Source: Thermodesulfobacteriota bacterium (lineage in GTDB: Bacteria; Desulfobacterota; RBG-13-43-22). Taken from it: a stretch of 64,000 nt of DNA. Below, one piece after another: positions 1-64,000 of the stretch. The stretch's first letter is position 1, and every line of letters starts with the position of its first letter. The translations under genes were made by a program, and so were the position numbers. The notes beneath the pieces are model-generated. The model ran no database searches and was not told the DNA's origin. It was given only the letters and a program-made list of their open reading frames with translations. The stretch is taken from positions 41,045 to 105,044 of the forward strand of contig JBFMBU010000030.1 of NCBI GenBank assembly GCA_040755035.1, in the 5' to 3' direction.

Positions 1-2187
1 GTTATCGCCAAGGAGCACAGCACCCATACCCTCGATACCGCCATCTTTTTCATGGATATGCGAACCTATGGAAAGGATTTTGAAAAATACTACAACCGGG
101 CCGAACAGGAACGGGGGATCCGTTTTGTCCGATCGCGCATCCATTCCATCGACCCCCTCCCTGAAAATGATAATCTTCTGATTCAATACGTAACGGAAAA
201 AGGGGAAGTCCTGCAAGAAGAATTTGATATGGTGGTCCTTTCCGTCGGATTGGAAACCGCACCGGAAGCCATTGCCCTGGCGGAAAAATTGGGCGTACCC
301 CTGGACAAAAATAATTTTGCCCGGGTCAGCAGTTTTTCACCGGTGACCACGGAAACCCCGGGGATTTACGCCTGTGGGGCCTTTGATGGACCCAAGGACA
401 TCCCTCAGGCGGTTATGGAGGCTTCAGCCGTTGCTTGCGCCGCTACCGAATCCCTGGCCGAGGCCAGAGGTCAACTCATCCGTCAGCAGGAGCTCCCTCC
501 GGAAATCGATGTTACCGGCCAGGAAATCCGGGTCGGGGTCTTTGTCTGCAACTGCGGCATCAATATCGGCGGTGTAGCCGATGTACCGGCTGTCCGGGAA
601 TATGCCCGTTCGTTGCCTCATGTCATCCATGTGGAGGACAACCTTTTTACCTGTTCCCAGGATACCCAGGAAAAAATGAAGGCGGTCATTCAGGAAAAAG
701 GGATCAACCGGGTGGTGGTGGCCTCCTGTTCGCCTCGCACCCACGAACCGCTTTTTCAGCAGACCATTCGGGAAGCGGGATTGAATCCCTATTTATTTGA
801 TATGGCCAACATCCGCGATCAGGACACCTGGGTCCACCAGGGAGATCATGAAGCGGCTACGGCCAAGGCCAAAGATCTGGTGCGCATGTCCGTGGCCCGG
901 GTTACCCTGCTTGAACCTTTGCATAAGGTCTCCTTCGGATTGACCAAGTCTGTACTGGTGGTCGGCGGTGGAGTGGCCGGGATGACCGCGGCCTCAAAAC
1001 TGGCCCAGCAGGGTTATCTCATTCATCTGCTGGAAAAAACCGACGCCCTTGGAGGCGTAGCCCTGAAGCTCCGCCATACCTGGAAGGGGGAAGACATCCA
1101 GGCCCATGTCAAAGCATTAGTGGCTGAGGTTACCAACCACCCCGGGATAACCGTCCATTTTAAGACTGAAGTGGTCAAATCTTCCGGCTTCGTCGGAAAT
1201 TTCACCACGATCCTCAACTGTCAAGGACAAACCGAGGAAATCCTGCACGGGGCCGTCATCTTGGCCACCGGCGGTCAGGAGTGGAAACCGGATGTCTATG
1301 CCTACGGCCAGGATCCCCGGATCATGACCGCCCTGGAACTGGACCAAGCTCTGGCCGCCGCTGACGATAGAGTAGCCAAATCCCAAACCGCGGTCTTCAT
1401 TCAGTGTGTCGGCTCCCGTGAGCCGGATCGGCCCTATTGCAGCAAGGTCTGCTGCACCCATAGTGTGGAAAGCGCCTTGAACTTGAAAAAATTAAATCCG
1501 AGCATGGATATTTATATCCTCTACCGGGATATGCGGACCTTCGGCGTTCGGGAGGACCTCTATCGAGAAGCCAGGAACCAGGGGATCTTTTTTATCCGCT
1601 ATGATCCGGAAAACAAACCGGAGGTCCAAACCGAAGGAGGGCATTTAACGGTTACCGTCATCGATCACGTCTTGGGTTTGCCGATAACCCTGACTCCGGA
1701 TTTGCTGACCCTGGCCTCAGCCATAATTCCCAATCCGGTTAAAGAGTTGACCGAGGCCTTCAAGGTCTCCCTGAACAACGAGGGATTCCTGTTGGAAGCC
1801 CATATGAAACTTCGTCCGGTCGATTTTGCCACGGATGGAATCTACCTCTGCGGTCTGGCCCATTATCCCAAACCAATGGACGAAAGCATCGCCCAGGCCC
1901 AGGCCGCTGCCGGAAGGGCTTTAACCCTCCTGGCCAAAGACACGATCAAGGTCGGCGGGGTGGTGGCCGTAGTCCAGGAAGATCTCTGCGCCGTCTGCCT
2001 GACCTGTGTCCGGGTCTGCCCCTTCCGGGTCCCGGTCATCGGCCAGCGGGGAGCGGCCGAGATTGATGTCAGCAAGTGCCAGGGCTGTGGGGTCTGTGTC
2101 TCTGAATGCCCGGCCAAGGCCATCAGTCTCCAACATTTTACGGACAAACAGGTGCTGGCCAAGGTCCAGGCCCTGATTGCGGCCTGA
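1..2187 (+). CDS. hdrA: HdrA-like FAD/FeS heterodisulfide-reductase subunit A family protein (5' end outside window)
   Basis: Open frame from nt 1. C-terminal tandem ferredoxin motifs CAVCLTCVRVCP and CQGCGVCVSECP, GxGxxG-like VVGGGVAGM, and the gene context (mvhD, metV, metF downstream). Confidence 0.8.
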   Translation, partial: VIAKEHSTHTLDTAIFFMDMRTYGKDFEKYYNRAEQERGIRFVRSRIHSIDPLPENDNLLIQYVTEKGEVLQEEFDMVVLSVGLETAPEAIALAEKLGVPLDKNNFARVSSFSPVTTETPGIYACGAFDGPKDIPQAVMEASAVACAATESLAEARGQLIRQQELPPEIDVTGQEIRVGVFVCNCGINIGGVADVPAVREYARSLPHVIHVEDNLFTCSQDTQEKMKAVIQEKGINRVVVASCSPRTHEPLFQQTIREAGLNPYLFDMANIRDQDTWVHQGDHEAATAKAKDLVRMSVARVTLLEPLHKVSFGLTKSVLVVGGGVAGMTAASKLAQQGYLIHLLEKTDALGGVALKLRHTWKGEDIQAHVKALVAEVTNHPGITVHFKTEVVKSSGFVGNFTTILNCQGQTEEILHGAVILATGGQEWKPDVYAYGQDPRIMTALELDQALAAADDRVAKSQTAVFIQCVGSREPDRPYCSKVCCTHSVESALNLKKLNPSMDIYILYRDMRTFGVREDLYREARNQGIFFIRYDPENKPEVQTEGGHLTVTVIDHVLGLPITLTPDLLTLASAIIPNPVKELTEAFKVSLNNEGFLLEAHMKLRPVDFATDGIYLCGLAHYPKPMDESIAQAQAAAGRALTLLAKDTIKVGGVVAVVQEDLCAVCLTCVRVCPFRVPVIGQRGAAEIDVSKCQGCGVCVSECPAKAISLQHFTDKQVLAKVQALIAA

Positions 2188-2190
2188 AAA

Positions 2191-2275
2191 CCGTTCGTCG
2201 TTCAGCGTTCAGCGTTCGGCGACAGACCAGAAATCCGAACACCCTACTCTAACGCCGAACGACGAACAACGAACG
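2191..2275. repeat. Imperfect long inverted repeat with triple tandem heptamer (cgttcag cgttcag cgttcgg) in the hdrA-mvhD intergenic region
   Basis: Left arm ccgttcgtcgttcagcgttcagcgttcggcg, right arm cgccgaacgacgaacaacgaacg, loop of about 30 nt. Flanked by A-runs rather than T-runs, so not a canonical terminator. Confidence 0.5.
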
Positions 2276-2349
2276 AAAAAATCATTATCCCTGGATTCTA
2301 CGAATAGCCAGAGGAGAAAAAAAATAGGGAGATCAAGGAGTAATAAAAC

Positions 2350-2778
2350 ATGTCCCAAGCTTTTGAACCAAGGATCGTGGCCTTTTGTTGTCAATATTGA
2401 GCCTATAGCGCGGCGGACCTGGCAGGTTCGATGCGACTGCAATATCCGACGAATATAAGGGTCATTATGGTTCCCTGCACCGGCCGTGTGGATGTAATAC
2501 ATCTGTTGGAGGCCATTGAGGAAGGTGCCGATGGCGTCTATGTGGCCGGTTGTTTGGAAGGGGACTGCCATTACATCAGCGGCAATCTGAAGGCTCGGAA
2601 GCGGGTGGAAAGGGTTAAGAAGATCCTCTCCGATCTGGGCCTGGAGGCGGAGCGGGTGGAGATGTACAACCTCTCCGCAGCCCAGGGCCCTCGCTTCGCC
2701 GAGATTGCCAGGGAAATGACGGAAAAGATTAAAAACCTGGGACCAAGCCCGGTGAGGGCTACCGCTAAGGCGGCCTAA
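2350..2778 (+). CDS. mvhD: MvhD-like (methyl-viologen-reducing hydrogenase delta subunit family) protein, putative selenoprotein with in-frame TGA (Sec) at 2398-2400
   Basis: The track ORF 2431..2778 aligns to MvhD from its QYPxNVRxI motif. The same frame upstream carries a good RBS (aaggag) and ATG 2350, and encodes MSQAFEPRIVAFCCQY-TGA-AYSAADLAG. That matches the conserved MvhD N-terminus ...FCCNWCSYGGADxAG with the third Cys codon replaced by TGA. Confidence 0.65.
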
Positions 2779-2818
2779 GGGACTGACAGAAGACCGATAC
2801 TGGATAAGGAGGAATACC

Positions 2819-3487
2819 ATGGTAGTGGCTGAACAAAAACCATTGAGTGAAATCCTGGAAATGGTCCAGCCGTATAAAAAAATCCTGGTGGCCGGTTGCA
2901 AGGGCTGTGTGACGGTCTGCAATGCCGGGGGGAAAAAAGAAGTGGAAATACTGGCCGCGGAACTGCGCATCGCTCGAAAAAAAGAAGGGATGGAAGGGGA
3001 TGTCCGGGAAATCACCCTGGAGCGGCAATGCGATCCGGAGTACATGGAACAGTTGGAGGAAGCCATCAGGGACCGGGATGCCGTACTTTCCATCGCCTGC
3101 AGTGTGGGGCCTCAATACATTGCCGGTCGTTTCCTTGATAAAATGGTCTTCCCCGGCCTGAATACCACCTTCATCGGCGGCTCACTGGAACATGGCGTTT
3201 TTGCTGAATTCTGTCAGGCCTGCGGGGCTTGCGGGATTCACAATTTCGGGGGATTATGCCCCATTGCCCGCTGTTCCAAAAGTCTGTTGAATGGTCCCTG
3301 CGGGGGGTCTTCCAGAGGCAAATGCGAGATCAGTAAAGAAGTGGATTGTGTTTGGCAGCTGATTTACGATCGTATGAGCCGTCTGGGGCAAATGGATCGC
3401 TTAACCAGGGTCATCCCCTGTAAGGATTGGACTACCAGCCGTGACGGCGGACCAAGGAAAACCATAAGGGAGGACTTGCGATTATGA
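2819..3487 (+). CDS. MetV-like methylene-THF reductase C-terminal-domain protein (Cys-rich, LNGPCGG motif)
   Basis: CxxC pairs, the LNGPCGGS motif, RBS aaggagg, and an ATGA overlap with metF. Confidence 0.75.
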   Translation: MVVAEQKPLSEILEMVQPYKKILVAGCKGCVTVCNAGGKKEVEILAAELRIARKKEGMEGDVREITLERQCDPEYMEQLEEAIRDRDAVLSIACSVGPQYIAGRFLDKMVFPGLNTTFIGGSLEHGVFAEFCQACGACGIHNFGGLCPIARCSKSLLNGPCGGSSRGKCEISKEVDCVWQLIYDRMSRLGQMDRLTRVIPCKDWTTSRDGGPRKTIREDLRL

Positions 3488-4407
3488 AATCAGGGAGTAA
3501 TTTGGAAAAGGTTCTCAGCGCCGGTCATTTTGCCGTAACCGGCGAATGCGGTCCTCCCAGGGGAGCTAATGCGCATGTGGTCCGGGAAAAAGCGGCCCAT
3601 TTAAAAGGGATTGTTGATTCGGTCAATATGACCGATAACCAGACGGCCGTAGTCCGTATGTCCAGTATGGCCGGTTGTTTGATTCTTCTCCAGGAGGGGC
3701 TGGAGCCGAACCTGCAGATGGTGGTCCGCGACCGGAACCGGATCGGCCTCCAAAGCGATATCCTGGGGGCATATGCCCTGGGAATTCGCAATATGCTTTG
3801 CCTCTCCGGCGACCACCAGAAATTCGGAGACCATCCTTCATCGAAAAATGTCTTTGATCTGGACTCCATGCAGTTGATTCAAACCGTTTACCGGATGCGG
3901 GAAGAGGGCAAGTTCATCAACGGTCAGGAAATCGATACTCCGCCGAAAATGTTCATCGGCGCGGCCGCTAACCCCTTTGCCGATCCGGCCGAATTCCGGG
4001 CCGTACGTCTGGGGAAAAAAGCAGCCTCCGGCGTCGATTTTGTACAAACCCAGTGCATCTTTAATCTGGACCGCTTTGAAAGATTTATGCAGCAGGTCAG
4101 AGACCTGGGGCTGGATGAAAAAGTATATATCCTGGGCGGGGTTACCCCGATGAAATCGGTCGGTATGGCCAATTATATGAAAAACCTGGTGCCGGGCATG
4201 GATGTGCCGGATGAGGTCATCAACCGCATGAAAGGCGTGGCCAAAAAAGATCAGGCCAAAGAAGGGATCGCCATCGCTGTGGAAACCATCCAACGACTGA
4301 AGGAGATGAAGGGGATCGCCGGGGTCCATATCATGGCCATCGAATGGGAGGAAAGGGTGCCGGAAATCACAGAAATGGCCGGGTTGCTTCCCAGACCCAA
4401 GGTATAA
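3484..4407 (+). CDS. metF: 5,10-methylenetetrahydrofolate reductase MetF
   Basis: Length 307 aa, MTHFR-like sequence, translationally coupled to the MetV-like gene. Confidence 0.85.
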   Translation: MKSGSNLEKVLSAGHFAVTGECGPPRGANAHVVREKAAHLKGIVDSVNMTDNQTAVVRMSSMAGCLILLQEGLEPNLQMVVRDRNRIGLQSDILGAYALGIRNMLCLSGDHQKFGDHPSSKNVFDLDSMQLIQTVYRMREEGKFINGQEIDTPPKMFIGAAANPFADPAEFRAVRLGKKAASGVDFVQTQCIFNLDRFERFMQQVRDLGLDEKVYILGGVTPMKSVGMANYMKNLVPGMDVPDEVINRMKGVAKKDQAKEGIAIAVETIQRLKEMKGIAGVHIMAIEWEERVPEITEMAGLLPRPKV

Positions 4408-4510
4408 TTTCGGAGGTTAGATTCCGGATTGCGGAATTAAAAATCGAAAATGCGTTGTGTCGGATATCAGGAAACCATTCTTGTAAACTAAACCGAGGTC
4501 CATAAAGAAC

Positions 4511-4540
4511 AAAAAAGCCGCCCGTAGGCGGCTTTTTTTT
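4511..4540. terminator. Bidirectional rho-independent terminator between metF (+) and cpoB (-)
   Basis: aaaaaa-GCCGCC-cgta-GGCGGC-tttttttt, a perfect 6-bp GC stem flanked by an A-run and a T-run. Confidence 0.7.
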
Positions 4541-4561
4541 CTTAGGAGGTCCGGGGGACGG

Positions 4562-5434
4562 CTACAGGGTTTTAATTTTCTGTTTGGCCTGTTTGGCCTG
4601 ATTGGATTTGGGGTATTCCTTAATGATTTTTTCCAGAAGCAAGCGGGCGCTGCCCTCATCTTTCAAACGTAAAAAGGACAAGGCTTGCTTAAACAAGGCC
4701 TCGGGAATCCATTTGCTTTTCGGATAGGACTTGATCAGTTTCTGGTAGGTGAGAATGGCCTCCTCCGATTCTTTCAGGCCATAAAGCGATTCACCGAGTC
4801 CAAATTGGGCCTCTTCAAGGTGCTTGCCCTTGGGGGCAGTCTTCAAATATTCTTCAAATTTTTTTCTGGCCCCCTCATAGGCCTGTTTTTTCAACAAGGC
4901 CTGGCCGGCTTCGAAAGTATCTTCTGCCGTCATCTTGACCGGCTCTTTTATTTCTTTGGGTTCTTCTTTGGTTTCCCGAGCGGTTTCTTTAGCTTTTTCC
5001 GGTTTGGGTCCCCCCTCTGTCGGAGAGGCCGGGGGAGCGGGGGGCTTCTCCAGTTTCTGCAGCCGGGCTTGTAATTCCTTTATTTCCTTGGCAATAGATT
5101 CACTGTATTGGGCTTGTTCTTTTTTTTGCTGGTGTTCCAGGGCCTCAATACGTCCCTGAAGTATCTGGAGTTGTACCTTCAGGGCTTCCTGCTGAGAAGT
5201 GGTGTTGGCCTGGTTTTGGAGGACCGGTTGTAGTTGGACCCCCACCCTTTTTTCCATTTGTTCCATGCGCTTGGACAAGGAAGCGTTATTTTCTTCAGTG
5301 GTTTCTTTGACCTGGTACATCGTCCTTTCCAGGCTCGAGGTCCTGTTGGCCAGGATGATGATATCCTCCCGGGCGGCACAGCCGAAAAGAAAAAGAAGCA
5401 CCCCTGTGCCAAGCAACCCGATTACTTTTTTCAC
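4562..5434 (-). CDS. cpoB: Tol-Pal system protein CpoB/YbgF (coiled-coil plus C-terminal TPR)
   Basis: Signal peptide, Q/E/K-rich coiled coil, C-terminal TPR-like YxKLIKxYPKS repeats, last gene of the tol-pal order. Confidence 0.7.
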   Translation of the reverse strand: MKKVIGLLGTGVLLFLFGCAAREDIIILANRTSSLERTMYQVKETTEENNASLSKRMEQMEKRVGVQLQPVLQNQANTTSQQEALKVQLQILQGRIEALEHQQKKEQAQYSESIAKEIKELQARLQKLEKPPAPPASPTEGGPKPEKAKETARETKEEPKEIKEPVKMTAEDTFEAGQALLKKQAYEGARKKFEEYLKTAPKGKHLEEAQFGLGESLYGLKESEEAILTYQKLIKSYPKSKWIPEALFKQALSFLRLKDEGSARLLLEKIIKEYPKSNQAKQAKQKIKTL

Positions 5435-5530
5435 GCTCCGCTCTCCTTCAAATATAATAAAATCTTCCTTGCCTGACTAAGGCCGGTTTCATCATCTGGT
5501 CCCTTCAACCCTCAGTCCTTTCCCGGATGG

Positions 5531-6121
5531 TCACTTCAACACAAAATGAGCCCGGCGGTTTTTAGTCCAGGCTTCCTCGCTCGACCTTGAATCCAGGGGT
5601 TTTTCTTTCCCGAAGCTGATGGTCGAAAGCCGTTCGGCGTTGATGCCCAGGGATACCATATATTGCATAACCGCATCAGCCCTTTTTTGCCCCAGGGCCA
5701 GGTTGTATTCGGCGCTTCCCCTTTCATCACAATGACCTTCAATCAGGGCCTTGGCCCCCGGGAACTGCTTCATCCACTGCGCCTTTTTGTCCAGATTTTT
5801 TTTGGCCTCATCGGAAAGGATATACTGGTCGAATTCAAAATAGACATCTTCGGATTCAAATCGGGCTTTATCCGAGGCCGTCTTCAATCGTCGGGCTTCT
5901 TCTTCCCGCAAAGCCTTTTCCCTTAATTCCTGTTCAGAAAGTTCCTGCTCCTTTATCCGGACCCTTTTTTTGGCCTTTTCCGCCTCCTCGTCAACTGAGG
6001 CAGGAGGTTTGGAAACAATACCCTGGCTCTTGATTTCTTTTTTACTGCAGGATAAAAGAAACATTCCCATGAGGAAGCATATAAGAATCCCCACTCCTAC
6101 CCCTGTTTTTTTACCATTCAC
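5531..6121 (-). CDS. pal: Peptidoglycan-associated lipoprotein Pal (OmpA-like C-terminal domain)
   Basis: Lipobox LLSC with a KK n-region if a GTG start at about 6121 is used (the track ATG at 6181 would put 37 aa before the signal peptide). OmpA-like motif GHCDERGSAEYNLALGQKRA. Confidence 0.8.
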   Translation of the reverse strand: MNGKKTGVGVGILICFLMGMFLLSCSKKEIKSQGIVSKPPASVDEEAEKAKKRVRIKEQELSEQELREKALREEEARRLKTASDKARFESEDVYFEFDQYILSDEAKKNLDKKAQWMKQFPGAKALIEGHCDERGSAEYNLALGQKRADAVMQYMVSLGINAERLSTISFGKEKPLDSRSSEEAWTKNRRAHFVLK

Positions 6122-6371
6122 CGTGCCTTCCTCCTTCTGAAAAAAGAATTTCCAACTCGAATCCCGATCAGGAAAAGCCATAGGTCCCTGTGGTCATGAT
6201 TACTCTTTAAAAAATCCTGTGGCCTAACAGGCTAAACCGTACACCTTTAAGATGATTTTTTCAACCCTTTTGACTTCTTGACTCCTTCCCAATTTTCTTC
6301 TCCATCACCTACATAATCGGCAAGGGCTTCGGTCCAAGCCATCGCCTATCGTAACGCATGATGCCCAGGGT

Positions 6372-7679
6372 TCATTTAGGTCCCCAGGAAGGACTGGTTT
6401 GTTCCCCCGGCTGGGAAGTAATCCTCCTTTGATTGGCCCCATTGGCATTCATAACAAAAATGGCCGATTTGCCCTGTCGGGTGGAGCTAAAGGCGATCAT
6501 CCAACCCTCCGGGGAAAAAGCAGGGGATTCATTGTTGCCCTGCTGGGTCAATCTTTGCGGCTCCCCTCCGGCAGGGGAAATGGTATAGATCTGAAACTGC
6601 CCCCCCGTCTTTCCGGCATAGGCAATCAGGTTCCCCTTTGGAGACCATACCGGACCGACGTTATATGTACCCTGGAAGGTCAATCGCCGCACTTCACGCG
6701 TATTCACATTAAGGATGTAAATTTGGGGGCTGCCGGAGCGGTTGGAGACAAAGGCCAACTGTCGGCCGTCCGGGGACCAGGCCGGGGAGACATCAATCCC
6801 CCAACTCTGGGTCAGTGTACTTAGTAGGGTCCCACTGCGGTTCAGTTGCAGGATCTGGGAATTGCCTTTGTGGTTTACTGCCAGGGCCAGGGATTCCCCA
6901 TTGGGATGCCAGGCCGGTGTGATATTAACTCCGGGCCGGTTGGAAATTCGACGCGATTGGTGATTGGGTAGGCTTAACAGGTACAAAGCCGGGGTACCGT
7001 CCTTATAGGAGGTGTAGGCGATCTCGTTCCCGAGAGGAGACCATCGAGGCGTAAGGGTGATGGAATTATGGTCGGTTGCTTGTTTGGAATTGGTCCCGTC
7101 AAAGTCGGAAATAAAAATTTCCTTATTGCCGCCGGAGGTGGAGATAAAGGTCAAGCGGGTTTGAAAAGGTCCGTGTTCCCCGGTAAGCAGAAAAAGGATT
7201 TCATCGGCAAAACGATGGACAGCCGCCGTATAATCCTTGGGAGCGACACGATATTCCCGACCCAGGATCATCTTTCCTTGAAGCAGATCAAAAAGTCGGA
7301 ACTCCAGGGTCGTTTGGGATACCTCGGAACGATAGGAACCCTTGACCAGCAAATCGGCCCCGGTCAGGGTCCAGGCGTTAAAATCAACGGTCCCCGGCTC
7401 CTCCGGCCGCCCCAGAAAACCCTTGGGGTCTATGATTTGAAAATATCCGGTAAAATCCAGGTCCCGCGTTAACAGGGCCGTCGCAGCAGTTCCCAGACCG
7501 GTTTCTCCGCTTCCCAGGTTTATTAATTCCGGGACTACGATCGGTATTTTTTTGGCCGTAGGAGAATCGATGTCTAAATAGACCCTGGCCCAGAGGGGGT
7601 TTTTTGCCGTCAGCAAAACAAAAATGAGGGCTAAGGAAAAAAAGATGGAAAAAATTGGCATTCGGATGGCTTTAGTCAT
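6372..7679 (-). CDS. tolB: TolB periplasmic beta-propeller protein
   Basis: Length 435 aa, signal peptide, repeated WSPDG/PxxSPDG propeller motifs. Confidence 0.9.
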   Translation of the reverse strand: MTKAIRMPIFSIFFSLALIFVLLTAKNPLWARVYLDIDSPTAKKIPIVVPELINLGSGETGLGTAATALLTRDLDFTGYFQIIDPKGFLGRPEEPGTVDFNAWTLTGADLLVKGSYRSEVSQTTLEFRLFDLLQGKMILGREYRVAPKDYTAAVHRFADEILFLLTGEHGPFQTRLTFISTSGGNKEIFISDFDGTNSKQATDHNSITLTPRWSPLGNEIAYTSYKDGTPALYLLSLPNHQSRRISNRPGVNITPAWHPNGESLALAVNHKGNSQILQLNRSGTLLSTLTQSWGIDVSPAWSPDGRQLAFVSNRSGSPQIYILNVNTREVRRLTFQGTYNVGPVWSPKGNLIAYAGKTGGQFQIYTISPAGGEPQRLTQQGNNESPAFSPEGWMIAFSSTRQGKSAIFVMNANGANQRRITSQPGEQTSPSWGPK

Positions 7680-8522
7680 TTAATTACCAGACAGTTCCTT
7701 GGAATAAAAGGTTAAAAAGATTTCGTGACTCCTTCTGGGATATCCCTCGGGTAAGGGAGGTAAAGGGTCGGATTTTTTTAAGGTCCGAAGCACCTCCTGA
7801 TCGAAGGCTTCAACACCCGATTTCCGTTCAAAGCGGGTATCTTCAATGCGACCGTTACGGCCGACCAGGATCATCACCACGGCCGAAATATCTTTCCGTT
7901 TCAGCAAACCTTCGGGCAAGACCCAGTTTCTTTTTATCCTGCTCAGCAGCGAGGCATAATAAAGCTGAAATTGAATCCCTGTCCCCTCCTGCCCCCCCCC
8001 GGAAGAGGAGGACACGTCCCCGGAAGCCAGGCCGCCTTTTCCCTGACCGGAGGTCAAAGCGGCCTTTTTTTTCTGTTCCAAATCGGACAGGGTCCTTTCC
8101 AGGGTTTGTTCGCGGGTTATCCGGTCTTCCATACGAGACAGGGTTTTTTCAAGATTTTTTTCCTGTTGGACTTTTTTTTTAATTTTCTCCAGTGCCTGAT
8201 CCAGGGATTTGGTGGGGTCTTCTTTGACCGGAAGCGATTTTTCAGCCGGCGGCCGGGGAAGCGTAATGGGGTTGGGCTTGGTCGGGGGTGCAGGAAGGGA
8301 GGTTTCCGCTTTTGGCGCACCACCGGCAGGACCGCCGGCGGGCAGAGAGACCAAATCGACCACATAAGTGGGTTCAATTCTATGGATGGCCCCGCCTCGG
8401 GGAAAAACATTCAAAAAAAAAGCCAGGGCCAGAAGGTGCAGGCCGAGAGAAATTACGACCATCCTGGACCATTGCTTCTCCCAGGAAGGTTCTTTCCAGG
8501 AGGACAAGACCTTGGCGCTCAT
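7680..8522 (-). CDS. tolA: TolA (TonB/TolA-family energy transducer)
   Basis: N-terminal TM, Pro-rich linker, K/E-rich helix, TonB/TolA-like C-terminal domain; positioned between tolR and tolB. Confidence 0.7.
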   Translation of the reverse strand: MSAKVLSSWKEPSWEKQWSRMVVISLGLHLLALAFFLNVFPRGGAIHRIEPTYVVDLVSLPAGGPAGGAPKAETSLPAPPTKPNPITLPRPPAEKSLPVKEDPTKSLDQALEKIKKKVQQEKNLEKTLSRMEDRITREQTLERTLSDLEQKKKAALTSGQGKGGLASGDVSSSSGGGQEGTGIQFQLYYASLLSRIKRNWVLPEGLLKRKDISAVVMILVGRNGRIEDTRFERKSGVEAFDQEVLRTLKKSDPLPPLPEGYPRRSHEIFLTFYSKELSGN

Positions 8523-8932
8523 TTTTTTTCTTCGCCTGATTCGGTTACCATCCCCAATTTTTCGATACCTGCGCCTTTTATATCCCCCATGACCTGTACC
8601 ACAAACCCATAGGGAAGGGACCGGTCGGCGCGCAGGAAGACCTCCCCTTCTTTTTTATTCTGATACAAAATTTTTAATTTTTCCCTAAGCTCCTCTCGAC
8701 TGACCCGGTATTGGTCTATAAAAATTTCCTGTTTCTTGTTCAGGGTGATCACCAACCGTTCCTCTTGCGAGGGAATGGCCTTGGCCTGGGTTTGGGGGAG
8801 TTGGACATCCATACCCTGCATCATCATCGGGGCCGCCACCATGAAAATGATCAGCAAGACCAACATGACGTCCACCAGGGGCGTCACGTTGATTTCCGAC
8901 ATTAATTTTCTGTCACCGCCGCCGACATCCAT
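8519..8932 (-). CDS. tolR: TolR (ExbD/TolR family)
   Basis: Length 137 aa, single TM, ExbD-like; 4-nt overlap with tolA. Confidence 0.85.
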   Translation of the reverse strand: MDVGGGDRKLMSEINVTPLVDVMLVLLIIFMVAAPMMMQGMDVQLPQTQAKAIPSQEERLVITLNKKQEIFIDQYRVSREELREKLKILYQNKKEGEVFLRADRSLPYGFVVQVMGDIKGAGIEKLGMVTESGEEKK

Positions 8933-8941
8933 CTTTTTCCC

Positions 8942-9688
8942 CTATTTTTTAAGACCCACTTTTTTATATTGGTCGCGTTCCACGATATTCAAAAAGTCAG
9001 AGGAGAAGTTGTTCATCTCCGATTCCAGGATCCGCACCTGACTGGAAAAATAGTTATAGGCAATGACCGAAGGAATAGCGGCCGCCAATCCGGCGGCCGT
9101 GGCGATGAGGGCCTCGGAAATGCCGGGTGCGACGACGGCCAGGCTGGCCCCGCCGCGCAAGCCGATGCTTTGGAAGGAATTCATGATCCCCCAGACGGTA
9201 CCGAAGAGGCCGATAAAGGGGGCGGTATTTCCGGTGGTGGCCAGGAAGGTCAGGGCGTAACCCAGTCGGGTGACCTGGGAATTCATGGCCGCCCGCAAGG
9301 CCCGGGGCAGATTTTCAAAGCGAACCAGGCTGGTGGTCATGATATCCGGCGATTCTTTCAACAGGGTTTCCTCGGTTTCCTGCTGGACCTTGTATAGGCG
9401 GCCCAGTTCCTGGTAACCGATGCGAAAGACCTCGGCCACCGGGCTGAATTTGAGGTCCTTGGATTCGTTATAGGCCACGGCCAGGCTTTTACTTTTCCAG
9501 AAGATCTCTTGAAAGAGATTCGTTTCCTTCCTGGCCCGGTGGATGATCCGATATTTCATAAATATGATGGACCAGGAGAGAATGGAAAAGGCCAGAAGCA
9601 AGAAGAGCACCAGCTTGACAACCGGCCCGGCGTTCCAGACCATGGAAAGGATTTCATTTTGATGAATGATCGAAGGCATGAGCTTCAC
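8942..9688 (-). CDS. tolQ: TolQ (MotA/TolQ/ExbB proton channel)
   Basis: Length 248 aa, 3 TM, MotA_ExbB-like. Confidence 0.85.
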   Translation of the reverse strand: MKLMPSIIHQNEILSMVWNAGPVVKLVLFLLLAFSILSWSIIFMKYRIIHRARKETNLFQEIFWKSKSLAVAYNESKDLKFSPVAEVFRIGYQELGRLYKVQQETEETLLKESPDIMTTSLVRFENLPRALRAAMNSQVTRLGYALTFLATTGNTAPFIGLFGTVWGIMNSFQSIGLRGGASLAVVAPGISEALIATAAGLAAAIPSVIAYNYFSSQVRILESEMNNFSSDFLNIVERDQYKKVGLKK

Positions 9689-9912
9689 TTCCTGTATGGT
9701 TTAGTGGTTCCTTTCCGAATAATTGAACTCAAATAAAAAAAGGAACCGTCGCCAAAGACTATGCAGTCAAGAAGCAGTCCCTTTTCGAATGAAAACCCGA
9801 ACAGGGTTTTATGGGACGCACCCCCCCGAATACTATGGAGGATAAGGGGGCACGGGCTGGGATGGGTGCCTATTAAAAAAGAGAAAGGAGTTTCCCCGAA
9901 GGTTGCGACGAT

Positions 9913-10353
9913 TTATTCTTCTTCTTCCTCTTCCTCCCCCTCTTCTTCTTCCGCCGGTTCCTCCCCTATGATTTCCTTAAGATATTCTTCGTATTCCTCG
10001 GCTGTAAGCAACTCATAATATTCCGTGGTCGACGGAACGTCTATTCGTACAATCCATCCGTCCTGATAAGGGTCCTCATTGAGTATTTCAGGGGAATCGA
10101 TGAGTTCCTGGTTGGCTTCCACAATTTCACCGCTCACCGGTGAAAATAGGTCAAGGACTTCGTCATGGGATTCTACGGAACCGAATGACTCGTCTTTGAC
10201 GACTTCATCCCCCTCTTCGGGGAGGTTAATTCCCGAAATATCACCCAGGTCTTCCTGGGCATAATCACTGATCCCGACCGTGATCCGATTATCTTCGTCC
10301 AAACGGGCCCAGATATGGTCCTTGCTGTATCTTAGCTCTTCTAAGATAACCAA
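9913..10353 (-). CDS. GcvH-like (glycine-cleavage H / lipoyl-domain fold) protein lacking the lipoyl-lysine, with a poly-Glu C-terminal tail
   Basis: Aligns gap-free to E. coli GcvH across the hairpin (LGD...PVSGEIV). The ESVK lipoylation motif is replaced by ESHD. C-terminus is EEPAEEEEGEEEEEEE. Confidence 0.75.
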   Translation of the reverse strand: MVILEELRYSKDHIWARLDEDNRITVGISDYAQEDLGDISGINLPEEGDEVVKDESFGSVESHDEVLDLFSPVSGEIVEANQELIDSPEILNEDPYQDGWIVRIDVPSTTEYYELLTAEEYEEYLKEIIGEEPAEEEEGEEEEEEE

Positions 10354-10596
10354 AATGTGCCCCCTTTTTCAAGTGTATTTGACTTCCCCATGAGCGACTT
10401 TTGTTTTTCTGCCGCTATTTTCGTATTATTCTGAGGTCTAATATAACCTAAAAAAATTAGCAAGTATTTTTTTATCAGGGATCCGTTTTTCTCTTCCTTA
10501 ACAAAAAAAACAGGAAAATGAGGGGAAACGGCCTGAAAAATGGCGATAATTTTCTTGACGGCCCCCCCCAAATTTATTAGGGGCTCGGTCTTACCC

Positions 10597-11079
10597 TCAG
10601 GATTCCTTCAGGGTCGCATAGCGGAAAAGCAGGTAGATAACACCCAGGGAAATTGCCGAATCGGCCACATTAAAGGCCGGCCAATGATAGGTTCCGATAA
10701 AAAAGTCCAGGAAATCAACCACCCCGCCGAAACGCATCCGGTCCACCAGATTACCCTGGGCACCGCCCAGAATTCCTCCCAGGGCCAAAAGGATCCCGGC
10801 CTTCTGCTGCGAATAACCAAAGGTGAAAATCAGGATTCCGACCATAGCCGCCACCGGAAACAAGAGCAGCAAGATATCCCGCCAAGCCGGGGCTGATCCC
10901 CCGAGGATCCCGAACGCCACCCCCTTATTTTGAATATGGACCAGATTGAAAAATCCGGAGATGACCGGTCGGGAGGAATAGAGAGGGAAATGGGAAACAA
11001 TATAGGCCTTGGTAATCATATCCAGGATAAAAACTACCAGGAAAGAAAGAACGAATAACCCGAATTTTTTTATGTTCAT
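10597..11079 (-). CDS. lspA: Lipoprotein signal peptidase II
   Basis: LspA-like with 4 TM and FNxAD-type motif (AFNVADSAI). Start taken at the internal Met MNIKKF, 11 nt after the ileS stop; conserved ileS-lspA order. Confidence 0.8.
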   Translation of the reverse strand: MNIKKFGLFVLSFLVVFILDMITKAYIVSHFPLYSSRPVISGFFNLVHIQNKGVAFGILGGSAPAWRDILLLLFPVAAMVGILIFTFGYSQQKAGILLALGGILGGAQGNLVDRMRFGGVVDFLDFFIGTYHWPAFNVADSAISLGVIYLLFRYATLKES

Positions 11080-11090
11080 GACACCCCTGA

Positions 11091-13886
11091 TTACACCATT
11101 GCTCCAATGGCCTGATGACAACGGGAACAGAGGGTGGGATGTTCCGGCAAACTTCCCACCTCGGTCCGAAAATTCCAGCACCGTTCGCATTTTTCCCCCA
11201 AGGCCTTTTCCACCCGGATGATCAGACCGGGGATTTCCGAACTGGAAACCCCCTCTAATGAAGCGGGACCTTTATGCAGCTCAACCTGGGAAACAATAAA
11301 CAGGGTCGGCAGAAAATCGATATAGGACCGAACAACCGAGCTCAGGGATTCCGGCAGGTCCAGGATTACCCGGGCATCCAGGGGATTACCGATCAGTTGA
11401 GAGCGGCGGGCCTGTTCCAGGGCCTTGGTGGCCTCGGCCCGCAGGGCCAGGAGGGTCGACCAGCGCTGATCCAGGGCCTCATCCTCTATGACGGTAAGGT
11501 TATCCGGAAATTGGGCCAGATGGACGCTTTCCACTTCTTTGTCCGCCGGGGGGAGAGAGGACCAGACTTCTTCAGCCGTGAAGGATAAAATGGGGGCCAT
11601 CAACCGGACCAGGGCCTTGAGGATAATGAGCAGGGCGGTTTGGGCTGATCTTCGTTCCCGGGACTTGGTGCCCGAAGTATAGAGCCGGTCTTTGAGGATA
11701 TCCAGATAGAAAGCACTCAGTTCATTGGTACAGAACTGGTAGAGGGTGTGGTAAACCACATGAAACTCAAAGCGTTCATAGGCCCGGCGAACCCGGCTGA
11801 TCACCTTTTGCATCTGCAGCAAGGCCCACTGGTCCAATTCTTCCATTTCCTTCAGGGGTACCTGATCCTGGGAAGATTCAAAATCGGAAATATTGCCCAA
11901 CAGGAAACGACAGGTGTTGCGGATGCGTCGATAGGCCTCGGTCAGTTGCTGGAGAATATTCTGGGAAATGCGTATATCATCCCGGTAGTCCTCGGCCGAA
12001 ACCCAAAGCCGTATGATTTCCGCACCATATTTTTTTATGACCTCTTCCGGGTTGATGACATTTCCCAGGGACTTGGACATTTTCTTCCCCTGCCCGTCAA
12101 CAAAGAAACCGTGGGTCAACACCGTCCCATAAGGGGCCTCGCCCCGGGTCCCGACGGCAGCCAGCAGGGAACTGTGAAACCAGCCCCGGTGTTGATCGCT
12201 TCCCTCCAGGTACAAATCGGCGGGCGCCCCGAGATAAGGACGGGCTTCCAGGACCGCCGCATAACTCACACCCGAGTCGAACCAGACATCCAGGATATCG
12301 GTTTCTTTGCGGAAGCGGGTCCCCTGGCAGTGGGGGCAAATGGTACCGGCAGGCACAAGCTGATCTTCCGATGAGGAAAACCAGATATCGGTCCCATGTT
12401 TTAAAACCAGGGATTCCAGATGGTTCAAGCTCTCTTTGGTCATGATCCAATTATTGCAGTTTTGACAGTAAAAGGCCGGGATGGGTACCCCCCAGGAACG
12501 CTGACGGGAAAGGCACCAATCCGGACGGTTTTCCATCATGCCCCGGATACGGTTCATGCCCCAGGCCGGCATCCAGGTCACCCGGTCGATTTCGGCCAAG
12601 GCCTTTTTCCGTAAGGAATTGGCTTCCATGGAAATAAACCATTGTTCTGTGGCCCGGAAGATGACCGGTTTTTTGCAGCGCCAGCAGTGGGGATAACTGT
12701 GCTCCAGAGATTCCTCACCTTTCAGGGCCTTTACCTGGCGCAGATGATCTTTAACCGCCTCATTGGCTTCAAAAACGTGTCGGCCGGCGAAAAATTCCAC
12801 TTCGGGGGTGAAATTTCCCCCGTCATCCACCGGGGAATAGATATCCAGGTGATAGCGGAGCCCGCTATCATAATCCTCCTGACCATGACCTGGTGCCGTA
12901 TGGACGATCCCGGTGCCGTCTTCCAGGGTTACATAAGTGGCTAAGATCATAATCGATTCCCGTTGATAAAGAGGATGACGGCTTTTTTTGCCTTCCAGGA
13001 ATTTGGGATCTATTCCGCAGAGGATTCGCGGGGAAGACCAGGAAAGTCTTTGACTGCATTTTTCCAATAATCCTTTGGCCAGAATAAAGACCTCGTCGCC
13101 CTGCTCGACAGCAACATAGTCATAATCCGGATGGAAGGCCAAGGCCAGGTTGGCCGGAATGGTCCAGGGAGTGGTAGTCCAAATAAGGACCGAAACCTTT
13201 TTGTCCCTCAGGGCAGGATATTCCTTGCTCAGATCGGAGAGGACCGGAAAAGCGACGAAAATAGAGGGAGAGGTATGGGGTTCATATTCCACTTCGGCCT
13301 CGGCCAGGGCCGTCCGGCAGGAACCGCACCAGTAAATGGGTTTTTTACTTTTATAGACGCTTCCCTGCAGAGCAAAGCGTCCGAACTCACGGATAATGAT
13401 CGCCTCATAAGCATTATCCATGGTCAGATAAGGATTGTCCCACTCCCCCAAAACCCCCAGTCGTTTAAACTCGTTACGCTGGATATCAATGAATTTCTCA
13501 GCATAAGCCCGGCAGCGCTGCCTGATTTCGGTCTGGGAAAGGGTCTTCCTCTTAGGCCCTAATTCCTTGTCTACCTGATGTTCTATCGGCAGCCCGTGAC
13601 AATCCCAACCCGGGACATAAGGGGCATCAAACCCGGACATCTGTTTGGATTTGATAATAATATCTTTTAAGGTCTTATTAAGGGCATGGCCGATATGAAT
13701 ATTTCCGTTGGCGTAAGGAGGACCGTCATGAAGGATGAATTTTTTTCGCCCGGCTGAAGCGCTCCGTATTTTTTGATATAATCCAATCTCTTCCCAGTGC
13801 TTCAACCATTCCGGTTCCTTCTGGGCCAGGTTGGCTTTCATGGGGAAGGCGGTTTTAGGCAGATTCAGGGTGTCTTTGTAATCCAT
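11091..13886 (-). CDS. ileS: Isoleucyl-tRNA synthetase
   Basis: HIGH motif ([11 protein letters not shown]), KMSKS motif, C-terminal Zn-finger CxxC; start taken at [12 protein letters not shown]. Confidence 0.9.
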
Positions 13887-14019
13887 AGGACCTCCGATAG
13901 AATGTTTCCTCTCTTCACTTATCATAACATAGAGATATGTCAAGGAGAAAGCGGGATTTTCTTTCCCATTTCTACTCCAGGACTTGCTTTTTGAGGGCTA
14001 ATCGTATAGTAAGAAAACC

Positions 14020-14772
14020 ATGGATCCCATACAAGGCATTGGTTTTGATTTATTCAACACCCTGATTACCGCCGACCCCGCAGCTTTAGGTGAAGCCATG
14101 CACCGCATGATCGGCAGTCTCCGGGCAAGCGGGATAGGCTTAGAAATGGAACCCTTTCAAAAGGCCTACCGCGAAGCGGCCATGAGGTTTGTGGCGGAAA
14201 GTAAGGCGGAAGGCAAAGAGACCCACAACCGTTTTTGGATAAGCGCTGCCTTGAGGACCTTAGGCCGGGACCTGGGACCTGAAGACACAGCGGTTGCCAA
14301 AGCGGTGGAGGCCTATTTTTCCACTTTTTTGGATTATTGCCGTCTGATCCCTCAAACCCTGGAAATGCTTGCCCTGCTGAAGGGGAAGTTTCGCCTCGGG
14401 CTTTTGTCTAATTTCACCCATGCCCCGGCAGTAGAAGGACTTCTGAACAAATTTGGCCTGACCCCTTTTTTTGACACGGTCCTGGTGTCCGGGGCCTTGG
14501 GCTTTAGAAAACCCCACCCCCTGGTTTTCGAAAAGTTGGTCCAGGACTTGAGTTTAGAAAGGAAGCATATACTCTATGTCGGCGATAGCCTGGACCCTGA
14601 TGTCACCGGAGCGGTCCAGGCCGGATTGCGGCCGGTATGGATGACCTATGTACAGGACCATCACCTGCCGGTTTTTCCTCCTTACAGCGTCCCTTCAGAG
14701 CAAACCTTTTCCCGGGAATTGCTCAGGGTCTCCAATTGGGAAGAATTCCTTAACCTGCTGGGGCTGGCCTGA
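14020..14772 (+). CDS. HAD-superfamily hydrolase
   Basis: N-terminal FDLFNTL motif and C-terminal YVGDSLDPD motif. Confidence 0.7.
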   Translation: MDPIQGIGFDLFNTLITADPAALGEAMHRMIGSLRASGIGLEMEPFQKAYREAAMRFVAESKAEGKETHNRFWISAALRTLGRDLGPEDTAVAKAVEAYFSTFLDYCRLIPQTLEMLALLKGKFRLGLLSNFTHAPAVEGLLNKFGLTPFFDTVLVSGALGFRKPHPLVFEKLVQDLSLERKHILYVGDSLDPDVTGAVQAGLRPVWMTYVQDHHLPVFPPYSVPSEQTFSRELLRVSNWEEFLNLLGLA

Positions 14773-14828
14773 TTTTTTCCCTAAGGGGGGCAGCATAATA
14801 ATTGTTTCAAAAGATGGGCTCACAAAAA

Positions 14829-14968
14829 GTCGAATGCTGTCATTTCGAAAAGGGAACCGACGAGAAATCTTTTCGGTCGATTTCATCGACCTTAACAGGA
14901 GATCGGCAAGTCGGTCGGGCCGTTCGACTTGGTCGAACTAAGAAACCGACCGGTCGAAATGACAAAAA
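14829..14968 (+). promoter_or_regulatory. GTCGA-rich nested-palindrome element in the leader of the radical-SAM operon; terminal 11-bp inverted repeat TGTCATTTCGA...TCGAAATGACA
   Basis: Seen directly: tgtcatttcga (about 14838-48) and tcgaaatgaca (about 14954-64), plus internal IRs ggtcgat/atcgacc and gttcgac/gtcgaac. Confidence 0.4.
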
Positions 14969-15020
14969 AGGATTTTCCGACTTTCTACGAAACCATCTTT
15001 AGAAGGGTTAATCGTAGACG

Positions 15021-15911
15021 ATGGTTGAGATCGAAGATGAAATGGAATATGAGGGGATGGTCATCCGGCCTCCCAGCGAGGCCTATAGCATCCTGCTCCA
15101 GGTTACGGTGGGCTGCTCCCATAACAAGTGTTCCTTTTGCGCCACGTATAAGGACAAACGCTTCCGTATAAAAACGAATGAAAGAATTTTAAAGGACATC
15201 CTTTTTGCCTCCCAATATTGCCGGAGGCAGGACAAGGTCTTTCTGATGGATGGGGATGCCCTGATCATCCCCCAAAAACGGCTGGTCTGGATTTTGGAAA
15301 GGATTAGAGAACACCTTCCCTGGGTGAAAAGGGTGGGACTTTACGCCAATGCCAAAAGCATTGGTATGAAAAGCGATGAAGATTTAAAAACCCTCAAGTC
15401 CCTCGGCTTGGGGATTGCTTACCTGGGAGTGGAAACCGGCCATCCCGAACTGCTTAAAAAAATCAACAAGGGAACCTCCAGAGAAAACCTGATCCTTCAG
15501 GGTAAACGGTTAAAAAAAGCGGGGATCAAACTATCGGTTACTGTTTTATTGGGAATCGGCGGCCAGGAACTAACGCGGGAACACGCCTTGGCCACGGGAT
15601 CTTTGCTCAGCGAAATGGATCCGGATTTCGTCGGGGCCCTGACGGTCATGGTTCTGCCCAACACCCCCCTGGGCAAACAACTGACCGAAGGCCAATTCAA
15701 GCCCCTGACCGTTCCCGAGATCCTGACCGAACTGGGGGAAATGGTGGCCGCCACCCGGCTTACCCGGGGATATTTTTATTCCAACCACGCCTCCAACTAC
15801 CTGCCCTTGAAAATAAAATATCCCGAAGGCCAAGAGGCGGCCTTACATCTGATCGAAAAAGCCATACAGGGCGGGGTGGGCCTGCGTCCGGAATGGCAGC
15901 GGGGATTATGA
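15021..15911 (+). CDS. Radical SAM protein with non-canonical Cx4Cx2C cluster motif (CSHNKCSFC)
   Basis: GCSHNKCSFCA motif, glycine-rich SAM-binding region. Alternative start at Met13 (about 15057) has the better RBS (gagggg). Confidence 0.8.
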   Translation: MVEIEDEMEYEGMVIRPPSEAYSILLQVTVGCSHNKCSFCATYKDKRFRIKTNERILKDILFASQYCRRQDKVFLMDGDALIIPQKRLVWILERIREHLPWVKRVGLYANAKSIGMKSDEDLKTLKSLGLGIAYLGVETGHPELLKKINKGTSRENLILQGKRLKKAGIKLSVTVLLGIGGQELTREHALATGSLLSEMDPDFVGALTVMVLPNTPLGKQLTEGQFKPLTVPEILTELGEMVAATRLTRGYFYSNHASNYLPLKIKYPEGQEAALHLIEKAIQGGVGLRPEWQRGL

Positions 15912-15997
15912 GATGAAGACTAAGCTAATTGACAGTGGCCGCAATAGTATCTACAATTGGTTTATTATCATATCTATCTAAAAGGAGAAAACAGACC

Positions 15998-16276
15998 ATG
16001 GCCAACGATCCAGAAATCGGACAAAAAGTGGTGGCAACCATCACCGGAGTAAAAGGCAAATGCAGCGCCGGGCATCAGGTGGGGGACACCTTTGAGATCA
16101 GTTGTCATAATCCCGCCGGCTTGTGCGGCTATTTTTACCATGACCTTTTCCCCAATCTTTCCACCTTCCAGTTCGGCGGCACCTTGCCCTGGTGGCAGGG
16201 CGACACGATTACGGCCCAGTGCCCGGATTCCTATAACCTGGTAACCATGAAGCTGGAAAGGTTGAAACGGGACTGA
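15998..16276 (+). CDS. Small Cys-rich protein resembling the TIGR04076 family
   Basis: About 93 aa from MANDPEIGQK, with conserved-looking GKCxAGH...GLCGYFYH...GGTLPWW...CPD blocks, immediately downstream of the radical SAM gene. Family recall is from memory, not a search. Confidence 0.55.
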   Translation: MANDPEIGQKVVATITGVKGKCSAGHQVGDTFEISCHNPAGLCGYFYHDLFPNLSTFQFGGTLPWWQGDTITAQCPDSYNLVTMKLERLKRD

Positions 16277-16456
16277 GAAAACCATCCTGAATCAGCGGTA
16301 AGCAGGTTTGCCCTTGACAGGAGTGAGCGATGTGTTGCGGGGGTATTATTCTATGTTGCTCTTTTTAACAGGCAACCCGTAACCGGCAGCAGGCAACATG
16401 GTGCCGTTGATCAGTCTGAAATACTGGTCAAAAAAAGGGAAATCTTTCAGGTCTTT

Positions 16457-17887
16457 TTAAAACCTTATTCTCACCCGATAGCGGAGTTTGCTTTCTTTGT
16501 CTTTGGGGACCGGAAGGTCAAAGGCAATGGTCGCCGCATCCTGCTTTTTATAAGGAAGGGATTGCTCCAGGACCTTCCAGTCCCCGGGCAACGGTTCGAT
16601 AATCCGGACCACCACATCTTCTTTCTTGTGATTTCGGATAGAAATTTCATAAGCGGACTCATAAGTATCTGAGGCCAGTTTTTCCCAATGGGTTTGTTTT
16701 CTTTCCGCCTTGAGGTCGAAGGCCTCCCCTAACTTCAAGCGCACCTTTTCATCCTTGGGGGTGTGATCGATAGTATCTTCTCCAATAAACTGCAGACTGC
16801 CCTCAGCGTCCCTTTTATAGGCCCTGACCGTGCCCTTGGGCAAAGGCATTCCCAAACGGTTTTCCTTGGCATTGATTAATTGGATATGGACCCCGACTTT
16901 TTGATTGGATAGCACCTCCCCCTGTCGGTTTCGGTAATAATACTGGGAACCGTAATAGGTGAATTCTTTGGTTACCGGAACCCGGTCCACGTTCAAGAGG
17001 CTGATCTGCTTGGTCTGGTTTTCCTTAAGGGTTGTTTTCCTCTCCAGGGTGTAGATATGATACTCGAAAAAAGAGTCTTCTTTGAACGGCGGGGCAGCCG
17101 CCTCTTTGGCCATGACCATGGCCTTTCGGGTTTTTACTAAATCTTCCTGCACCTGATGAATGTCTCCAGCCACCAGCTTTAATCCGGCATTCCGGTAGGC
17201 AGCTCCGCTTTTATTATCTATGGTCACCCAACCGGAAAGATCGGCCATAGTATCCTGAGCATTCAATACTAAAATATAATCCGACTTCCAGTTAATGCCC
17301 TTAGTCAGGTAAAGGGCTTCGATTTTCTGGGATTGGGTCATTCCATTATTTAAAAGCCAGACCAGGGTTGGTTTGGAGATGAGATCGGGAGGGATTTCAG
17401 GAAAAAGGATTCTCCCCGGATGATTGAAGGTGATGTCCTTTCCGATCTGAAAGACCGGCTGGTTGTCATTGTTGGCCAGCAGGACGGCGGAGACCATTTC
17501 CTCCCGTTCGGTATAGTAGTTCTTGGTGAAAAGTTTGACTTCCTTGCCCACATATTTATCCAGCAGTTTCCTGGGATTCAAGAGATCGTATTCATAATTC
17601 TGTTCCAGGACGGAAAAGGCCCCCGTATCTTGAAGGGATCGGATGGTGACGCTGGAGGGGATAATCTGTGCGGCTACATCCATAAACTTAAGTTCCTGCA
17701 CCCCTTTATCCAGGCGAACCTGCCTCTGGTCCTTGACCAACCCCAGATGGCTGTTGTAGACGGTCAACTCCAAAGCCACCTGATCTTCCTGGGTGGTGAT
17801 TTTTTTCTCCTGGGCCGGGAGTGGGACGGGAAGGAGAAGAAAAATAAAAAAAATAACCGCGATATTTTTTATCCAAGGCATATACAC
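16457..17887 (-). CDS. Secreted DUF4139/DUF4140-like (MuiA-like) protein
   Basis: Signal peptide; domain assignment is a recollection of the family and is low certainty. Confidence 0.45.
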   Translation of the reverse strand: MYMPWIKNIAVIFFIFLLLPVPLPAQEKKITTQEDQVALELTVYNSHLGLVKDQRQVRLDKGVQELKFMDVAAQIIPSSVTIRSLQDTGAFSVLEQNYEYDLLNPRKLLDKYVGKEVKLFTKNYYTEREEMVSAVLLANNDNQPVFQIGKDITFNHPGRILFPEIPPDLISKPTLVWLLNNGMTQSQKIEALYLTKGINWKSDYILVLNAQDTMADLSGWVTIDNKSGAAYRNAGLKLVAGDIHQVQEDLVKTRKAMVMAKEAAAPPFKEDSFFEYHIYTLERKTTLKENQTKQISLLNVDRVPVTKEFTYYGSQYYYRNRQGEVLSNQKVGVHIQLINAKENRLGMPLPKGTVRAYKRDAEGSLQFIGEDTIDHTPKDEKVRLKLGEAFDLKAERKQTHWEKLASDTYESAYEISIRNHKKEDVVVRIIEPLPGDWKVLEQSLPYKKQDAATIAFDLPVPKDKESKLRYRVRIRF

Positions 17888-18053
17888 CTCCTCGACTTCT
17901 CAATGGGTTGCGAATTCGTTAACGTTAAAGCGTTCAGTTGCGGTTGAGATCGGAAAATAGAAAGGATAATGACAAAAAGGGCAAGCAACCGTTAAAGGCG
18001 GATGGAATCCAAACCCCTTTAACCCCGGCCTTTGTCCTGCGGCTGTTACAGAA

Positions 18054-18830
18054 TTAAAAACGAAGCGACAAACCCAAATACGGTCCTCCGACCTTGACCT
18101 TGGCGTAATCCGGATCATTGCGGGCCTCAATATCCACCAATCTATACCCCCCGCTTATACTGAAATTTTTAAAGGGAATCACCTTAACTCCGGCCTCGGC
18201 CTCCCACATGGTTCCATACTTTCCGGCCGGCAGTCCGGAGACCTCGGCAAAAATATTCAGGTAGGGAAAGGGGTTGACATCCAGGGCCAGGCCCAGGGTG
18301 GGCAGCACCGCATAAAAGCTCCCTCCCTTATCAATGGGAGTGGCCAGGTCCGGGGCCGCCAGTGAAACCTCTCCCTGAACGCCTTTAAGTTCCACCAGGG
18401 TGCCGGCTTTGAATTTGCCCCCCTCCAGATTGATGAACTGGTAGGCCCAGCCCAAGCGCATATAATGCATCTTCAGGTCTGAGACCACCCGGATATTCGC
18501 TTCATAGGTTTCCCCGCCGAATTCCACCTTCCTTCTTAAGCGGGAGTCTCCCCCATAACTGACCGGGGTATAGGTGAAAGCCAGGCGGTTTGAAGGATTG
18601 AAAGAGAAAGTGAAACGACCGTAGGGAAAATTTTTATCCCCCACACCTAAATCGGATTTCAGATTGATATCCGTCCCCTGGTTGTTTTGGGTAAACTTGG
18701 TTTCAGCGGATAAGGTGGTGAACCAATACCGAGCGTCGAATTCAAAGGGAGTCTCTTGGGCCGTTACCACTGAAGCGGCCAAAAGCCCAAATCCGACAAT
18801 AACCCACAGCGTTTTTTTCCACATAACCAT
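18054..18830 (-). CDS. Outer-membrane beta-barrel protein
   Basis: Signal peptide (LLAASVVTAQE), alternating beta-strand pattern, C-terminal F. Confidence 0.6.
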   Translation of the reverse strand: MVMWKKTLWVIVGFGLLAASVVTAQETPFEFDARYWFTTLSAETKFTQNNQGTDINLKSDLGVGDKNFPYGRFTFSFNPSNRLAFTYTPVSYGGDSRLRRKVEFGGETYEANIRVVSDLKMHYMRLGWAYQFINLEGGKFKAGTLVELKGVQGEVSLAAPDLATPIDKGGSFYAVLPTLGLALDVNPFPYLNIFAEVSGLPAGKYGTMWEAEAGVKVIPFKNFSISGGYRLVDIEARNDPDYAKVKVGGPYLGLSLRF

Positions 18831-18986
18831 TCCTCCTTATTGATGAAAACTATTCAGGCCGAGCCCATCTCCCGTCACCGATCGGATTCAAGGGAGAAAA
18901 CGCTATCTCGGGCCAGAGGAATTCCATGAGAAGGTATAAATTTATTTTGTGTTAAAAAATTTTTTTTTGCAACATAAAAGTAGTCC

Positions 18987-19001
18987 GTTTCCATCCGGAA
19001 A
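18987..19001 (-). promoter_or_regulatory. Copy 1 of the recurrent motif GTTTCCATCCGGAA(A), about 155 nt upstream of the OMP/DUF4139 operon
   Basis: Exact 14-mer shared with 21585-21598 and 27111-27124. Confidence 0.4.
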
Positions 19002-19540
19002 AGATCTTTCCGAATGAAAATGAGTCGGTCCGTTTTTTGCCGCTCTTTACGGATACAACTATTATACCTGCATGGCCTCGTCAATTCTTTTTCAAAGGAA
19101 AGTTTGTGAATAATAACACTTGGTTCATTTATCCAGGATTTACACACTGTAAAAAAAATTGGCATATCCCCGGAGATAAATTTGCCTTTTAAATGATCAA
19201 TAAAGAGCGAAGAAGGTGAAGAAGAAAGGCACTTCTTTTCCTCCCAAATCACAGGGTTAAGAAAAAAAACAGAAAGTGACTCACCTGATTTTACTATTTT
19301 TATCCGAGCAAGTCGGTCTGGTATAATCTTTGCAAAAATAAACTGTAACCCATTCATTTTTAATCCCATTTGTAATCGGATGATGATACTATTTGAGAAA
19401 AGACCATCCCGGACCAGCCGGACCAAAAACGGAATTCCGAAAATACTTCATACGGTCCGGGTAAATTCCGTTTTTAGAAAAAATTCTATACGTAAGTTAC
19501 CGAGAGAGAAAAACGATAAAAATATACCCAGGAGGACATT

Positions 19541-21535
19541 ATGCCAGAAATCACTTCAATGATGGAAGAAACCAGGAAATTCCCCCCTTCCAAAGAATTC
19601 GTGGAACAGGCCCACATCAAAAGCCGAGAAGCTTATGAAGTCATGTGGAAGGAATCGGTCCAAAATCCCGAAAAATTCTGGGGTAATGTGGCCTCAGAGC
19701 TTTTCTGGTTTAAAAAATGGGACAAGGTGAATGAAGAAGATTTTAAAAACGCCAAGTTGCAATGGTTTATCGGCGGCAAGACCAATATTACTTATAACTG
19801 CCTCGACTACCAGATTGAAAAGGGTCGGGGGGATAAGACCGCCATCCTCTTCCAGGGGGAACCGGAAGAGGATGTTAAAAAGATCTCTTACAAGGATTTG
19901 TTGAGGGAGGTATCGAGGTTTGCCAATGTCCTGAAAAAGCGCGGCGTAAAAAAAGGGGACCGGGTGGCCATCTACCTGCCCATGATCGCCGAGCTACCCA
20001 TAGCCATGATGGCCTGCGCCCGCATCGGTGCCGTTCATACCATCGTCTTCGGCGGATTTTCAGCCGAGGCTTTAAGAGACCGTATCCTTGACGCCGGGGC
20101 CAAGGTCCTGATCACGGCCAACGGCTATTGGCGGGCCGGGCGGAAAGTCGGCTCCAAGGTCAATGCCGATGCCGCTGTCGGGTATTGCGCCAAACAGGGA
20201 CATACGGTGGAGACGGTCTTTATCGTCAAACGGCTTGAGGATTTTGACGTTTCCATGAACACCGGCCGAGACCTGTGGTGGGAGGAGGAAATGAATGCCT
20301 CCGATATCAGTGATACCTGTCCCGCCGAACCCATGGACGCGGAAGATCCCCTCTTTATCCTCTATACCTCCGGTTCAACCGGAAAACCCAAAGGGGTCCT
20401 TCATACCATCGGCGGTTATATGGTTTATACCTATCTGACTTTTAAGTATGTTTTTGACTATAAAGACCAAGATATTTATTGGTGTACGGCCGATATCGGC
20501 TGGGTGACCGGCCACTCCTATATCGTTTATGGTCCTCTGGCCAACGGCGCTACCTCCGTTGTCTTTGAAAGCGTTCCCACCTATCCCCAGCCGGACCGGT
20601 TCTGGCAGGTAGTGGAAAAATTCAAAGTCAACATCTTCTACACCGCTCCCACGGCCATCCGGGCCATCATGCGGGAAGGGGATAAATGGCCCATTGGCAG
20701 AGACCTTTCTTCTCTCCGTCTATTAGGCACGGTCGGGGAACCCATCAACCCCGAGGCCTGGATGTGGTATCACAAGGTGATCGGCAAGGAAAGATGCCCC
20801 ATAGTGGATACCTGGTGGCAAACCGAAACCGGCGGGATTTTACTCACCCCCCTGCCCGGGGCCTGGCCGACCAAACCCGGTTCGGCAACCCTGCCCTTTT
20901 TCGGTGTGGATCCGGTGGTTTTGAAAGGAAGAGGATCCGCCGACGAGCCGGCGAAGGAGGCCGGAGTCAATGAGGGAGGCGAGCTCTGTATCCGAAGATC
21001 CTGGCCCGGATTGATGCGGACGGTTTATGGAGAACCGGAGCGATTTTTTAATACCTATTTTGTCCAGCAACCCGGGTTTTATTTCTCCGGTGACGGCGCC
21101 CGGAAGGATGAGGACGGCTATTTCTGGCTCATGGGCCGAATCGATGATGTGGTCAATGTATCCGGACACCGGATCGGAACCGCTGAGGTGGAAAGCGCCC
21201 TGGTTTCTCATCCCCATGTGGCCGAAGCGGCAGTGGTCGGTTTCCCCCATGACATCAAAGGGGAAGACCTCTACGCTTATGTCATCCTTAAAGTGGGTTA
21301 TGAAGGGAGTGAGGAATTGAAAAAGGAACTGGTGGCTCATGTCCGGAAGGAGATCGGCCCCATCGCTTCACCGGGTAAACTGCAATTCGTTCCCGGTTTA
21401 CCGAAGACGAGGTCGGGCAAGATCATGCGCCGGATCCTTAGAAAAGTGGCCTCCGGTGAAATCAGCGCCTTAGGGGATACCACCACTCTGGCCGATCCGT
21501 CGGTTGTGGAAGAAATCGTCAAAGGAAGACTATAA
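19541..21535 (+). CDS. acs: Acetyl-CoA synthetase (AMP-forming)
   Basis: Length 664 aa; [14 protein letters not shown]-binding motif; Acs-like N- and C-termini. Confidence 0.9.
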
Positions 21536-21583
21536 ACAACTATCTATGGATTCGGAAGCAGGAATTATTTACCAAACCCAGTG

Positions 21584-21623
21584 AGTTTCCATCCGGAATT
21601 AAAATAATTTCCGGATGGAAACT
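21584..21623 (+). promoter_or_regulatory. Perfect 15-bp inverted repeat (agtttccatccggaa / ttccggatggaaact, 10-nt loop) ending 17 nt before the MFS start codon
   Basis: Seen directly; contains the recurrent 14-mer in both orientations. Confidence 0.5.
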
Positions 21624-21639
21624 ATAAGGAAAAAATACA

Positions 21640-22929
21640 ATGGCGGCACACCCAGAAAAAGAACCGGGAAAGGCCTGGTTGGTGGTCTTTGCCGGGACGG
21701 CGATCAATCTTTGCTTAGGGATGCTCTACGCCTGGAGCGTTTGGAAAAAGGCCCTGGTCGATAAAACCAAGGCCGATGCCGGAGAGGTCATGACCGGCAT
21801 CAATGCCGGTTGGGCCTATCTGACCGATACCCAGGGTACGGTAGCCTATTTCCTTTGCGGACTTATTTTTGCCGTATTCATGATTCCCGGGGGCCGGTTG
21901 CAGGACCGCTACGGTCCCAAAATCGGGGCCACCCTGGGCGGCCTTTCACTGGCGCTGGGTTGCATCATCGCCGGTTTGATGAAGAGTTATTTGGGACTGA
22001 TCCTCGGATTCGGTATTCTGGGAGGGATCGGTATGGGTTTGGGTTACGCGGCCCCGACCCCGGCAGCCCTTAAATGGTTTGGATCACACCGGCGGGGTTT
22101 GATCTCCGGAATCGTCGTCGGAGGTTATGGGGGTGCGGCCATTTATATCGCCCCTCTGGCCCAGTACTTAATTGAAAAATACGGCATCTCCGGCAGTTTC
22201 ATTGGTTTGGGGATCATCTTCGCCATCGTGGTCGTCATTGCCAGTCAGCTTTTATCCCAGCCGCCGGCCGGTTATGTACCGGTCGGACCTCCCCCGGGAA
22301 AGACGACCAAACAAAGTATGGCCGCCCAGTCAGAGGATTACGCCCCTACAGAAATGATGGCCAAATGGCAATATTACGCCCTGGTCCTGATGTTTATCGG
22401 CAGCGCCCAATCCGGACTCTTGGTTATCGCCAATGCCGCCCCCATCCTGGCCAAGACAGCCGGGAAACTGGAATTTTTTGCCCAGAACGCCTGGATCATC
22501 GCCGCTTATGGAGGGCTGATCAACGCCATGGGACGGGTGGGATCGGGGCTCTATTCGGACAAAATCGGCCGGGGCAATGCCTATACAGTCAACCTGCTTG
22601 TTTCAGCGGTTTTTTTACTGGCCACCCCTTTTATCATTCATATGGAAAGTATCCCCCTCTTATTCCTGGCCACCGGCGTGGCTTATTGGCAATACGGAGG
22701 AGGACTCTCCATTATGCCCGCTTTTACGGCTGATTTTTTCGGATCGAAAAATCTGGGGGTCAATTACGGACTGGTCTTTCTGGGGTGGGGCCTGGGATTC
22801 CTGATGCCTCTGATCGCCGGCTTCATTAAAGACAGCACCGGGTCCTACAACTTATCTTTCTATATCTCGGCGACTATTTTGATCGTGGCTGTTATTCTCT
22901 GCCGGCTTTTGAAGAAACCGGTTAAATAA
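21640..22929 (+). CDS. MFS transporter, oxalate/formate antiporter (OFA) family-like
   Basis: 12-TM MFS; OFA-like N-terminus (WLVVFAGTAINLCLGMLYAWSVW). Confidence 0.75.
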   Translation: MAAHPEKEPGKAWLVVFAGTAINLCLGMLYAWSVWKKALVDKTKADAGEVMTGINAGWAYLTDTQGTVAYFLCGLIFAVFMIPGGRLQDRYGPKIGATLGGLSLALGCIIAGLMKSYLGLILGFGILGGIGMGLGYAAPTPAALKWFGSHRRGLISGIVVGGYGGAAIYIAPLAQYLIEKYGISGSFIGLGIIFAIVVVIASQLLSQPPAGYVPVGPPPGKTTKQSMAAQSEDYAPTEMMAKWQYYALVLMFIGSAQSGLLVIANAAPILAKTAGKLEFFAQNAWIIAAYGGLINAMGRVGSGLYSDKIGRGNAYTVNLLVSAVFLLATPFIIHMESIPLLFLATGVAYWQYGGGLSIMPAFTADFFGSKNLGVNYGLVFLGWGLGFLMPLIAGFIKDSTGSYNLSFYISATILIVAVILCRLLKKPVK

Positions 22930-22985
22930 ACCGGCTCGGAGCAGGGAATTCAGGGTTCGGAGTAAACCGTCTGAACTCTGAACTC

Positions 22986-24119
22986 CTATAATTTATGTAA
23001 AGGGAAGACCACCTCCTTAATATAGCCCACCACCCGGCGGGCCTCCTGCAAGGTCTTTTCCTTAACCTCCCCCTCGCTTAAAAATGGGTAGTCGTAAAGA
23101 CTGCCCACCTCCATTTCCGGCCCGAACATCATCCCCCCCACCAAACCGGCAAACTCGTCTACAGGCACGACTTCGTTGAGGATGGCCCAGGCCAAGGTCC
23201 AGCAGCGTGCCGTCCGATAAAGATCATATCCTCCTCCACCTAATCCGATCACCCGGGGGCAGAGCTCACGAATGCTTCTTACGGTCTGCTGATAGCCGTT
23301 GTTGGTCAATTTCAGATGGGTGAGGGGATCGGATATCAAGGTATCGGCCCCCAGCTCGGCTACAATGAGGTCCGGGGCAAAGGCCCGGACCAAAGGCGGG
23401 ACAACGCCCTCAAAGGCCAAGGCGTAAACCTCGTCATCAGTGCCGGGCTCCAAAGGGATGTTGACCGTATAGCCCTTTCCTTCTCCGGCGCCGATTTCCG
23501 TTTCCCAACCGGACCAGGGATAAAGGGTCTTTCCGGTTTCATGCAGGGAAATGACCAAGACCCTGGGATCTTCGTAGAAGGCCTCCTGCACCCCGTTCCC
23601 ATGGTGGGCGTCGCAGTCGATATAAGCGATTTTCAGATCCGGTTTTTTTTGCAGGAGGTCAAGTAGGGAAATCGCGATATCGTTCAAATAGCAGAACCCT
23701 TCAACATGGTTGGGCATGGCATGATGGAAACCGCCGAATGGGTTAAAGGCCGAATCGGCCTCCCCCTCCAGAATGCGTCTGAGGGCCTCATGGGTCCCTC
23801 CGGCAGCCTGCAAGGACCAGTCAAAAATCCCGGGGAGGATGGGATTGTCCTTGGTGCCCAGGCCGAATTCCATCATCTCAATTTCAAATTCACCCCTTCC
23901 GGCTTTCTCCACGGCCTGAATCAAGGCCGGTGTGTGGAAAAGGGTAAGCAAACCCGTATCCAAGGGTTGGGGGTCGAGGATGGTCATCCAGGGATGGTTC
24001 ATGACCCCGTAACGGTTGCACAGATCATAGGTCTTGATGGCCCGTTCCGGCTTATAGGGGTGATCGTATCCGAAATCAAAATGCCCCATGTCACCGGAAT
24101 AAACAAAAATCGTTTTCAT
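22986..24119 (-). CDS. Histone-deacetylase-family protein (AcuC/acetoin-utilisation-type deacetylase)
   Basis: HDAC motifs GFCYLNDIA and DCDAHHGNG. Confidence 0.8.
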   Translation of the reverse strand: MKTIFVYSGDMGHFDFGYDHPYKPERAIKTYDLCNRYGVMNHPWMTILDPQPLDTGLLTLFHTPALIQAVEKAGRGEFEIEMMEFGLGTKDNPILPGIFDWSLQAAGGTHEALRRILEGEADSAFNPFGGFHHAMPNHVEGFCYLNDIAISLLDLLQKKPDLKIAYIDCDAHHGNGVQEAFYEDPRVLVISLHETGKTLYPWSGWETEIGAGEGKGYTVNIPLEPGTDDEVYALAFEGVVPPLVRAFAPDLIVAELGADTLISDPLTHLKLTNNGYQQTVRSIRELCPRVIGLGGGGYDLYRTARCWTLAWAILNEVVPVDEFAGLVGGMMFGPEMEVGSLYDYPFLSEGEVKEKTLQEARRVVGYIKEVVFPLHKL

Positions 24120-24231
24120 TCCTGCCCCTTGGTCCGGTTTCTGTTTCTTTTCATTTTAGCCCCCCGGTCTTTATTGCGGTGTCAGGTTCTGGGATTTTGA
24201 ATTATTGTTGGAGAAGGTATCTCCTTAGCCC

Positions 24232-24261
24232 GTATCTCGTTCCTCGTGTCTCGTATCTCGC
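24232..24261. repeat. Four tandem heptamers (tatctcg ttcctcg tgtctcg tatctcg)
   Basis: CTCG(T/C) phased every 7 nt, about 115-140 nt upstream of the deacetylase start. Confidence 0.4.
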
Positions 24262-24310
24262 AATCCAAAAACGTAAAACGGGCGACCTTCTTTCCGTTAA
24301 GGGCAAAGGA

Positions 24311-24676
24311 TTATCCCAATACGTCCCCGATGAGGGCCAAAAGCCTCTGGGGAGAAATCGGTTTGGATAAAAAAAGCGTGGCCCCCACCTCCAGTCCGTG
24401 TTTCTGATCTTCCTCTTGATTCTTAGCCGATAAAAAGATAATCGGCGTGTCCCGGCAAATGGACTTTTCTCGGATTTTGGAACAAAGTTCGAAGCCGTCC
24501 ATTTCCGGCATGACGATATCGAGGATCATCAAATCAAACCGTTCTTGATCCAGTTTCTTCAGGGCCTCGGACCCCCGGGAAAAGGTACTGACTTCAAAAT
24601 TCTGGGATTTGAGCAGTTCCTTCAGGGCCATGAGGACCAATTCATCATCATCGACTATAAGGATACGTTTTACCAT
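24311..24676 (-). CDS. Stand-alone response regulator receiver domain
   Basis: Length 121 aa; DD...D...K receiver signature (VDDDELV, LMILDIVMP). Confidence 0.85.
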   Translation of the reverse strand: MVKRILIVDDDELVLMALKELLKSQNFEVSTFSRGSEALKKLDQERFDLMILDIVMPEMDGFELCSKIREKSICRDTPIIFLSAKNQEEDQKHGLEVGATLFLSKPISPQRLLALIGDVLG

Positions 24677-24711
24677 TTCCTGACTCCTTCAAGGTGAAAA
24701 CCCGGGATTGA

Positions 24712-27081
24712 TCAAGTCCGCTGATGTTTTTGGATTAGCGGAAGCAGGACTTTTACCTCGGTTCCACTCCCGACCTGGCTTTTTATTTTTAACCGGCCCC
24801 CGTGGGCTTCCACGATCCCGAAGCAAAGGGAAAGACCCAGACCGGTACCTTTCCCCACCGGTTTGGTGCTGAAAAAAGGTTCAAGGACCTTGCTCAGGAT
24901 CACCTCCGGAATGCCTTCCCCGGTGTCCTTAACCGAGGCCACCACCATGGGCGGTTCTTCCTCAACACTTAAATAGGTTTCTATGGTTATTTCCTTGGCG
25001 CCTTTTACATTTTCCATGGCATCCCTGGCATTGGAAATCAGGTTCAGAAACACCTGTTCCAGCTGTCCGGTGTCCCCTTTGATCTTAGGCAAACCGGCCG
25101 CTAATTTCCGGGTAACCATGACATTGTGGTTCAAGAGTTGCTGACCGGTGAGCATCAGGGCATTTTCGATAGGCAGGTTGATATCTATTTCCTGGAAATC
25201 AGATTCCGTTTGTCGGGAAAACTCCCGCAGGTGGTTGACGATCTTTTCGATGCGCTCGTTACAGCGGCCGATAATTTCCAAACGTTCCCTATTAGGGCAC
25301 TCTTCATGCAGATGGTTCATAATCACATGAAAGATGGTCTGAGAAGCCATGAGCGGATTATTTAATTCATGAGCCACACCGGCCACCAGTTCTCCCAGGG
25401 CCCGCATCTTGGAGGCCTCGACTAAGTAAAACTGGGCCTCTTTCAATTTGGCTTCCAACCGTTTCTGGTCGGTAATATTTTTGAATATGCCGGAGGTGCC
25501 GATGACTTTTCCGTCTTCGTCACGTAAAAGGGAAGCGGAGGTTAAAATGGTCAGGACCTCGCCGCCTTTACTTTTGACTTCCATTTCATAATGCTCAATG
25601 CTTTCATCGGCCCCGAGGAGATTCATGATGTCCCAGGCTTCCTGGATCCCCCGGACGTAAATCCTGGAGATATGCTGCCCCAGCAGTTCGGTTTTAGGGT
25701 ATTCCAGCATCTCCTCCATGGCCCGGTTCATATAGATGATTTTGCCTTTGAGATCGGTGGTGACGATTCCGTCCACCGAACTTTCCATGATGTTTTCCAG
25801 AAATTCCTTGGTCTCCCGCAATTCTTTTTCCAGGGATTTTCTAACGGCGATATTACGGACGATCTCCACAAAACCTTCGATTTCCCCTGAAGACCCGGAA
25901 ATGACGGTCAGGGAGGAATGGGCCGGGAAGCGGGACCCGTTTTTCCGCACCCGCTCCATTTCCTGGTCGCCCAGACCCTCGGTCCGGATCCGCTGCTGAA
26001 AGTCTTTAACCAGATCCGGCCCGGCCATCGGTCGATAATAGGTGAGGTCGATATGTTGTTTTCCGACTACCTCATCCTTTTCCCAGCCGAAAAGTCTTTC
26101 CGCCCCCTTATTGAATTCGGTGATAAGCCCGCGGACATCGGTGGCCATGATGGCGTATTGGCTGGTGCTCTCCAGGATGCTGGTCAGGAACAGGGAAAGG
26201 GCCCGGTACTTTTCCCTGGATTCCTTCAGATCGCTCGTCCTCACCTCCACCAGATTTTCCAGATTGGTGGTGTAGTCCTGAATTTTGGAGGCCATAACAT
26301 TGAAGGACTCTCCCAGCAAGCCGATTTCATCCCTGCCCAGTATTTCAGCTCTATGGGAAAGGTCTCCGGCCGACATACGGGCGGTAACACGGGTAAGGTT
26401 GAGAATCGGTCTGGTCAAGAAGTTGGATAATACGACGGTCAGACCTACGGCCAGGCTGATGCTTAAAAATAGCAAAAGATAAATATATTTTTCCGAATCA
26501 TACAAGGAACGGAAAATTTCCTCCTCGTAAGCCCCAGCAGAAATGATCCAGTCCCAGGGTTGAAAATAGATGAACTTGGAGATCTTCTGGCGGGCCTGGG
26601 TTTCCCCTAATTCGGGGTTCATCCAGGGATATCGGATGGTCCCGATCTTGCCGTCCCCCAAGGACCGGGCTGCTTTGATCATGGCCCGGATGTACTGAAA
26701 GCCGGAAGTATCGGTGGAATCCAGGATGTTTTCACCCTCTTTGGCCGGATGAATGCGTAAGACCCCCCGGCTGTCTATGGTGTAGGCATAACCGGTCTCC
26801 CCCACCTTGATCCGGCTGATGGTCTCTTTCAAGACCCGGAAGACCCGGTCTTTGTCCGCTGTTGACCACTGCTCAGCCGGCAGCCGCTCCTCTTGAGCCT
26901 TACAGAGGGCATAGAGGTTGTCCACCAAATGTTCCAGATCGGCTTCAGAGGCCTTTTTCAAAGATTCGTGAAAGCGGCCCAACCCGAAATAAATGACCAC
27001 CAGAAGGGGGATCAGGACTAAAAACAAACTGGAGATAATCAGCTTTTTCCGTATCTTCCAGTCATGAAAGGCCAGGGGCAT
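24712..27081 (-). CDS. Sensor histidine kinase (periplasmic sensor, HAMP, PAS x2, HisKA, HATPase)
   Basis: H-box VAHELNNPL; N, G1 and G2 boxes; start taken at MPLAFHDWK, since the track start would add 41 aa before the TM. Confidence 0.85.
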   Translation of the reverse strand: MPLAFHDWKIRKKLIISSLFLVLIPLLVVIYFGLGRFHESLKKASEADLEHLVDNLYALCKAQEERLPAEQWSTADKDRVFRVLKETISRIKVGETGYAYTIDSRGVLRIHPAKEGENILDSTDTSGFQYIRAMIKAARSLGDGKIGTIRYPWMNPELGETQARQKISKFIYFQPWDWIISAGAYEEEIFRSLYDSEKYIYLLLFLSISLAVGLTVVLSNFLTRPILNLTRVTARMSAGDLSHRAEILGRDEIGLLGESFNVMASKIQDYTTNLENLVEVRTSDLKESREKYRALSLFLTSILESTSQYAIMATDVRGLITEFNKGAERLFGWEKDEVVGKQHIDLTYYRPMAGPDLVKDFQQRIRTEGLGDQEMERVRKNGSRFPAHSSLTVISGSSGEIEGFVEIVRNIAVRKSLEKELRETKEFLENIMESSVDGIVTTDLKGKIIYMNRAMEEMLEYPKTELLGQHISRIYVRGIQEAWDIMNLLGADESIEHYEMEVKSKGGEVLTILTSASLLRDEDGKVIGTSGIFKNITDQKRLEAKLKEAQFYLVEASKMRALGELVAGVAHELNNPLMASQTIFHVIMNHLHEECPNRERLEIIGRCNERIEKIVNHLREFSRQTESDFQEIDINLPIENALMLTGQQLLNHNVMVTRKLAAGLPKIKGDTGQLEQVFLNLISNARDAMENVKGAKEITIETYLSVEEEPPMVVASVKDTGEGIPEVILSKVLEPFFSTKPVGKGTGLGLSLCFGIVEAHGGRLKIKSQVGSGTEVKVLLPLIQKHQRT

Positions 27082-27110
27082 CGGTTTCGCTCTTTTTTGG
27101 AGTTCAGGTG

Positions 27111-27126
27111 GTTTCCATCCGGAAAG
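27111..27126 (-). promoter_or_regulatory. Copy 3 of the recurrent motif GTTTCCATCCGGAAAG, about 30 nt upstream of the kinase start in the divergent kinase intergenic region
   Basis: Exact 14-mer match. Confidence 0.4.
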
Positions 27127-27408
27127 GATTTTCCCGGACGAGAACGGGTAGGATCGACCGTCCCTTTTCCTTTGACCGGCCTTACGACGGCCGCCATTGG
27201 TCACAAATTGAATTGATTATATCTTAAGCCCGAAATAGAGATCAAGGAGAAAGAAGAATAAGAGGCCTGCGCAGGTAAGGCCCGGTCTTTTCCGAGATAG
27301 GGAGAAAGAAGATGGTCTTGGGTAAAGCAGTTGCTTTTTGAAGAAAAAGATAATAGAAAAATAAAGGAAGGAAAATGGCGCTGCCGGTAGCTGGAAAAGG
27401 ATAGAGGC

Positions 27409-29115
27409 ATGAAAAAGCAATCTCCAAAGCAAGGAGGCTACGGCCGATTGTATCGGAATTTTATTGCTTTGATTTTTCTTACTTCTCTGGCTCCTCATCT
27501 TCTGGTCGGCTGGGGGATTTACTACTATTTTTCCAACTGGTCCCATAACCGATTAAAACAATACTTCCAAAACCAGATCGAAGATCATCGCAAGATTGTG
27601 GATCTCTTTTTAAAGGAAAGGATTTCCGACCTGGAGATGGTGGTTTATACCCATGCACCGGAACAATTGGAAGGACGGCAAAATCTTGGGCGTATATTCG
27701 AAGCCCTGAATCGGGGGGGAAGGTATTTCGTTGACCTGGGAGTGATCACCGACCAGGGCCGTCATCAATCCTATGTGGGTCCTTACTCATTGATGGACAA
27801 GGACTACTCCCAAAGCGGCTGGTTCCGGGCTGTGATGCAACAAGGAGTTTTTATCAGCGATATGTTCCTCGGCTTTCGGAATTCACCCCATTTCATCATA
27901 GCCGTAACGGGGAATAGCGGGGGGCGGCGCTGGATACTGCGGGCCAGCGTGGATACCGACTATTTCCGTTCCCTGGTTGAAAGCGTTCGTATCGGACAAA
28001 CCGGAGAGGCCTTTCTGTTGAACAGCGCCGGGCTTTTTCAAACCCGCCCCCGCTTCAATGGGGATATTATGAAAAGAGCGCCTTACCCTTTGGATTCTTT
28101 TAAAAAATCCAGTGAAGCGCAAGTGATCGAGGGCGCCAAAGAGGAATCGGGCCGGAATCTTCCCCGCCTGGTTCTGGCCTATGCCTGGCTGAAAAATCCC
28201 CGCTGGATTTTAGTGGTCAAACAGGAATATAACGAAGCCTTTAAAGACATCAATCGGGCCAATTGGGCCACTTTGATTTTCCTTCATTTGAGTAGTGTGG
28301 GCATCATCCTTTTAACCGTCACGATCACCTATTTCATCATCCGCATGATCCGTCGGCGGGATCAAAAAAACCGGGAACTGAACGACCAGCTCGTTCAGGC
28401 CAGCAAGCTGGCTTCCATGGGGGAAATTTCGGCCAAGGTGGCCCATGAATTGAACAGCCCTCTGGGAGGGATTTTGATTTATGCCAATTTACTGTTGGAA
28501 GACATTCCCGCCGAAGACCCCAAGCAAAAAGACCTGAAGGAGATCATCGAGCAGACCCTGCGCTGCAAGGAAATCGTCAAAGATCTTTTGGAATTCAGCC
28601 GCAAATCCAATTACCAGCGGGTCCCCTGCAGTATCAATCAATCCATTCAGGAAACCGTCGATCTGTTAAGCAAGCAATCCCTGGTCCGAAGCCCTCTGTT
28701 TTCAGGTCCCATTGTCCAACCGGGAATTCGGGTAGTTATGGATATCGACCCGGACCTGCCTCTGATTTCCGCTGATTTCAACCGGCTGAATCAGGTCATG
28801 GTCAATCTGATCATCAATGCCGTAGACGCCATGGATGGAAAGGGGACCCTGACCTTGCGCACCTACCGGGACAAACCAAATCGGAAAGTGGTCTTGGAGG
28901 TCTCCGATACCGGCCAGGGGATCCCACCGGAAAACCGGGAAAGGATTTTTGAACCCTTTTTTACCACCAAGGAGGTCGGAAAAGGCACCGGTTTGGGGCT
29001 GTCCACGGTTTATGGGATCGTCAAAGAATTCGAAGGGACGATCGAGGTGCGCAGCGAAGTCAAGGAAGGGACCACTTTTATTGTTGCCTTTCCCCTGGGG
29101 GAAATTCCGGCCTGA
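27409..29115 (+). CDS. Sensor histidine kinase (periplasmic Cache-like domain, TM, HisKA, HATPase)
   Basis: H-box VAHELNSPL; HATPase motifs. Confidence 0.85.
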
Positions 29116-29222
29116 GAAGTAATTTTCTTGACAGAAAATACACCGGCTTATATTTTATTGGACGGCCGGTTATCTTTCCTGGTACCACTTAATAAAATAA
29201 CTTCAATCCCAAGGAGGCCCGC

Positions 29223-30416
29223 ATGTTCAAGAATGTTTTTATTCCTCACAAAGGATATTGGTCTTCACCTTTTTCCCGCTGGCAGATGTCCTTTCAAAAC
29301 ATCCATGCCATCGAGTTGGGCGCCCAGACCGCCAGGAAGTTCTTGGAACTGCGGGGGTGGTCACCGGATATTTTCGACGGTTGTGTCCTGGGCATGACCA
29401 TCGGCCAGCCGGCCTGGTTTTATTCCAATCCCTGGTTCTGCGGACTGTTGGGTAATGACCACATCGCCGGCCCAACCATTAGCCAGGCCTGCGCTACCAG
29501 CGCCACGGCCATTTACACCGGAGGATTATGGATCGAATCCGGCCATTATCAGAATGTGTTGGTGGCCACCATGGATCGCTGTTCCAACGGGCCTCACACC
29601 GTCTGGCCCAATCCCAACGGCCCGGGAGGAGAAGTGATCAGCGAAAACTGGAACATGGACAATTTCAACCGCGACCCCTACGCCGGTCAGGCTATGATCC
29701 GGACCTCGGAAAACGTGGCCTTGAAGTTCGGGGGGGTCAGCAAGGAAGAATCGGACGCCATGGCCATCCGTCGTTATGAGCAGTATTTAATGTCCCTGGC
29801 CGATGACCGGGCCTTTCAAAAGGAATATATGATTCCGGTGGAAACCCGGATTTCCAAAAAGAAAACCCTGGTCATCGAAGGGGATGAAGGCATCTCCCCT
29901 TGCACCCCTGAGGGATTGGCCCCGCTCAAACCGGTCCTGCCCGGCGGCTGCATCACCTTCGGGGCCCAAACCCATCCGGCTGACGGAAACGCCGGCCTGA
30001 TCGTCACCTTCCGGGAAAAGGCCAAGGAGTTGAGTCAGGACCAGTCCCTGTCCATCCAGTTGATCAGTTACGGCCGGGCCCGGGCGGAAAAGGCCCACAT
30101 GGCCGCTGCCGTTTCCCCGGCGGCCGAGATGGCCTTAAAAAACGCCGGGATCACGGTCAAAGACCTGCGGGCGGTAAAAACCCACAACCCCTTCACGGTC
30201 AATGATATTGTCATGGGAAAAGTAATGAACATCCCCGAGGCGATCTTCAATAATTACGGAAGCTCTTTGATTTTCGGGCATCCCCAGGGTCCCACCGGGG
30301 CCCGTTGTACCGTGGAACTGATAGAGGAGCTGATCAAGGTCGGCGGGGGATATGGGCTGTTTGCCGGGTGCGCCGCCGGGGACACGGCAGCGGCTTTGGT
30401 GGTCAAGGTCTATTGA
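29223..30416 (+). CDS. Thiolase-family protein (acetyl-CoA acyltransferase-like)
   Basis: N-terminal active-site QACATSA motif, C-terminal GHPQGPTGAR and GCAAGD motifs, RBS ccaaggagg. Confidence 0.7.
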   Translation: MFKNVFIPHKGYWSSPFSRWQMSFQNIHAIELGAQTARKFLELRGWSPDIFDGCVLGMTIGQPAWFYSNPWFCGLLGNDHIAGPTISQACATSATAIYTGGLWIESGHYQNVLVATMDRCSNGPHTVWPNPNGPGGEVISENWNMDNFNRDPYAGQAMIRTSENVALKFGGVSKEESDAMAIRRYEQYLMSLADDRAFQKEYMIPVETRISKKKTLVIEGDEGISPCTPEGLAPLKPVLPGGCITFGAQTHPADGNAGLIVTFREKAKELSQDQSLSIQLISYGRARAEKAHMAAAVSPAAEMALKNAGITVKDLRAVKTHNPFTVNDIVMGKVMNIPEAIFNNYGSSLIFGHPQGPTGARCTVELIEELIKVGGGYGLFAGCAAGDTAAALVVKVY

Positions 30417-32405
30417 TCAGGTTTCATCCAGGACCAGGCGTACCTTCCGGGCCAGAATGTTGACGGAAAAAGGTTTTTGAATAAAATTCATCTCTTTCTT
30501 TGAAATGCCGTGCCGGATCACGGCATCGTCGGTGTAACCCGACATAAAGATGACCTTCAAATCCGGCCGTAACGCTATCAGGTGATCCCTGAGTTCCCGT
30601 CCGCTCATGCCGGGCATTACCACATCGGTAATCAGGAGTTGAATGGGAGGGCTTTCCTGGTCTTTGAAGAACCGAAGGGCCTCCCGGCCCCCTTCGGTCA
30701 GCCAGACCTGATAGCCCAACTCCTGAAGGGTTTTCTTGATGATTTTACCCACTTCTTTTTCATCTTCGACCACCAGGATGGTTTCCGATCCTTGGAGCCG
30801 GGTCTGGGGATCGGCCACCATTTCTTCCGATTCGGGGGATTCCTCTATCCGGGGCAGGTAGAGGTCGAAGGTCGTTCCTTTGTATAATTCACTTTGAACC
30901 CAGATGTTCCCCCCACTTTGTTTGATGATCCCGTATATGGTGGAAAGCCCCAAGCCGGTTCCTTTCCCCAGCTCTTTGGTGGTAAAAAAGGGTTCAAACA
31001 GGCGGCTTTTAACCTCAGGCGGCATTCCTGAACCGGTATCAATCACCGACAGTTTGACATAGGGACCGGGGATAACGCCGGGATGGGTTTGGGCATAAGC
31101 CTGATCCAGCAAGGTGTTTTTGGTCTCTATAGTCAGTTTGCCTCCGTAAGGCATGGCATCCCTGGCGTTGACCGACAGATTGAGAATGACCTGTTCAATC
31201 TGGCCCGGGTCGGTTTTTACTTTACCCAAATCTTTCCCTAAGGAAAATATGATTTGAATATCCTCCCCCAGGATACGGGAAAGCATATTTTTCATATTAC
31301 CCAGTAATTCATTCAGATCCACCACCTTCATCTCCAGAAGTTGACGGCGACTGAAGGCCAACAGTTGTCGGGTCAGCTCAGAAGCCCGGTTTCCGGCCTG
31401 CTTGATCTGTTCGATTTCTTCCCCGATCGGCTCTCCTTGTTCAATTTTTAAGGCCGATAATTCACAATAGCCCTGGATGATGGTCAGCAGGTTGTTGAAA
31501 TCATGGGCCACCCCCCCGGCCAAACGCCCTATGGCCTCCATTTTTTGCGATTGTCGAAGCTGTTCCTCCAGGATATTTTTTTCCTTTTCCGCCAGCCGTC
31601 TTTCATCCAATTCCCTTTCCAACCGGATATTGGCCATGGCCAGGTCCTTGGTCCGTCTGCCTACCTCCTCCTCGAGGTGTTTTCGGTGCATTTCCAACTC
31701 CCGGTCCCGTTGTTGGATCTGGTCCAGCATTTCGTTGAACCCTTGTCCCAGGGCGCTTAGTTCATCCTCTTCAAACAGGGAGGCGCGCAAGTCATAATTC
31801 TTTTCTCGGGAAATGGTCCCCATCAACCGAACCAGGTTGCTTAACGGAGTGGTGATGGTGCGGTGCAATTGGGACAAAAGGAAATAGGCTGCCCCCAGGG
31901 ACAGGATAAGGACAATGGCAACCGTTACGCCATAACGGATGATCAAGAAATAGAATTTCCCCAAATCGGATTGAAGTCCGATTTTTCCGACAACCCTATT
32001 GTTGAAAAAAACGGGTTGCACCAGGGTCAGGGTATTGATCCCGAATTTGACCTCCCCTTCTTTAAGCGAGGGTTGTCTGTCCCCGGGTTTCGATCCCGGT
32101 CTTTGATAGACGGCGAAAACCTCTCCCTCCGGGGAATAGATGACGGCCAAACGGATATTGGGCCAGGATTGCAAGGTGGCAAGAGTTTCAGCCGCCGCCT
32201 TGGGGTCGTTAAATATCAAGGCTGAGGCCGAATGGGTGCCGATCGTCTTGGCCTGGACTCGGAGATCTTTGACCAGAGAATTGCGGGTGTCCAGGAGTTC
32301 TTTAACCAGCAGAGCCAAAAACGCCAAGCCCAGGGCCACGGTTGTGGTCAGCAGACCGATTCGGATCAGCTTTCCTTTGATGGATTTTTTTGATAATTTT
32401 AACAT
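30417..32405 (-). CDS. Hybrid sensor histidine kinase / response regulator
   Basis: TM, sensor domain, HAMP, H-box VAHDFNNLL, HATPase, C-terminal receiver (LVVEDEKEV...DVVMPGMSG). Confidence 0.85.
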   Translation of the reverse strand: MLKLSKKSIKGKLIRIGLLTTTVALGLAFLALLVKELLDTRNSLVKDLRVQAKTIGTHSASALIFNDPKAAAETLATLQSWPNIRLAVIYSPEGEVFAVYQRPGSKPGDRQPSLKEGEVKFGINTLTLVQPVFFNNRVVGKIGLQSDLGKFYFLIIRYGVTVAIVLILSLGAAYFLLSQLHRTITTPLSNLVRLMGTISREKNYDLRASLFEEDELSALGQGFNEMLDQIQQRDRELEMHRKHLEEEVGRRTKDLAMANIRLERELDERRLAEKEKNILEEQLRQSQKMEAIGRLAGGVAHDFNNLLTIIQGYCELSALKIEQGEPIGEEIEQIKQAGNRASELTRQLLAFSRRQLLEMKVVDLNELLGNMKNMLSRILGEDIQIIFSLGKDLGKVKTDPGQIEQVILNLSVNARDAMPYGGKLTIETKNTLLDQAYAQTHPGVIPGPYVKLSVIDTGSGMPPEVKSRLFEPFFTTKELGKGTGLGLSTIYGIIKQSGGNIWVQSELYKGTTFDLYLPRIEESPESEEMVADPQTRLQGSETILVVEDEKEVGKIIKKTLQELGYQVWLTEGGREALRFFKDQESPPIQLLITDVVMPGMSGRELRDHLIALRPDLKVIFMSGYTDDAVIRHGISKKEMNFIQKPFSVNILARKVRLVLDET

Positions 32406-32428
32406 GGTGTTATAGTTCAGTAGCCGCC

Positions 32429-32989
32429 TCAGGGGTTTTTGCTGATAATCCGGGCCAGCTTGAGTAGATGGGAACTGATCAGAATTCTGTTATTCCGCAC
32501 CGAATCCATATTGATTTCAAACCGGACCCTGTTCCTTTCCAGAAATAAGTTTATCATCACCCCTTGTTGCCCGAAACCATCGGTATCCCCAATGGTCACC
32601 AGCCCTTGAGTATGGGCCTGTTTGACTATTTGATTTATTCGGCCTTTTTCCGATGCGGCGATAAAAAGGATATGACCATCCTTAAAGTCCTGTCCGTAAC
32701 GGATCGGCCGGATGTTCCACTTCCGACCTAGAATTTTTTCCCCTTGAAAAGGGTCAAAGGCGTTCCCGAAGGGGTCTTCCCCCAGAATAAACAGGGTGAG
32801 GTTCATCCCTTGATTGGGCCGGAGCGGTAGATCGATAAATTGAAGAAAGTTATAAATAAAAGCGGCCTTGACCTGATATTGGGTCGGTTTGGTCTCTTGA
32901 GCGGAAACCGGCCATCCGTTCATTTCGAAACCAAGGGTCCCTATGAAAAGCAGGAGCAGAAGAATTGATTTTCGGATGTTTATAAACAT
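32429..32989 (-). CDS. YfiR-like / DUF4154 periplasmic protein
   Basis: Signal peptide; KAAFIYNFLQFI motif typical of DUF4154. Confidence 0.6.
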   Translation of the reverse strand: MFINIRKSILLLLLFIGTLGFEMNGWPVSAQETKPTQYQVKAAFIYNFLQFIDLPLRPNQGMNLTLFILGEDPFGNAFDPFQGEKILGRKWNIRPIRYGQDFKDGHILFIAASEKGRINQIVKQAHTQGLVTIGDTDGFGQQGVMINLFLERNRVRFEINMDSVRNNRILISSHLLKLARIISKNP

Positions 32990-32992
32990 GCC

Positions 32993-35074
32993 TTAAAAGC
33001 GATAAGTCACTTTCAAACGAAAAGTCCGGCCGTCCTGTTGGATGATATCCTGACGATGTTCGGCCCCGCCGGGATCTCCATAGGATTGATCCCCGAGGTT
33101 ATAGACACCGCCGGATATCTCCAGACCGGGGATCAGATTTTGCAGTAAAAGGGTGGCGTTCATAGTCAAAAAGCCGCCGGTGGCATTTCCGCCAAGGGTT
33201 TTACGCCGGCCCATATACCGTAATTCGGGACTGAAAAAGATTTTTTTCTGCAAAAGAGGGATACTCAGCCCGACCCGGGCCAGATGCTTGGGGGAGTTGG
33301 TCAGTTCCTCTCCGCTGACCTGGTTTATGGCCTCCTGCCAGGCGTAGCTTGCCTTGGCTTCAACGCCTTTCAGCCCCCTGATTTCCAATCCCAGTTCCAA
33401 CCCCTTGGCTTCGGTCTTATCGATATTTTGGTAAACCATCAAGCCGTCTTCAGGATCAATGGTTTGACTGATAAGATCATTAATCCTGTAATAATATAGA
33501 GAGGAGTGTCCTCGAAGGTACTTGCCAAGATATTGCTCCCAGATTAATTCATAGGTGGTAATGGTTTCTTTTTTTAGATCGGGATTGGGTTTGCTCGTAT
33601 TTCCCAGATCATGATAATAAAGTTCAAAGACGTTGGGGGTCCGAAAGGCTGTTCCATAGAGCAGTTTAAAAAAGGTCTTTTCCAGTGGATTAAAAATCAG
33701 GGCCAGACGTGGATTGACGGCCCCTCCAAAGGTTTTAAAATAGTCGTACCGTATCCCGGCATTCAGAATCAGGTTCTTTATTATGGAATATTCATCCTGG
33801 ATATACAAGGCCCCGTTCCAACTGCTCCTTTTGTCCTCGAGCAGCATCCGATAGGGTTCCTGATTATAGTTTTTTTGATCCTGTCGGAGATTGTTTGTAT
33901 ATTCCAGACCCAGGATCACTTTGTGTTTTTCAAAGAAGGTCTTGTTTATGCGGGATTCGATCCCCCACCATTGTCCCAATGAGGAATCTTTATTAACCAC
34001 CCCGGAATATAAATAATCTCCTTTATACTGATAATAATCATAAAAAATACGGGCGGTGACATCCGTTCCGTTTTTAAAACCGCGCTGATATTTCAAATCA
34101 AGGTAAGCCCGTCCGTCAAGGGTTTGATTGCCCGGATGGTTGAAATCTGTCCCGTAGTAACCCGTAGGAATGGTTTTTTCCCGTTTATTCCAGCCCCCCT
34201 GGAATTTGAAATCTTTAAAGGAAACGGTTGAAAAAATGTTGCAAAAACCTTCCCGGTCCACCCTTTCGGCCAGCCCATGGTTGCTGGAAGGGGAATCATA
34301 TTCTCTGAAATAAAGCCGCTCATTGCCCCCTGAGCTATAAAAGGACCCCGAAAGAAGCATCTCCATCTCGGTTAAGAATTTATTGCCATAAGTCAGTCGG
34401 CCTTTATAGGTTTTCAGGCTTCCGGCTTCGGTAGAGGCCTCCAATCCGTTAATGGATTTCCCGGGTCTGGTAATGACATGGATGGAGGCGAAAAAAGCGT
34501 TGCTGCCGTATAGGGATGAACCGGGGCCGCGGGTGAATTCGATGCGGTCGATCAGGTCGACGTCCAGGATAAACTCGTTACCCAGCAGCAAGCTGTCATA
34601 AATGTTATCATTGACTCGGTGCCCGTCGATCAATAAAAGGATGCGGGAATTATAATCCCCCGGTCGGCCGAATCCCCTGACCCCCAGGTAACTGTAGTTC
34701 CGGTCGTTGGTCACAAATACGCCCCGGACACTGCGCAAAATTTCCGCCAGGGACCTCCAGCCGTATTTTTTTATTTCATTGGCCGTCACGATGGAAACCG
34801 AAGAGGGGGCCTCGGTGATCTTCTGTTCAAATTTTGAGGCCCCATATACCCTGGCCACCTCGATTTCCATAAGTTGCTCCAGGGTCATCTTTTTTAAATC
34901 GACGATAGAGGGGACCTCCTGAGCTTGTAAGAATCCCGCCGGGATTAACAGGGAAAGGATAACAAAGCAAAAAATGGGAAAACATAACAAAAAAAAGGAT
35001 CTTATTACAAAAACCATCGCAAACATCGATCGCTCCGCCTGAAAACAAAACCTTTTGGCCTTTTGTAACCTCAC
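32993..35074 (-). CDS. TonB-dependent outer-membrane receptor
   Basis: Length 693 aa; plug and barrel domains; C-terminal ...LKVTYRF. Confidence 0.8.
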   Translation of the reverse strand: MRLQKAKRFCFQAERSMFAMVFVIRSFFLLCFPIFCFVILSLLIPAGFLQAQEVPSIVDLKKMTLEQLMEIEVARVYGASKFEQKITEAPSSVSIVTANEIKKYGWRSLAEILRSVRGVFVTNDRNYSYLGVRGFGRPGDYNSRILLLIDGHRVNDNIYDSLLLGNEFILDVDLIDRIEFTRGPGSSLYGSNAFFASIHVITRPGKSINGLEASTEAGSLKTYKGRLTYGNKFLTEMEMLLSGSFYSSGGNERLYFREYDSPSSNHGLAERVDREGFCNIFSTVSFKDFKFQGGWNKREKTIPTGYYGTDFNHPGNQTLDGRAYLDLKYQRGFKNGTDVTARIFYDYYQYKGDYLYSGVVNKDSSLGQWWGIESRINKTFFEKHKVILGLEYTNNLRQDQKNYNQEPYRMLLEDKRSSWNGALYIQDEYSIIKNLILNAGIRYDYFKTFGGAVNPRLALIFNPLEKTFFKLLYGTAFRTPNVFELYYHDLGNTSKPNPDLKKETITTYELIWEQYLGKYLRGHSSLYYYRINDLISQTIDPEDGLMVYQNIDKTEAKGLELGLEIRGLKGVEAKASYAWQEAINQVSGEELTNSPKHLARVGLSIPLLQKKIFFSPELRYMGRRKTLGGNATGGFLTMNATLLLQNLIPGLEISGGVYNLGDQSYGDPGGAEHRQDIIQQDGRTFRLKVTYRF

Positions 35075-35133
35075 CTTGTTATTATCGGCAAGTTAATTGA
35101 AAAAGTAAAATAAAAAACGGATCCATCTGCCGG

Positions 35134-36024
35134 TCAAAACCCGCCGACGACTTCAAAGGGATTGGATAATAGGCTCAGGGGCATTTGTTCGAAAGGGCGC
35201 TGACAGAACTCCAAACGCAGGCGGTAGCGGCCGGGCTTGAGGGCCTGGGGCAGGGTGAGATCGATTTGGCGGGAGGACTCCCGGTCCGGGATGGGCAGGC
35301 AGTCGTCGGTGGATAAAGTCTGAAGTTTGATCTCATTGGTCTTTTGGTTGTCCTCCGGATCGCTGATCAGGTCCGCCTGAGGGCGAATGCCGAACCCGAA
35401 GTTGCTTACCGAGGCCAGGGAAAGACGCAAGGGCCGACCGGGAAGGTATCGATCCAGATCGGTGGAAAGGTACATACGCCGGTTGTAATCGCTTTCCGTG
35501 CTATCCACCCCGGAAGTGGCCGCCTCCCAGAACCGGGGCCGGGCCGCATCCAGATGGATCTCCTTCCCGCCGTAATGTCCGACGCCGCAGCATTTTTTTT
35601 GCCGGATGAGCTCCCAGAACGCCTTCCCCTCAATTCCTTCGATAAAGAAATCCAAAGCCAATCCATCGATATGGGTGCTGGTCTTGGCCACGATACCCCC
35701 GGCTTTTTTCAGATCGGCATTATATTCCGGGCTGCGGTAGCCGGAGGTCAGAAAAATTATTTTCTCGGGAGCGACCAGATCAGAAAAATGGTCCAGCATA
35801 AAGAGTAAACGGGGAGAAATGTGATCCCCTTTCCTTTGGGGGATAAAACCGAAGACCTTATCGATTTCTTCCAGAGCGGACTCATTGAGGGAACCGTCAG
35901 GCAGCAGCAGATCAACCCGGGCTTCTTGTTTGGTTTTGACGCTCCGGATATGGAGTTGACCGTTGCCCATTAGAAAAAAGGGGCCGGCCGGGTTTGGGCC
36001 AAGGCCTGGAGCGGTGAAAACCAT
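35134..36024 (-). CDS. DUF882 / peptidase-M15-like (YcbK-type) protein; N-terminus possibly disrupted by a frameshift
   Basis: SGYRSPEYN...TSTHIDGLALDF motif. No signal peptide in this frame, but a signal-peptide-like ORF (35970..36233) overlaps in the +1 frame across an A6G4 homopolymer. Confidence 0.6.
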   Translation of the reverse strand: MVFTAPGLGPNPAGPFFLMGNGQLHIRSVKTKQEARVDLLLPDGSLNESALEEIDKVFGFIPQRKGDHISPRLLFMLDHFSDLVAPEKIIFLTSGYRSPEYNADLKKAGGIVAKTSTHIDGLALDFFIEGIEGKAFWELIRQKKCCGVGHYGGKEIHLDAARPRFWEAATSGVDSTESDYNRRMYLSTDLDRYLPGRPLRLSLASVSNFGFGIRPQADLISDPEDNQKTNEIKLQTLSTDDCLPIPDRESSRQIDLTLPQALKPGRYRLRLEFCQRPFEQMPLSLLSNPFEVVGGF

Positions 36025-36347
36025 AGGAAAGAAGTGAAAAAAAGCAGACCGAGAACAAGGGCCGGAAAGGGAAAACGGAAAAGGGGATGTCTGTTTTTTT
36101 CGGCCTGATGGAAAAACGGACTATTCCGGGCCTCCGGGGAGAATGACCTGATCTTCAAGCAGGTAACGCGAACGGATTTCCATTCCCGCAGGGTTACGTT
36201 TTGTTCCAATATTCCAGGCCCTTTCTTTTCCACCCGGTTATCTTAACTGATCGTTATCATAGGCAGATCCCGGTCTGCTGCCTTTTTGAAATAACCCTCT
36301 CCTTTTCTCCCCGGTTGATTATCCCCCTCCATCACAAGAGCAGCGCT

Positions 36348-36803
36348 TCAGGCCAGGGATCGGCTGTTTTTGATCAATCGTTTGGCCTGATCCACCAGGG
36401 CCTTTTTTTCTTCAGCGGAAAATCCGTCCAGCATGCCCTCCAGACGCCGGTCATGTTCCATTTCGATTTTTCTGAGGGTTTTCTTGCCCTGGGCCGTAAT
36501 TTCCAAAAGGGTGGCCCGCTCGTCCCGGGCGTCGGATTTTCTTAAGATAAATCCCCCCTTTTCCAGACGTTTGGCCAGGCCGGTCATATTGGCACCGGGA
36601 ACCAGCATAATACGGCTGACTTCGGTGATCCGACTTTGGCCGTTGGCCGAGGCGTCCAGGACCCTGAGGATATTGTATTGGGGAAAGGAGAGGTTATATT
36701 TTTTAAAAATCGCGGAAAAGACCCTTTTAAAAGTTTCCGCAGCCCTGATCACCCCCATCAGGACCTTTTCCTCTGGACTAAGATCGCTTCGATAACCGGC
36801 CAT
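36348..36803 (-). CDS. MarR-family transcriptional regulator
   Basis: wHTH MarR-like; start taken at MAGYRSD. Confidence 0.8.
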   Translation of the reverse strand: MAGYRSDLSPEEKVLMGVIRAAETFKRVFSAIFKKYNLSFPQYNILRVLDASANGQSRITEVSRIMLVPGANMTGLAKRLEKGGFILRKSDARDERATLLEITAQGKKTLRKIEMEHDRRLEGMLDGFSAEEKKALVDQAKRLIKNSRSLA

Positions 36804-37035
36804 GGTCTGCCGACTCCTTCCATAATTTTTACTCAGGCAGGGATTATAAGGTAATATAGCAAAAAAAACCTTTAATGGCAAGAAGTAAGAGCCTTGATAT
36901 TACATAAATTGATATTATATAAATTGACATAATTTGTATTTTTTGATAGGAAAACCAAGGTGAATAGATCATAATGAAAAGTCTTAAGACCGAGCCACCG
37001 GCGACCTTAACCCCTGCAACGGAAAGGGAACCACC

Positions 37036-39138
37036 ATGGAAGAAATAAGAAAAGTAAGGACCGTCTGCCGCAGCTGCCACGGCGGGTGCGGGGTAATGGC
37101 CACGGTTAAAAACAACCGGGTGGTCAAAATTGAAGGAGATCCGGATTCCCCCATCAGCTTCGGGACCTTATGCAGCAAGGGCATGGGCATCACTCAGATC
37201 GCCTACCATCCGGACCGCATCCTCCACCCTCTGAAAAAAACCCCCCGGGGTTGGGAGCGGATCACCTGGGATGAGGCCCTGGATACGATAGCGGCAAGTT
37301 TTAAAAAGGTTATCCGGGAATACGGGCCGGAATCCCTTTTCATCGGCCAGGGGACGGGCCGGGATTACGAAAGTCATTTTTCCCGCTTCGGCAATCTCCT
37401 GGGAACCCCCAATGTGTTGACCGCCGGACATATGTGTTATTTGTCCCGCATCGGGGCTTCTTTGATAACCTGCGGCCGTTTTCCGGTCTGCGATTATGAA
37501 GGGGAGCCGAAATGCATCGTCCTCTGGGCCGTCAATCCCTTATGGACCAATCCGGATGAATACAAGGGAGCCGGTTTCTGGCGGGCTTATAAGAAAGGGG
37601 CCAAATTGATCGTCATCGACCCCCGTAAAAATTTTTATACCCGGAAGGCCGACCTCTGGCTCAAACTCCGACCCGGTACCGACGCGGCTTTGGCCATGGG
37701 ATTTCACCAGGTCATCATCGAAGAAGAGCTTTACGACAAAGCGTTCGTAACCCATTACATTCACGGATGGGAAGCCTTCGTGGACAGGGTCAGGGACTAT
37801 CCCCTTTATAAAGTAGAACAGATCACCGGTGTGGATGAAGAGCTGATCCGGGAAGCGGCCAGGGTCTATGCCCGCACCAAACCCGCTGCCATTCATTGGG
37901 GGGTGCCGACCGAGCAGACCATCAACTGCACGGATTTCACCCGGGCGGCTATCGGACTCATGGCCTCCAGCGGTAATCTGGACGCCCCCGGAGGAAATGT
38001 CTTTCACGTTCCCCCCAAGGTCCGTAAGGTATCGGAATTTTCCCGCCATGACGCCCTCTCTCCACAGCAAAGGGCAAAAAGACTGGGGGGCGAGCAATAC
38101 AAATTGGCGGCCCGAATGGCCCTGATCACCCCCAAACCGGCCTGGGAAGCCATGCTGACCGGCAAACCTTATCCCCTTAAAGCCGGCATCTTTGTCGGCA
38201 CCAATCCGGTGATTACCGAGGCCAATGCCAAAACCATCTATGCCGCCCTGCAGAAACTTGATTTTTTGGCCGTCTCTGATTTCTTCCTCACCCCAACGGC
38301 TGAATTGGCTCATATCTTCCTGCCGGCCGGTACCTGGCTGGAGCAGAACCATATGGCCGAAAACTGGAAGTTTCACGGTTATGTCCTGGCCAGGCAAAAA
38401 GTAGTAGAGATCGGTGAATGCTGGCAGGATCATAAAATATTTCAAGAACTGGGCAAACGGATGGGGCAGGAATGGTGGGGCTCGGTGGAAGAGGCTTTGG
38501 ATTATCTTTTGGAACCTACGGGTTTGAACTGGGAACAATTCAAGGAAAAGGGCTGGCTCAAAGGAGAGATGGAATATTACAAATATCGTAAAGGAGGATT
38601 TTCCACCCCCACCCGCAAGGTGGAACTCTATTCCACCACTCTGGAAGACTGGGGCCATGACCCTTTACCTAAATTCACGGAGATTCCGGAAAGTCCTGTC
38701 TCCCGCCCCGACCTGGCCAAAGAGTATCCTTATATCCTCAATGCCGGATTAAGAACCCCGGTCTTTTTCCATTCCGCCAACCGTCAGGTCCCCTGGCTGC
38801 GGGAGATCCGCCCCGACCCGACGGTGGAGCTCCATCCGGATACGGCCAAAAACCATGGGATCAAAGAGGCCGATTGGATCTGGATTGAATCCCCCCGGGG
38901 TCGCGTCAAACAGAAAGTCAAACTCAATGAGGGTATCGATCCGGGCCTGGTGGTGGCCGAACACGGCTGGTGGTTCCCGGAAATCAAAGACCCCGGCCAT
39001 GGCTGGGATGTATCCAATATCAATGTCCTGACCGATGATTCTCATGAGTCCATGGATCCGGTCATGGGCGCGACCAACCTTCGGGTCTTATTATGTAACA
39101 TCGCCCCTTGCGACCAGGATCAGGAGGCCGGATTATGA
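37036..39138 (+). CDS. Molybdopterin (bis-MGD) oxidoreductase catalytic subunit, cytoplasmic (no Tat signal)
   Basis: N-terminal CRSCHGGCGV 4Fe-4S motif, MopB-type domains, 700 aa. Confidence 0.85.
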   Translation: MEEIRKVRTVCRSCHGGCGVMATVKNNRVVKIEGDPDSPISFGTLCSKGMGITQIAYHPDRILHPLKKTPRGWERITWDEALDTIAASFKKVIREYGPESLFIGQGTGRDYESHFSRFGNLLGTPNVLTAGHMCYLSRIGASLITCGRFPVCDYEGEPKCIVLWAVNPLWTNPDEYKGAGFWRAYKKGAKLIVIDPRKNFYTRKADLWLKLRPGTDAALAMGFHQVIIEEELYDKAFVTHYIHGWEAFVDRVRDYPLYKVEQITGVDEELIREAARVYARTKPAAIHWGVPTEQTINCTDFTRAAIGLMASSGNLDAPGGNVFHVPPKVRKVSEFSRHDALSPQQRAKRLGGEQYKLAARMALITPKPAWEAMLTGKPYPLKAGIFVGTNPVITEANAKTIYAALQKLDFLAVSDFFLTPTAELAHIFLPAGTWLEQNHMAENWKFHGYVLARQKVVEIGECWQDHKIFQELGKRMGQEWWGSVEEALDYLLEPTGLNWEQFKEKGWLKGEMEYYKYRKGGFSTPTRKVELYSTTLEDWGHDPLPKFTEIPESPVSRPDLAKEYPYILNAGLRTPVFFHSANRQVPWLREIRPDPTVELHPDTAKNHGIKEADWIWIESPRGRVKQKVKLNEGIDPGLVVAEHGWWFPEIKDPGHGWDVSNINVLTDDSHESMDPVMGATNLRVLLCNIAPCDQDQEAGL

Positions 39139-39587
39139 AAAACAAAACCCTGACCATTTATAAAGAAGATTGCTGCGGCTGTCATGCCTGTGAAGTGGCC
39201 TGTAAACAGGAACATCAGCTCGGGGTCGGCCCTCGCTTGATCCGGGTTAACGAAAAAACGCCTTTCTTTATTCCGATCTATTGTCACCACTGCGCCAAGC
39301 CGCCCTGTCGGGACGTCTGCCCGGTGGAGGCCATTTATCGAAATGACCAGGGGGTGGTCCTTATCAAAGAAGAAGACTGTATCGGCTGCCGGGAATGCCT
39401 GACCGCCTGTCCCTTCGGAGCCATGCAGTTTGATGAGGAAAAGGAGACGGCGGTTAAGTGCGACCTCTGCCTGGACCGGATTCAACAGGGACTGCCCCCG
39501 GCCTGCTCCCAGATCTGTCCCACCCGTTGTATTTTTTGGGGGGAAACGACGGTCCTTTTGGATAAGATGGCCGCTGAACAGGGATAA
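39135..39587 (+). CDS. 4x[4Fe-4S] ferredoxin-type electron-transfer subunit
   Basis: Four Cys clusters; ATGA overlap with the catalytic subunit. Confidence 0.8.
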   Translation: MKNKTLTIYKEDCCGCHACEVACKQEHQLGVGPRLIRVNEKTPFFIPIYCHHCAKPPCRDVCPVEAIYRNDQGVVLIKEEDCIGCRECLTACPFGAMQFDEEKETAVKCDLCLDRIQQGLPPACSQICPTRCIFWGETTVLLDKMAAEQG

Positions 39588-39674
39588 ATCTTTAAGGGTG
39601 GGCAAGAGAAAAGAAGGTGGTTTCTCAAAAATGATCGGGTCCTTCAACCCGGAACAGAGGTCTTAGTTGGCTTT

Positions 39675-39998
39675 TTATAGACTCCGCCCTGAACCCGACA
39701 ACCCTCCTGATTTTTTCAAAATACAACTCCCCGGGTCAAACCGGGCCGCTTTTTTGAAAAAGTGGTTGAAAAATACCGCTCCCAGACCGGCTACGAGGTA
39801 ATAGGCTTTCAGAATCGGTGTTCCATGGATCAGCCCCAAACAAAGAGCCGGTTCCGAAGTCACCTCCCGGATCCTTAAAATATGATAACCCGTATATTCA
39901 ATGCCTAAAAGCGTGGAAAAGTAAGCCAGCCAAACCAAAGACATAAGGGCGGCCACCAGAAATTCCAAAAAGTATTCAAGATAAGTTTTATCTGCCAT
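39675..39998 (-). CDS. Small membrane protein (about 3 TM), function unknown
   Basis: Hydrophobic segments; start taken at MADKTYLEYF. Confidence 0.35.
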   Translation of the reverse strand: MADKTYLEYFLEFLVAALMSLVWLAYFSTLLGIEYTGYHILRIREVTSEPALCLGLIHGTPILKAYYLVAGLGAVFFNHFFKKAARFDPGSCILKKSGGLSGSGRSL

Positions 39999-40206
39999 GA
40001 GCCTCTTGTTGCCTACCCCCGGTGACAATGCCAATCGGGCTTTTTGGCAGGCAGTGTACACTATTCAAAGGGTATTCCAAGATATCTTTCATACCGGATT
40101 CAGGTTAAAAATTCGGGCCGATTAATAAAACTTATGTAATTTAACTTGACAAGTTATTTTGTAAGTTGTATGTAAATATTTACAACTTACCCCTGGACCA
40201 AAGGTC

Positions 40207-40962
40207 ATGCTTAAAAAAATAAAGCGTGCTAACCTCAGTAATCCATCCGATCTACCTTTCCCGGTTTACTACCAGGTCGCTCAACTGATCCGCAATAATA
40301 TCATCAGCGGAACTTGGCTTCCAGGCAGCCGTCTTCCTTCCGAAAATGAATTGAAAGAAAAATATAAAGTCAGTCGGCCCACCATCCGGGTGGCCAAGTC
40401 TATTCTGACCAACGAAGGTTTTATTCACAGTGTCAGGGGTTCAGGCTGCTATATAAAAAACAAAGACACCTGGAAAACCCAGATCCCCACCGTGGATAAC
40501 CTGAATGATATCTTTTACCTCGGATCGAAGCTTTCCTTTAAAATCCTTGAATTCGGGATGGTGGCCAACTCCAAAGAAGTCAAGGAAAACCTCAAAAACG
40601 ATCAGGACCCTTTTGTCTTTCAGATAAAAGGGGTCCGTTGGAGGGAAGACCAACCCCTGTCCAGTGTCACTTATTATTTGCCCTATCGGTTCGGCTCTCG
40701 GATACCCCTGGAACAATTGGATGGAAACCCTTTTATCCCCCAATTTGAGCGCCTGGCCGGTATCCAGGTCATTGAAGGGACGACCAATATTTCCCTGGGA
40801 AAGGCTGATTTTGAAACCGCCGATCACCTGCAAATAAAAAAAGGGGCCCCTATCCTGGCGGTCAAGACCGTTTATCGGGATAATTCGAATCAACTGATTG
40901 AATTTATCATCACCCGTTACAAGGATAAAATACCCTATTCTTTCAGATCCAAAAGGTCTTAG
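40207..40962 (+). CDS. GntR-family transcriptional regulator (HTH plus UTRA effector domain)
   Basis: N-terminal GntR HTH (LPSENELKEKYKVSRPTIRVA) and UTRA-like C-terminus. Confidence 0.85.
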   Translation: MLKKIKRANLSNPSDLPFPVYYQVAQLIRNNIISGTWLPGSRLPSENELKEKYKVSRPTIRVAKSILTNEGFIHSVRGSGCYIKNKDTWKTQIPTVDNLNDIFYLGSKLSFKILEFGMVANSKEVKENLKNDQDPFVFQIKGVRWREDQPLSSVTYYLPYRFGSRIPLEQLDGNPFIPQFERLAGIQVIEGTTNISLGKADFETADHLQIKKGAPILAVKTVYRDNSNQLIEFIITRYKDKIPYSFRSKRS

Positions 40963-41117
40963 GAGATTTTCTTAACCTTCTCTTTTAAAGCATTCTTTCC
41001 GGTAGTGAAAAAAACCGGGGGCATAGGCGCCATTAGCCGGCTCTCTTTATTTAAAATTTCCTTTTAGTTTTTTACTGATACCGCGCTGGCAACGAAAAAA
41101 AGGCAAGGAGCGGCAAA

Positions 41118-42668
41118 ATGAGTTGGGAAAAGGAAGTTAAAGAAATCACCCGGCGGATGGAAATTTCCAAACAAATGGGGGGGCCGGAAAACGTGGCCCG
41201 CCATCATCAGTCCGGAAAATTGACGGTCAGGGAACGCATCGACCAGGTCCTCGATCAGGGGAGTTTTCGGGAGATCGGAGGCCTCACCGGCTCGGCCAAA
41301 TATGATGCCCAGGGGAACCTGCTGGATTTTACACCGGCCAATATAGTCATCGGCAGCGGTCGGATCAACCAGCGGAGGGTCGTGGTCTCCGGAGAAGACT
41401 TCACCATCCGGGGAGGTTCATCGGAGAGCACCGTTTCGGAAAAATGGATCTGGGCCGAACGCCTGGCCGCAGAGATGCAGATTCCTATGGTCCGTCTGGT
41501 GGATACGGCCGGAGGCAGCGTAAAACTGCTGGAGAAGGCGGGAGCAACCAAACTGCCGGGTTATCCCAACAATGATTCCCGGAACTTATTGGGCCTCATT
41601 CCGGTAGTGGCCGCAGCGCTTGGTTCTGTTGCCGGCCTGGGGGCGGCTCGAGTGGTGGGGGCCCATTTTTCAGTCATGGTCAAAGAAAAAAGCCAAGTCT
41701 TCGCCGCCGGACCTTTTGTCGTCACGCCGGCCACCGGAGAAAATCTGACCAAGGAGGATCTTGGGGGGTACAAAGTCCATACCAGGGGCAGCGGGGTCGT
41801 TGACAACGAGGCCGAGAGTGAAGCCGATGCCTTCATTCAGATCCGCACTTTTCTCTCTTTCATGCCCCAGAATGCCTTTCAGCTTCCTCCCCGGGAAATT
41901 CCCACCGATGATCCCAATCGAAGAGAGGAATCGCTTCTCTCGGCCATTCCCAATGACCGCCGAAAGAGTTACAACAGTCGCAAAATCCTCAAAGCGGTCT
42001 TTGATCACGATTCCCTTTTCGAAATCGGACGCTATCAAGGCCCTTCGATCATTTCCATGTTCGGGAGATTAAACGGCTATCCGGTTGGTATCATGGCCAG
42101 TGATCCCAACTATCTGGGAGGGGCCTTAACCGCCCAGGCTGCTGAAAAAATGACCCGTTTTGTGGACCTCTGCGACAGTTTTCATATTCCCATCGTAAAT
42201 TTCGTGGATCAGCCCGGGGTGATGATAGGACGGGAGGCGGAGAAACAGGGGACCATTCGAAAAGCGATCCGGGCCCTCGAGGCCATCGAACAGACCCAGA
42301 TACCCTGGGTGGCCATCCTGGTTCGAAAGGCCTTCGGTGTCGCCGGATCGGGTTATGGGCGGCAAAGGGACCTTAACCTGCGCTATGCCTGGCCCTCCGG
42401 CTTTTGGGGTTCGATTCCGGTCGAGGGAGGGGTGCAGGCCGCCTATTGGAAGGAAATTCAGGCCGCCGAAGACCCTGAGGCGCGATTGAAAGAACTGATC
42501 AAGTATTACCATGATTTTGAATCGCCTTTTCGGACAGCCGAGCGTTTCGGCGTTCAGGATATCATCGACCCCCGCGAAACCCGTCCGATCCTCTGCGATT
42601 GGGTGGAACAGGCATACGAAGTACTGCCCCGGCAACTCGGCCCGGTATTTCGAACCATGCGCTGCTGA
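41118..42668 (+). CDS. Acyl-CoA carboxyltransferase (propionyl-CoA carboxylase beta / methylmalonyl-CoA decarboxylase alpha family)
   Basis: Length 516 aa, two crotonase-like CT halves, oxyanion-hole glycines. Confidence 0.85.
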   Translation: MSWEKEVKEITRRMEISKQMGGPENVARHHQSGKLTVRERIDQVLDQGSFREIGGLTGSAKYDAQGNLLDFTPANIVIGSGRINQRRVVVSGEDFTIRGGSSESTVSEKWIWAERLAAEMQIPMVRLVDTAGGSVKLLEKAGATKLPGYPNNDSRNLLGLIPVVAAALGSVAGLGAARVVGAHFSVMVKEKSQVFAAGPFVVTPATGENLTKEDLGGYKVHTRGSGVVDNEAESEADAFIQIRTFLSFMPQNAFQLPPREIPTDDPNRREESLLSAIPNDRRKSYNSRKILKAVFDHDSLFEIGRYQGPSIISMFGRLNGYPVGIMASDPNYLGGALTAQAAEKMTRFVDLCDSFHIPIVNFVDQPGVMIGREAEKQGTIRKAIRALEAIEQTQIPWVAILVRKAFGVAGSGYGRQRDLNLRYAWPSGFWGSIPVEGGVQAAYWKEIQAAEDPEARLKELIKYYHDFESPFRTAERFGVQDIIDPRETRPILCDWVEQAYEVLPRQLGPVFRTMRC

Positions 42669-42689
42669 TCCGGTAGGAAATGGACGATA

Positions 42690-44243
42690 ATGAATCCCAA
42701 TTTGCTTTATACCTTTGCCCTTGAACGCTACCCGGAGCAGACCGCCATCATTTTCAACGAACAGCGGCTGACCTTTCGCCAGTTTCAGTGCCGCTCCAAT
42801 AAGCTCGGCAACGCCCTTCTGAATCTTGGACTTAAAAAGGGCCAAAAGGTGGCCGTTTTGTTGCAAAACAGCCTCGAACTGGCTGAAAGCCTGACCGGCA
42901 TATCCAAGGCCGGACTGGCTATCGTTCCCCTGAATGCCCGGCAAAGCGGTCCGGAACATGCCTATATTTTACATGATGCCGAGGCTGACGCCCTGATCGT
43001 CGGGGAATCCTTCTTTGAGGTTGTCGAACCCTTTTTATCCGATATCCCTCGCTTGAAACACCTCATCCGGGTAGGTGGGGGGAAAAATGGATTGGACTAC
43101 CACGAACTGGTTGATCCTCAATCAGAAACCCTCCCTGAAATAGAAGTCCAGGAAGAGGATATCGACCGTATTCATTATACCTCCGGGACCACGGGAAAAC
43201 CCAAAGGGGTGGTGGGAACCTTCGGGATTACTTATCATCGCCTGGTCAACGCCTGGATCAACCTGGATCAGCCGATAGGACCGGGCGATATCAATCTGAA
43301 CATCGGCCCCCTGACCCATGCCGCCGGGTTCATGATGAGCATCTACTCCCTGCGCGGGGCGGCCAATGTCATCCTGGATAAATTTGATATCGATCTGGTC
43401 CTGCAAACCATAGAAAAAGAAAAGGTGACCGCGGTCCTGTTCATTCCGACCATGATGAATATGATCCTGATGCATCCCCATTTGCATCGCTATGACCTGA
43501 GCAGCCTCAAGCGCATCTGGTACGGAACGGCGCCCATGGCCCCGGAAAAAATCAAGGAAGGGATCAAGATCTTCGGCAATATTTTTCGGCAAAATTACGG
43601 ATTAACCGAGGCCCCGCAGCCGATCCTTTTTTTAGGGCCCGAAGATCATATCATCGAAGGAACCGAGAAAGAAAAGAGACGGCTGGCTTCGGCCGGAAAA
43701 CCGGCCCTGGGGGTGGCGGTCAAAATCATCAAGGAGGATAATACGGAAATCAAACCCGGGGAAATCGGGGAGATCACCCTGCGGACCATCCAGGTGATGA
43801 AAGAATACTGGAAAAACCCCCAAGCCACGGCCGAAGCCTTCCGCGGGGGTTGGTTTCACACCGGAGATATGGCCACGGTCGACGATGACGGGTTCATCTA
43901 TATCATGGATCGCAAGCACGACATGATCATCAGCGGTGGTTTCAATATCTATCCCCGCGAGGTGGAGGACGCCATTATGACCCATCCCCTGGTGGCCGAA
44001 GCGGCGGTGATCGGTGTGCCGGATGAGGTTTGGGGGGAATCGGTCAAGGCCTTTGTGGTTTCCAAACCGGACAGTTCCGTCTCAACAGAGGAGATCATAG
44101 AAGTTTGCACAAGGCAACTGGCCGGCTATAAAAAACCCAAAAGCATTGAATTTGTAGACGACCTCCCCAAAAACGCCTATGGTAAAGTGCTCCGTAAAAA
44201 GCTGAAGGAACCTTTTTGGCAGGGACGGGAACGAAGGGTGTAG
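42690..44243 (+). CDS. AMP-dependent acyl-CoA synthetase/ligase
   Basis: YTSGTTGKPKGV motif; 517 aa. Confidence 0.85.
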   Translation: MNPNLLYTFALERYPEQTAIIFNEQRLTFRQFQCRSNKLGNALLNLGLKKGQKVAVLLQNSLELAESLTGISKAGLAIVPLNARQSGPEHAYILHDAEADALIVGESFFEVVEPFLSDIPRLKHLIRVGGGKNGLDYHELVDPQSETLPEIEVQEEDIDRIHYTSGTTGKPKGVVGTFGITYHRLVNAWINLDQPIGPGDINLNIGPLTHAAGFMMSIYSLRGAANVILDKFDIDLVLQTIEKEKVTAVLFIPTMMNMILMHPHLHRYDLSSLKRIWYGTAPMAPEKIKEGIKIFGNIFRQNYGLTEAPQPILFLGPEDHIIEGTEKEKRRLASAGKPALGVAVKIIKEDNTEIKPGEIGEITLRTIQVMKEYWKNPQATAEAFRGGWFHTGDMATVDDDGFIYIMDRKHDMIISGGFNIYPREVEDAIMTHPLVAEAAVIGVPDEVWGESVKAFVVSKPDSSVSTEEIIEVCTRQLAGYKKPKSIEFVDDLPKNAYGKVLRKKLKEPFWQGRERRV

Positions 44244-44291
44244 GCAGGAAGGTGGTCAGATACGATTTTGGCCTCAAAAAGAAGCCCTCTT

Positions 44292-44771
44292 ATGAAAAAA
44301 ATAAAAGCCCGAATCAAGCCTGACCTGATCGTTTATGGCATCCTCACTGCCTTTGCAGCCGTCATGCTTTTCCCTTCCCTAGACCTTGGATTAGGGGAAA
44401 AAGGAAACCTTGGACCGGGGCTTCTTCCTTTTATCGCCTCTATTTGTATTTTGGTCACAGGCTCTACGCTGGGCATTTCAAGTTTACTGAAAAAAGCAAG
44501 GGCCGGTCCTTCCCCTGAGAACGATGTCCTTGGCCGTAAAGAATGGCTCCAGGCTGCAGGAATTTTGTTCATTTTCTCCCTATGGCCCCTTTTGGTGGGA
44601 TTTGCCGGTTATATCTGGCCGACCCTTTTGGTGTCCTTCGGGTTGGCCAAAGCAGTTGGGTACAAATCCTGGAAGCAACCCGTCATATTCAGTGTGCTGA
44701 TTACCGCCTTTATCTGGCTTATTTTCGGAGTTCTATTTCATTTGGATTTGCCGTCAGGGTTTTCTTTTTAA
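44292..44771 (+). CDS. tctB: Tripartite tricarboxylate transporter small subunit TctB
   Basis: Four TM, about 160 aa, directly upstream of tctA. Confidence 0.6.
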   Translation: MKKIKARIKPDLIVYGILTAFAAVMLFPSLDLGLGEKGNLGPGLLPFIASICILVTGSTLGISSLLKKARAGPSPENDVLGRKEWLQAAGILFIFSLWPLLVGFAGYIWPTLLVSFGLAKAVGYKSWKQPVIFSVLITAFIWLIFGVLFHLDLPSGFSF

Positions 44772-44869
44772 ACCCCCTGGGGCCGGCCGAAGGCTGAACC
44801 TGGAATCCGACTTTAGAACCAAAGGTTTTCCTAACTACCCATTGGCTCGGTATCATTTGGGGAGGGATC

Positions 44870-46369
44870 GTGTCCGGAATAGAATATCTCTGGGATGGAT
44901 TTCAAGTCGCCCTTGCCCCGGCAAATTTTTTAATGTGTCTGGTCGGGGTGATCCTGGGAACTCTGGTAGGGGTGTTACCGGGGCTGGGCCCGATAGAGGC
45001 CATGGCCATTATGTTGCCGATCAGTATTCATTATGGGCCTCTGGCGGGACTGATCCTGCTGGCCGGGGTCTGGTATGGGGCCCAGTATGGTGGATCGACC
45101 ACCTCTATTCTGGTCAATATCCCCGGAGAAGCCTCCTCGGTGATTACCACTATTGAAGGGTATCAGATGACCAGAAAGGGCCGGGCCGGGGCGGCATTGG
45201 CTGTTTCGGCCGTCGGGTCCTTTTTTGCCGGTACTCTCGGAATTGTCATCCTGCAGTTATTTACCCCACCCTTAGCCGCTGCGGCCCTCTCCTTCGGGCC
45301 GCCGGAATATCTGGCCATCATGTTATTAGCTTTTGTCGCCCTTTCGACCCTTTCCGGGGATAATCCTTTTAAAGGAACCTTGATGATCGCCCTGGGAGCC
45401 TTTCTGAGCACGGTCGGAATAGACCGGATTGCCGGGGTTCAACGGTTTACCATGGGGATTCCGAATATGATGTACGGAATCCATTTTGTTCCTGTTGCCG
45501 TCGGCTTATTTGGAATTGCCGAGGTAATTCGGCTGGCACTGAAACCCTATACCCCCACCTCCCTCAAATCCGTCCGCTTCCGAGAACTCTATCCGAACCG
45601 GGAAGAAATCCGACGGTCCATTATCCCTATTATTCGCGGTTCTTTCATCGGCTCACTTTTCGGATTGTTGCCCGGCACACCTGCCGTTCTGGCCTCGTTC
45701 ACCTCGTACAGTGTTGAAAAAAGCCTTTCACCAAAAAAGGAGGAATTCGGCCATGGCGCCATCGAAGGCGTGGCCGGGCCGGAGTCAGCCAACAATTCGG
45801 CTGTGGTGCTGGCCCTGGTCCCTCTTCTCTGCTTGGGCATCCCTTTCGCCCCCGTGGCCGCACTGCTTCTGGCCGGCCTTCAATTGCACAATATAACTCC
45901 AGGTCCCTTGTTTATTCAGGAAAACCCTTCTATTTTTTGGGGTTTTGTCGCGGCCATGTACCTGGGAAACTTTCTTCTCCTGGTTTTGAATCTCCCCCTT
46001 GTCGGTCTTTTTGCCCGCGTGGCCACCCTCCGGCCCCGGGTATTAATACCTATTATCGGAATCCTCTGTTTATTAGGGGCCTACATGACCCGCATGGCCT
46101 TATTCGATGTCTGGGTCATGATCGCAGCAGGTATCGCCGGCTTTTTTCTGAACCACCTGGGATTTCCTTTGATCCCTCTAATTCTCGGAATGGTTCTCGG
46201 AAATATCTTGGAAGATAATCTCCGTGTGACCACCCAGTGGCTGAATGGAGACTTCGCTCTCCTCTTAACCCGTCCCATTGCCCTGGCCATCCTGGCCCTG
46301 ATACCCATTTATATCCTTTTCATCCGTTTGGCGGGTAAAAAGGTCCTTAGGAGCGGCATCAAGGACTAA
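44870..46369 (+). CDS. tctA: Tripartite tricarboxylate transporter large permease TctA
   Basis: Length 499 aa, polytopic, TctA-like. Confidence 0.85.
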   Translation: MSGIEYLWDGFQVALAPANFLMCLVGVILGTLVGVLPGLGPIEAMAIMLPISIHYGPLAGLILLAGVWYGAQYGGSTTSILVNIPGEASSVITTIEGYQMTRKGRAGAALAVSAVGSFFAGTLGIVILQLFTPPLAAAALSFGPPEYLAIMLLAFVALSTLSGDNPFKGTLMIALGAFLSTVGIDRIAGVQRFTMGIPNMMYGIHFVPVAVGLFGIAEVIRLALKPYTPTSLKSVRFRELYPNREEIRRSIIPIIRGSFIGSLFGLLPGTPAVLASFTSYSVEKSLSPKKEEFGHGAIEGVAGPESANNSAVVLALVPLLCLGIPFAPVAALLLAGLQLHNITPGPLFIQENPSIFWGFVAAMYLGNFLLLVLNLPLVGLFARVATLRPRVLIPIIGILCLLGAYMTRMALFDVWVMIAAGIAGFFLNHLGFPLIPLILGMVLGNILEDNLRVTTQWLNGDFALLLTRPIALAILALIPIYILFIRLAGKKVLRSGIKD

Positions 46370-46393
46370 TTAACGTTTTGAAACTCAGTTTGT

Positions 46394-46513
46394 TTGTGTC
46401 ATTTCCGGTCGATCGAGCCGCTCGACGGTGTCGAGCTTTTGAAAAGGCTCCTCGTCAGGAGCCGTAAGTCGATCCTTAGTAAAGGTCCCCCTGCGGAGAC
46501 CGGATCGAAACAC
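46394..46513 (+). other. Second GTCGA-rich palindromic intergenic element (related to 14829-14968), includes hairpin ggctcctcgtcaggagcc
   Basis: Shares the TGTCATTTC and CGGTCGAT blocks with the first element, a ccgg(a)tcgaaa near the 3' end, and multiple short IRs. Confidence 0.35.
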
Positions 46514-46667
46514 CTGGATGCAAGTTTGGAGCTCTTGCCAGGACCCCTTTTTTATAAAGGAGCTAAGGGTCCGGGATTGGACAACTCTTAAAAAAAGATC
46601 CCCAGTCCCTCTGGGTCAATATAAAAAAAGACACTTAAAACGTAAAAAACAAAAGGAGGTTTCAAAA

Positions 46668-47627
46668 ATGAAAAAATTTATTTTTGTTTTGATCCTGACT
46701 GTTTTTTGTTTCGGACTGTCGCAAACCGGGGTTTGGGCCTATCCGGAAAAACCGATCAAATTGATCATTGGCTATGAGGCCGGGAGCGCGACGGATCTGA
46801 TCGGGCGGACTTTTTTTAAACTTATGGAGAAAGAGCTGGGGCAGCCCTTTATGATTGTTAATAAACCAGGAGCCGCCAGTGCCCTGGCCTTAAGGGAACT
46901 CCTGGATGCCAAAGCCGACGGCTACACCCTGGGAATGAGCTGTTCGGTCAACGTGCTAAAAATTATGGGGCAGCTCCCCAAGACCCATCACGATTTTGAT
47001 GTGATCGGAATTCCTTTGCTCACCGGATCGGTATTAGCCGTACCGGCCAAAAGTCCTTTCCAATCCACAAAAGAGCTGGTCGATTATGCCCGGAGCAATC
47101 CGGAAAAACTCCGCCTGTCCACCACTTCAAAAGGAGCGGTGTTCTGGATTCACTCCCGGTACTTTGAACGACTGACTGGAGCCAAGTTCAACCTGATCAG
47201 CAACCCCGGCGGAGCCAGTTTCATCGCCACTCAATTAGGGGGAGCCCATGCCGACTTGGGATTTGCAGCCTACCGGCCTCTTCAGGGGCAGATAAAAGCC
47301 GGAAATATACGCCTGCTCGGGGTAACTACGGAAAAACGGGTGGCGGCCTTTCCCGATTTGCCGACCTTGAAAGAGCAGGGATACAACATGATTGTATCAG
47401 GCTGGGCCTCGATTCTGGCCCCCAAGGGTCTCCCGCCGGACATCTACAAAAAACTGGTTGCGGCCCATGCCAAATTGGTGGGAATAACGGAGTGGCAGGA
47501 TTTTTGTAATGCCACGGGGAGTGTCGGCTATCCGGAGTACACCGGGGAAGGGGCCATCAAATTTATGGATCAGGATGCCGAAATTCAAAAGCCGATCCTG
47601 GAGGAAATTGGAGCGGTAAAAAAATAA
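46668..47627 (+). CDS. tctC: TctC / Bug-family periplasmic substrate-binding protein
   Basis: Signal peptide; strong RBS aaaaggagg; Bug-like fold sequence. Confidence 0.8.
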   Translation: MKKFIFVLILTVFCFGLSQTGVWAYPEKPIKLIIGYEAGSATDLIGRTFFKLMEKELGQPFMIVNKPGAASALALRELLDAKADGYTLGMSCSVNVLKIMGQLPKTHHDFDVIGIPLLTGSVLAVPAKSPFQSTKELVDYARSNPEKLRLSTTSKGAVFWIHSRYFERLTGAKFNLISNPGGASFIATQLGGAHADLGFAAYRPLQGQIKAGNIRLLGVTTEKRVAAFPDLPTLKEQGYNMIVSGWASILAPKGLPPDIYKKLVAAHAKLVGITEWQDFCNATGSVGYPEYTGEGAIKFMDQDAEIQKPILEEIGAVKK

Positions 47628-47674
47628 CAGGATGTGGAAAAACTCATTTTTTAAGGAAAGGAATTGTTTTCCCA

Positions 47675-49210
47675 ATGAGCCACGCTGAAAAATTAGAACT
47701 TTTCGAAAAGAAGAGAAAACACCAGGTAGGCATGGGCGGGCCCAAGAAACTTGAGGCCCGCAAAGCCGCCGGGAAGCTGAACGTTCGGGAAAGGATCCAA
47801 TACTTTTTTGATCCAGGTTCATTTCAGGAGCTGGGGCTCTTTACCCATTCGGAATGGCCGGGGCAGGAAGAGCGTTCCCCCACCGACGGTAAACTCAGCG
47901 GCAGCGGTTTGGTCCAGGGGCGGACAGTGCTCACCGTTGCCAATGATATGACGGTCCTGGGGGCCTCCAGTGCCTCGACCAACATGAAAAAGATCGACTA
48001 CGTCCGATCCCTCAGTTGTGAAAAGGGGCTCCCTCTGGTCTTTCTGGGGGAATCGACCGGATCGCGCATGCCCGATTCCATGGGGGCCTTTGGCATGGGG
48101 CACGGCGGACAGAACCCGGCCCAGTACCGCCGGCTGCGGGAAGCCCCCTGGTTATCGGTGCTTCTTGGTCCCTGCTATGGCAGTTCAAGTTGGTACACGG
48201 CCTTGTCCGATATCAGTGTCATGCAAAAAGGTTCGATCATGGCCGTTTCCAGTCCCAAAGTGACCCAGCTGGCCACCGGGGAGAACACCCCTTCTGAAGC
48301 GTTGGGCGGCTGGAGGGTGCACGCGGAAATTACCGGAATGATCGACGCCGTCGGGGACAGCGAAGAACAATGTCTGGACCTGGCCAAACGGTTTTTAAGC
48401 TATCTGCCAACCAACGCGCAAGAACGCCCGCCGAAGACAGCGGTCCCGGAAGGATCGGGCCAGGATATGGACCGCATTTTAGAATTTCTTCCGGAACAGA
48501 CCTCCAAGGCCTATGATATGGAAAAAATCATCCGGACCATCATCGATCTCCAGTCTTTCCAGGAATTGAAAGCCCGGTTCGCCAGGCCCTGCATCACTGC
48601 TTTGGCCAGACTGAACGGGGAGGCGGTGGGGATCGTGGCCAATAATCCGCTCTATGGGGCCGGGGCCCTGACCGCTGACTGCTGTGACAAAATCACCGGT
48701 TTTCTGGTCCTCTGCGATTCCTACAATATCCCTATTATCCAGTTCGTGGATAATCCCGGGTTCATGATCGGAAAGGCCGGGGAATATAAAAAAGTCGTGG
48801 GAAAGATCATGAACTGGATGAATGCCCTTTCCCTGGTTACCGTTCCGGTTCTGACCGTGGTCATCGGAAAGACGTATGGCCAGGCCTATCTGAATATGGG
48901 GGGCGGGAAATATTCCAGTGCCTTTGTGGCCTGGCCCACGGCCGAAATCAGCTTTATGGGTCTCGAACCGGGAATCAATGTGGTCTACAATATAAAAAAG
49001 ACTGAAGACCCGGAAAAATTCCAGGAACTGCTCGATCAGATGGGGAAGGCTACCGAACCTTATGATGCCGCCGGTATTTTCGGGCTGACCGATGTCATCC
49101 ATCCGGCGGAAACCCGTGATTACCTGACAAAGATGCTGGATCTGCATTACAACCGTTTTTCCGGGGGGATCGGTCGCCATTTGCTCCACAACTGGCCGAC
49201 CACCTACTAA
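47675..49210 (+). CDS. Second acyl-CoA carboxyltransferase paralog
   Basis: Length 511 aa, CT family, paralog of 41118..42668. Confidence 0.85.
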   Translation: MSHAEKLELFEKKRKHQVGMGGPKKLEARKAAGKLNVRERIQYFFDPGSFQELGLFTHSEWPGQEERSPTDGKLSGSGLVQGRTVLTVANDMTVLGASSASTNMKKIDYVRSLSCEKGLPLVFLGESTGSRMPDSMGAFGMGHGGQNPAQYRRLREAPWLSVLLGPCYGSSSWYTALSDISVMQKGSIMAVSSPKVTQLATGENTPSEALGGWRVHAEITGMIDAVGDSEEQCLDLAKRFLSYLPTNAQERPPKTAVPEGSGQDMDRILEFLPEQTSKAYDMEKIIRTIIDLQSFQELKARFARPCITALARLNGEAVGIVANNPLYGAGALTADCCDKITGFLVLCDSYNIPIIQFVDNPGFMIGKAGEYKKVVGKIMNWMNALSLVTVPVLTVVIGKTYGQAYLNMGGGKYSSAFVAWPTAEISFMGLEPGINVVYNIKKTEDPEKFQELLDQMGKATEPYDAAGIFGLTDVIHPAETRDYLTKMLDLHYNRFSGGIGRHLLHNWPTTY

Positions 49211-49235
49211 GTCCCTCTAAAGAAAAGGAGAGAAT

Positions 49236-49343
49236 ATGGAAATGACGATATTGAGGAATACTGACGGGACCTTGAAGGGGATAAAGGTGGCGAAAAGGGA
49301 GTCGGTTGAGGCCGACCAGGTCTTGTTTATTATTGAATAGAAT
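49236..49343 (+). pseudogene. Remnant of a biotinyl (BCCP-like) domain, truncated immediately before the EAMKM biotin-attachment motif
   Basis: Strong RBS aaaggagag. The peptide ...GTLKGIKVAKRESVEADQVLFIIE-stop closely matches the biotinyl consensus ...GtvxkilVkeGDxVeaGQxLliiEAMKM. Confidence 0.45.
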
Positions 49344-49388
49344 TCCTGTTGTAGAATAAATTCTATCCACTTAGCCTTGAATTCTATT
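49336..49388. promoter_or_regulatory. 10-bp inverted repeat AATAGAATTC / GAATTCTATT flanking an inner palindrome TAGAAT-aa-ATTCTA
   Basis: Seen directly; overlaps the stop of the biotinyl remnant, about 45 nt upstream of the hydratase start. Confidence 0.4.
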
Positions 49389-49429
49389 CTTAAGGTGCTA
49401 TGCCTGTTTCAGGATTACGGGGGAGCGGC

Positions 49430-50206
49430 ATGAGTCTTTTGTATGAAAAAAAAGAAAAAATTGCGATCCTAACACTTAACCGTCCTGAGGTCCTTAATGC
49501 CATAAACCCGGATATGGCGGATAAACTGTTAAAGGCCTGGTTGGATTTCTCGAATGATCCTGAACTCTTGGTGCTGATCATAACCGGTGCGGGAGACAAG
49601 GCCTTTTGTGTCGGCGCGGATATCAAGGACCGGGATCAAACCGGGCAGGATCCCCATCTTTCCCAGTTCTGGGGAGCGGGATTGAAAACCCCTATGCGAG
49701 GGATTGAAGTCAATAAACCGGTAATCGCAGCGATTAACGGTTATTGTCTGGGTGGAGGATTGGAATTGGCCCTGGTTTGTGACATCCGTATCGCCTCTGA
49801 AAATGCCCGTTTCGGACAACCGGAAATTAAAAGAGGCATCTTCCCCGGTATGGGCGCCACACAAAGGCTTCCGCGGTCCATGCCCTACAATCTGGCGGCC
49901 GAGCTTCTGCTGACCGGTGAACAAATCGATGCCCGCGAGGCCTACCGAATCGGTTTAATCAACCGTGTCCTACCTCTTGAACAGTTGATGAAGGCCGCCT
50001 GGGCCCTGGCGGAAACCATCAGCGATAATGCCCCCTTGGCCCTGAGAGCGGCCAAAGAGGCTTTGCTCAGAAGTTATGATCTGCCCCTGGAGCAAGGGCT
50101 GCGGCTGGAAGGCCTGCTTCGAAAAATTATCGGGGAAACCGAGGATGCCGGGGAAGGCCAGCGTGCCTTTATAGAACGGAGAAAACCGGAATTTAAAAAC
50201 CGGTGA
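49430..50206 (+). CDS. Enoyl-CoA hydratase/isomerase (crotonase family)
   Basis: Crotonase-fold motifs (AAINGYCLGGGLELAL); RBS ggggag. Confidence 0.85.
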   Translation: MSLLYEKKEKIAILTLNRPEVLNAINPDMADKLLKAWLDFSNDPELLVLIITGAGDKAFCVGADIKDRDQTGQDPHLSQFWGAGLKTPMRGIEVNKPVIAAINGYCLGGGLELALVCDIRIASENARFGQPEIKRGIFPGMGATQRLPRSMPYNLAAELLLTGEQIDAREAYRIGLINRVLPLEQLMKAAWALAETISDNAPLALRAAKEALLRSYDLPLEQGLRLEGLLRKIIGETEDAGEGQRAFIERRKPEFKNR

Positions 50207-50577
50207 ATGAGACAGGCTTCTGGAATATCACCCCTCCCTCTGACCCCTTTACCCGCCCGGAAGCGTTTACACGGGTTCTTAAAAAATCTTCCCTGCCTTT
50301 TTAACCCCTTCTTCCAATTTCACCCTCTCAGACTCCTTTCCCGAAACTAGGCAGCACCCCGGTTTATTTCAAAACAGGCCATCCGGGAACCAATTCCTCA
50401 GAACAGGGAAGATAAAGGAGGCCACTGAGTTGACCGGCGCTTTCGAACCTGATATATCAAATAAGAAAAGAGGTTGTAAAAAAAATCCTGCGGGGAGGCT
50501 ATAAACGGTTAAAAAGAAGTAAGCGCGTTTACCGGGCCTGAGAGGGGAACTTGTTTCAAAAAATGAGGGAGGGGAAC

Positions 50578-51996
50578 ATGGAAGATCCATCCGAAGAGAA
50601 AAAAAGTGCGGACCCGTTCAAACCCTACCAGGGAAGGTTTGAAAGTTATCAGAAACTGCCGGAAAAAGGGCGTGACCCGAACGACCTTTTCCGGGAACTG
50701 ACGATCATGGCCGAAGAAGAAAACAGCCAATGGAAAACAGGCCGGATCTCGGGCACCTTTTATCATGGCGGGGACGAACACCGGGCCTTTCTGAACAAGG
50801 TTTTCTCCCTCTTCTCCCATGCCAATACCATCCAATTCGATTTGTGTCCGAGCATGTTCAAAATGGAAAGCGAAATCATCGCCATGACCGCGGCCATGCT
50901 TCATGCGGATGCGGTCAGGCATCATAATCCCTCGGACCAGGTCTGCGGAACCGTTACCTCCGGTGGCACGGAAAGCATCCTCATGGCCATGAAGGCCTAC
51001 CGGGACCGGGCCCGGGCCGAAAAAAATATCACCGTTCCGGAGATCATCGTTCCCCATACTGCCCATCCGGCCTTCGATAAGGCGGGAGAATATTTCGGCA
51101 TTAAAATGACTCATATCCCGGTTTCACCACCCGATTTCCTCGTAGATCCCCGCCTCGTGGAAGAGCGCATCACGGCCGACACCGTGGCCCTGGTCGGCAG
51201 CGCCGGCAATTACCCCTATGGACTGATCGACCCCCTAAATCGCCTGTCCGAGATCGCCCTCGCCCATGATATCTGGATGCATGTCGACGGCTGTCTGGGC
51301 GGCTTCATCCTGCCCTGGCTGGAAAAACTGGGTTACCCTATACCAACCTTTGACTTTCGCCTGCCGGGAGTCACTTCCATTTCGGCCGATACCCATAAAT
51401 ATGGATTCGCCCTGAAAGGGACCTCGGTGGTCCTCTACCGCAACAACACCTTCCGCCGCTATCAGTATTTTGCCGTTCCGGACTGGCCCGGGGGATTATA
51501 TGCCTCACCTACCACGGCCGGAAGCCGGTCCGGCGGCCTGACCGCCGCCACCTGGGCGGCCATGATTTATTTAGGGGAAGAGGGCTATTTGAAGGCCGCC
51601 AAAGCCCTGATGGAGGTGGCTGAGGCCATTAAGACCGGTATTAAGGAAATTCCGGAACTGGTCCTGATCGGTGACCCCACTTTCGTCATCAGTTTCCTCT
51701 CCGAAACCGTCGATGTCTATCATGTCAATGATTTCATGAAAACTCGAGGCTGGCGGTTTAATGTCCTGCAACTGCCCCAGGCCCTGCATTTCTGCCTGAC
51801 CCTGCCCCAGACCTCCGTCGATGGAATCGCTGAGCGGTTTATATCTGATTTGAAGGAAGGGGTGGGCTATGCCAAAAGGATGGCCGGAACCGTTGCCCAG
51901 ACTACGGCCCTCTACGGCCTGGCCGGGACCATGGAAGGCAATCAACAGGTGAGGGAAATGGTCCTGGGCGTCTTTGATTATTTATATTCGGTTTAA
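50578..51996 (+). CDS. Group II PLP-dependent decarboxylase/lyase (sphingosine-1-phosphate-lyase / glutamate-decarboxylase-like)
   Basis: SADTHKYGFALKGTSVVLYRN PLP-lysine motif; RBS gggagggg. Confidence 0.75.
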   Translation: MEDPSEEKKSADPFKPYQGRFESYQKLPEKGRDPNDLFRELTIMAEEENSQWKTGRISGTFYHGGDEHRAFLNKVFSLFSHANTIQFDLCPSMFKMESEIIAMTAAMLHADAVRHHNPSDQVCGTVTSGGTESILMAMKAYRDRARAEKNITVPEIIVPHTAHPAFDKAGEYFGIKMTHIPVSPPDFLVDPRLVEERITADTVALVGSAGNYPYGLIDPLNRLSEIALAHDIWMHVDGCLGGFILPWLEKLGYPIPTFDFRLPGVTSISADTHKYGFALKGTSVVLYRNNTFRRYQYFAVPDWPGGLYASPTTAGSRSGGLTAATWAAMIYLGEEGYLKAAKALMEVAEAIKTGIKEIPELVLIGDPTFVISFLSETVDVYHVNDFMKTRGWRFNVLQLPQALHFCLTLPQTSVDGIAERFISDLKEGVGYAKRMAGTVAQTTALYGLAGTMEGNQQVREMVLGVFDYLYSV

Positions 51997-52052
51997 TACG
52001 GCGACAATGCCTCCCTGGCTGCCGGATCCGGTAATCGATCCCCCGCCCTTCT

Positions 52053-53606
52053 TCATTTGCGGATGGTTTTGTTCAACCGTTCACAGATCTTTTTTTGCGA
52101 CCGGTAGTGGCGGACGAATTCGGAGAAAAGCTCATCATAAAGCTTGTGCCGAACCGGTTCAGGAAAGTACTCGGCCTTGATCCGGACCGCCCGGGGGATA
52201 TCTTCCATTTTAAGAATGTTCAGGGCCATGAAAGCCAGAAAGGCCGCACCCCGGACGTTGGCATAAATAGGATCTTTGACCTGCCGGATTTTCCTGTCCA
52301 GTACATCAGCCAAAATCTGGGCCCAGGGATCGGAATTGGCCCCTCCGCCGATGAAATTGAGGGAGGGGAAGGGCCTTTTCATAAAGGCCTCAATGGGATT
52401 GAGAAGCCATCTGGCGTTGAGGGCGATCCCTTCAAAAACCGCCCGGACCATATCCGCCCGGGTATTCTCCAGAGAGAGGTTGAAAAAAGAGGATCGGATG
52501 CAGGGATCTTCCACCGGGGTCCGTTCGCCATAGAGCCAGGGGGTGAAAATGACACCGTTGGCCCCTGCGGGGACCTCGGCGACGATGCGGTCCATCAGCC
52601 AGTAAACTTCGGTAACCTCCCCACCGTCCTTTGGCTCGGGCCAAGGGGGAAAAATATTTTCAGAAAGCCAGGCCAGACATTTCCCGGCGCTTTCCTGTTC
52701 TGAAAGGATGAGGTAGCGGCCGGAGATGGGGCTGGGAAAGGAACCGAAATTGTGGCCAAGGTCGGTTTTCTTAAAGGGGACAGGGGCGGAGATCCAGGAG
52801 GAATTGCCGATATACAGATGGCCTTCATAATCCCGGACGGCACCGGAGCCGATACCGGCGGAATGTACATCAGGGGTGCCTCCGATAACCGGGATCGAGG
52901 GCAACAGCCCTAATTCCAAGGCCACCTCTTTTTTTAACGGACCCAGGATATCCATGGCCTGGATCAGATCGGGCAGTTTTTCCCGCCTTAGGCCGGCTGT
53001 TTTTATCAATCGGTCGGAATAGGCGATTCGGTCGGGGTGGCGGTTGTCGGTCACCCAGTAAAGCAGGATGGAATCAAAAGTGGCGGCAAACCGGCCGGTC
53101 AGACAGAGATTGATGAAATCCTTGGGATCAAGAAATTTGAACGTTTCCCGATAAACCTCCGGGCGGTTTTTTTTGATCCAGAGGATATGACTCAGGGAGT
53201 CCTTCCCCGACCGGGCCGGAGCGCCTCCGGTGAGCCTCAACCAGGTCAGCAGTTTAAAAAGCGGGTAACCGCTGATCCTGATCATCCCTTTCAGGAATTC
53301 ACTCATGGCCTCGGCTCCCCGGCAATCCATCCAGATGATAGCCTTCATCAGGGGCCGGCCCAGGGAATCGACAGCGACGGTTCCGGACCACTGGGAAGTG
53401 ACGCTGACGGCCAGGATGTCTTCGGCCCGGACCCGGCTTTGGGCCAACACTTTTTTGGCCGTGGTCATGACAGCCTTCCACCAGCCCTCCGCATCCTGTT
53501 CGGCACCGCCGCCGGGAGAAAGGAGGACCGGGGTTGCTTCAAATTCACAGGCCAGGACATCACCGTACTTGGAGATCAAGGCCGTCTTCGGCCCCGATGT
53601 ACCCAA
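52053..53606 (-). CDS. FGGY-family carbohydrate kinase, possibly 5'-disrupted (no canonical in-frame start preserving the N-terminal motif)
   Basis: FGGY N- and C-domains. The upstream in-frame sequence still encodes EREKYILAIDLGTSGPK, but has no ATG or GTG before a stop. The track start is a TTG that would delete the conserved Asp. Confidence 0.65.
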   Translation of the reverse strand: MGTSGPKTALISKYGDVLACEFEATPVLLSPGGGAEQDAEGWWKAVMTTAKKVLAQSRVRAEDILAVSVTSQWSGTVAVDSLGRPLMKAIIWMDCRGAEAMSEFLKGMIRISGYPLFKLLTWLRLTGGAPARSGKDSLSHILWIKKNRPEVYRETFKFLDPKDFINLCLTGRFAATFDSILLYWVTDNRHPDRIAYSDRLIKTAGLRREKLPDLIQAMDILGPLKKEVALELGLLPSIPVIGGTPDVHSAGIGSGAVRDYEGHLYIGNSSWISAPVPFKKTDLGHNFGSFPSPISGRYLILSEQESAGKCLAWLSENIFPPWPEPKDGGEVTEVYWLMDRIVAEVPAGANGVIFTPWLYGERTPVEDPCIRSSFFNLSLENTRADMVRAVFEGIALNARWLLNPIEAFMKRPFPSLNFIGGGANSDPWAQILADVLDRKIRQVKDPIYANVRGAAFLAFMALNILKMEDIPRAVRIKAEYFPEPVRHKLYDELFSEFVRHYRSQKKICERLNKTIRK

Positions 53607-53679
53607 GTCGATAGCCAGAATGTATTTTTCTCGTTCGGTCAGCTGCTTTCCCTTTCCCTGAATTCGGTCCCGGGTGAAT

Positions 53680-53812
53680 GATCCGTCCTCAATCCCCCTT
53701 TTTCCGCCGGGAAAGGTTTTTGGCCAGGGTGGTTTTCCCGACTTGCCTGGGGCCGAGCAAGGCTACGGAAGGGAAAGGATTGGGCCTGCGGGATAGTAAT
53801 TTTTTCAGTTTT
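53680..53812 (-). pseudogene. 44-aa N-terminal remnant of a P-loop AAA ATPase (COG1373/DUF4143-like)
   Basis: MNKRKLKKLLSRRPNPFPSVALLGPRQVGKTTLAKNL then a stop. Confidence 0.5.
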
Positions 53813-54023
53813 CTTTTGTTCATTCTTTACTTTTTAGAAAGTAATTTCTATTTTACAAGAAAAGAATAGAACTCGAGACAACGATTGTCTGCCGCTATCA
53901 ATTTTGCCTAAAACGAACTATCGCCCCTTTTCAGAACCCACAGGTAGAATCATTTTCCTTTCAGTTCAATGGATTGCCCTGGCCCGACCCCTTTTACAGC
54001 CGTTCCTGACTGGAAATAACGGG

Positions 54024-54416
54024 TTAATAAGAAACCGGCAGGATGTCTGTTTGTGAAAAATCTTCTCCTTTGAACAGGAGAGGTTCCCCGGCATATTTCG
54101 CCAGAGCATAGGCACAGCAATCCCCAATATTCAGACCGGCCGGATGATTCCCTTTTCCGTAATGGCGCCAGGCCACTCGGGCTATTTCGGACTGATCGGG
54201 ATTCATGGATACGATTTCCATCTGGGTTCGGTGGAGCAGCAGATCAAGTTCCCGCCCCCCGGGTTCACCCTTTTTAGCTTCGATGACGATAGCCGTTTCC
54301 AGCCAATTAATAACACTGATTATACGACGTGGATCATTCGCGATGGCCTGGGCAAAGCGCCCGGCTTCCATTTCATCCAGCAGAAGGGCAATAAGTGCTG
54401 AAGAGTCTATGACCAT
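54024..54416 (-). CDS. vapC: PIN-domain toxin VapC
   Basis: PIN acidic residues; 130 aa; overlaps the vapB stop. Confidence 0.85.
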   Translation of the reverse strand: MVIDSSALIALLLDEMEAGRFAQAIANDPRRIISVINWLETAIVIEAKKGEPGGRELDLLLHRTQMEIVSMNPDQSEIARVAWRHYGKGNHPAGLNIGDCCAYALAKYAGEPLLFKGEDFSQTDILPVSY

Positions 54417-54670
54417 TATTCCGGAACCCCTTCCTGATTATAATTCAGAATTTGCTCCGCATTCCTGGAATCTTTGTCAGGGATACGACCGCACCGGTGG
54501 GCTATCTTCAACATTTCTCCTGCAAGGTCCACAGGTTCTTTTTTCCCCTGAATTCGTAGCAGGCGGTCTTCTAAGGCATTAATAATGGCCTGGGTAATAG
54601 TCTGCCCACTTTTTGCAGCCAATTCCCTGGCTAATTTTTCAGCCCTGGGGTTATGTATACTTAAGGGCAT
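54416..54670 (-). CDS. vapB: VapB/FitA-like antitoxin
   Basis: Length 84 aa; FitA-like N-terminus; coupled to vapC. Confidence 0.75.
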   Translation of the reverse strand: MPLSIHNPRAEKLARELAAKSGQTITQAIINALEDRLLRIQGKKEPVDLAGEMLKIAHRCGRIPDKDSRNAEQILNYNQEGVPE

Positions 54671-54822
54671 ATTATTCTCCTATTAGTATATTTTATTTAT
54701 TTTTTTATATATTATATAATTAAACCTGTCAAGAGAATTAGAGAAATGAAAACAAGCTCAGAAGAAGAGGTTTTCTCCAGAAAATAGAAAAGGAAAATAT
54801 GTAAAGGTTAAGAGGTGTTAAT

Positions 54823-54899
54823 GATCGCCCATATGGAGCCATTGCAAGATCGTTTAATGGCGCCACCTCGTGATCGCCTATTGGAGCCACTTAAAGTCG
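54823..54899 (+). repeat. Two imperfect about-30-bp direct repeats (gatcgcccatatggagccattgcaagatcg / gatcgcctattggagccacttaaagtcg)
   Basis: Seen directly, between the vapBC promoter region and higBA. Confidence 0.4.
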
Positions 54900-55172
54900 C
54901 CAAAGGGTCTCGTATAAGGGGACATTCGTTCTGAAAGTGCTTTGCAAAAAAAGACAGTCAATCAAAAGAAAAGAGTCGATGATCTTGGAGGAATTGCGGT
55001 CGTTAGTTGATGGTCTGGATTGAAATGGTTTTCCGATAACTGTGGCGAAGGGGCCACACCCGTTTCCATTCGGAACGGGTTGATTAAACCCTTCCAAGGC
55101 ACCCTTAATATTAACTCCCGCCTCTATCGATTCTCACTTGACAATAATATCCTTTTGAGATATTACTTCATC

Positions 55173-55454
55173 ATGATCAAGAAGTTCAAATGCAAGGAAA
55201 CCGAGAAGCTATTTAACGGGCGGTTTTCTTCAAAATTACCGCAAACGATTCAACGATCAGCGGCCATCAAATTGAAAATGATTAATGCCGCAACTCGGCT
55301 GGAAACCTTGCGTATTCCTCCGTCTAATAATCTGGAAGTATTGCAAAGAGAAAGAGAGGGGCAATATAGTATCCGGATCAATAAACAATGGCGTATTTGT
55401 TTTGTTTGGAAAAACGGTGATGCTTTTGATGTAGAAATTGTTGATTACCATTGA
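55173..55454 (+). CDS. higB: HigB toxin (RelE/ParE superfamily)
   Basis: MIKKFKCKETEKLF...NGDAFDVEIVDYH, a classic HigB. Confidence 0.9.
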   Translation: MIKKFKCKETEKLFNGRFSSKLPQTIQRSAAIKLKMINAATRLETLRIPPSNNLEVLQREREGQYSIRINKQWRICFVWKNGDAFDVEIVDYH

Positions 55455-55771
55455 AAGGTGACATCATGAAAAAACGTGATTTTCCCCCCATCCATCCCGG
55501 CGAAATCCTTTTGCAGGAATTCTTGATACCCTTGGGAATCAGCCAGTATCGCCTGGCCAAAGATATTGGCGTAACACCTCGTCGAATTAACGAAATCGTA
55601 AACGGCCGGCGGGCCATTAGCGCCGACACAGCCATCCGACTGGGGCGCTTTTTCAATATGGAGGTTAATTTCTGGCTAAATCTTCAATCCCATTATGATA
55701 TGGAAATGGCTTTTGATGTTCTTCAAGACAGGTTAGAAACCGAAGTTCGCCCCTTTTCTCGTGCGGCTTGA
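55451..55771 (+). CDS. higA: HigA antitoxin (XRE-family HTH)
   Basis: HPGEIL...RLAKDIGV...VNGRRAIS HTH; 4-nt overlap with higB. Confidence 0.9.
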   Translation: MKGDIMKKRDFPPIHPGEILLQEFLIPLGISQYRLAKDIGVTPRRINEIVNGRRAISADTAIRLGRFFNMEVNFWLNLQSHYDMEMAFDVLQDRLETEVRPFSRAA

Positions 55772-56129
55772 CATCCATGATAAGTAAAGTCAAGGGGAAA
55801 ATGGAGGTTTCCCCTGACCATCCGGAATACCTATCTCCCGGCGGTTTATCTACATCAATCTGCCGACACTTGATCTTTTTATTCGGACTTTTGGGTCGCC
55901 GTTTATTGATCAGGCGACCAGACATCCATTTGCTGTAATGAGGTCTGATAAGGCTTCTTTTACACCCTATCGTCAATGACCTCTAAAGGAGATTGAGTTT
56001 AGGTCAACCCGCCGGCCTCGAAACACAATACCGTTGCATGGCCCTTTTGACCTGCATAGTCCCCAGGACGGCAAGGTCCGGCGGGAAGATCTTTCTTTTG
56101 GCAAATCTATTTAACGCTGCTTTGGAATT

Positions 56130-57590
56130 CTAAGTGGGTACCCCTTTATCCGGTTGTAATTTTTTAAATTCACTAGCGGCTGCGATAATGGGCTTCTAAC
56201 CGGCTCGTCGGAGGAGCCGCCTACCACTATTGGGAGGACCCGGGGGAAACCCGGAAACGCCTATCTAAGGTTCCTTCCTCAGGCGGCCTGCCTTTCTCCC
56301 AGAAGTTGGAGACCGGTTTGTTGTTTGTCCACGGCTAGCATATAGGCCACCAGCTTCCTGGCTACAGCCAAGGTGGCCCTGTTTGGGGTCCCTTTTTGTA
56401 ACTCCCGTTCATGCAAGATAGCCAGTGGGCGGTTCCAGCGCGGCGCAAGTTTTGCAGCCTCAATGAGTATGGTTTGCAAATGTTTGTTCCGTTTTTTGGA
56501 AATCGGTCCCCGCTGTTCTTTGGCGGCCGATTCCCGTTGAGCACTGCAAAGGCCACAATAGCTGACTGCTTGGCGGATGGAACCAAATCGTCCTGGCTCA
56601 CCGACCTCCAGTACCCAGGTCAAAGCCGTCAGTTCACCAATCCCCCGAATGCCCATAAGACCTTCCATCCGATCCCTTATCAAATCGTTATGGCGCAAGG
56701 CTTCCACCAGCCTTTTCTGGCAGGAAGAAAATATCTCATAGTTGGACCGGCTCAGCTTCAGAGGCTCCTTGACCGATGGAGGGATTTCTTCCACCCGTTC
56801 CAGAAACTCACGGAAATATTTTTTACCGTGAATCCGTTTCTTGCTGTAGGTTACTCCAACTTCCATCAGTAGCCCGGTCATCTTGTTCTGCATCTTGACG
56901 GCCGTCCGAACTATATGGTTTCGATATCGTAAGATCCGTCGCAGTTCCCTTATCTCTTCCGGTAGCATATGACATTCCGGAAGAAGATCAACCCGCAGCA
57001 AATCGACTATGCGCTCGGCATCGGCCCGGTCGTTCTTTTTCTTGGCCGCTGTTATGGCTCTTAACATCTCAGGATGAGCTACTTTGAGATCAACTGCATG
57101 TGGCTTCAGAAAATCGTAAACCCAGCCAGTGAATATCGTCGCTTCCATCGCCCCAACCCAAGGCCCCGGCAACCCTTTTCCCCATTCCAACAAAGATGAC
57201 CTGCTGGCTTCAATCCTCCCCTGGTTATATAACCTTCCAGTATTTGTTTTAATACAATAAGCGATTATCCTCTTGTGAATATCCAGCCCAATATAGTAAA
57301 CTCTTTTCATGGAAACCTCTTTCTGGTTTGGTTCTGAGCGAGAACGCTCGTCTCCGCTGCTTGTCTCTTTAAGCATTTTCCACCACCTGGAGGTTTCCTG
57401 CAACTCCTTTTACTTATGCATTCAAACACAATAAGTAATTTCAAAACAATTGAGTAATGGTTTTAAGGAATTGAGCGAATAGGAGAAAAAAGGCGCAACA
57501 GATGAGAGAAAGCGGTCAGAAGCCACATAACCAAATCACTCAACCGGACGGCGGGTTGAGCCCGCCGCCGGTTAGCTCGCCGTTCGGAAT
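56130..57590 (-). mobile_element. IS110-family insertion sequence (boundaries approximate)
   Basis: IS110-type transposase gene with about 280-nt upstream and about 150-nt downstream non-coding flanks, and a GC hairpin at about 57544-57571. No terminal IRs, as is typical for IS110. Confidence 0.45.
56279..57310 (-). CDS. IS110-family transposase
   Basis: N-terminal MKRVYYIGLDIHK (DEDD_Tnp_IS110) and C-terminal Transposase_20-like HTH; RBS aagagg. Confidence 0.85.
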   Translation of the reverse strand: MKRVYYIGLDIHKRIIAYCIKTNTGRLYNQGRIEASRSSLLEWGKGLPGPWVGAMEATIFTGWVYDFLKPHAVDLKVAHPEMLRAITAAKKKNDRADAERIVDLLRVDLLPECHMLPEEIRELRRILRYRNHIVRTAVKMQNKMTGLLMEVGVTYSKKRIHGKKYFREFLERVEEIPPSVKEPLKLSRSNYEIFSSCQKRLVEALRHNDLIRDRMEGLMGIRGIGELTALTWVLEVGEPGRFGSIRQAVSYCGLCSAQRESAAKEQRGPISKKRNKHLQTILIEAAKLAPRWNRPLAILHERELQKGTPNRATLAVARKLVAYMLAVDKQQTGLQLLGERQAA

Positions 57591-57596
57591 TGAAAA

Positions 57597-57803
57597 ATGA
57601 GATTCGATATCTATGGAAAATTTCAACTCCAGGTTGAACGGGAGGATGGAAAGTGGCGAGCATATAAAATTGGAAATGGTTTGCGCATTCCCCTCCATAA
57701 TTTAATAATTCCTTCAGAGGTGTCCCCTGAGGATTTACCCGCCTTCTTAGATGATGTTTTTCACGAGGCGGCAACTCCAGAGAAGAAGGTATTTGAAATA
57801 TGA
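57597..57803 (+). CDS. Small conserved hypothetical protein (68 aa)
   Basis: ORF only; the sequence looks like a recurring small protein family, identity unknown. Confidence 0.4.
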   Translation: MRFDIYGKFQLQVEREDGKWRAYKIGNGLRIPLHNLIIPSEVSPEDLPAFLDDVFHEAATPEKKVFEI

Positions 57804-57942
57804 GCCTCGCTAAAGTGAGCTTGATGGCTGCCTACCCTGTCATTTCCGGAATCCAGGGCGAAGCCCCATGTCCAGACCGGCCCTTCAAAGCACCCTGGCC
57901 TTTGCTGAATTCTTGTTAAAAAATATGGGGAGGTAAAAATCC

Positions 57943-58530
57943 ATGAAAACCCCATTATTGACAACTAAACGATTGATTTTGAAACCGATCGCTCTGTCGG
58001 ATGCACCAGCGATTCAAAAGTATTTTAACAATTGGAATATTATTAAAAATCTGACTACTGACGTTCCCTGGCCCTATCCTGATGATGGCGCTGAATATTT
58101 TTTGAAAAATATTGCCTTGCCCAAAGTGGCGGAAGGAGCTTCATTACTGTGGGGCATTCATATTAAAAATGGCCCGGACGAACCGGTTGGAATTATTGAA
58201 TATCGGTTTAATAACGATTTGGGTCGAGGGAATCGAGGCTTCTGGCTTGCCGAACCTTTTTGGGGAAAGGGATATATGACCGAAGCGGTTACAGCCGTAC
58301 AAGACCACCTATTTTTTGAACTGGGCATCAATCGTATCATTGTTTTAAATGCGAAAAGTAATAGCGGCTCACGTCGCGTAAAAGAAAAAACGGGTGCGAA
58401 ATTTATTAGTCATTGTAAACTTGAGCATAGAAGTGGTGAGACAGAATCCGAGAAATGGGAAATCACCTTTGAATCCTGGGCAATTATTCGAGGGAAATCT
58501 TTAACGGAAAGGGGGGCGTCCCCTATATAG
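57943..58530 (+). CDS. GNAT N-acetyltransferase (RimJ/RimL-like)
   Basis: MKTPLLTTKRLILKPI...; GNAT motif A GKGYMTEAV. Confidence 0.85.
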   Translation: MKTPLLTTKRLILKPIALSDAPAIQKYFNNWNIIKNLTTDVPWPYPDDGAEYFLKNIALPKVAEGASLLWGIHIKNGPDEPVGIIEYRFNNDLGRGNRGFWLAEPFWGKGYMTEAVTAVQDHLFFELGINRIIVLNAKSNSGSRRVKEKTGAKFISHCKLEHRSGETESEKWEITFESWAIIRGKSLTERGASPI

Positions 58531-58805
58531 TGACTATTGAATCTCCCTCTGTGAATCTAAGTTTTGGGCCGCGACTGCTTGTTGATTCGTTTGGATTAAG
58601 GTCTCAGAAAAAGATGTTTGGGGTCTATACCGCCCCCATTTGGATGATATTTTCGGCCTGGTAGTCCGGCCCAAAAAATTCCAGATCCCGGAGGAAATCA
58701 ATCTGGCCAAAGTAAACCGTTGGAAGGCCTGCTGGCCCAAGCTTCGTAATATACCTTGGTAAGCGGATTTTCAATTAAAGACAACCAACATTTTAAAAAA
58801 TTTTC

Positions 58806-59143
58806 ATGCCGGCCGGGAGAGATATGACTTTTCAGGAAATGCAGAAAGGGGTTTTAGCGGTCGCCGACACCTATGGAAAGCGGTTCGGCATTACAATTGA
58901 CCAGAACTTTGCTTTACTCAAGCTCTACGAAGAAGTGGGGGAATATGCCCAGGCGGTTTTGATTCAATTAAAAAAAGCACAACTGAAAAAATAAGATCGG
59001 ACGAAGAAACCAGGGTACTGCTGGTTGAAGAACTGGCTGATATTATCGGACTGGTCCGTGTGAATGCTAAGCTTTTCGGGATAGACTTGGAAAAGGCTAT
59101 TAAGGAAAAATGGCTCGATCGGGCTTACGCAAACTTGGATTAA
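58806..59143 (+). pseudogene. MazG-like nucleotide pyrophosphohydrolase interrupted by a -1 frameshift in an A6 run (about 58986-58991)
   Basis: The N-terminal part ends ...LKKAQLKK-stop. The 3' part continues in the -1 frame as IRSDEETRVLLVEELADIIGL...; one extra A restores a single ORF with the EExxE...EELxD motifs. Confidence 0.6.
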
Positions 59144-59177
59144 AGAGGGTAACTGAATGCGGTCAAGAGGTTATGGA

Positions 59178-59468
59178 TCAAAATGAAATCCATCGCCCTT
59201 TGTTTAATTGAATTTTTTGTTGTGATCCGGAATTTAAAAAAATCTGCTCATTCGAGTATGTTCCCCGCTTTAACCAAAAACTCTTTTTCAATTCCATCAA
59301 TGACCAGTCACGCTTTTCGTCAAAAGGGATGCTGTTTCGCAACTCCCGGGTATATAACCATACCGGCCCGCTCCTCTCTTTTTCCGGATCGGCAAGAAGT
59401 AAGGCATAACCGGGATAAAACTGGTAATCCCCCAGCACCACCCATCCAGATTTAATCCGGCAAATCAC
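59178..59468 (-). CDS. Hypothetical protein (96 aa)
   Basis: ORF only. Confidence 0.3.
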   Translation of the reverse strand: MICRIKSGWVVLGDYQFYPGYALLLADPEKERSGPVWLYTRELRNSIPFDEKRDWSLMELKKSFWLKRGTYSNEQIFLNSGSQQKIQLNKGRWISF

Positions 59469-59569
59469 CTAAGGATTCTTTCCGGCCCGGGCCAGTTCAA
59501 CCCTTTTTTCCACCAATGTTTTCATATTTCCCTTGCGTATAAAAAAATATTGAAGGGCAGGGGCTGTTA

Positions 59570-60019
59570 TCACGGAAGATGTAAGATATCTTCGAGATCT
59601 TTGTGTCTCCCGGCAGCCTGTTTATTCTTTTTAAGATCCGGAAGGGAAATCAGATTGACTTGAATTCCTTCGATCTCTGCCACCTCTCTATTGGAAAAAC
59701 ATTCCTTGAAATCAACTCCGGAAGCATCGGTAATCACTTCCAGTCGAACCGGCGGTACCCCCATCCGGATTACCTTTTTCATTTCCAAAAAAAGGTCTTC
59801 GTAAACAATATCTCTCGGCACCCCAAAGGCCTGAAAGGCGGAAGTTATCTTCTTGGCATTTGTTTCGCTGCGTTCTATCCAAATGTCCATATCACCGGTC
59901 GATCTCGGGTACCCGTGATATCCAACGGCATACCCGCCGACCAGAAGATATTTGACCTCAAAAAAGGTCAGCAGTCTCAAGAAATCTTTGAAGTCTGGAT
60001 GTAGCTCTATCCTGGCCAT
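59570..60019 (-). CDS. Minimal nucleotidyltransferase-fold protein
   Basis: GGYAVGYHGYPRSTGDMDIWI (GS...DxD NTase motif); C-terminal GRHKDLEDI. Confidence 0.55.
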   Translation of the reverse strand: MARIELHPDFKDFLRLLTFFEVKYLLVGGYAVGYHGYPRSTGDMDIWIERSETNAKKITSAFQAFGVPRDIVYEDLFLEMKKVIRMGVPPVRLEVITDASGVDFKECFSNREVAEIEGIQVNLISLPDLKKNKQAAGRHKDLEDILHLP

Positions 60020-60185
60020 AGATCATCCTTCTATTGATTTCGACAGCTTCAATCCTTTCCAGAGGACTCTTGGTGCCCCAATAACGCTTTTCTTCGGCAA
60101 TTTCGTCTAGAGAAGCGATTTGGATTATTTCTTTTTTCAGACTTGGAAGTTTGTCCATTTCTCCACCTCCTTTAAGATATACCAC
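59958..60185 (-). CDS. Small hypothetical protein upstream of, and overlapping, the nucleotidyltransferase gene
   Basis: ORF only; 62-nt overlap with the downstream gene. Confidence 0.25.
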   Translation of the reverse strand: MVYLKGGGEMDKLPSLKKEIIQIASLDEIAEEKRYWGTKSPLERIEAVEINRRMIYGQDRATSRLQRFLETADLF

Positions 60186-60595
60186 TCTTTTTTTAAAAAA
60201 AGAAAGTGCTGCGGAAGGATGCGCAGGTTCGCTGAAGTGGACCTCCAGATCTTGAGGAGTAGTGTATTAAGAACATTAAGGTTAATTATAACTTAACCGG
60301 TTAATTTGTCAATAAAATGATAAAAAGAAAAAAAGACAAAGTCAAAGAGAAAACCAGGTCAAGAACCGATCGATTAATCTGGAAAAACATCATAGATCTC
60401 TTGGATCAGTGACGGTGAACTTAGGTACCATCGGTCTGGGATTCTCCTCCAGTTCTATGACGCATGGAATAAGGTCATCTTTTTTTTAACGGTCTCCCCG
60501 AGAAGCGTTACTATTGAAACCATAATATCCGACCATTTGCTCTCTCTGATCCGGAATATTGGAGATCATGGCCGTTCACCTTGTTAGGGAAAAGA

Positions 60596-61667
60596 GGGAC
60601 GTTGGTTCTAAAACAACTTGACAAAAGGGGAAAGAAGGGATAATCTCTCAATATGCCAAGACAACCAAGACTTGATACAACCGGTGCATTGCATCATATT
60701 ATGGGGCGGGGGATTGAAGGGAAAGAGGTATTTGCCGACCAGAAGGATTGTGAGGATTTTCTTCGCCGGCTTAAGGATCTTTGTGAGAATGAGGCCTTAA
60801 GTATTTATGCCTGGGCCTTGATGGACAACCACTTTCATCTTTTGGCCAGGACTGGAAGGTTATCTCTATCTGAAAGTATGCGGAAGCTTTTAACCGGCTA
60901 TGTGGTCAACTATAACCGCCGACATAAAAGATATGGCCATCTTTTTCAAAACCGATTTAAATCCATTCTATGTGAAGATGATCCTTACCTATTGGAGTTG
61001 ACGCGATATATACATCTGAATCCTATCAGGGCCGGGGTAGTTAAGGATATGAAGTCGTTGAGTAGATATGAAAGGTGCGGCCATTCGGCTATTATGGGGG
61101 TTATTAATCGTTCTTGGCAGGATCGGGACACGATTTTGTTCTATTTTGGCAAGAAACGGAAAGCTGCGATTGGAAAATATGAGCAATTTGTCAAGGATGG
61201 GATTAAGGCTGGAGGCCGGCCGGAACTTGTGGGAGGAGGGCTGATTCGGAGCCTTGGGGGATGGTCCCAGGTTCTTTCGCTAAAAAGGACCGGGAAAAAG
61301 ATATTTTCAGATGAACGAATATTAGGGGGAAGTGATTTTGTAAAAGAGGCGATCAAGGATGCAGAGGAAAAAGAAAGGGAGACACTGCGATTAAATCTAA
61401 AGATATCCGATATTGCCTCATGGGCAGAAAAGATAAGCCAGGGAGAGGGCGTTGATAAATCCGAATTACGTTCAGGGATAAGGAAAAGAGAGGTGGTAAA
61501 AGCTCGAAAGATATTTTGCCAGTTGACGGTAAAAAAGATGGGGTATTCCGGAGCAGAGGTTGCTCGATTTCTTGGCATCACAACTTCGGCTGTAAATCGT
61601 TTGGCCGTCTCAGAGGAGTTACCGGAAATAATGAAATATCTTTAAGTTGTTTTGGAACCAACGTCCC
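60596..61667 (+). mobile_element. About 1.07-kb unit: Y1 (HUH) IS200/RAYT-like transposase-DnaA_C fusion gene flanked by 24-bp terminal inverted repeats (gggacgttggttctaaaacaactt / aagttgttttggaaccaacgtccc)
   Basis: IRs seen directly with 1 mismatch; the right IR overlaps the stop codon. Confidence 0.6.
60653..61645 (+). CDS. REP-associated-tyrosine-transposase-like (IS200-like Y1, HxH plus YIHLNPIRAG motifs) fused to a DnaA-C-terminal-like HTH domain
   Basis: DNHFHLL HUH motif, RYIHLNPIRAGVV Tyr motif, and a C-terminal HTH (GYSGAEVARFLGITTSAV). Confidence 0.8.
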   Translation: MPRQPRLDTTGALHHIMGRGIEGKEVFADQKDCEDFLRRLKDLCENEALSIYAWALMDNHFHLLARTGRLSLSESMRKLLTGYVVNYNRRHKRYGHLFQNRFKSILCEDDPYLLELTRYIHLNPIRAGVVKDMKSLSRYERCGHSAIMGVINRSWQDRDTILFYFGKKRKAAIGKYEQFVKDGIKAGGRPELVGGGLIRSLGGWSQVLSLKRTGKKIFSDERILGGSDFVKEAIKDAEEKERETLRLNLKISDIASWAEKISQGEGVDKSELRSGIRKREVVKARKIFCQLTVKKMGYSGAEVARFLGITTSAVNRLAVSEELPEIMKYL

Positions 61668-61696
61668 ATTATGACAAGAGGAAATAACATCGAGGG

Positions 61697-62899
61697 ATGG
61701 ACTCAAAAGATCGATTTCAGGCCTTAGATACCGATGATGGAAAAGACAACACCGGCCAAATGGTCGGCGTTGGTATCATGTCCTTTATTCTTTTCCTCAG
61801 TACATTGGTTGGTCTACCTGTTCTGCCTGCTCTGGCTATAGAGCTTGGTGCAGGTCCAACCGGCGCAGCATTTGTAGTTTCCGCCGCCTTGATGACCGTT
61901 GTTTCCGTCCAATTCTTTGCCGGCGTTTTGGCCGATCGTTACTCAAAACGGAGGTTAATCCTGATCGGGGCTTTAATGGGAGCCATATCGTCTCTATTGT
62001 GTGTGTTTGCCAATCATTGGACGCAGTTAGCGGCACTTCGTATTCTTGGAGGTATCGCCGATGCCATAGCCATGCCGGCTTTGTTGGCCACAACAGCATC
62101 CTTGGGAAAAAATACCCCGGGTAAATTTTTCGGCATTTTGCGCGGCAGCCAGGGTTTGTCTTTTGTAATAGGGCCAGCGCTGGGTGCGGCATTTTCTCTC
62201 CGCTCCCTGCGGACCCCTTTTTTTGTCGATGGGGTTTTATCATTAATAGCTTTCTTCGTGGCCATGAGATTGCTTGCCGGAACAGAAAAAGCTAAGTCGG
62301 AGCACAACCTCCGCGTATTTCAATCGCTTCGAACGACCCTTTCAACTCCCCGATTTTTTCTTTTCCTTCTGATGGGTATCTCTGGCTTGTTCGGTTTTGG
62401 AGTCCTATCCTGCTTTATCCCGATAAAATCGCTGCTTGTCGGTTTGGAGGCTTGGCAGATCGGTTTGATTTTGACTGGAGGGGCACTAAGCTTCTCCAGT
62501 GTTTCCTTCATTATAGGGACGCTTTCTGATAAATTCGGCCGAAGGGTGTTTGTAATTATATCTCAGGTAATTATGGTCATAGGCTGTACCGGACTTGCCC
62601 TCCATAACACCTTTTCCCTGTTACTGATCTATTATTGTATTTTTTGCGTAGGCGAGGCCACAACCTTTTTGTTAAGTTTTGTATATGCAGCCGAAATCTT
62701 TTCTAAGGAAAATATCGGCACTTCGATGGGGGTCTTTGACTCCTTAATGGACCTTTCACTTTTGATAGCGCCTTTATTGGCTCTTTCCGTCCATAAGGTC
62801 TCCGGAAATATTCCTTTGGTTATCATGCTGGGTTCAATACCTGCTGTTTTTACCTTGGTAGGTTTAATATTTTGGCTACCCCGCGAGAAGACTGGTTAA
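61697..62899 (+). CDS. MFS transporter
   Basis: 12 TM; MFS loop motif (DRYSKRRLIL). Confidence 0.8.
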   Translation: MDSKDRFQALDTDDGKDNTGQMVGVGIMSFILFLSTLVGLPVLPALAIELGAGPTGAAFVVSAALMTVVSVQFFAGVLADRYSKRRLILIGALMGAISSLLCVFANHWTQLAALRILGGIADAIAMPALLATTASLGKNTPGKFFGILRGSQGLSFVIGPALGAAFSLRSLRTPFFVDGVLSLIAFFVAMRLLAGTEKAKSEHNLRVFQSLRTTLSTPRFFLFLLMGISGLFGFGVLSCFIPIKSLLVGLEAWQIGLILTGGALSFSSVSFIIGTLSDKFGRRVFVIISQVIMVIGCTGLALHNTFSLLLIYYCIFCVGEATTFLLSFVYAAEIFSKENIGTSMGVFDSLMDLSLLIAPLLALSVHKVSGNIPLVIMLGSIPAVFTLVGLIFWLPREKTG

Positions 62900-63063
62900 C
62901 TACACGGAGAAAATGGGCAGGTTGTAAATTATAAATTTTTCCTTTGCAGGGGGCGGCGTAATAGGGGGTAATCCAGCCGGGAAAATCCCTATTGGCAAAA
63001 AAGCCCCTTTGTTCCTCTTATGTCAATATTATTTCGGAACCCTTAATATTTTAAGGAGAAATT

Positions 63064-64000
63064 TTGAAATACCGGGTAGATATCGCCACCGCTAATAAAG
63101 CGAAATCCGACCTGTCGACTTTTATTGACGGAAAGGATAATCGGCTTCTGAATAAAGTGGGGGCCTTTGCCTCCCTCTTTTCTCTCGATCTTTCCCGGTT
63201 TAAGGAACCGGTTCTGGTTCTGAAAACGGAGGAGCCAGGTAGTAAACAGGTCCTGGCTTTCCAACAGGACCGGATTGAATCGGTTTGTTTTGACATGATC
63301 CATCACCTGATTAATGATTGCATAGTCATGGGGGCCGAGCCTCTGGCCGTTCAAGACCTCATTGTTTGTGGAAAAATGGACCCCGGAATTGTCAAAAGAG
63401 TTGTCTCAGCCTGTGCGGCTGCCTGCCAGGCCCAGGGGTGTGTGCTGACCGGGGGAGAAACCACCGAACAGCCGGACGTGGTTCCCTCCGGAACCTATAT
63501 TTTGGGTTCCAGTATTGTCGGGATTGTGGAACGAAGCCGTATTATCGACGGATCGAAAATCCGGGCCGGTGACGTGGTGATAGGAGTCGGCTCGTCGGGA
63601 TTACATACCAACGGATATACGCTAATCAGGGATTTGCTGGCTCGAAATGAAAGGTTGGCTGAGAAGTGTGTAGGGCAAATCACCTTCCTGGATGCCGTGT
63701 TAGAACCTCATCGGTGCTACTATCAGTCTCTTAAGGGTTTATTCGAGGCAGAGAGCTTGCGTGGACTTGCGCACATTACCGGCGGCGGGGTCAAGGAGAA
63801 CCTGAATCGAATACTGCCCGCCAATGTCGATGCCGAGATAGACTTAAGTGCCTATCGAGTGCCGGAGATATTCAGCGTAATAAAACAGGAATCACGGCTC
63901 TCAGATGATGATATGCTGCACACCTTCAATATGGGGGTGGGCCTGATCGCAGTTTGCTCCCCTGATCTGGCCTCTGATGTCTTGGGGCATTTAAATGATT
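63064..64000 (+). CDS. purM: Phosphoribosylformylglycinamidine cyclo-ligase PurM (AIR synthetase), 3' end outside window; TTG start
   Basis: Not in the ORF track (no stop in window). Own translation gives LKYRVDIATANKAKSD...MGAEPLAVQDL...GGETTEQPD...HITGGG, with RBS aaggag 5 nt upstream. Confidence 0.8.
   Translation, partial: MKYRVDIATANKAKSDLSTFIDGKDNRLLNKVGAFASLFSLDLSRFKEPVLVLKTEEPGSKQVLAFQQDRIESVCFDMIHHLINDCIVMGAEPLAVQDLIVCGKMDPGIVKRVVSACAAACQAQGCVLTGGETTEQPDVVPSGTYILGSSIVGIVERSRIIDGSKIRAGDVVIGVGSSGLHTNGYTLIRDLLARNERLAEKCVGQITFLDAVLEPHRCYYQSLKGLFEAESLRGLAHITGGGVKENLNRILPANVDAEIDLSAYRVPEIFSVIKQESRLSDDDMLHTFNMGVGLIAVCSPDLASDVLGHLND

Follow-up and report, generated by a model that had tools for sequence, protein, structure and literature searches.

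The 15.6 kb at positions 36348–51996 of the window – the whole stretch of 64,000 nucleotides analysed here – hold three independent units and not a single pathway. The central unit is a conserved, uncharacterised operon (40146–50206) for which we propose a catabolic role and repression by a GntR/UTRA regulator. It comprises, in order, a promoter/operator, the GntR/UTRA gene, a first carboxyltransferase (CT1), an AMP-forming acyl-CoA ligase, TctB-TctA-TctC, a second carboxyltransferase (CT2), a 34-aa relic of a biotin carrier and an enoyl-CoA hydratase.

Neighbourhood comparison shows that the clustering exceeds chance: the core set – GntR regulator, CT1, ligase, transporter and CT2 – was found again, in two gene orders, in at least nine independent loci besides the window. 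The module is present in many Desulfobacterota metagenome genomes and in complete genomes, CP070694 among them; in a complete Desulfobacterales genome (L017) it is flanked by unrelated genes, self-contained and without any downstream enzyme. A previous sequence-only reading had joined all genes of the interval in one catabolic locus. Every gene that it listed is present where it was placed, as judged by Pfam, and its linking of the carboxyltransferases, ligase, TctBAC, biotinyl relic and hydratase as one CoA-dependent organic-acid module stands; its inclusion of the MarR, Mo-enzyme and ferredoxin genes and of the PLP gene does not.

Control, uptake and activation

The promoter/operator (40146–40187, plus strand) consists of a −35 element, TTGACA, at 40146–40151 and a palindrome, AGTTGTA-N10-TACAACT, at 40164–40187, overlapping the predicted −10. 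This palindrome has a single copy in the window and none in 100 shuffles; both it and the −35 element are invariant in alignments against L001, L002 and L003. In L001, L002, L003, L025, L039 and L040 the first gene of the module is preceded, at a distance of at most 70 bp, by TTGTA-N10-TACAA. The GntR protein with its UTRA effector domain (HutC subfamily; 40207–40962, plus strand; Pfam GntR 1.2e-18, UTRA 5.8e-17) has a counterpart in every related module, whichever the gene order, and is likely to be an autoregulated repressor of the operon. The FCD-type modules are joined by a hexapeptide-repeat protein that, judged by its family, is probably gamma-carbonic-anhydrase-like.

The tripartite tricarboxylate transporter is encoded on the plus strand by genes for the small membrane subunit TctB (44268–44771; Pfam TctB 3.9e-14; orthologues in L002, L003 and L020), the large membrane subunit TctA (44870–46369; Pfam TctA 2.4e-145; 87% identical in L003) and the periplasmic solute-binding protein TctC (46518–47627; Pfam TctC 1.5e-37). 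In the PDB, TctC matches Bug/TctC proteins with diverse carboxylate ligands, in each case weakly (1e-37 or worse), and the matches of TctC and DctP to characterised proteins are weak and uninformative. Transporter type varies among modules – TTT (TctBAC), TRAP (DctPQM) and TAXI-TRAP – and all three are carboxylate importers with a solute-binding protein.

The AMP-forming acyl-CoA ligase (42690–44243, plus strand; Pfam AMP-binding 1.1e-76 plus AMP-binding_C) is a constant member of the module. It passes NCBIfam PRK06187 (501 against 476 bits), and its nearest structures, FadD8, feruloyl-CoA synthetase and MenE, are weak matches that are uninformative on substrate. Across loci the CoA-activating enzyme is exchanged among a long AMP-ligase, a 457-aa AMP-ligase, an enzyme of the acetyl-CoA hydrolase/transferase family, family III CoA-transferases and a SucCD-like enzyme; the constant logic is therefore acid to CoA ester to carboxyltransferase. 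At the 3′ end of the operon the enoyl-CoA hydratase (crotonase; 49400–50206, plus strand; Pfam ECH_1 2.3e-71) shows both catalytic Glu motifs in its translation (GGGLELAL and FGQPEIKRG), and a hydratase gene, likewise with both catalytic Glu residues, lies 3′ of the module in 5 of the 13 loci with sufficient flanking sequence (window, L013, L025, L040 and L041).

Carboxyltransferases and a decayed carrier

CT1 (516 aa, two-domain; 41118–42668, plus strand; Pfam Carboxyl_trans 8.5e-88) and CT2 (511 aa; 47675–49210, plus strand; Pfam Carboxyl_trans 2.3e-94) share 32% identity, the former belonging to a deep divergent clade and the latter to a second deep clade. The best PDB matches of CT1 are PCC beta (1vrg, 2.8e-83) and 12S (1on3, 1.3e-73), and CT2 matches the same structures (1.1e-86 and 5.3e-83). 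Both are closer to these alpha-carboxylating enzymes (PCC beta, 12S; ~283–294 bits) than to the vinylogous MCC beta (~175 bits) and GcdA, which resembles CT1 weakly (~95 bits, E 5e-26) and was not recovered for CT2. In the profile comparison with characterised families that had been suggested as a check, CT1 scored under the NCBIfam mmdA cut-off (342 against 999 bits), and next to no resemblance to MdcD was seen (NCBIfam NF005530, 37.5 against a cut-off of 228). In both clades another residue takes the place of the second Gly in each of the canonical oxyanion-hole motifs, and the non-canonical motifs are conserved within each: AGLG, FGVAG and AWPSGxWGS in the CT1 clade, YGSSSWY, YGQAYLNMG and AWPTAxISFM in the CT2 clade.

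Both carboxyltransferases are intact and under strong purifying selection (dN/dS 0.04–0.06 for CT1 and 0.07–0.08 for CT2). The earlier suggestion that the proteins are being remodelled thus fails for the enzymes – values for CT1, CT2 and the ligase span 0.04–0.11 – and decay is limited to the carrier. CT1 occurs without CT2 in the Amidohydro_2 variant (L018, L023 and L039), and a CT2-like gene without a CT1-like gene in L037; a single CT1–CT2 complex, which may form here, is therefore not obligatory.

The biotinyl remnant proposed from sequence alone is genuine. A 34-aa open reading frame (49236–49340, plus strand), preceded by a ribosome-binding site, matches positions 41–73 of the 73 in Pfam Biotin_lipoyl (E 5e-4) and represents only the C-terminal half of a small biotin carrier, the N-terminal half and the biotinyl lysine being missing. 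Against the intact 71-aa carrier of L034 it falls in register with the C-terminal half (45% over 33 aa), beginning directly after Lys37, with a score reached by 0 of 20000 shuffles; a stop codon lies six codons upstream of its ATG. Six-frame motif and tblastn scans detected neither an intact biotinyl domain nor a biotin carboxylase signature in the window, and Pfam detected no biotin-related or pump-subunit domain in ten flanking genes, in agreement with the earlier claim that biotin carboxylase, intact carrier and pump subunit are absent in cis. The biotin carboxylase signature is also absent from 43 related sequences (700 kb in total), and OAD_beta and 5S domains are absent from the Pfam-annotated loci.

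The description of the carboxyltransferases as biotin-less nonetheless needs qualification. In distant modules intact small carriers stand beside CT1-like or CT2-like genes: a 71-aa carrier with a CT2-like (57%) and a CT1-like (46%) gene in L034, a 71-aa carrier with a CT2-like gene in L037, and a ~70-aa carrier adjoining a CT1-like gene in L007. The carboxyltransferases at all three loci have the clade-specific non-canonical motifs, and the family is therefore most likely biotin-dependent. Most Desulfobacterota modules, including most of those with two carboxyltransferases, are without a carrier in cis, and biotin dependence may have been lost. With the carrier reduced to a relic here, one would have to come from elsewhere in the genome.

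Possible reactions and known systems

The reading that we prefer, and to which we give an even chance, is uptake and CoA activation followed by biotin-dependent carboxyl transfer with partners encoded elsewhere – the option among those raised previously that has the best backing from related loci. TctBAC would take up a hydrophilic carboxylic acid, with di- and tricarboxylates as the likeliest candidates, and the ligase would turn it into a CoA thioester; CT1 and CT2, as divergent 12S/PccB-type enzymes, would then shuttle a carboxyl group between acyl-CoA and protein-bound biotin, and the product would be consumed by the hydratase and general beta-oxidation. The ancestral module would have had its own ~71-aa carrier. 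The biotin cycle could be completed by a biotin carboxylase, by a membrane decarboxylase or by the second carboxyltransferase as acceptor site, with the non-CT partners encoded elsewhere. We judge net decarboxylation of a carboxy-acyl-CoA the most likely direction. Candidate substrates are malonyl-type (2-carboxy) esters and vinylogous esters of the glutaconyl type (4-carboxy-2-enoyl). The repeated presence of the hydratase speaks for the latter, with which the alpha-type resemblance of the carboxyltransferases fits poorly.

We found no characterised operon or pathway that matches the module, as the sequence-only reading had also reported. The Na+-translocating decarboxylases GcdABCD (glutaconyl-CoA), MmdABCDE (methylmalonyl-CoA) and MadB-F (malonate) likewise combine a carboxyltransferase with a small carrier and dispense with biotin carboxylase; they decarboxylate carboxy-acyl thioesters anaerobically, and the Gcd product feeds a crotonase. 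Unlike them, the module has two carboxyltransferase paralogues, only weakly similar to GcdA, and no membrane beta or delta subunit in cis in the Pfam-annotated loci. Rhizobial malonate operons (MatR-MatABC and MatPQMAB) contain a GntR-type regulator, a decarboxylase, an AMP-forming synthetase and a dicarboxylate importer, with a TRAP variant (PMC5237526). Their operon logic recurs one-to-one in the module, but its decarboxylase candidates are not of the MatA/MCD family, a hydratase is often attached, and the ligase scores too low for a MatB equivalog (PRK07514, 291 against 558 bits).

An unlikely alternative is that CT1 and CT2 decarboxylate the acyl-CoA directly by way of a crotonase-type oxyanion hole and without biotin, the carrier having become dispensable and decayed in consequence. 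The relic in the window and the missing carriers of most close modules, the conserved non-canonical form of both oxyanion motifs and the self-contained module of L017 are consistent with this, and the MdcD–MdcE pair, which decarboxylates a malonyl thioester with the CT fold and without biotin (PMC5534430), is a precedent. Yet MdcD and MdcE are half-size subunits acting on malonyl-ACP, whereas CT1 and CT2 are complete proteins of two domains and hardly resemble MdcD; carboxyltransferases with the same motifs adjoin intact carriers in L007, L034 and L037; and strong constraint on two full-length paralogues would be left unexplained.

We think it improbable that CT1 and CT2 instead belong to an ATP-dependent carboxylase, carboxylating the (enoyl-)acyl-CoA made from the imported acid, with biotin carboxylase and carrier supplied from elsewhere and the hydratase acting next on the carboxylated enoyl-CoA. 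A carboxyltransferase followed by a hydratase is the gene logic of the methylcrotonyl-CoA and geranyl-CoA carboxylase pathways (LiuBCD/AtuCEF), and the putative gamma-carbonic-anhydrase-like protein of FCD-type modules would suit a carboxylation. Actinobacteria share alpha subunits among beta subunits: full-length AccD4 and AccD5, both present as chains in PDB 9t97, work jointly with AccA3, a biotin-bearing subunit encoded elsewhere, as we infer for the module. Those enzymes are, however, biosynthetic and ATP-dependent, and their beta subunits have canonical motifs, while the module, with importer, ligase and repressor, has a catabolic context. Against the carboxylase reading, a lyase, mutase and epimerase for the carboxylated product are all absent, 0 of 43 related sequences have a biotin carboxylase signature, modules like that of L017 are devoid of downstream enzymes, and the 71-aa carriers have no biotin carboxylase docking domain.

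There is a similarly small chance that the module is an acyl-CoA:acyl-CoA transcarboxylase, one carboxyltransferase moving CO2 from the substrate CoA ester onto the small carrier and the other from there onto acetyl- or propionyl-CoA, which would save the ATP of carboxylation without biotin carboxylase or pump. Strong constraint on both carboxyltransferases is in keeping with this, as is L034, where the biotin machinery is exactly two different carboxyltransferases and a 71-aa carrier; energy-saving transcarboxylation has already been put forward for Geobacter (PMC2996986). The architecture parallels that of methylmalonyl-CoA:pyruvate transcarboxylase (12S/5S/1.3S; Propionibacterium, with Geobacter/Desulfobulbus homologues) in its 12S-type subunit, as in the match of CT2 to 1on3, in the free-standing small carrier of ancestral module versions, and in needing no biotin carboxylase or membrane pump. 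It departs from it in having a second 12S-type protein in place of the 5S (HMGL-like/PYC_OADA) subunit, in sequence (31–36% identity to 12S, with altered oxyanion motifs), in its tie to transporter, CoA ligase and GntR regulator, and in the decay of the carrier. Two 12S-type carboxyltransferases sharing one carrier have, to our knowledge, no biochemical precedent. Modules with a single carboxyltransferase and a carrier (L007, L037) or with CT1 only (L039) also speak against the idea, and the carrier is gone from most two-CT modules, that of the window included.

Neighbouring units

Upstream, a MarR gene (36348–36881, minus strand) diverges from the gene for an acetylene-hydratase-like Mo/W-bisPGD enzyme (37036–39138, plus strand; Pfam Fe4S4, Molybdopterin and Molydop_binding), next to which lies that of a 4-cluster ferredoxin subunit (Fer4_11, 18 Cys; 39108/39135–39587, plus strand); a terminator-like hairpin is found at 39730–39745. 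These genes form an independent conserved trio outside the module: in L042 an 88% orthologue of the Mo enzyme stands with the FeS subunit and MarR in an otherwise unrelated neighbourhood, and conservation is much stronger in the trio's family than in the CT module. Downstream, beyond a 344-bp gap after the hydratase gene, the PLP enzyme (50551–51996, plus strand), previously read as a decarboxylase/lyase, is no decarboxylase but belongs to the sphingosine-1-phosphate-lyase family (PDB 5k1r, 8.7e-158; 3mad, 1.8e-145); absent from all related modules, it is a separate unit.

That Mo oxidoreductase with ferredoxin, CT module and PLP enzyme act on one substrate, as the co-directional genes and the Mo-bisPGD enzymes no more than 10 kb away from the module in L002, L034 and L041 might suggest, is very improbable and largely refuted by synteny, since those Mo enzymes are not orthologous to that of the window (26–41% identity), the trio stands alone in L042, the module is preceded by a conserved promoter and operator of its own, and the PLP gene is not syntenic elsewhere. 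In L041 the Mo-bisPGD gene is co-directional with and downstream of CT2-like and GntR genes, apparently in the same operon. The cytoplasmic location first suggested for the window's Mo enzyme fits its sequence: the Fe4S4 motif at residue 11 leaves no room for a Tat signal.

Extent and recurrence of the carboxyltransferase operon

ORF listing and Pfam/NCBIfam scans of the window recovered, in place, every gene named in an earlier sequence-only reading: a MarR regulator (36348-36881, minus strand); a Mo/W-bisPGD enzyme (37036-39138) whose gene overlaps the start of that for a Fer4_11 ferredoxin subunit with 18 Cys (39108/39135-39587); a GntR+UTRA regulator (40207-40962); the carboxyltransferase CT1 (41118-42668); an AMP-forming ligase (42690-44243); TctB, TctA and TctC (44268-47627); a second carboxyltransferase, CT2 (47675-49210); a biotin carrier relic (49236-49340), which is a 34-aa ORF with a ribosome-binding site; an enoyl-CoA hydratase (49400-50206) in which both catalytic Glu motifs are present; and a PLP enzyme (50551-51996). 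An FGGY sugar kinase gene (52053-53606), convergent with the PLP gene, closes the region. The three components of a TTT importer are all present and adjacent (Pfam TctB 3.9e-14, TctA 2.4e-145, TctC 1.5e-37). A minus-strand ORF of 128 aa (39675-40061) is probably spurious, having no Pfam match and no homologue in the related loci. The genes flanking the region encode acetyl-CoA synthetase, thiolase, sensor kinases, MFS transporters and transposases.

Upstream of the GntR gene a -35 element (TTGACA, 40146-40151) is followed by a perfect palindrome, AGTTGTA-N10-TACAACT (40164-40187), that overlaps the predicted -10. Both -35 and palindrome are invariant in alignments with the related loci L001, L002 and L003; the palindrome occurs once in the window and in none of 100 shuffles, and six separate related loci have TTGTA-N10-TACAA just 5′ of their first module gene, CT1 being that gene in some of them. 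This is the picture expected of an autoregulated GntR-family repressor, with the palindrome as its predicted operator, and the position of these elements indicates that the transcription unit begins at GntR. A sigma-70 scan of the window returned promoter-like sites at chance level. Terminator-like sites numbered 40 against 27.9 +/- 5.7, some 2 sd above chance; one such hairpin follows the ferredoxin gene (39730-39745) and, the scan as a whole being near chance, lends weak support to a boundary at this point between the molybdenum-enzyme unit and the carboxyltransferase (CT) module.

GTDB genomes and JGI metagenomes supplied related loci (L001-L042), as did exact-protein look-ups, and these were mapped by BLAST. 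Among loci with a CT1 at least 60% identical, the recurring set comprises GntR, CT1, ligase, a carboxylate importer and CT2, in one of two gene orders: GntR-CT1-Lig or CT1-GntR-Lig. CT2 is found in nine loci (the window, L001, L003, L004, L013, L017, L021, L025 and L041), is reduced to a fragment in L040, and is absent within the available sequence of a variant that carries an Amidohydro_2 gene (L018/L024, L023, L039). TctBAC serves as importer in the window, L002, L003 and L020, and TRAP DctPQM does so in L001, L004, L013, L017, L021, L025, L039, L040 and L041; the hydratase lies 3′ of the module in 5 of 13 loci. In L017, a complete Desulfobacterales genome, the module sits between unrelated genes, and we therefore regard it as a self-contained unit.

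Distant versions (L034, L035, L037, L038) encode CT2-like proteins at 57-59% and CT1-like proteins at 44-47% identity; their regulator is of the GntR/FCD type, their importer of the TAXI-TRAP type, and CoA activation falls to a 457-aa AMP-ligase or an acetyl-CoA hydrolase/transferase-family enzyme. A Dehalococcoidia locus has the order CT, two family III CoA-transferases, CT. The logic is thus kept while the parts are exchanged: the invariant scheme is acid import, CoA activation and carboxyltransferase.

Several loci carry additions or show signs of decay. The Amidohydro_2 gene, a member of a decarboxylase/lactonase superfamily, lies between GntR and ligase (L018/L024 12372-13241; L039 12364-13224; L023), sometimes together with a gene for a beta-lactamase-family hydrolase. 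L001, the closest relative (CT1 90%), has a split alpha/beta-hydrolase gene and a family-5 solute-binding protein between GntR and CT1 (6664-9295). The module of L040 is decaying, with DctP split in two ORFs (14075-15113) and a 179-aa CT fragment 3′ of the hydratase (18809-19348). Modules of the FCD type, with TAXI-TRAP, are regularly trailed by a TauE/TSUP-family membrane protein and usually then by a hexapeptide-repeat protein of ~175 aa, presumably gamma-carbonic-anhydrase/PaaY-like (L034 18045-19331; L035 17574-18864; L037 16419-17192; L038 16085-18289 and 20744-21536). Transposase genes occur downstream in the window (IS110-family and IS200-like; 56279-57403 and 60653-61645) and, as DDE transposases, just 5′ of the module in L013 (7329-9734), which fits a location of the module in variable genome regions.

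Two carboxyltransferase clades and a lost biotin carrier

CT1 and CT2 each contain two crotonase-like domains in one chain of ~510-530 aa, with Carboxyl_trans spanning residues 29-492 and 30-493, respectively, and each aligns over its full length to 1vrg and 1on3. They are 32% identical to one another. Among solved structures they come closest to PCC beta and the 12S transcarboxylase subunit (E 1e-73 to 1e-87), followed at a distance by MCC beta and GCC beta; GcdA is remote (5e-26 for CT1, not recovered for CT2). CT1-type, CT2-type and canonical PCC/12S proteins form three clades, roughly equidistant at 29-37% identity. Neither protein passes any curated NCBIfam cut-off – TIGR01117 mmdA scores 342 and 350 bits against 998.8 – no source offers either a functional name beyond the generic, and an exact-sequence look-up of CT1 returned no match.

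Both lack the canonical oxyanion motifs, N-domain A-G-G-A and C-domain Y-G-G-A/S. Where canonical enzymes have AGGA in the N-domain oxyanion hole, the CT1 clade has AGLG and the CT2 clade YGSS; the C-domain YGGA is replaced by FGVAG and YGQA, and a third motif, AWPSAEIAVMG, by AWPSGxWGS and AWPTAxISFM. The oxyanion hole of the CT fold is formed by backbone amides, and the variant motifs are conserved within each clade. Measured against L001, L002 and L003, dN/dS is 0.04-0.06 for CT1 and 0.07-0.08 for CT2; such low values indicate functional, constrained genes rather than decaying ones, and count against the earlier suggestion that these enzymes are being remodelled. Metagenome clusters at 90% identity number well over a hundred for each clade. 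CT1-like relatives extend to other phyla, the distant ones among mixed neighbours with no shared theme (M20 peptidase, epimerase, octopine dehydrogenase, amidohydrolases, CobW).

The supposed biotinyl remnant proved real. It matches positions 41-73 of 73 of Pfam Biotin_lipoyl (E 5e-4), has a stop codon six codons 5′ of its ATG, and aligns in register with the C-terminal half of the intact carrier of a homologous module, from just past the biotinyl lysine, with a score reached by none of 20000 shuffles. It is therefore a true relic that is not biotinylatable, descended from an intact-type module carrier. Just as the sequence-only reading had held, biotin carboxylase (BC), an intact carrier and a pump subunit are missing from the neighbourhood: when the 64-kb window was scanned by six-frame motif search and by tblastn, neither an intact biotinyl (E/A)MKM domain nor a BC signature came up, and the Pfam annotation of ten flanking window genes contains no biotin-related or pump-subunit domain. 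Over the window and the 42 loci, ~700 kb in all, the ERDCSxQRR signature does not occur once; the loci annotated with Pfam have no Biotin_carb or CPSase_L_D2 domain. No OAD_beta-type domain turned up in the scanned window genes or in the ten Pfam-annotated loci (L017, L018, L034-L041), and a 5S subunit (HMGL-like plus PYC_OADA) is likewise absent from the scanned window genes and Pfam-annotated loci.

Among the window and the 42 loci, intact carriers occur only in L007, L034 and L037. The 71-aa carrier of L034 lies 3′ of the transporter, in a module that also has CT2-like and CT1-like genes; that of L037, also 71 aa, is immediately 5′ of the CT2-like gene; and in L007 a carrier of ~70 aa falls between SucC-like and SucD-like genes, just 5′ of a CT1-like gene. 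The CTs of these three loci share the clade-specific motifs, which are thus compatible with the use of biotin. Most simply, the CT family would be biotin-dependent and regularly use partners encoded elsewhere, the cis carrier having become dispensable in the window lineage.

In the gammaproteobacterial L007 four genes are consecutive (7739-11557): that for a SucC-like ATP-grasp protein, that for the biotinyl protein (ESMKME), then those for a SucD-like CoA-binding subunit and for the CT1-like CT. They are surrounded by amidase, amidohydrolase and Amidohydro_2 genes, with no BC.

Reaction, substrate and relation to known systems

We propose that the module works in four steps. TctBAC would import a hydrophilic carboxylate; the AMP-forming ligase would form its CoA ester; CT1 and CT2 would exchange a carboxyl group between acyl-CoA and biotin; and the product would pass to the hydratase and beta-oxidation. 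Net decarboxylation is the more parsimonious direction for the CT reaction, because modules such as that of L017 contain no enzyme for a carboxylated product and a decarboxylated acyl-CoA enters general metabolism directly. Two classes of candidate substrate fit. Malonyl-type esters are favoured by the resemblance of the CTs to alpha-carboxylating enzymes and by the MatR-MatABC/MatPQMAB malonate system, a one-to-one analogue of the module (PMC5237526); glutaconyl-type esters are favoured by the recurrence of an adjacent hydratase (cf. glutaconyl-CoA to crotonyl-CoA to 3-hydroxybutyryl-CoA). PDB comparisons of the ligase, TctC and one module DctP gave weak or generic matches with no hint of a substrate. 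On the opposite strand beside the carrier-bearing module of L034 (512-6305) are genes for an AMP-ligase, two HGD-D proteins and two BcrAD/BadFG ATPases, which look like a class I aryl-CoA reductase or 2-hydroxyacyl-CoA dehydratase set; they hint at an aromatic or 2-hydroxy-acid context in that genome.

In its logic the module resembles the Mat operon of regulator, importer, synthetase and decarboxylase. However, Mat has MatA, of the MCD family, whereas the module is without such a domain and has CT-fold proteins in that operon place; nor does its ligase behave as MatB, scoring 291 bits with PRK07514 against a cut-off of 558, with PRK06187 as its best model and no MatB structure among its PDB matches at E<=1e-60. 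The module also resembles the BC-less biotin systems, namely transcarboxylase and the Na+ decarboxylases, yet lacks the 5S subunit of the 12S/5S/1.3S transcarboxylase and, at the loci scanned, the membrane beta subunit of Gcd, Mmd and Oad. It works like a hybrid of the two kinds of system while belonging to neither: CT-based acyl-CoA (de)carboxylation is a known kind of chemistry, and the module a new variant within it. A literature search found no published description of the module and, in line with the initial impression, no characterised pathway to match.

Other accounts of the CTs must be weighed against biotin-dependent decarboxylation with partners encoded elsewhere. They could be biotin-independent decarboxylases, for which MdcD-MdcE provides a precedent (PMC5534430); the intact carriers beside CTs with the same motifs point towards biotin. 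They could form an ATP-dependent carboxylase that borrows its BC, in the manner of Liu/Atu; the lack of a BC signature across the loci counts against this, and the parsimony argument runs towards decarboxylation. Or two 12S-type CTs and a small carrier could make up an acyl-CoA:acyl-CoA transcarboxylase; for Geobacter, both energy-saving transcarboxylation and a GcdA lacking pump subunits have come under discussion (PMC2996986). We think it improbable, though worth stating, that CT1, CT2 and the ~71-aa L034 carrier constitute a soluble biotin enzyme of new architecture – two 12S-type CTs and one minimal carrier, with no BC, 5S or membrane pump – that acts as a transcarboxylase or soluble decarboxylase, by which anaerobes would form malonyl- or methylmalonyl-CoA without ATP, coupled to the catabolism of an imported di- or tricarboxylate.

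The CT clades go with a portable operon of simple make-up (importer, CoA activation, repressor); a minimal biotin carrier accompanies them only sporadically. To know the substrate and the biotin cycle would close a gap in what is understood of carbon metabolism in sulfate reducers of sediment and groundwater, and the module could extend the short list of BC-less biotin enzymes by a new architecture. The conserved operator and the solute-binding proteins offer direct experimental handles on the inducing acid.

The neighbouring PLP and molybdenum enzymes

Least tenable is the single integrated pathway first proposed for the whole locus: the set from GntR to CT2 does recur together, but synteny and the operon's own promoter and operator set apart both the MarR/Mo/ferredoxin genes and the PLP gene. 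MarR, the acetylene hydratase (AH)-like Mo/W enzyme and the four-cluster ferredoxin form a conserved three-gene unit (window 36348-39587; L042 9281-12558), and because L042 retains an 88% orthologue of the Mo enzyme with MarR and FeS subunit, amid unrelated genes and without the CT module, the trio is separate from the CT operon. The PLP gene follows the hydratase after a gap of 344 bp and is syntenic with no related module. Its product resembles bacterial S1P lyases over its full length (5k1r, Burkholderia, E 8.7e-158, residues 23-457; 3mad, Symbiobacterium, E 1.8e-145) and is a sphingosine-1-phosphate-lyase homologue in a Thermodesulfobacteriota MAG. A PLP gene near the L037 module offers no link, the two proteins being 23% identical.

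The Mo-enzyme family is far more conserved than the CTs, at 74-89% identity across >120 clusters (the 120th match is still at 74%), and includes Syntrophorhabdaceae and Bacillota MAGs. The best PDB match of the window enzyme is 2e7z (418 bits). In AH the catalytic Asp adjoins the second cluster Cys (C-x-x-C-D); the window enzyme has His for Asp at this position (CRSCHGGC against CQSCDINC of 2e7z) and keeps the Cys metal ligand (HMC). Nor is it an AH-type monomer without FeS subunit, since the 18-Cys ferredoxin subunit is translationally coupled to it. A signal peptide is lacking.

Mo enzymes near other modules, at 26-41% identity, are not orthologues of that in the window. Such non-orthologous Mo-bisPGD enzymes lie within 10 kb of a CT module in L002 (6845-8941), L034 (1-437) and L041 (3880-6789); the last is a 969-aa ferredoxin-Mo fusion, co-directional with and 3′ of the CT2-like and GntR genes, with which it apparently shares an operon. 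By a rough estimate, Mo enzymes occur near CT modules more frequently than by chance.

Follow-up and report, generated by a model that had tools for sequence, protein, structure and literature searches.

A truncated biotin-carrier reading frame beside a carboxyltransferase gene: probable remnant of a lost carrier gene in a Thermodesulfobacteriota genome

The carboxyltransferase locus and its short reading frame

The 64-kb stretch of Thermodesulfobacteriota DNA that was analyzed, hereafter the window, encodes two carboxyltransferases, CT1 and CT2. The genes of the locus occur in the order GntR/UTRA regulator (40207), CT1 (41118), acyl-CoA synthetase (42690), the transporter genes TctB, TctA and TctC, CT2, a very short open reading frame (mini-ORF), enoyl-CoA hydratase and PLP-dependent decarboxylase. 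The features considered here are the following.

41118-42668, + strand: CT1, second carboxyltransferase (Pfam), about 31% identical to CT2
47675-49210, + strand: CT2, 511-aa carboxyltransferase of the acyl-CoA carboxylase beta / MmdA / 12S type (Pfam Carboxyl_trans, E=2.3e-94)
49211-49235, + strand: intergenic spacer between CT2 and the mini-ORF, 25 nt, holding AAGGAGAG; of the same length class as the spacers before full-length carriers in relatives
49236-49340, + strand: mini-ORF, C-terminal half of a small biotin-carrier gene (Pfam, gap-free alignment, half-profiles)
49335-49389, no strand: AT-rich hairpin or palindrome over the last codon and stop of the mini-ORF, with perfect 11-bp arms and an inner TAGAATAAATTCTA
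49430-50206, + strand: enoyl-CoA hydratase (Pfam ECH_1); the longest ORF starts at 49400

CT2 scores 350 bits against the NCBIfam mmdA subfamily, under the cutoff of that model, and among solved structures it comes closest to PCC beta (1vrg) and transcarboxylase 12S (1on3). A first-pass annotation of the window, made from the sequence by a reader without search tools, had noted two carboxyltransferases lacking a cognate carrier. This holds: CT1 and CT2 are both present, there is no intact carrier in the 64 kb, and no other biotinyl domain or biotin carboxylase was detectable in the window. Upstream of the GntR/UTRA gene we observed a consensus TTGACA (40146-40151) and, after it, the two arms of a perfect 10-bp inverted repeat, GTAAGTTGTA at 40161-40170 and TACAACTTAC at 40181-40190, which stand 10 nt apart. 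From its sequence, this region looks like an autoregulated promoter with a putative operator.

The mini-ORF begins with ATG, encodes 34 amino acids (MEMTILRNTDGTLKGIKVAKRESVEADQVLFIIE) and ends in TAG (49236-49340, + strand); the product, with the peptide MEMTILRNTDGTLK, would be about 4 kDa. Its ribosome-binding site, AAGGAGAG, lies 5-6 nt 5' of the ATG. An in-frame TAA at 49218-49220, 5' of the mini-ORF, means that there is no longer reading of the frame. The codon directly before the ATG, outside the ORF, is AAT, and the biotinyl lysine codon is absent there. The first-pass annotation had described a 35-codon ORF with a strong ribosome-binding site and a TAG stop, of which only the length needs correction. 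A promoter and terminator scan returned one weak promoter-like site, and neither a promoter nor a terminator call was convincing. Within the 3' end of the mini-ORF (window 49304-49335), a weak terminator-like stem (TGAGGCC...GGTCTTG) with TTTATTATTG after it received two overlapping terminator calls, where 0.4 were expected in shuffles.

The mini-ORF ends 89 nt before the probable hydratase start at 49430. We place this start at 49430, rather than at 49400, because the NCBIfam alignment of the hydratase begins at residue 3-4 counted from the Met at 49430, because GGGGGAG precedes this ATG, and because the same GGGAGCGGCAT ribosome-binding region stands before the hydratase of a related locus (L041). 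The hydratase gene lies within 25 nt of CT2 in four other relatives. The CT2-hydratase gap of the window contains an extra block of about 195 nt, made up of the mini-ORF and the AT-rich palindrome.

Similarity to biotinyl domains and carrier genes in related loci

The mini-ORF peptide matches Pfam PF00364 (Biotin_lipoyl) with an E-value of 5e-4 and 20.3 bits (gathering score 22.1); the matched part of the profile, positions 41-73 of 73, forms the C-terminal half of the domain. No NCBIfam family matched the peptide at an E-value of 0.01 or better. The biotinyl-domain similarity is real but weak; alignment to biotinyl HMMs, a check proposed in the first-pass annotation, thus returned the similarity, at a score below gathering and without an NCBIfam match. 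Comparison with single structures was ambiguous as to which half survives. PDB chain 8hz4_E scored 12.6 bits by its N half versus 1.4 bits by its C half, and 1dcz scored 8.1 bits by its C half versus 4.7 bits by its N half. The position of the start codon cannot separate the two readings either, as it is in its native place in both.

Since the single-sequence comparison could not decide the half, we used half-profiles, for which the N halves and C halves of 19 distinct carriers were built separately, with leave-one-out controls in which the training sequences were less than 60% identical to the test sequence. The peptide scored 22.4 bits against the C-half profile, aligned from 1-34 to 1-34, whereas the N-half profile gave 7.7 bits and aligned residues 15-34 alone. 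In the controls all true C halves favored the C profile (by 2 to 38 bits) and all true N halves the N profile (by 8 to 33 bits). With a margin of +14.7 bits for C over N, the peptide belongs among the C halves. When the C-half profile was run over all frames downstream of 91 CT2 genes, the mini-ORF was recovered with an E-value of 5.8e-6. The peptide aligns without gaps to positions 39-72 of the 73-aa carriers of relatives, its first Met being the Met after the biotinyl Lys and its last Glu the conserved terminal Glu.

These results invert the geometry of the first-pass annotation, which had seen the first half of a biotinyl domain, cut exactly before EAMKM and stopping where AMKM should follow. 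The mini-ORF is the C-terminal half; it starts just past the Lys of AMK and ends at the natural C-terminus of the domain, and the break lies on the 5' side, where the N half and the (A/S)MK motif have been removed. Given a pseudo-symmetric domain and an ambiguous single-sequence comparison, the wrong choice of half by a reader without tools is understandable. The broader statement, that the remnant of a biotin carrier lies beside a carboxyltransferase, is borne out by Pfam and by the carriers of relatives, which identify a truncated carrier remnant.

At 34 aa, the mini-ORF falls short of a complete domain, which has about 70 aa and both halves of the flattened beta-barrel, and it lacks the (A/S)MKM biotinyl-lysine motif. 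One of the three turn glycines of the C half (DG, EGD, EGQ) is kept (G11). Arg21 of the mini-ORF stands in place of the glycine of the EGD turn, which 19 of 19 carriers have, and Asp27 in place of that of the EGQ turn, which 18 of 19 have; a single nucleotide substitution suffices for each change. Identity to the C halves of relatives is 29-39%, which is no lower than between functional carriers of different clades. With the ORF open, the ribosome-binding site strong and the identity not reduced, the two lost glycines are the one visible sign of decay.

Scans of genome and metagenome collections based on CT2 yielded 94 related loci. A biotin carrier of 69-73 aa adjoins the CT2 homologue in 27 of them, usually directly after it, so that the intact carrier sought by the first-pass annotation at the homologous site of relatives does exist. 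In most of the 27 loci the carrier starts 8-35 nt past the CT2 stop (25 nt for the mini-ORF of the window), and the mini-ORF likewise lies on the same strand as, and next to, a biotin-dependent carboxyltransferase. The carriers share the consensus M-A-x-x-E-x-K-x-E-V-T-G-S-V-W-K-I...I-V-E-S-M-K, then M-E-I-P-V-I-A-E-x-G-G-T-I...E-G-D-S-V-x-E-G-Q-x-V-A-x-L-E-(x)-stop, and the mini-ORF matches the part from M-E-I-P. Two carriers (L051 and L059) end at the same Glu as the mini-ORF and most others are one residue longer. One carrier (L014) is assigned to the NCBIfam equivalog “biotin/lipoyl-binding carrier protein” (NF004547 / PRK05889) with 84.3 bits (cutoff 75).

In a neighbor-joining tree of CT2 homologues, carrier-bearing loci occur in several deep branches, and the carrier-bearing L051 (65% CT2 identity) is the sister of the subclade of the window. 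From this spread over the tree, the linkage of CT2 and carrier looks ancestral. No carrier was found in the fetched flanks of 24 of the 25 loci of the same clade (61-83% CT2 identity). Loss of the local carrier is thus clade-wide, with the mini-ORF as a leftover trace of it. The first-pass annotation had proposed that the remnant explains the missing carrier of the carboxyltransferases; the carrier is indeed missing, but the causal claim is overstated, as the loss extends through the clade.

The closest relatives in the sample, L001-L003 and L043, have 80-83% CT2 identity (none exceeds 83%), and a carrier is absent from the flanks of all four. Upstream synteny with the window (ACS and/or Tct genes) is seen in L001, L002 and L043, and L003 keeps the Tct genes; in L001-L003 the genes after CT2 are unrelated. 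We searched three forward frames over 450 nt after CT2 in 91 loci and found the half-domain remnant in the window alone. The 90 other loci whose sequence continues past CT2 all lack it, so that conservation of the same short ORF in relatives, named in the first-pass annotation as a refuting observation, was not seen. In a predicted-protein database of 5.8 billion clusters no protein shared words with the mini-ORF peptide (query padded to 40 aa), neither CT2 nor the peptide had an exact match in public assemblies, and the literature searched for truncated biotin-carrier pseudogenes yielded no relevant report.

The gene neighborhoods of relatives bear on the function of this family. In Casimicrobiaceae-type loci the order is CT2, carrier, CT1 homologue, and a cassette of CT2 homologue, 73-aa carrier and CT1 homologue was observed in L010-L014, L017, L061, L062, L065, L067, L074 and L088. 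In one of these (L013, 6001-11950) a family-III CoA-transferase lies upstream, and a biotin carboxylase follows CT1 at a distance of about 1.2 kb. Judged by gene content, the cassette would be a biotin-dependent carboxylase with two full-length carboxyltransferase paralogues. A Desulfobacterales locus of the delta clade (L007, 65% CT2 identity) encodes an ATP-grasp biotin carboxylase (2925-3686) about 80 nt after CT2, and the contig ends within this gene. The carrier cassettes and biotin carboxylases of relatives indicate that the family is part of biotin-dependent acyl-CoA carboxylase systems in which two carboxyltransferase paralogues occur.

Other arrangements were also seen. A Desulfovibrionaceae locus (L009, 2061-11906) encodes a 2-oxoacid:ferredoxin oxidoreductase, CT2 and carrier, an ADP-forming acyl-CoA synthetase and a second carboxyltransferase of 592 aa, with no biotin carboxylase within 13.5 kb, an arrangement that would suit a transcarboxylase or decarboxylase. 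The clade of the window (window 41118-50206; L001, L002, L043 and L093) keeps CT1, acyl-CoA synthetase, TctBAC and CT2 together, and neither a biotin carrier nor a biotin carboxylase was found in the fetched flanks of these four relatives.

The inverted repeat at the stop codon

The arms of the repeat that overlaps the end of the mini-ORF, GAATAGAATTC (49335-49345) and GAATTCTATTC (49379-49389), are separated by 33 nt. This inner segment contains the 14-nt TAGAATAAATTCTA at 49352-49365, off-center in the outer repeat, and the rest of it is not palindromic; the left arm has an alternative pairing at 49359-49369. The first-pass annotation had placed the stop inside a 10-bp inverted repeat bracketing a 33-bp palindromic segment. 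The overlap with the stop and the 33-nt spacing were accurate; the arms are 11 bp long and the segment is palindromic only in part. As RNA, the hairpin folds with -15.1 kcal/mol (z=-2.6). Perfect inverted repeats whose arms reach 11 bp and whose loops do not exceed 50 nt number five in the window, where 1.2 are expected, and the repeat at the stop codon is beyond chance but not exceptional. Another of the five, AAAAAAGCCGC / GCGGCTTTTTT (window 4511-4538), looks from its sequence like a bidirectional intrinsic terminator.

Several candidate roles for the palindrome were considered, and none is supported. An intrinsic (Rho-independent) terminator at 49335-49389 does not fit the AT-rich stem, which has no U-tract and is followed by TTAAGG, and the scan did not report one. 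A mobile mini-element would be in keeping with the terminal inverted repeats, but the palindrome is single-copy and has no target-site duplication. An operator shared with the regulator finds no support, as the palindrome in the spacers that flank the GntR gene is a different one, unrelated in sequence. The search for further copies proposed in the first-pass annotation found none in the 64-kb window, the 94 loci or viral contigs, and the flanks (TTATT on the left, TTAAG on the right) show no target-site duplication. Rfam returned no family for the hairpin in 49150-49480, only a chance match.

We consider the palindrome to be an ordinary stem-loop between genes, which from its position possibly influences how stable the mRNA is, or how it is processed, between the CT2 and hydratase cistrons. 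It cannot have truncated the gene, since it starts only with the last sense codon and includes the native stop. The opposite had been suggested at first pass, together with the idea of a small insertion footprint. The TAG is the native stop, at the same position as in the full-length carriers of relatives, and this single-copy element gives no sign of a mobile mini-insertion.

Origin of the fragment and its place among known systems

We interpret the mini-ORF, with a probability of roughly 0.7, as a non-functional and non-biotinylatable vestige of a PRK05889-type carrier gene of about 73 aa, left by a 5' in-frame deletion. The ancestral state would be a small stand-alone carrier gene after CT2. 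An in-frame deletion of about 114 nt, covering codons 2-39, would then have occurred, probably between two ATGG motifs, one at the start and one at the Met-Glu after the Lys. The carrier genes of relatives begin with (A/G)TGG, exactly 114 nt from the ATGGA of Met39-Glu40, and the window has ATGGAA; we infer that loss of 114 nt between these 4-nt microhomologies would give the observed ORF in a single step. Such an event would have removed the N-terminal half of the barrel and the (A/S)MK motif, i.e., 38 residues after the initiator Met, while sparing the original ribosome-binding site as well as the C-terminal half with its native stop. The product, if made, could not be biotinylated and would be unable to form the two-halved beta-barrel. 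The change of two glycines to Arg and Asp would have come later, which fits relaxed constraint after inactivation. CT1 and CT2 would have to use a carrier encoded elsewhere in the genome, as presumably would their closest relatives. Against a deletion, the sequence comes from a metagenome bin and the break may be an assembly artefact.

The main alternative is that the half-domain is kept as a functional micro-protein, translated from the retained ribosome-binding site and acting either as a non-biotinylatable decoy or docking subunit on CT1/CT2, or one whose paired copies mimic the barrel. The intact ORF, with a near-consensus ribosome-binding site at the right spacing, and the preserved alternating hydrophobic pattern and DG-T-L motif of the C half would fit such a protein, but the lack of a similar ORF downstream of any of the 90 other CT2 genes and of any similar predicted protein, the replacement of two structurally important glycines by charged residues, and the expectation that half of an interleaved barrel is unlikely to fold alone make it improbable. 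Still less probable is a more specific version, in which the 34-aa protein is expressed and kept as a CT1/CT2-docking regulator or assembly factor, a half-size bacterial counterpart of the plant BADC proteins discussed below. If true, it would be a regulator in a clade whose two-carboxyltransferase system gave up its dedicated carrier.

The idea that the ORF is an N-terminal half with its native start, cut before (A/S)MKM by a palindromic insertion or recombination that brought the TAG and replaced the C half, draws on the N half of relatives (M1-E35), which has about the length of the ORF and also ends in ...I-(I/V)-E, on the stop within the left arm of the 11-bp perfect inverted repeat, and on the one PDB chain (8hz4_E) that aligns better by its N half. 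We regard it as very improbable. Pfam and the family profiles pick the C half, by a margin opposite in direction to that of every true N half; the Trp of GSVWKI, present in 16 of 19 carriers, is missing from the ORF, and its MEMTI matches the post-lysine ME(I/V)P(V/L). The palindrome moreover has neither another copy nor an evident target-site duplication, and an insertion plus a C-half deletion would be needed where one deletion otherwise suffices. Least credible of all is a chance reading frame between genes with an accidental biotinyl resemblance. Such a frame could well be very short, score under the Pfam gathering threshold and lack an NCBIfam match, but it would hardly reach the E-values obtained with Pfam and with the C-half profile, occupy the same position and strand as the carrier in most of the 27 carrier-bearing relatives, and align over its whole length, beginning at the Met that follows the Lys and finishing at the native stop.

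Read as a vestige of a deleted carrier gene, the mini-ORF records that the CT1/CT2 acyl-CoA carboxyltransferase cluster of a deltaproteobacterial lineage once had its own small carrier, and it marks how and where that carrier was lost, with distant relatives that keep CT2, carrier and CT1, some of them with a biotin carboxylase nearby. The remnant itself is outweighed by the question of how two carboxyltransferases operate in a clade that encodes neither a carrier nor a biotin carboxylase beside them; CT1 and CT2 may obtain carboxybiotin in some other way or act without biotin. There are also two cautions for annotation. The biotinyl domain is pseudo-symmetric, so that a fragment is easily assigned to the wrong half, and a strong ribosome-binding site does not by itself make a short ORF a gene.

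Among known elements, the palindrome shares with intergenic hairpins, REP-like palindromes and miniature inverted-repeat elements its perfect 11-bp repeat, AT-rich spacer and place after a stop codon. Unlike REP-like and miniature elements, it is single-copy in everything searched and lacks a target-site duplication. The BADC proteins of plants are BCCP-like proteins without the biotinyl Lys that regulate acetyl-CoA carboxylase. Like them, the mini-ORF product would be carrier-like, not biotinylatable and encoded alongside a biotin-dependent carboxylase system. However, BADC proteins contain the entire domain and are maintained by selection, whereas the mini-ORF encodes a half-domain found in one genome only.

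Among complete carriers, the closest are those of the transcarboxylases and decarboxylases and the PRK05889-type carriers. CT2 is close to the transcarboxylase 12S subunit (1on3), and the C half of the Propionibacterium transcarboxylase 1.3S subunit (1dcz/1o78), K-METEINAPTDGKVEKVLVKERDAVQGGQGLI, aligns from the first Met of the mini-ORF, at a non-significant E-value of 0.33. The 1.3S subunit and GcdC/MmdC are, unlike the mini-ORF, complete biotinylated carriers with N-terminal extensions. The NF004547 / PRK05889 carriers (about 71 aa; PF00364) share with the mini-ORF homologous C-terminal 34 residues, the same genomic position and the same stop. The mini-ORF differs from them in having half a domain, no (A/S)MKM Lys, two glycines lost and scores below thresholds, and is a fragment of such a carrier rather than a member of the family. 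It is thus a fresh example of a familiar thing, a decaying gene fragment, and of small importance in itself.

Follow-up and report, generated by a model that had tools for sequence, protein, structure and literature searches.

A cassette of 1,072 bp in a Thermodesulfobacteriota genome is probably a TIRtron, a RAYT-like nuclease gene inside its own terminal inverted repeats

Introduction

In a stretch of 64,000 nucleotides from a Thermodesulfobacteriota MAG (the window, by which we mean the whole 64-kb stretch that was analysed) one gene lies between two inverted copies of a 24-bp sequence. What kind of unit is this, and does it move? An earlier note, made from the letters of the sequence, had called it a compact mobile unit in which a gene like those of the REP-associated tyrosine transposases (RAYTs) is fused to a DnaA domain-IV-like helix-turn-helix (HTH), and had offered two identities: a distinct, poorly described element type, or a domesticated REP-RAYT-REP unit.

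Our answer, to which we give a probability of roughly 75%, is that positions 60596-61667 are a TIRtron: one intact TIRYT gene inside its own 24-bp terminal inverted repeats (TIRs). Judged by its sequence and its structural model, the TIRYT would be a fusion of a RAYT-like HUH/Y1 single-strand DNA nuclease-ligase with a DnaA-domain-IV-like HTH.

Elements of this kind were described under the names TIRYT and "TIRtron" by Di Nocera, De Gregorio and Rocco (2013, BMC Genomics 14:522, PMC3733652), and are defined as RAYT-like genes with flanking TIRs, not hairpins (PMC3733652; PMC6006769). According to Quentin, Siguier, Chandler and Fichant (2018, BMC Genomics 19:475, PMC6006769) TIRYTs are subclass 2.1 of TnpA_REP and identical to Bertels' RAYT group 1, a group from the classification of Bertels et al. 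2017 (PMC5581495). The signature of subclass 2.1 consists of the motifs NH[YF]H, FQ and Y[IV]HLNP, a C-terminal Bac_DnaA_C-like HTH and the absence of a nearby REP. In Table 1 of the same paper the motif options are wider: NHVH or NH[YF]H for the HuH motif, W[EQ] or FQ for the W motif, and YIELNP or Y[IV]HLNP for the Y motif, while the C-terminal HTH extension is Bac_DnaA_C, HTH_23 or HTH_28 (PMC6006769). The subclass has a mean of 1.9 copies per genome and is prevalent in delta-proteobacterial lineages (PMC6006769). It has been reported from about 15% of bacterial strains, and the literature on it states no evidence for movement. Our literature searches found no experimental study, biochemical or genetic, of any TIRYT.

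In essence, then, the earlier note was right to consider a distinct, poorly described type: the type is poorly characterised, but it has already been named, as TIRYT/TIRtron (PMC3733652) and as subclass 2.1 (PMC6006769). The cassette in the window adds one intact member to this known kind, and as an annotation the feature itself is ordinary.

Results

The protein

The element is a cassette of 1,072 bp, measured between the outer ends of both repeats, and the open reading frame noted earlier is indeed present in it. The cassette and the parts of its gene are as follows.

60596..61667, + strand: whole cassette, the probable TIRtron; 15 full-length copies from unrelated contexts are similar to it exactly between these coordinates
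60653..61645, + strand: TIRYT gene, 330 aa, intact, with ATG start and stop codon included; open reading frame, 85% identical to its nearest homologue
60653..61102, + strand: HUH/Y1 nuclease domain, from aa 1 to roughly aa 150; from Pfam Y1_Tnp, Foldseek and invariant residues
60830-60838, + strand: HUH motif, H60/H62, in N59-H60-F61-H62
61007-61009, + strand: catalytic Tyr119, in the motif Y119-I-H-L-N-P
61208..61342, + strand: subfamily-specific Gly-rich insertion/linker, aa 186-230, ...LVGGGLIRSLGGWSQVLSLKR...; conserved in the subfamily, modelled with low confidence
61334..61642, + strand: C-terminal DnaA domain-IV-like HTH domain, aa about 228-330; from the family profile and model superposition

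Pfam Y1_Tnp matches aa 15-121 (1.6e-9, 38.4 bits against a threshold of 23). In the AlphaFold2 model, which has a mean pLDDT of 71, both domains are confident but the linker/insertion region 186-251 is not. The top Foldseek match of this model is 4ER8, that is TnpA_REP with a REP hairpin (E 4e-5, TM 0.67 on target), followed by the TnpA proteins of IS200, ISDra2 and IS608. With Y1_Tnp above threshold and 4ER8 as the best fold match, the RAYT-like HUH/Y1 assignment made earlier stands. Further, both the HxH and the tyrosine motif that had been read as those of REP-associated tyrosine transposases are invariant across an alignment of 32 sequences with 27-85% identity, where the invariant residues are R3, R6, H15, N59, H60, H62, Y119, H121, N123 and P124. 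Since every catalytic residue is kept, the window copy is predicted to be catalytically intact.

For the single sequence, Pfam Bac_DnaA_C (aa 260-308) stays below threshold (23.6 vs 31.5), and a PDB sequence search with the single protein sequence gave nothing relevant; the family profile was needed. This profile, built from the 32-sequence alignment, matches DnaA domain IV (2HCB/1L8Q at 9.6e-9, 3PVP at 1.5e-7 and 1J1V at 1.2e-6), and against E. coli TnpA_REP 4ER8 it reaches 0.0076. The C-terminus of the model superposes on 3PVP_B (rmsd 2.3 Å, 81 columns) and on 1J1V (2.8 Å). The fusion to a DnaA domain-IV-like HTH is thus upheld by profile matches of 1e-8 to 1e-6 and by superposition within 2.3-2.8 Å, despite the single-sequence Pfam score below threshold.

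The likeness to DnaA domain IV (1J1V, 3PVP), in both fold and profile, covers the C-terminal ~90 aa. The alignment to DnaA is confined to the stretch from aa ~180/228 to 320, and the N-terminus is the HUH nuclease. An AAA+ domain is absent from the window protein, which is therefore not a DnaA; unlike DnaA it also has no oligomerisation domain. Its recognition helix reads …GITTSAVNRL…, compared with the DHTTV signature of DnaA. The repeat is different as well: it is unlike the TTATCCACA box of DnaA, in line with the published statement that the TIRYT repeat has no resemblance to a DnaA box (PMC6006769).

Between the two domains lies the Gly-rich insertion, with pLDDT below 50. Among the distant relatives in alignment A1 only L002 has it. 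Many of its residues are invariant within the subfamily alignment A2.

Taken together, the protein carries the motif set of subclass 2.1: NHFH (N59-H62), F98-Q99 and YIHLNP (Y119-P124). The C-terminal HTH of that subclass is found by family profile and fold, though in the single sequence it stays below the Pfam threshold. The marks of a TIRYT are there too: a conserved HUH motif and catalytic Tyr, with TIRs flanking the gene instead of REP palindromes.

These motifs also bear on a different reading, namely that the cassette is an ordinary autonomous insertion sequence of the IS200/IS605 type, moving by hairpin-guided single-strand 'peel and paste'. The Y1_Tnp domain and the IS200, IS608 and ISDra2 TnpA proteins among the secondary fold matches would agree with it. 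However, the motifs are those of class 2 (NHFH, Y---NP) and not of class 1 (DH[VI]H, Y[IV]ENQ).

A RAYT is closer. As in the E. coli TnpA_REP/RAYT (4ER8), HUH is combined with a single Tyr in Y---NP, and no structure matches the N-terminal domain better than 4ER8. RAYTs of this type lack a DnaA-like HTH, and their length is about 165 aa, vs 330 aa for the window protein. REP_Tyr_transpos (NF047646) is the best NCBIfam match, at 61.8 bits, which is under the 80-bit RAYT cut-off.

The cassette ends

Three features describe the ends.

60596..60619, + strand: left TIR, GGGACGTTGGTTCTAAAACAACTT, with T at position 14; from the 24-mer scan; it bounds every close relative, with C or T at position 14
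61644..61667, - strand: right TIR (C variant), with GGGACGTTGGTTCCAAAACAACTT in reverse complement; overlaps the last two bases of the stop
60618..60623, + strand: TTGACA, a -35-like hexamer that spans the left repeat's inner edge, with the ATG about 30 nt downstream; read from the sequence

The left arm (60596-60619) and the right arm (61644-61667) match at 23/24 positions. At up to 3 mismatches the 24-mer occurs in the 64-kb window as these two arms only, with 0.00 expected (100 shuffles), so the inverted repeats proposed earlier are real; at up to 6 mismatches there is just one further, poor match, at 54919. The stop codon is the TAA at 61643-61645, and the right arm starts with its second base, which agrees with the overlap that had been reported.

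One earlier claim about the arms does not hold. Each arm had been described as partially self-complementary and REP-like, but we find no stable hairpin in them: folded as single strands they reach -1.6 to -3.0 kcal/mol, with z-scores of -0.7 to 0.0 against shuffles. Because the folding is indistinguishable from that of shuffled sequence, the arms are not REP-like palindromes, and for the same reason the cassette is not a REP-RAYT-REP unit.

That second identity can be stated more fully as a REPtron: a domesticated RAYT between two inverted REPs, which maintains REP/REPIN hairpins over the genome while the gene itself no longer moves. The RAYT fold match and the REP_Tyr_transpos hit described above speak for it. 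The non-palindromic arms, the lack of a GTAG or CGTC tag and the RAYT score below cut-off speak against it, and in subclass 2.1 the region that reads GTAG in RAYTs has different motifs (PMC6006769). The substrates of RAYTs, REP and BIME, are GTAG-tagged palindromic hairpins, unlike the window repeats.

The same ends disagree with the IS200/IS605 type. Its elements have two like-oriented hairpins on one strand, whereas the ends of the window cassette are inverted repeats without subterminal hairpins, and there is no tnpB. The misfit with classical IS200/IS605 elements that had been noted earlier is thus real, in the class 2 motifs and in ends that lack hairpins.

The published outer motif of TIRtron repeats is GGGGWSAS, found in the majority of members but not in all (PMC3733652). 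The window ends, aGGGACGT and tGGGACGT, match it at 6/8 positions, those of close relatives (GGGGACGT) at 7/8, and those of distant relatives (GGGGTCAx) in full.

The hexamer TTGACA suggests that the left repeat may have a second role. TTGAC is present at the equivalent place in 15/22 distant family members. A consensus promoter scan found only a poor, weak -10 hexamer near the left repeat, and since the -10 is poor we do not call a sigma-70 promoter there; a promoter role of TTGACA is putative. The hexamer is also what one would expect if the cassette were an immobile, resident host gene, coding for an autoregulated HTH protein with a vestigial HUH centre, for which the repeats would be operator or terminator sites. 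The well-supported HTH domain fits this too, while the HUH and Tyr catalytic residues, all invariant across the relatives of 27-85% identity, do not.

Boundaries and genomic contexts

An exact scan of metagenome contigs with a 21-nt core of the repeat found it in at least 120 stretches, and 80 loci were examined. Loci with 64-88%-identical copies have the 24-mer (C or T at position 14) at both ends and lie between unrelated flanks. By all-against-all blastn, similarity reaches exactly from one repeat end to the other in 15/15 full-length copies of the subfamily; for example, positions 1039-2111 of L081 correspond to 60595-61667 of the window at 83%. The full copies (n=15) measure 1,068-1,088 bp. 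Since similarity among the copies ends at the repeat ends, the compact, repeat-bounded unit of the earlier note is well founded.

Neither the REPtron nor the immobile host gene accounts for this. Against the first, the whole cassette, gene included, sits in unrelated contexts with sharp boundaries; against the second, the neighbours are unrelated in every genome examined and the similarity stops at the repeats. The earlier note had held that a 24-mer confined to this locus, together with a gene conserved at one locus across distant relatives, would speak against its reading. We observe the reverse, with the 24-mer in at least 120 metagenome stretches and the gene in unrelated contexts.

In 21 elements, comprising full, miniature and deleted forms, no target-site duplication was found. 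This is a trait that the cassette shares with the IS200/IS605 TnpA elements (IS608, ISDra2), along with the HUH/Y1 fold. On each repeat-oriented side the flanks are purine-rich (the pattern being ...AAAG, then the cassette from GGGAC... to ...GTCCC, then CTTT...). This is either a weak extension of the repeat to about 31 bp or a symmetric target. At position -1 the window copy departs from this pattern on both sides.

Identical proteins are confined to one genomic context each, as for P0119 (9 contigs) and P0077 (4 contigs). We take the copy number to be low because identical proteins always sit in one context. Subclass 2.1 is marked by few copies per genome, which are not near-identical (PMC6006769); what we see here is one cassette copy in the 64-kb window, and a single context for each of the identical proteins. 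The low copy number and single contexts agree with an immobile host gene; the absence of identical copies in multiple contexts, and a copy number that is not high, disagree with an ordinary IS200/IS605 element.

Two Logan contigs end exactly at ...CCAACGTCCC, the right repeat, a hint that these samples contain more than one context. The remaining short contigs break off at arbitrary points, and as evidence of repeat collapse short contigs are only weakly informative.

When we looked for an empty site by way of the MFS gene that lies downstream of the cassette, none was found: the closest relative, L217 (76% identity), shares that gene only, with no synteny on either side. The MFS protein of the window is itself 100% identical to one that has been annotated from a Thermodesulfobacteriota MAG.

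Within the window the cassette has a GC content of 44.1%, 6 points lower than the 50.5% of the window. It sits on the margin of a low-GC accessory patch some 7 kb long (54-61.7 kb; GC 0.39-0.54, mostly 0.40-0.45, with a window mean of 0.505) of this Thermodesulfobacteriota MAG. Also found in the patch are ORF fragments, a GNAT acetyltransferase gene and a toxin-antitoxin-like pair of the nucleotidyltransferase type. The difference of 6 points from the host window is a further argument against an immobile host gene. Rfam and tRNA scans of the window gave nothing.

In L081 and L082 an IS91-like gene abuts the left repeat. A candidate IS91-like fragment to the left of the element in the window (60340-60570, minus strand) was rejected, having no significant similarity and no Pfam match.

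Repeats without the gene

Among the 80 listed loci about 25 carry the gene beside the repeat and about 55 have the repeat without the gene. Solo copies are mostly between genes: among the listed loci 58/65 lie outside open reading frames of at least 100 aa. Some are remnants of decayed genes (L105, L120, L143).

Between solo repeats and full cassettes there are shortened forms. Two cassettes are internally deleted, L148 (471 bp) and L151 (275 bp). Miniature inverted-repeat elements span 96-234 bp overall (L103, L113, L138, L095, L146); they include a family of about 98 bp that occurs in different contexts (L103, L113, L138), and elements of 195 and 234 bp beside full cassettes (L095, L146). 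Where contigs contain multiple solo copies there is a same-strand bias, and several of these cases are local tandem duplications.

Gene-less miniature elements and solo repeats are hard to reconcile with an immobile host gene, which, with all the evidence above, we consider very improbable. For the REPtron the picture is mixed. That solo 24-mers, mostly intergenic, outnumber gene-linked ones among the listed metagenome loci is in its favour, and there is a real parallel with the E. coli TnpA_REP/RAYT, where a single-copy gene is bracketed by inverted cognate repeats and further repeats are dispersed between genes. This E. coli system with its REP/BIME repeats was reportedly described by Nunvar in 2010, Ton-Hoang in 2012 and Messing in 2012 (PDB 4ER8). 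However, the 64-kb window contains neither a solo repeat nor a second cassette copy, while several solo copies would be expected in 64 kb of a REP-rich genome.

Selection on gene and repeats

Between subfamily copies dN/dS ranges over 0.07-0.18, and dS from 0.5 up to saturation; for the window gene against its relatives it is 0.11-0.18. These sequence comparisons indicate that the gene is under purifying selection. A single-copy gene under purifying selection is also what a REPtron would have, but with non-hairpin arms, the missing tags and the whole cassette in unrelated contexts this reading is unlikely.

The repeats are strongly conserved too. Among the same copies the 24-mers differ by 0-2 of 24 bases, despite synonymous sites near saturation. 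By this measure their conservation goes far beyond neutral expectation and indicates strong constraint. As the 24-mers are near-invariant at saturated dS, the repeats appear to be strongly constrained, which is expected for cis-acting sites.

The wider family

A protein search was saturated, with significant scores for 7,995 of the 8,000 candidates scored, i.e. at least 7,995 homologues. The best 120 of these are 69-85% identical and mostly exactly 330 aa long. When species-representative genomes were scanned, 539 relatives from many phyla came up.

The layout of the cassette is shared by distant relatives. In about 30 distant homologues (27-44% protein identity, many phyla) an inverted repeat of 15-31 bp brackets the gene, usually beginning GGGGTCA.... 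The distance from the outer end of the left repeat to the ATG is 46-95 nt in 21/22 measured loci. The right repeat lies at the stop codon throughout the family, with the stop at -4 to 27 nt, measured from the repeat's outer end, again in 21/22 loci.

Relatives are rare in the plasmid collection (13 of 72,556 records) and occur at only 4 loci in viral contigs; no carrier for horizontal transfer was therefore identified. This rarity is a last point against an ordinary IS200/IS605 insertion sequence, a reading that the motifs and the structure of the ends contradict. We regard it as largely refuted and assign it hardly any probability.

Discussion

The TIRtron reading agrees with the published description in several respects (PMC3733652): the gene is of the RAYT-like HUH/Y1 kind, longer than RAYTs and flanked by TIRs, its 3' end is overlapped by the right repeat, the repeat is also found elsewhere as single, paired or clustered copies, and its G-rich outer end appears to be related to GGGGWSAS, which it only approximates. 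The window subfamily differs from those TIRtrons in its outer motif, (G)GGGACGT (7/8 in relatives, 6/8 in the window copy), in its origin from Thermodesulfobacteriota-type metagenomes and in a Gly-rich insertion of about 26 aa. It resembles subgroup 2.1.2 of TnpA_REP subclass 2.1 in its signature motifs, the Bac_DnaA_C-like HTH, the lack of a REP nearby and an apparently low intragenomic copy number; compared with the description of that subclass (PMC6006769), what we see here are sharp, repeat-delimited boundaries in many contexts, and non-autonomous derivatives. The data on boundaries, selection and miniature elements are new for this subfamily and absent from the Di Nocera 2013 description. 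Several observations weigh against the TIRtron reading and the mechanism proposed below: no empty site was found for this insertion, the 64-kb window has neither a second copy nor a solo repeat, the outer motif departs from GGGGWSAS, the repeat is unlike a DnaA box and does not fold, and the -10 hexamer is weak.

Is the unit mobile, as the earlier note had it? The evidence supports this on evolutionary time-scales only, given that identical proteins stay in single contexts and that the window has one copy. The cassette behaves as a discrete unit that appears to have moved on such time-scales and to have given rise to non-autonomous derivatives, and not as a proliferating insertion sequence. 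We read it as discrete and slowly moving because of the sharp boundaries, the purifying selection, the gene-less repeats and the single contexts.

How might such a TIRtron work? We propose that the protein docks on the repeat by means of its HTH, which would most plausibly recognise it as duplex DNA. The HUH/Tyr119 centre would then nick and rejoin one strand at or just outside GGGAC. Occasionally this activity would move the whole cassette; acting in trans, it could generate the gene-less, repeat-bounded derivatives and the solo repeats. Binding at the left repeat would probably also repress the protein's own gene, which we propose because the -35-like TTGACA overlaps the inner edge of that repeat. 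Autorepression of this kind would account for a copy number as low as about one per genome and for the lack of recent bursts.

For the known Y1 HUH enzymes the substrates are single-stranded hairpins; the repeats of the cassette do not fold. As an alternative to duplex DNA, the substrate could be a panhandle, in which the two arms are paired within a single-stranded cassette. Both cleavage sites would then lie on the same strand, as they do in REPINs.

A broader proposal, which we regard as tentative and closer to doubtful than to likely, is that TIRYTs may in general read non-palindromic inverted ends of 24-31 bp as duplex DNA through their DnaA-type HTH, nick just outside GGGAC, and move the cassette together with solo repeats and miniatures lying between genes, which would be a new mechanism for HUH/Y1 enzymes. 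They would then form a second, independently built 'resident replicator' system of the REP/RAYT-like sort, widespread in Thermodesulfobacteriota and many other phyla.

If the HTH does read the repeat as duplex DNA, the known range of HUH nuclease activity would be broadened, and a TIRYT might be of interest as a sequence-specific HUH tag. For such questions the subfamily offers a clean test case: a cassette of 1,072 bp with a near-invariant 24-bp end, natural miniatures and solo copies.

Copies of the terminal repeat without the gene

The terminal repeat of the window's TIRYT subfamily, a 24-mer, is frequently found on its own. Among the matches listed for the 80 metagenome loci (L084-L163) found by an exact scan with the 21-nt repeat core, about 55 have no TIRYT gene beside the 24-mer, and 58 of the 65 solo copies lie outside open reading frames of at least 100 aa. 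In contigs with several solo copies among the matches listed, the copies almost always share a strand, a bias to which local tandem duplication contributes. Examples of such contigs are:

L118 1047/1284/5185/6681, solo 24-mers
L162 1320/2160/2298, solo 24-mers
L093 24/717/1131, solo 24-mers

The same 24-mer forms both ends of a family of miniature inverted-repeat elements of about 98 bp. Their interior is conserved (GAAATCGGTyGGCCATTTTTArAGAAGCGGCAAATATGG...), and the flanking contexts differ among the copies:

L103 138-235, miniature element
L113 23-120, miniature element
L138 955-1050, miniature element
L111, L147 and L138 2166, partial copies

Besides the miniature elements, the 24-mer is also found at the head of other recurrent units in the metagenome loci:

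L114 8272-8520 and L161 397-520, tandem unit of about 125 bp, consisting of the 24-mer repeat and CACAGTTGAGGAGGAAGAACTGAAGAATCA...AAGTCGATGAATC
L099 504-720, L123 and L134, run of GTCTGTYT-like 8-mers directly inside the 24-mer repeat

Further, in three loci the GGGACGTTGG-type repeat is adjoined by GGGGTCAAATCTTTATCCTTGACA-type repeats, which belong to a different TIRYT subfamily. The latter lie about 40 nt outside the 24-mer in L134, 8 nt inside it in L125 and about 200 nt away in L147. In these mixed clusters of GGGGTCAAATCTTTATCCTTGACA- and GGGACGTTGG-type repeats there is a resemblance to BIMEs.

Altered cassettes and their surroundings

In some cassettes the ends are duplicated (L137 509/567, L159 1146/1182, L158 75/100, L109 884/1033, L032 2859-3000), either with the right end repeated in tandem together with 12-34 nt or with an incomplete left repeat ahead of a complete one; in one distant family member the left repeat is triplicated. 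The extra copies of the ends could be side products of the enzyme's activity there. The otherwise full-length cassette at L130 628-1618, 88% identical to L149 at the nucleotide level, has an in-frame stop codon and a degraded right repeat, and is a decaying copy.

The locus of one relative contains a pair of IS91-like genes (L081 390-1037 / L082 1695-2746; weak matches to Zn_Tnp_IS91 and Y2_Tnp) on the opposite strand, with its start 2 nt beyond the outer edge of the left repeat; no counterpart of this pair was found in the window.

The window's own cassette lies at the right edge of what looks like an accessory island: a low-GC patch (54000-61700; GC 0.39-0.54, mostly 0.40-0.45) with several broken ORFs and few intact genes, including:

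57943-58530, GNAT acetyltransferase gene
59570-60185, minus strand, DUF6036-like nucleotidyltransferase and a small upstream ORF

A subfamily-specific insertion in the protein

The TIRYT protein contains the following insertion:

61208-61342 (aa 186-230), Gly-rich insertion (LVGGGLIRSLGGWSQVLSLKR...)

It is near-invariant in the window's subfamily and was not found in the aligned distant TIRYTs, with the sole exception of L002. In the structure model the insertion is disordered, which suggests that it is possibly a partner-binding segment.
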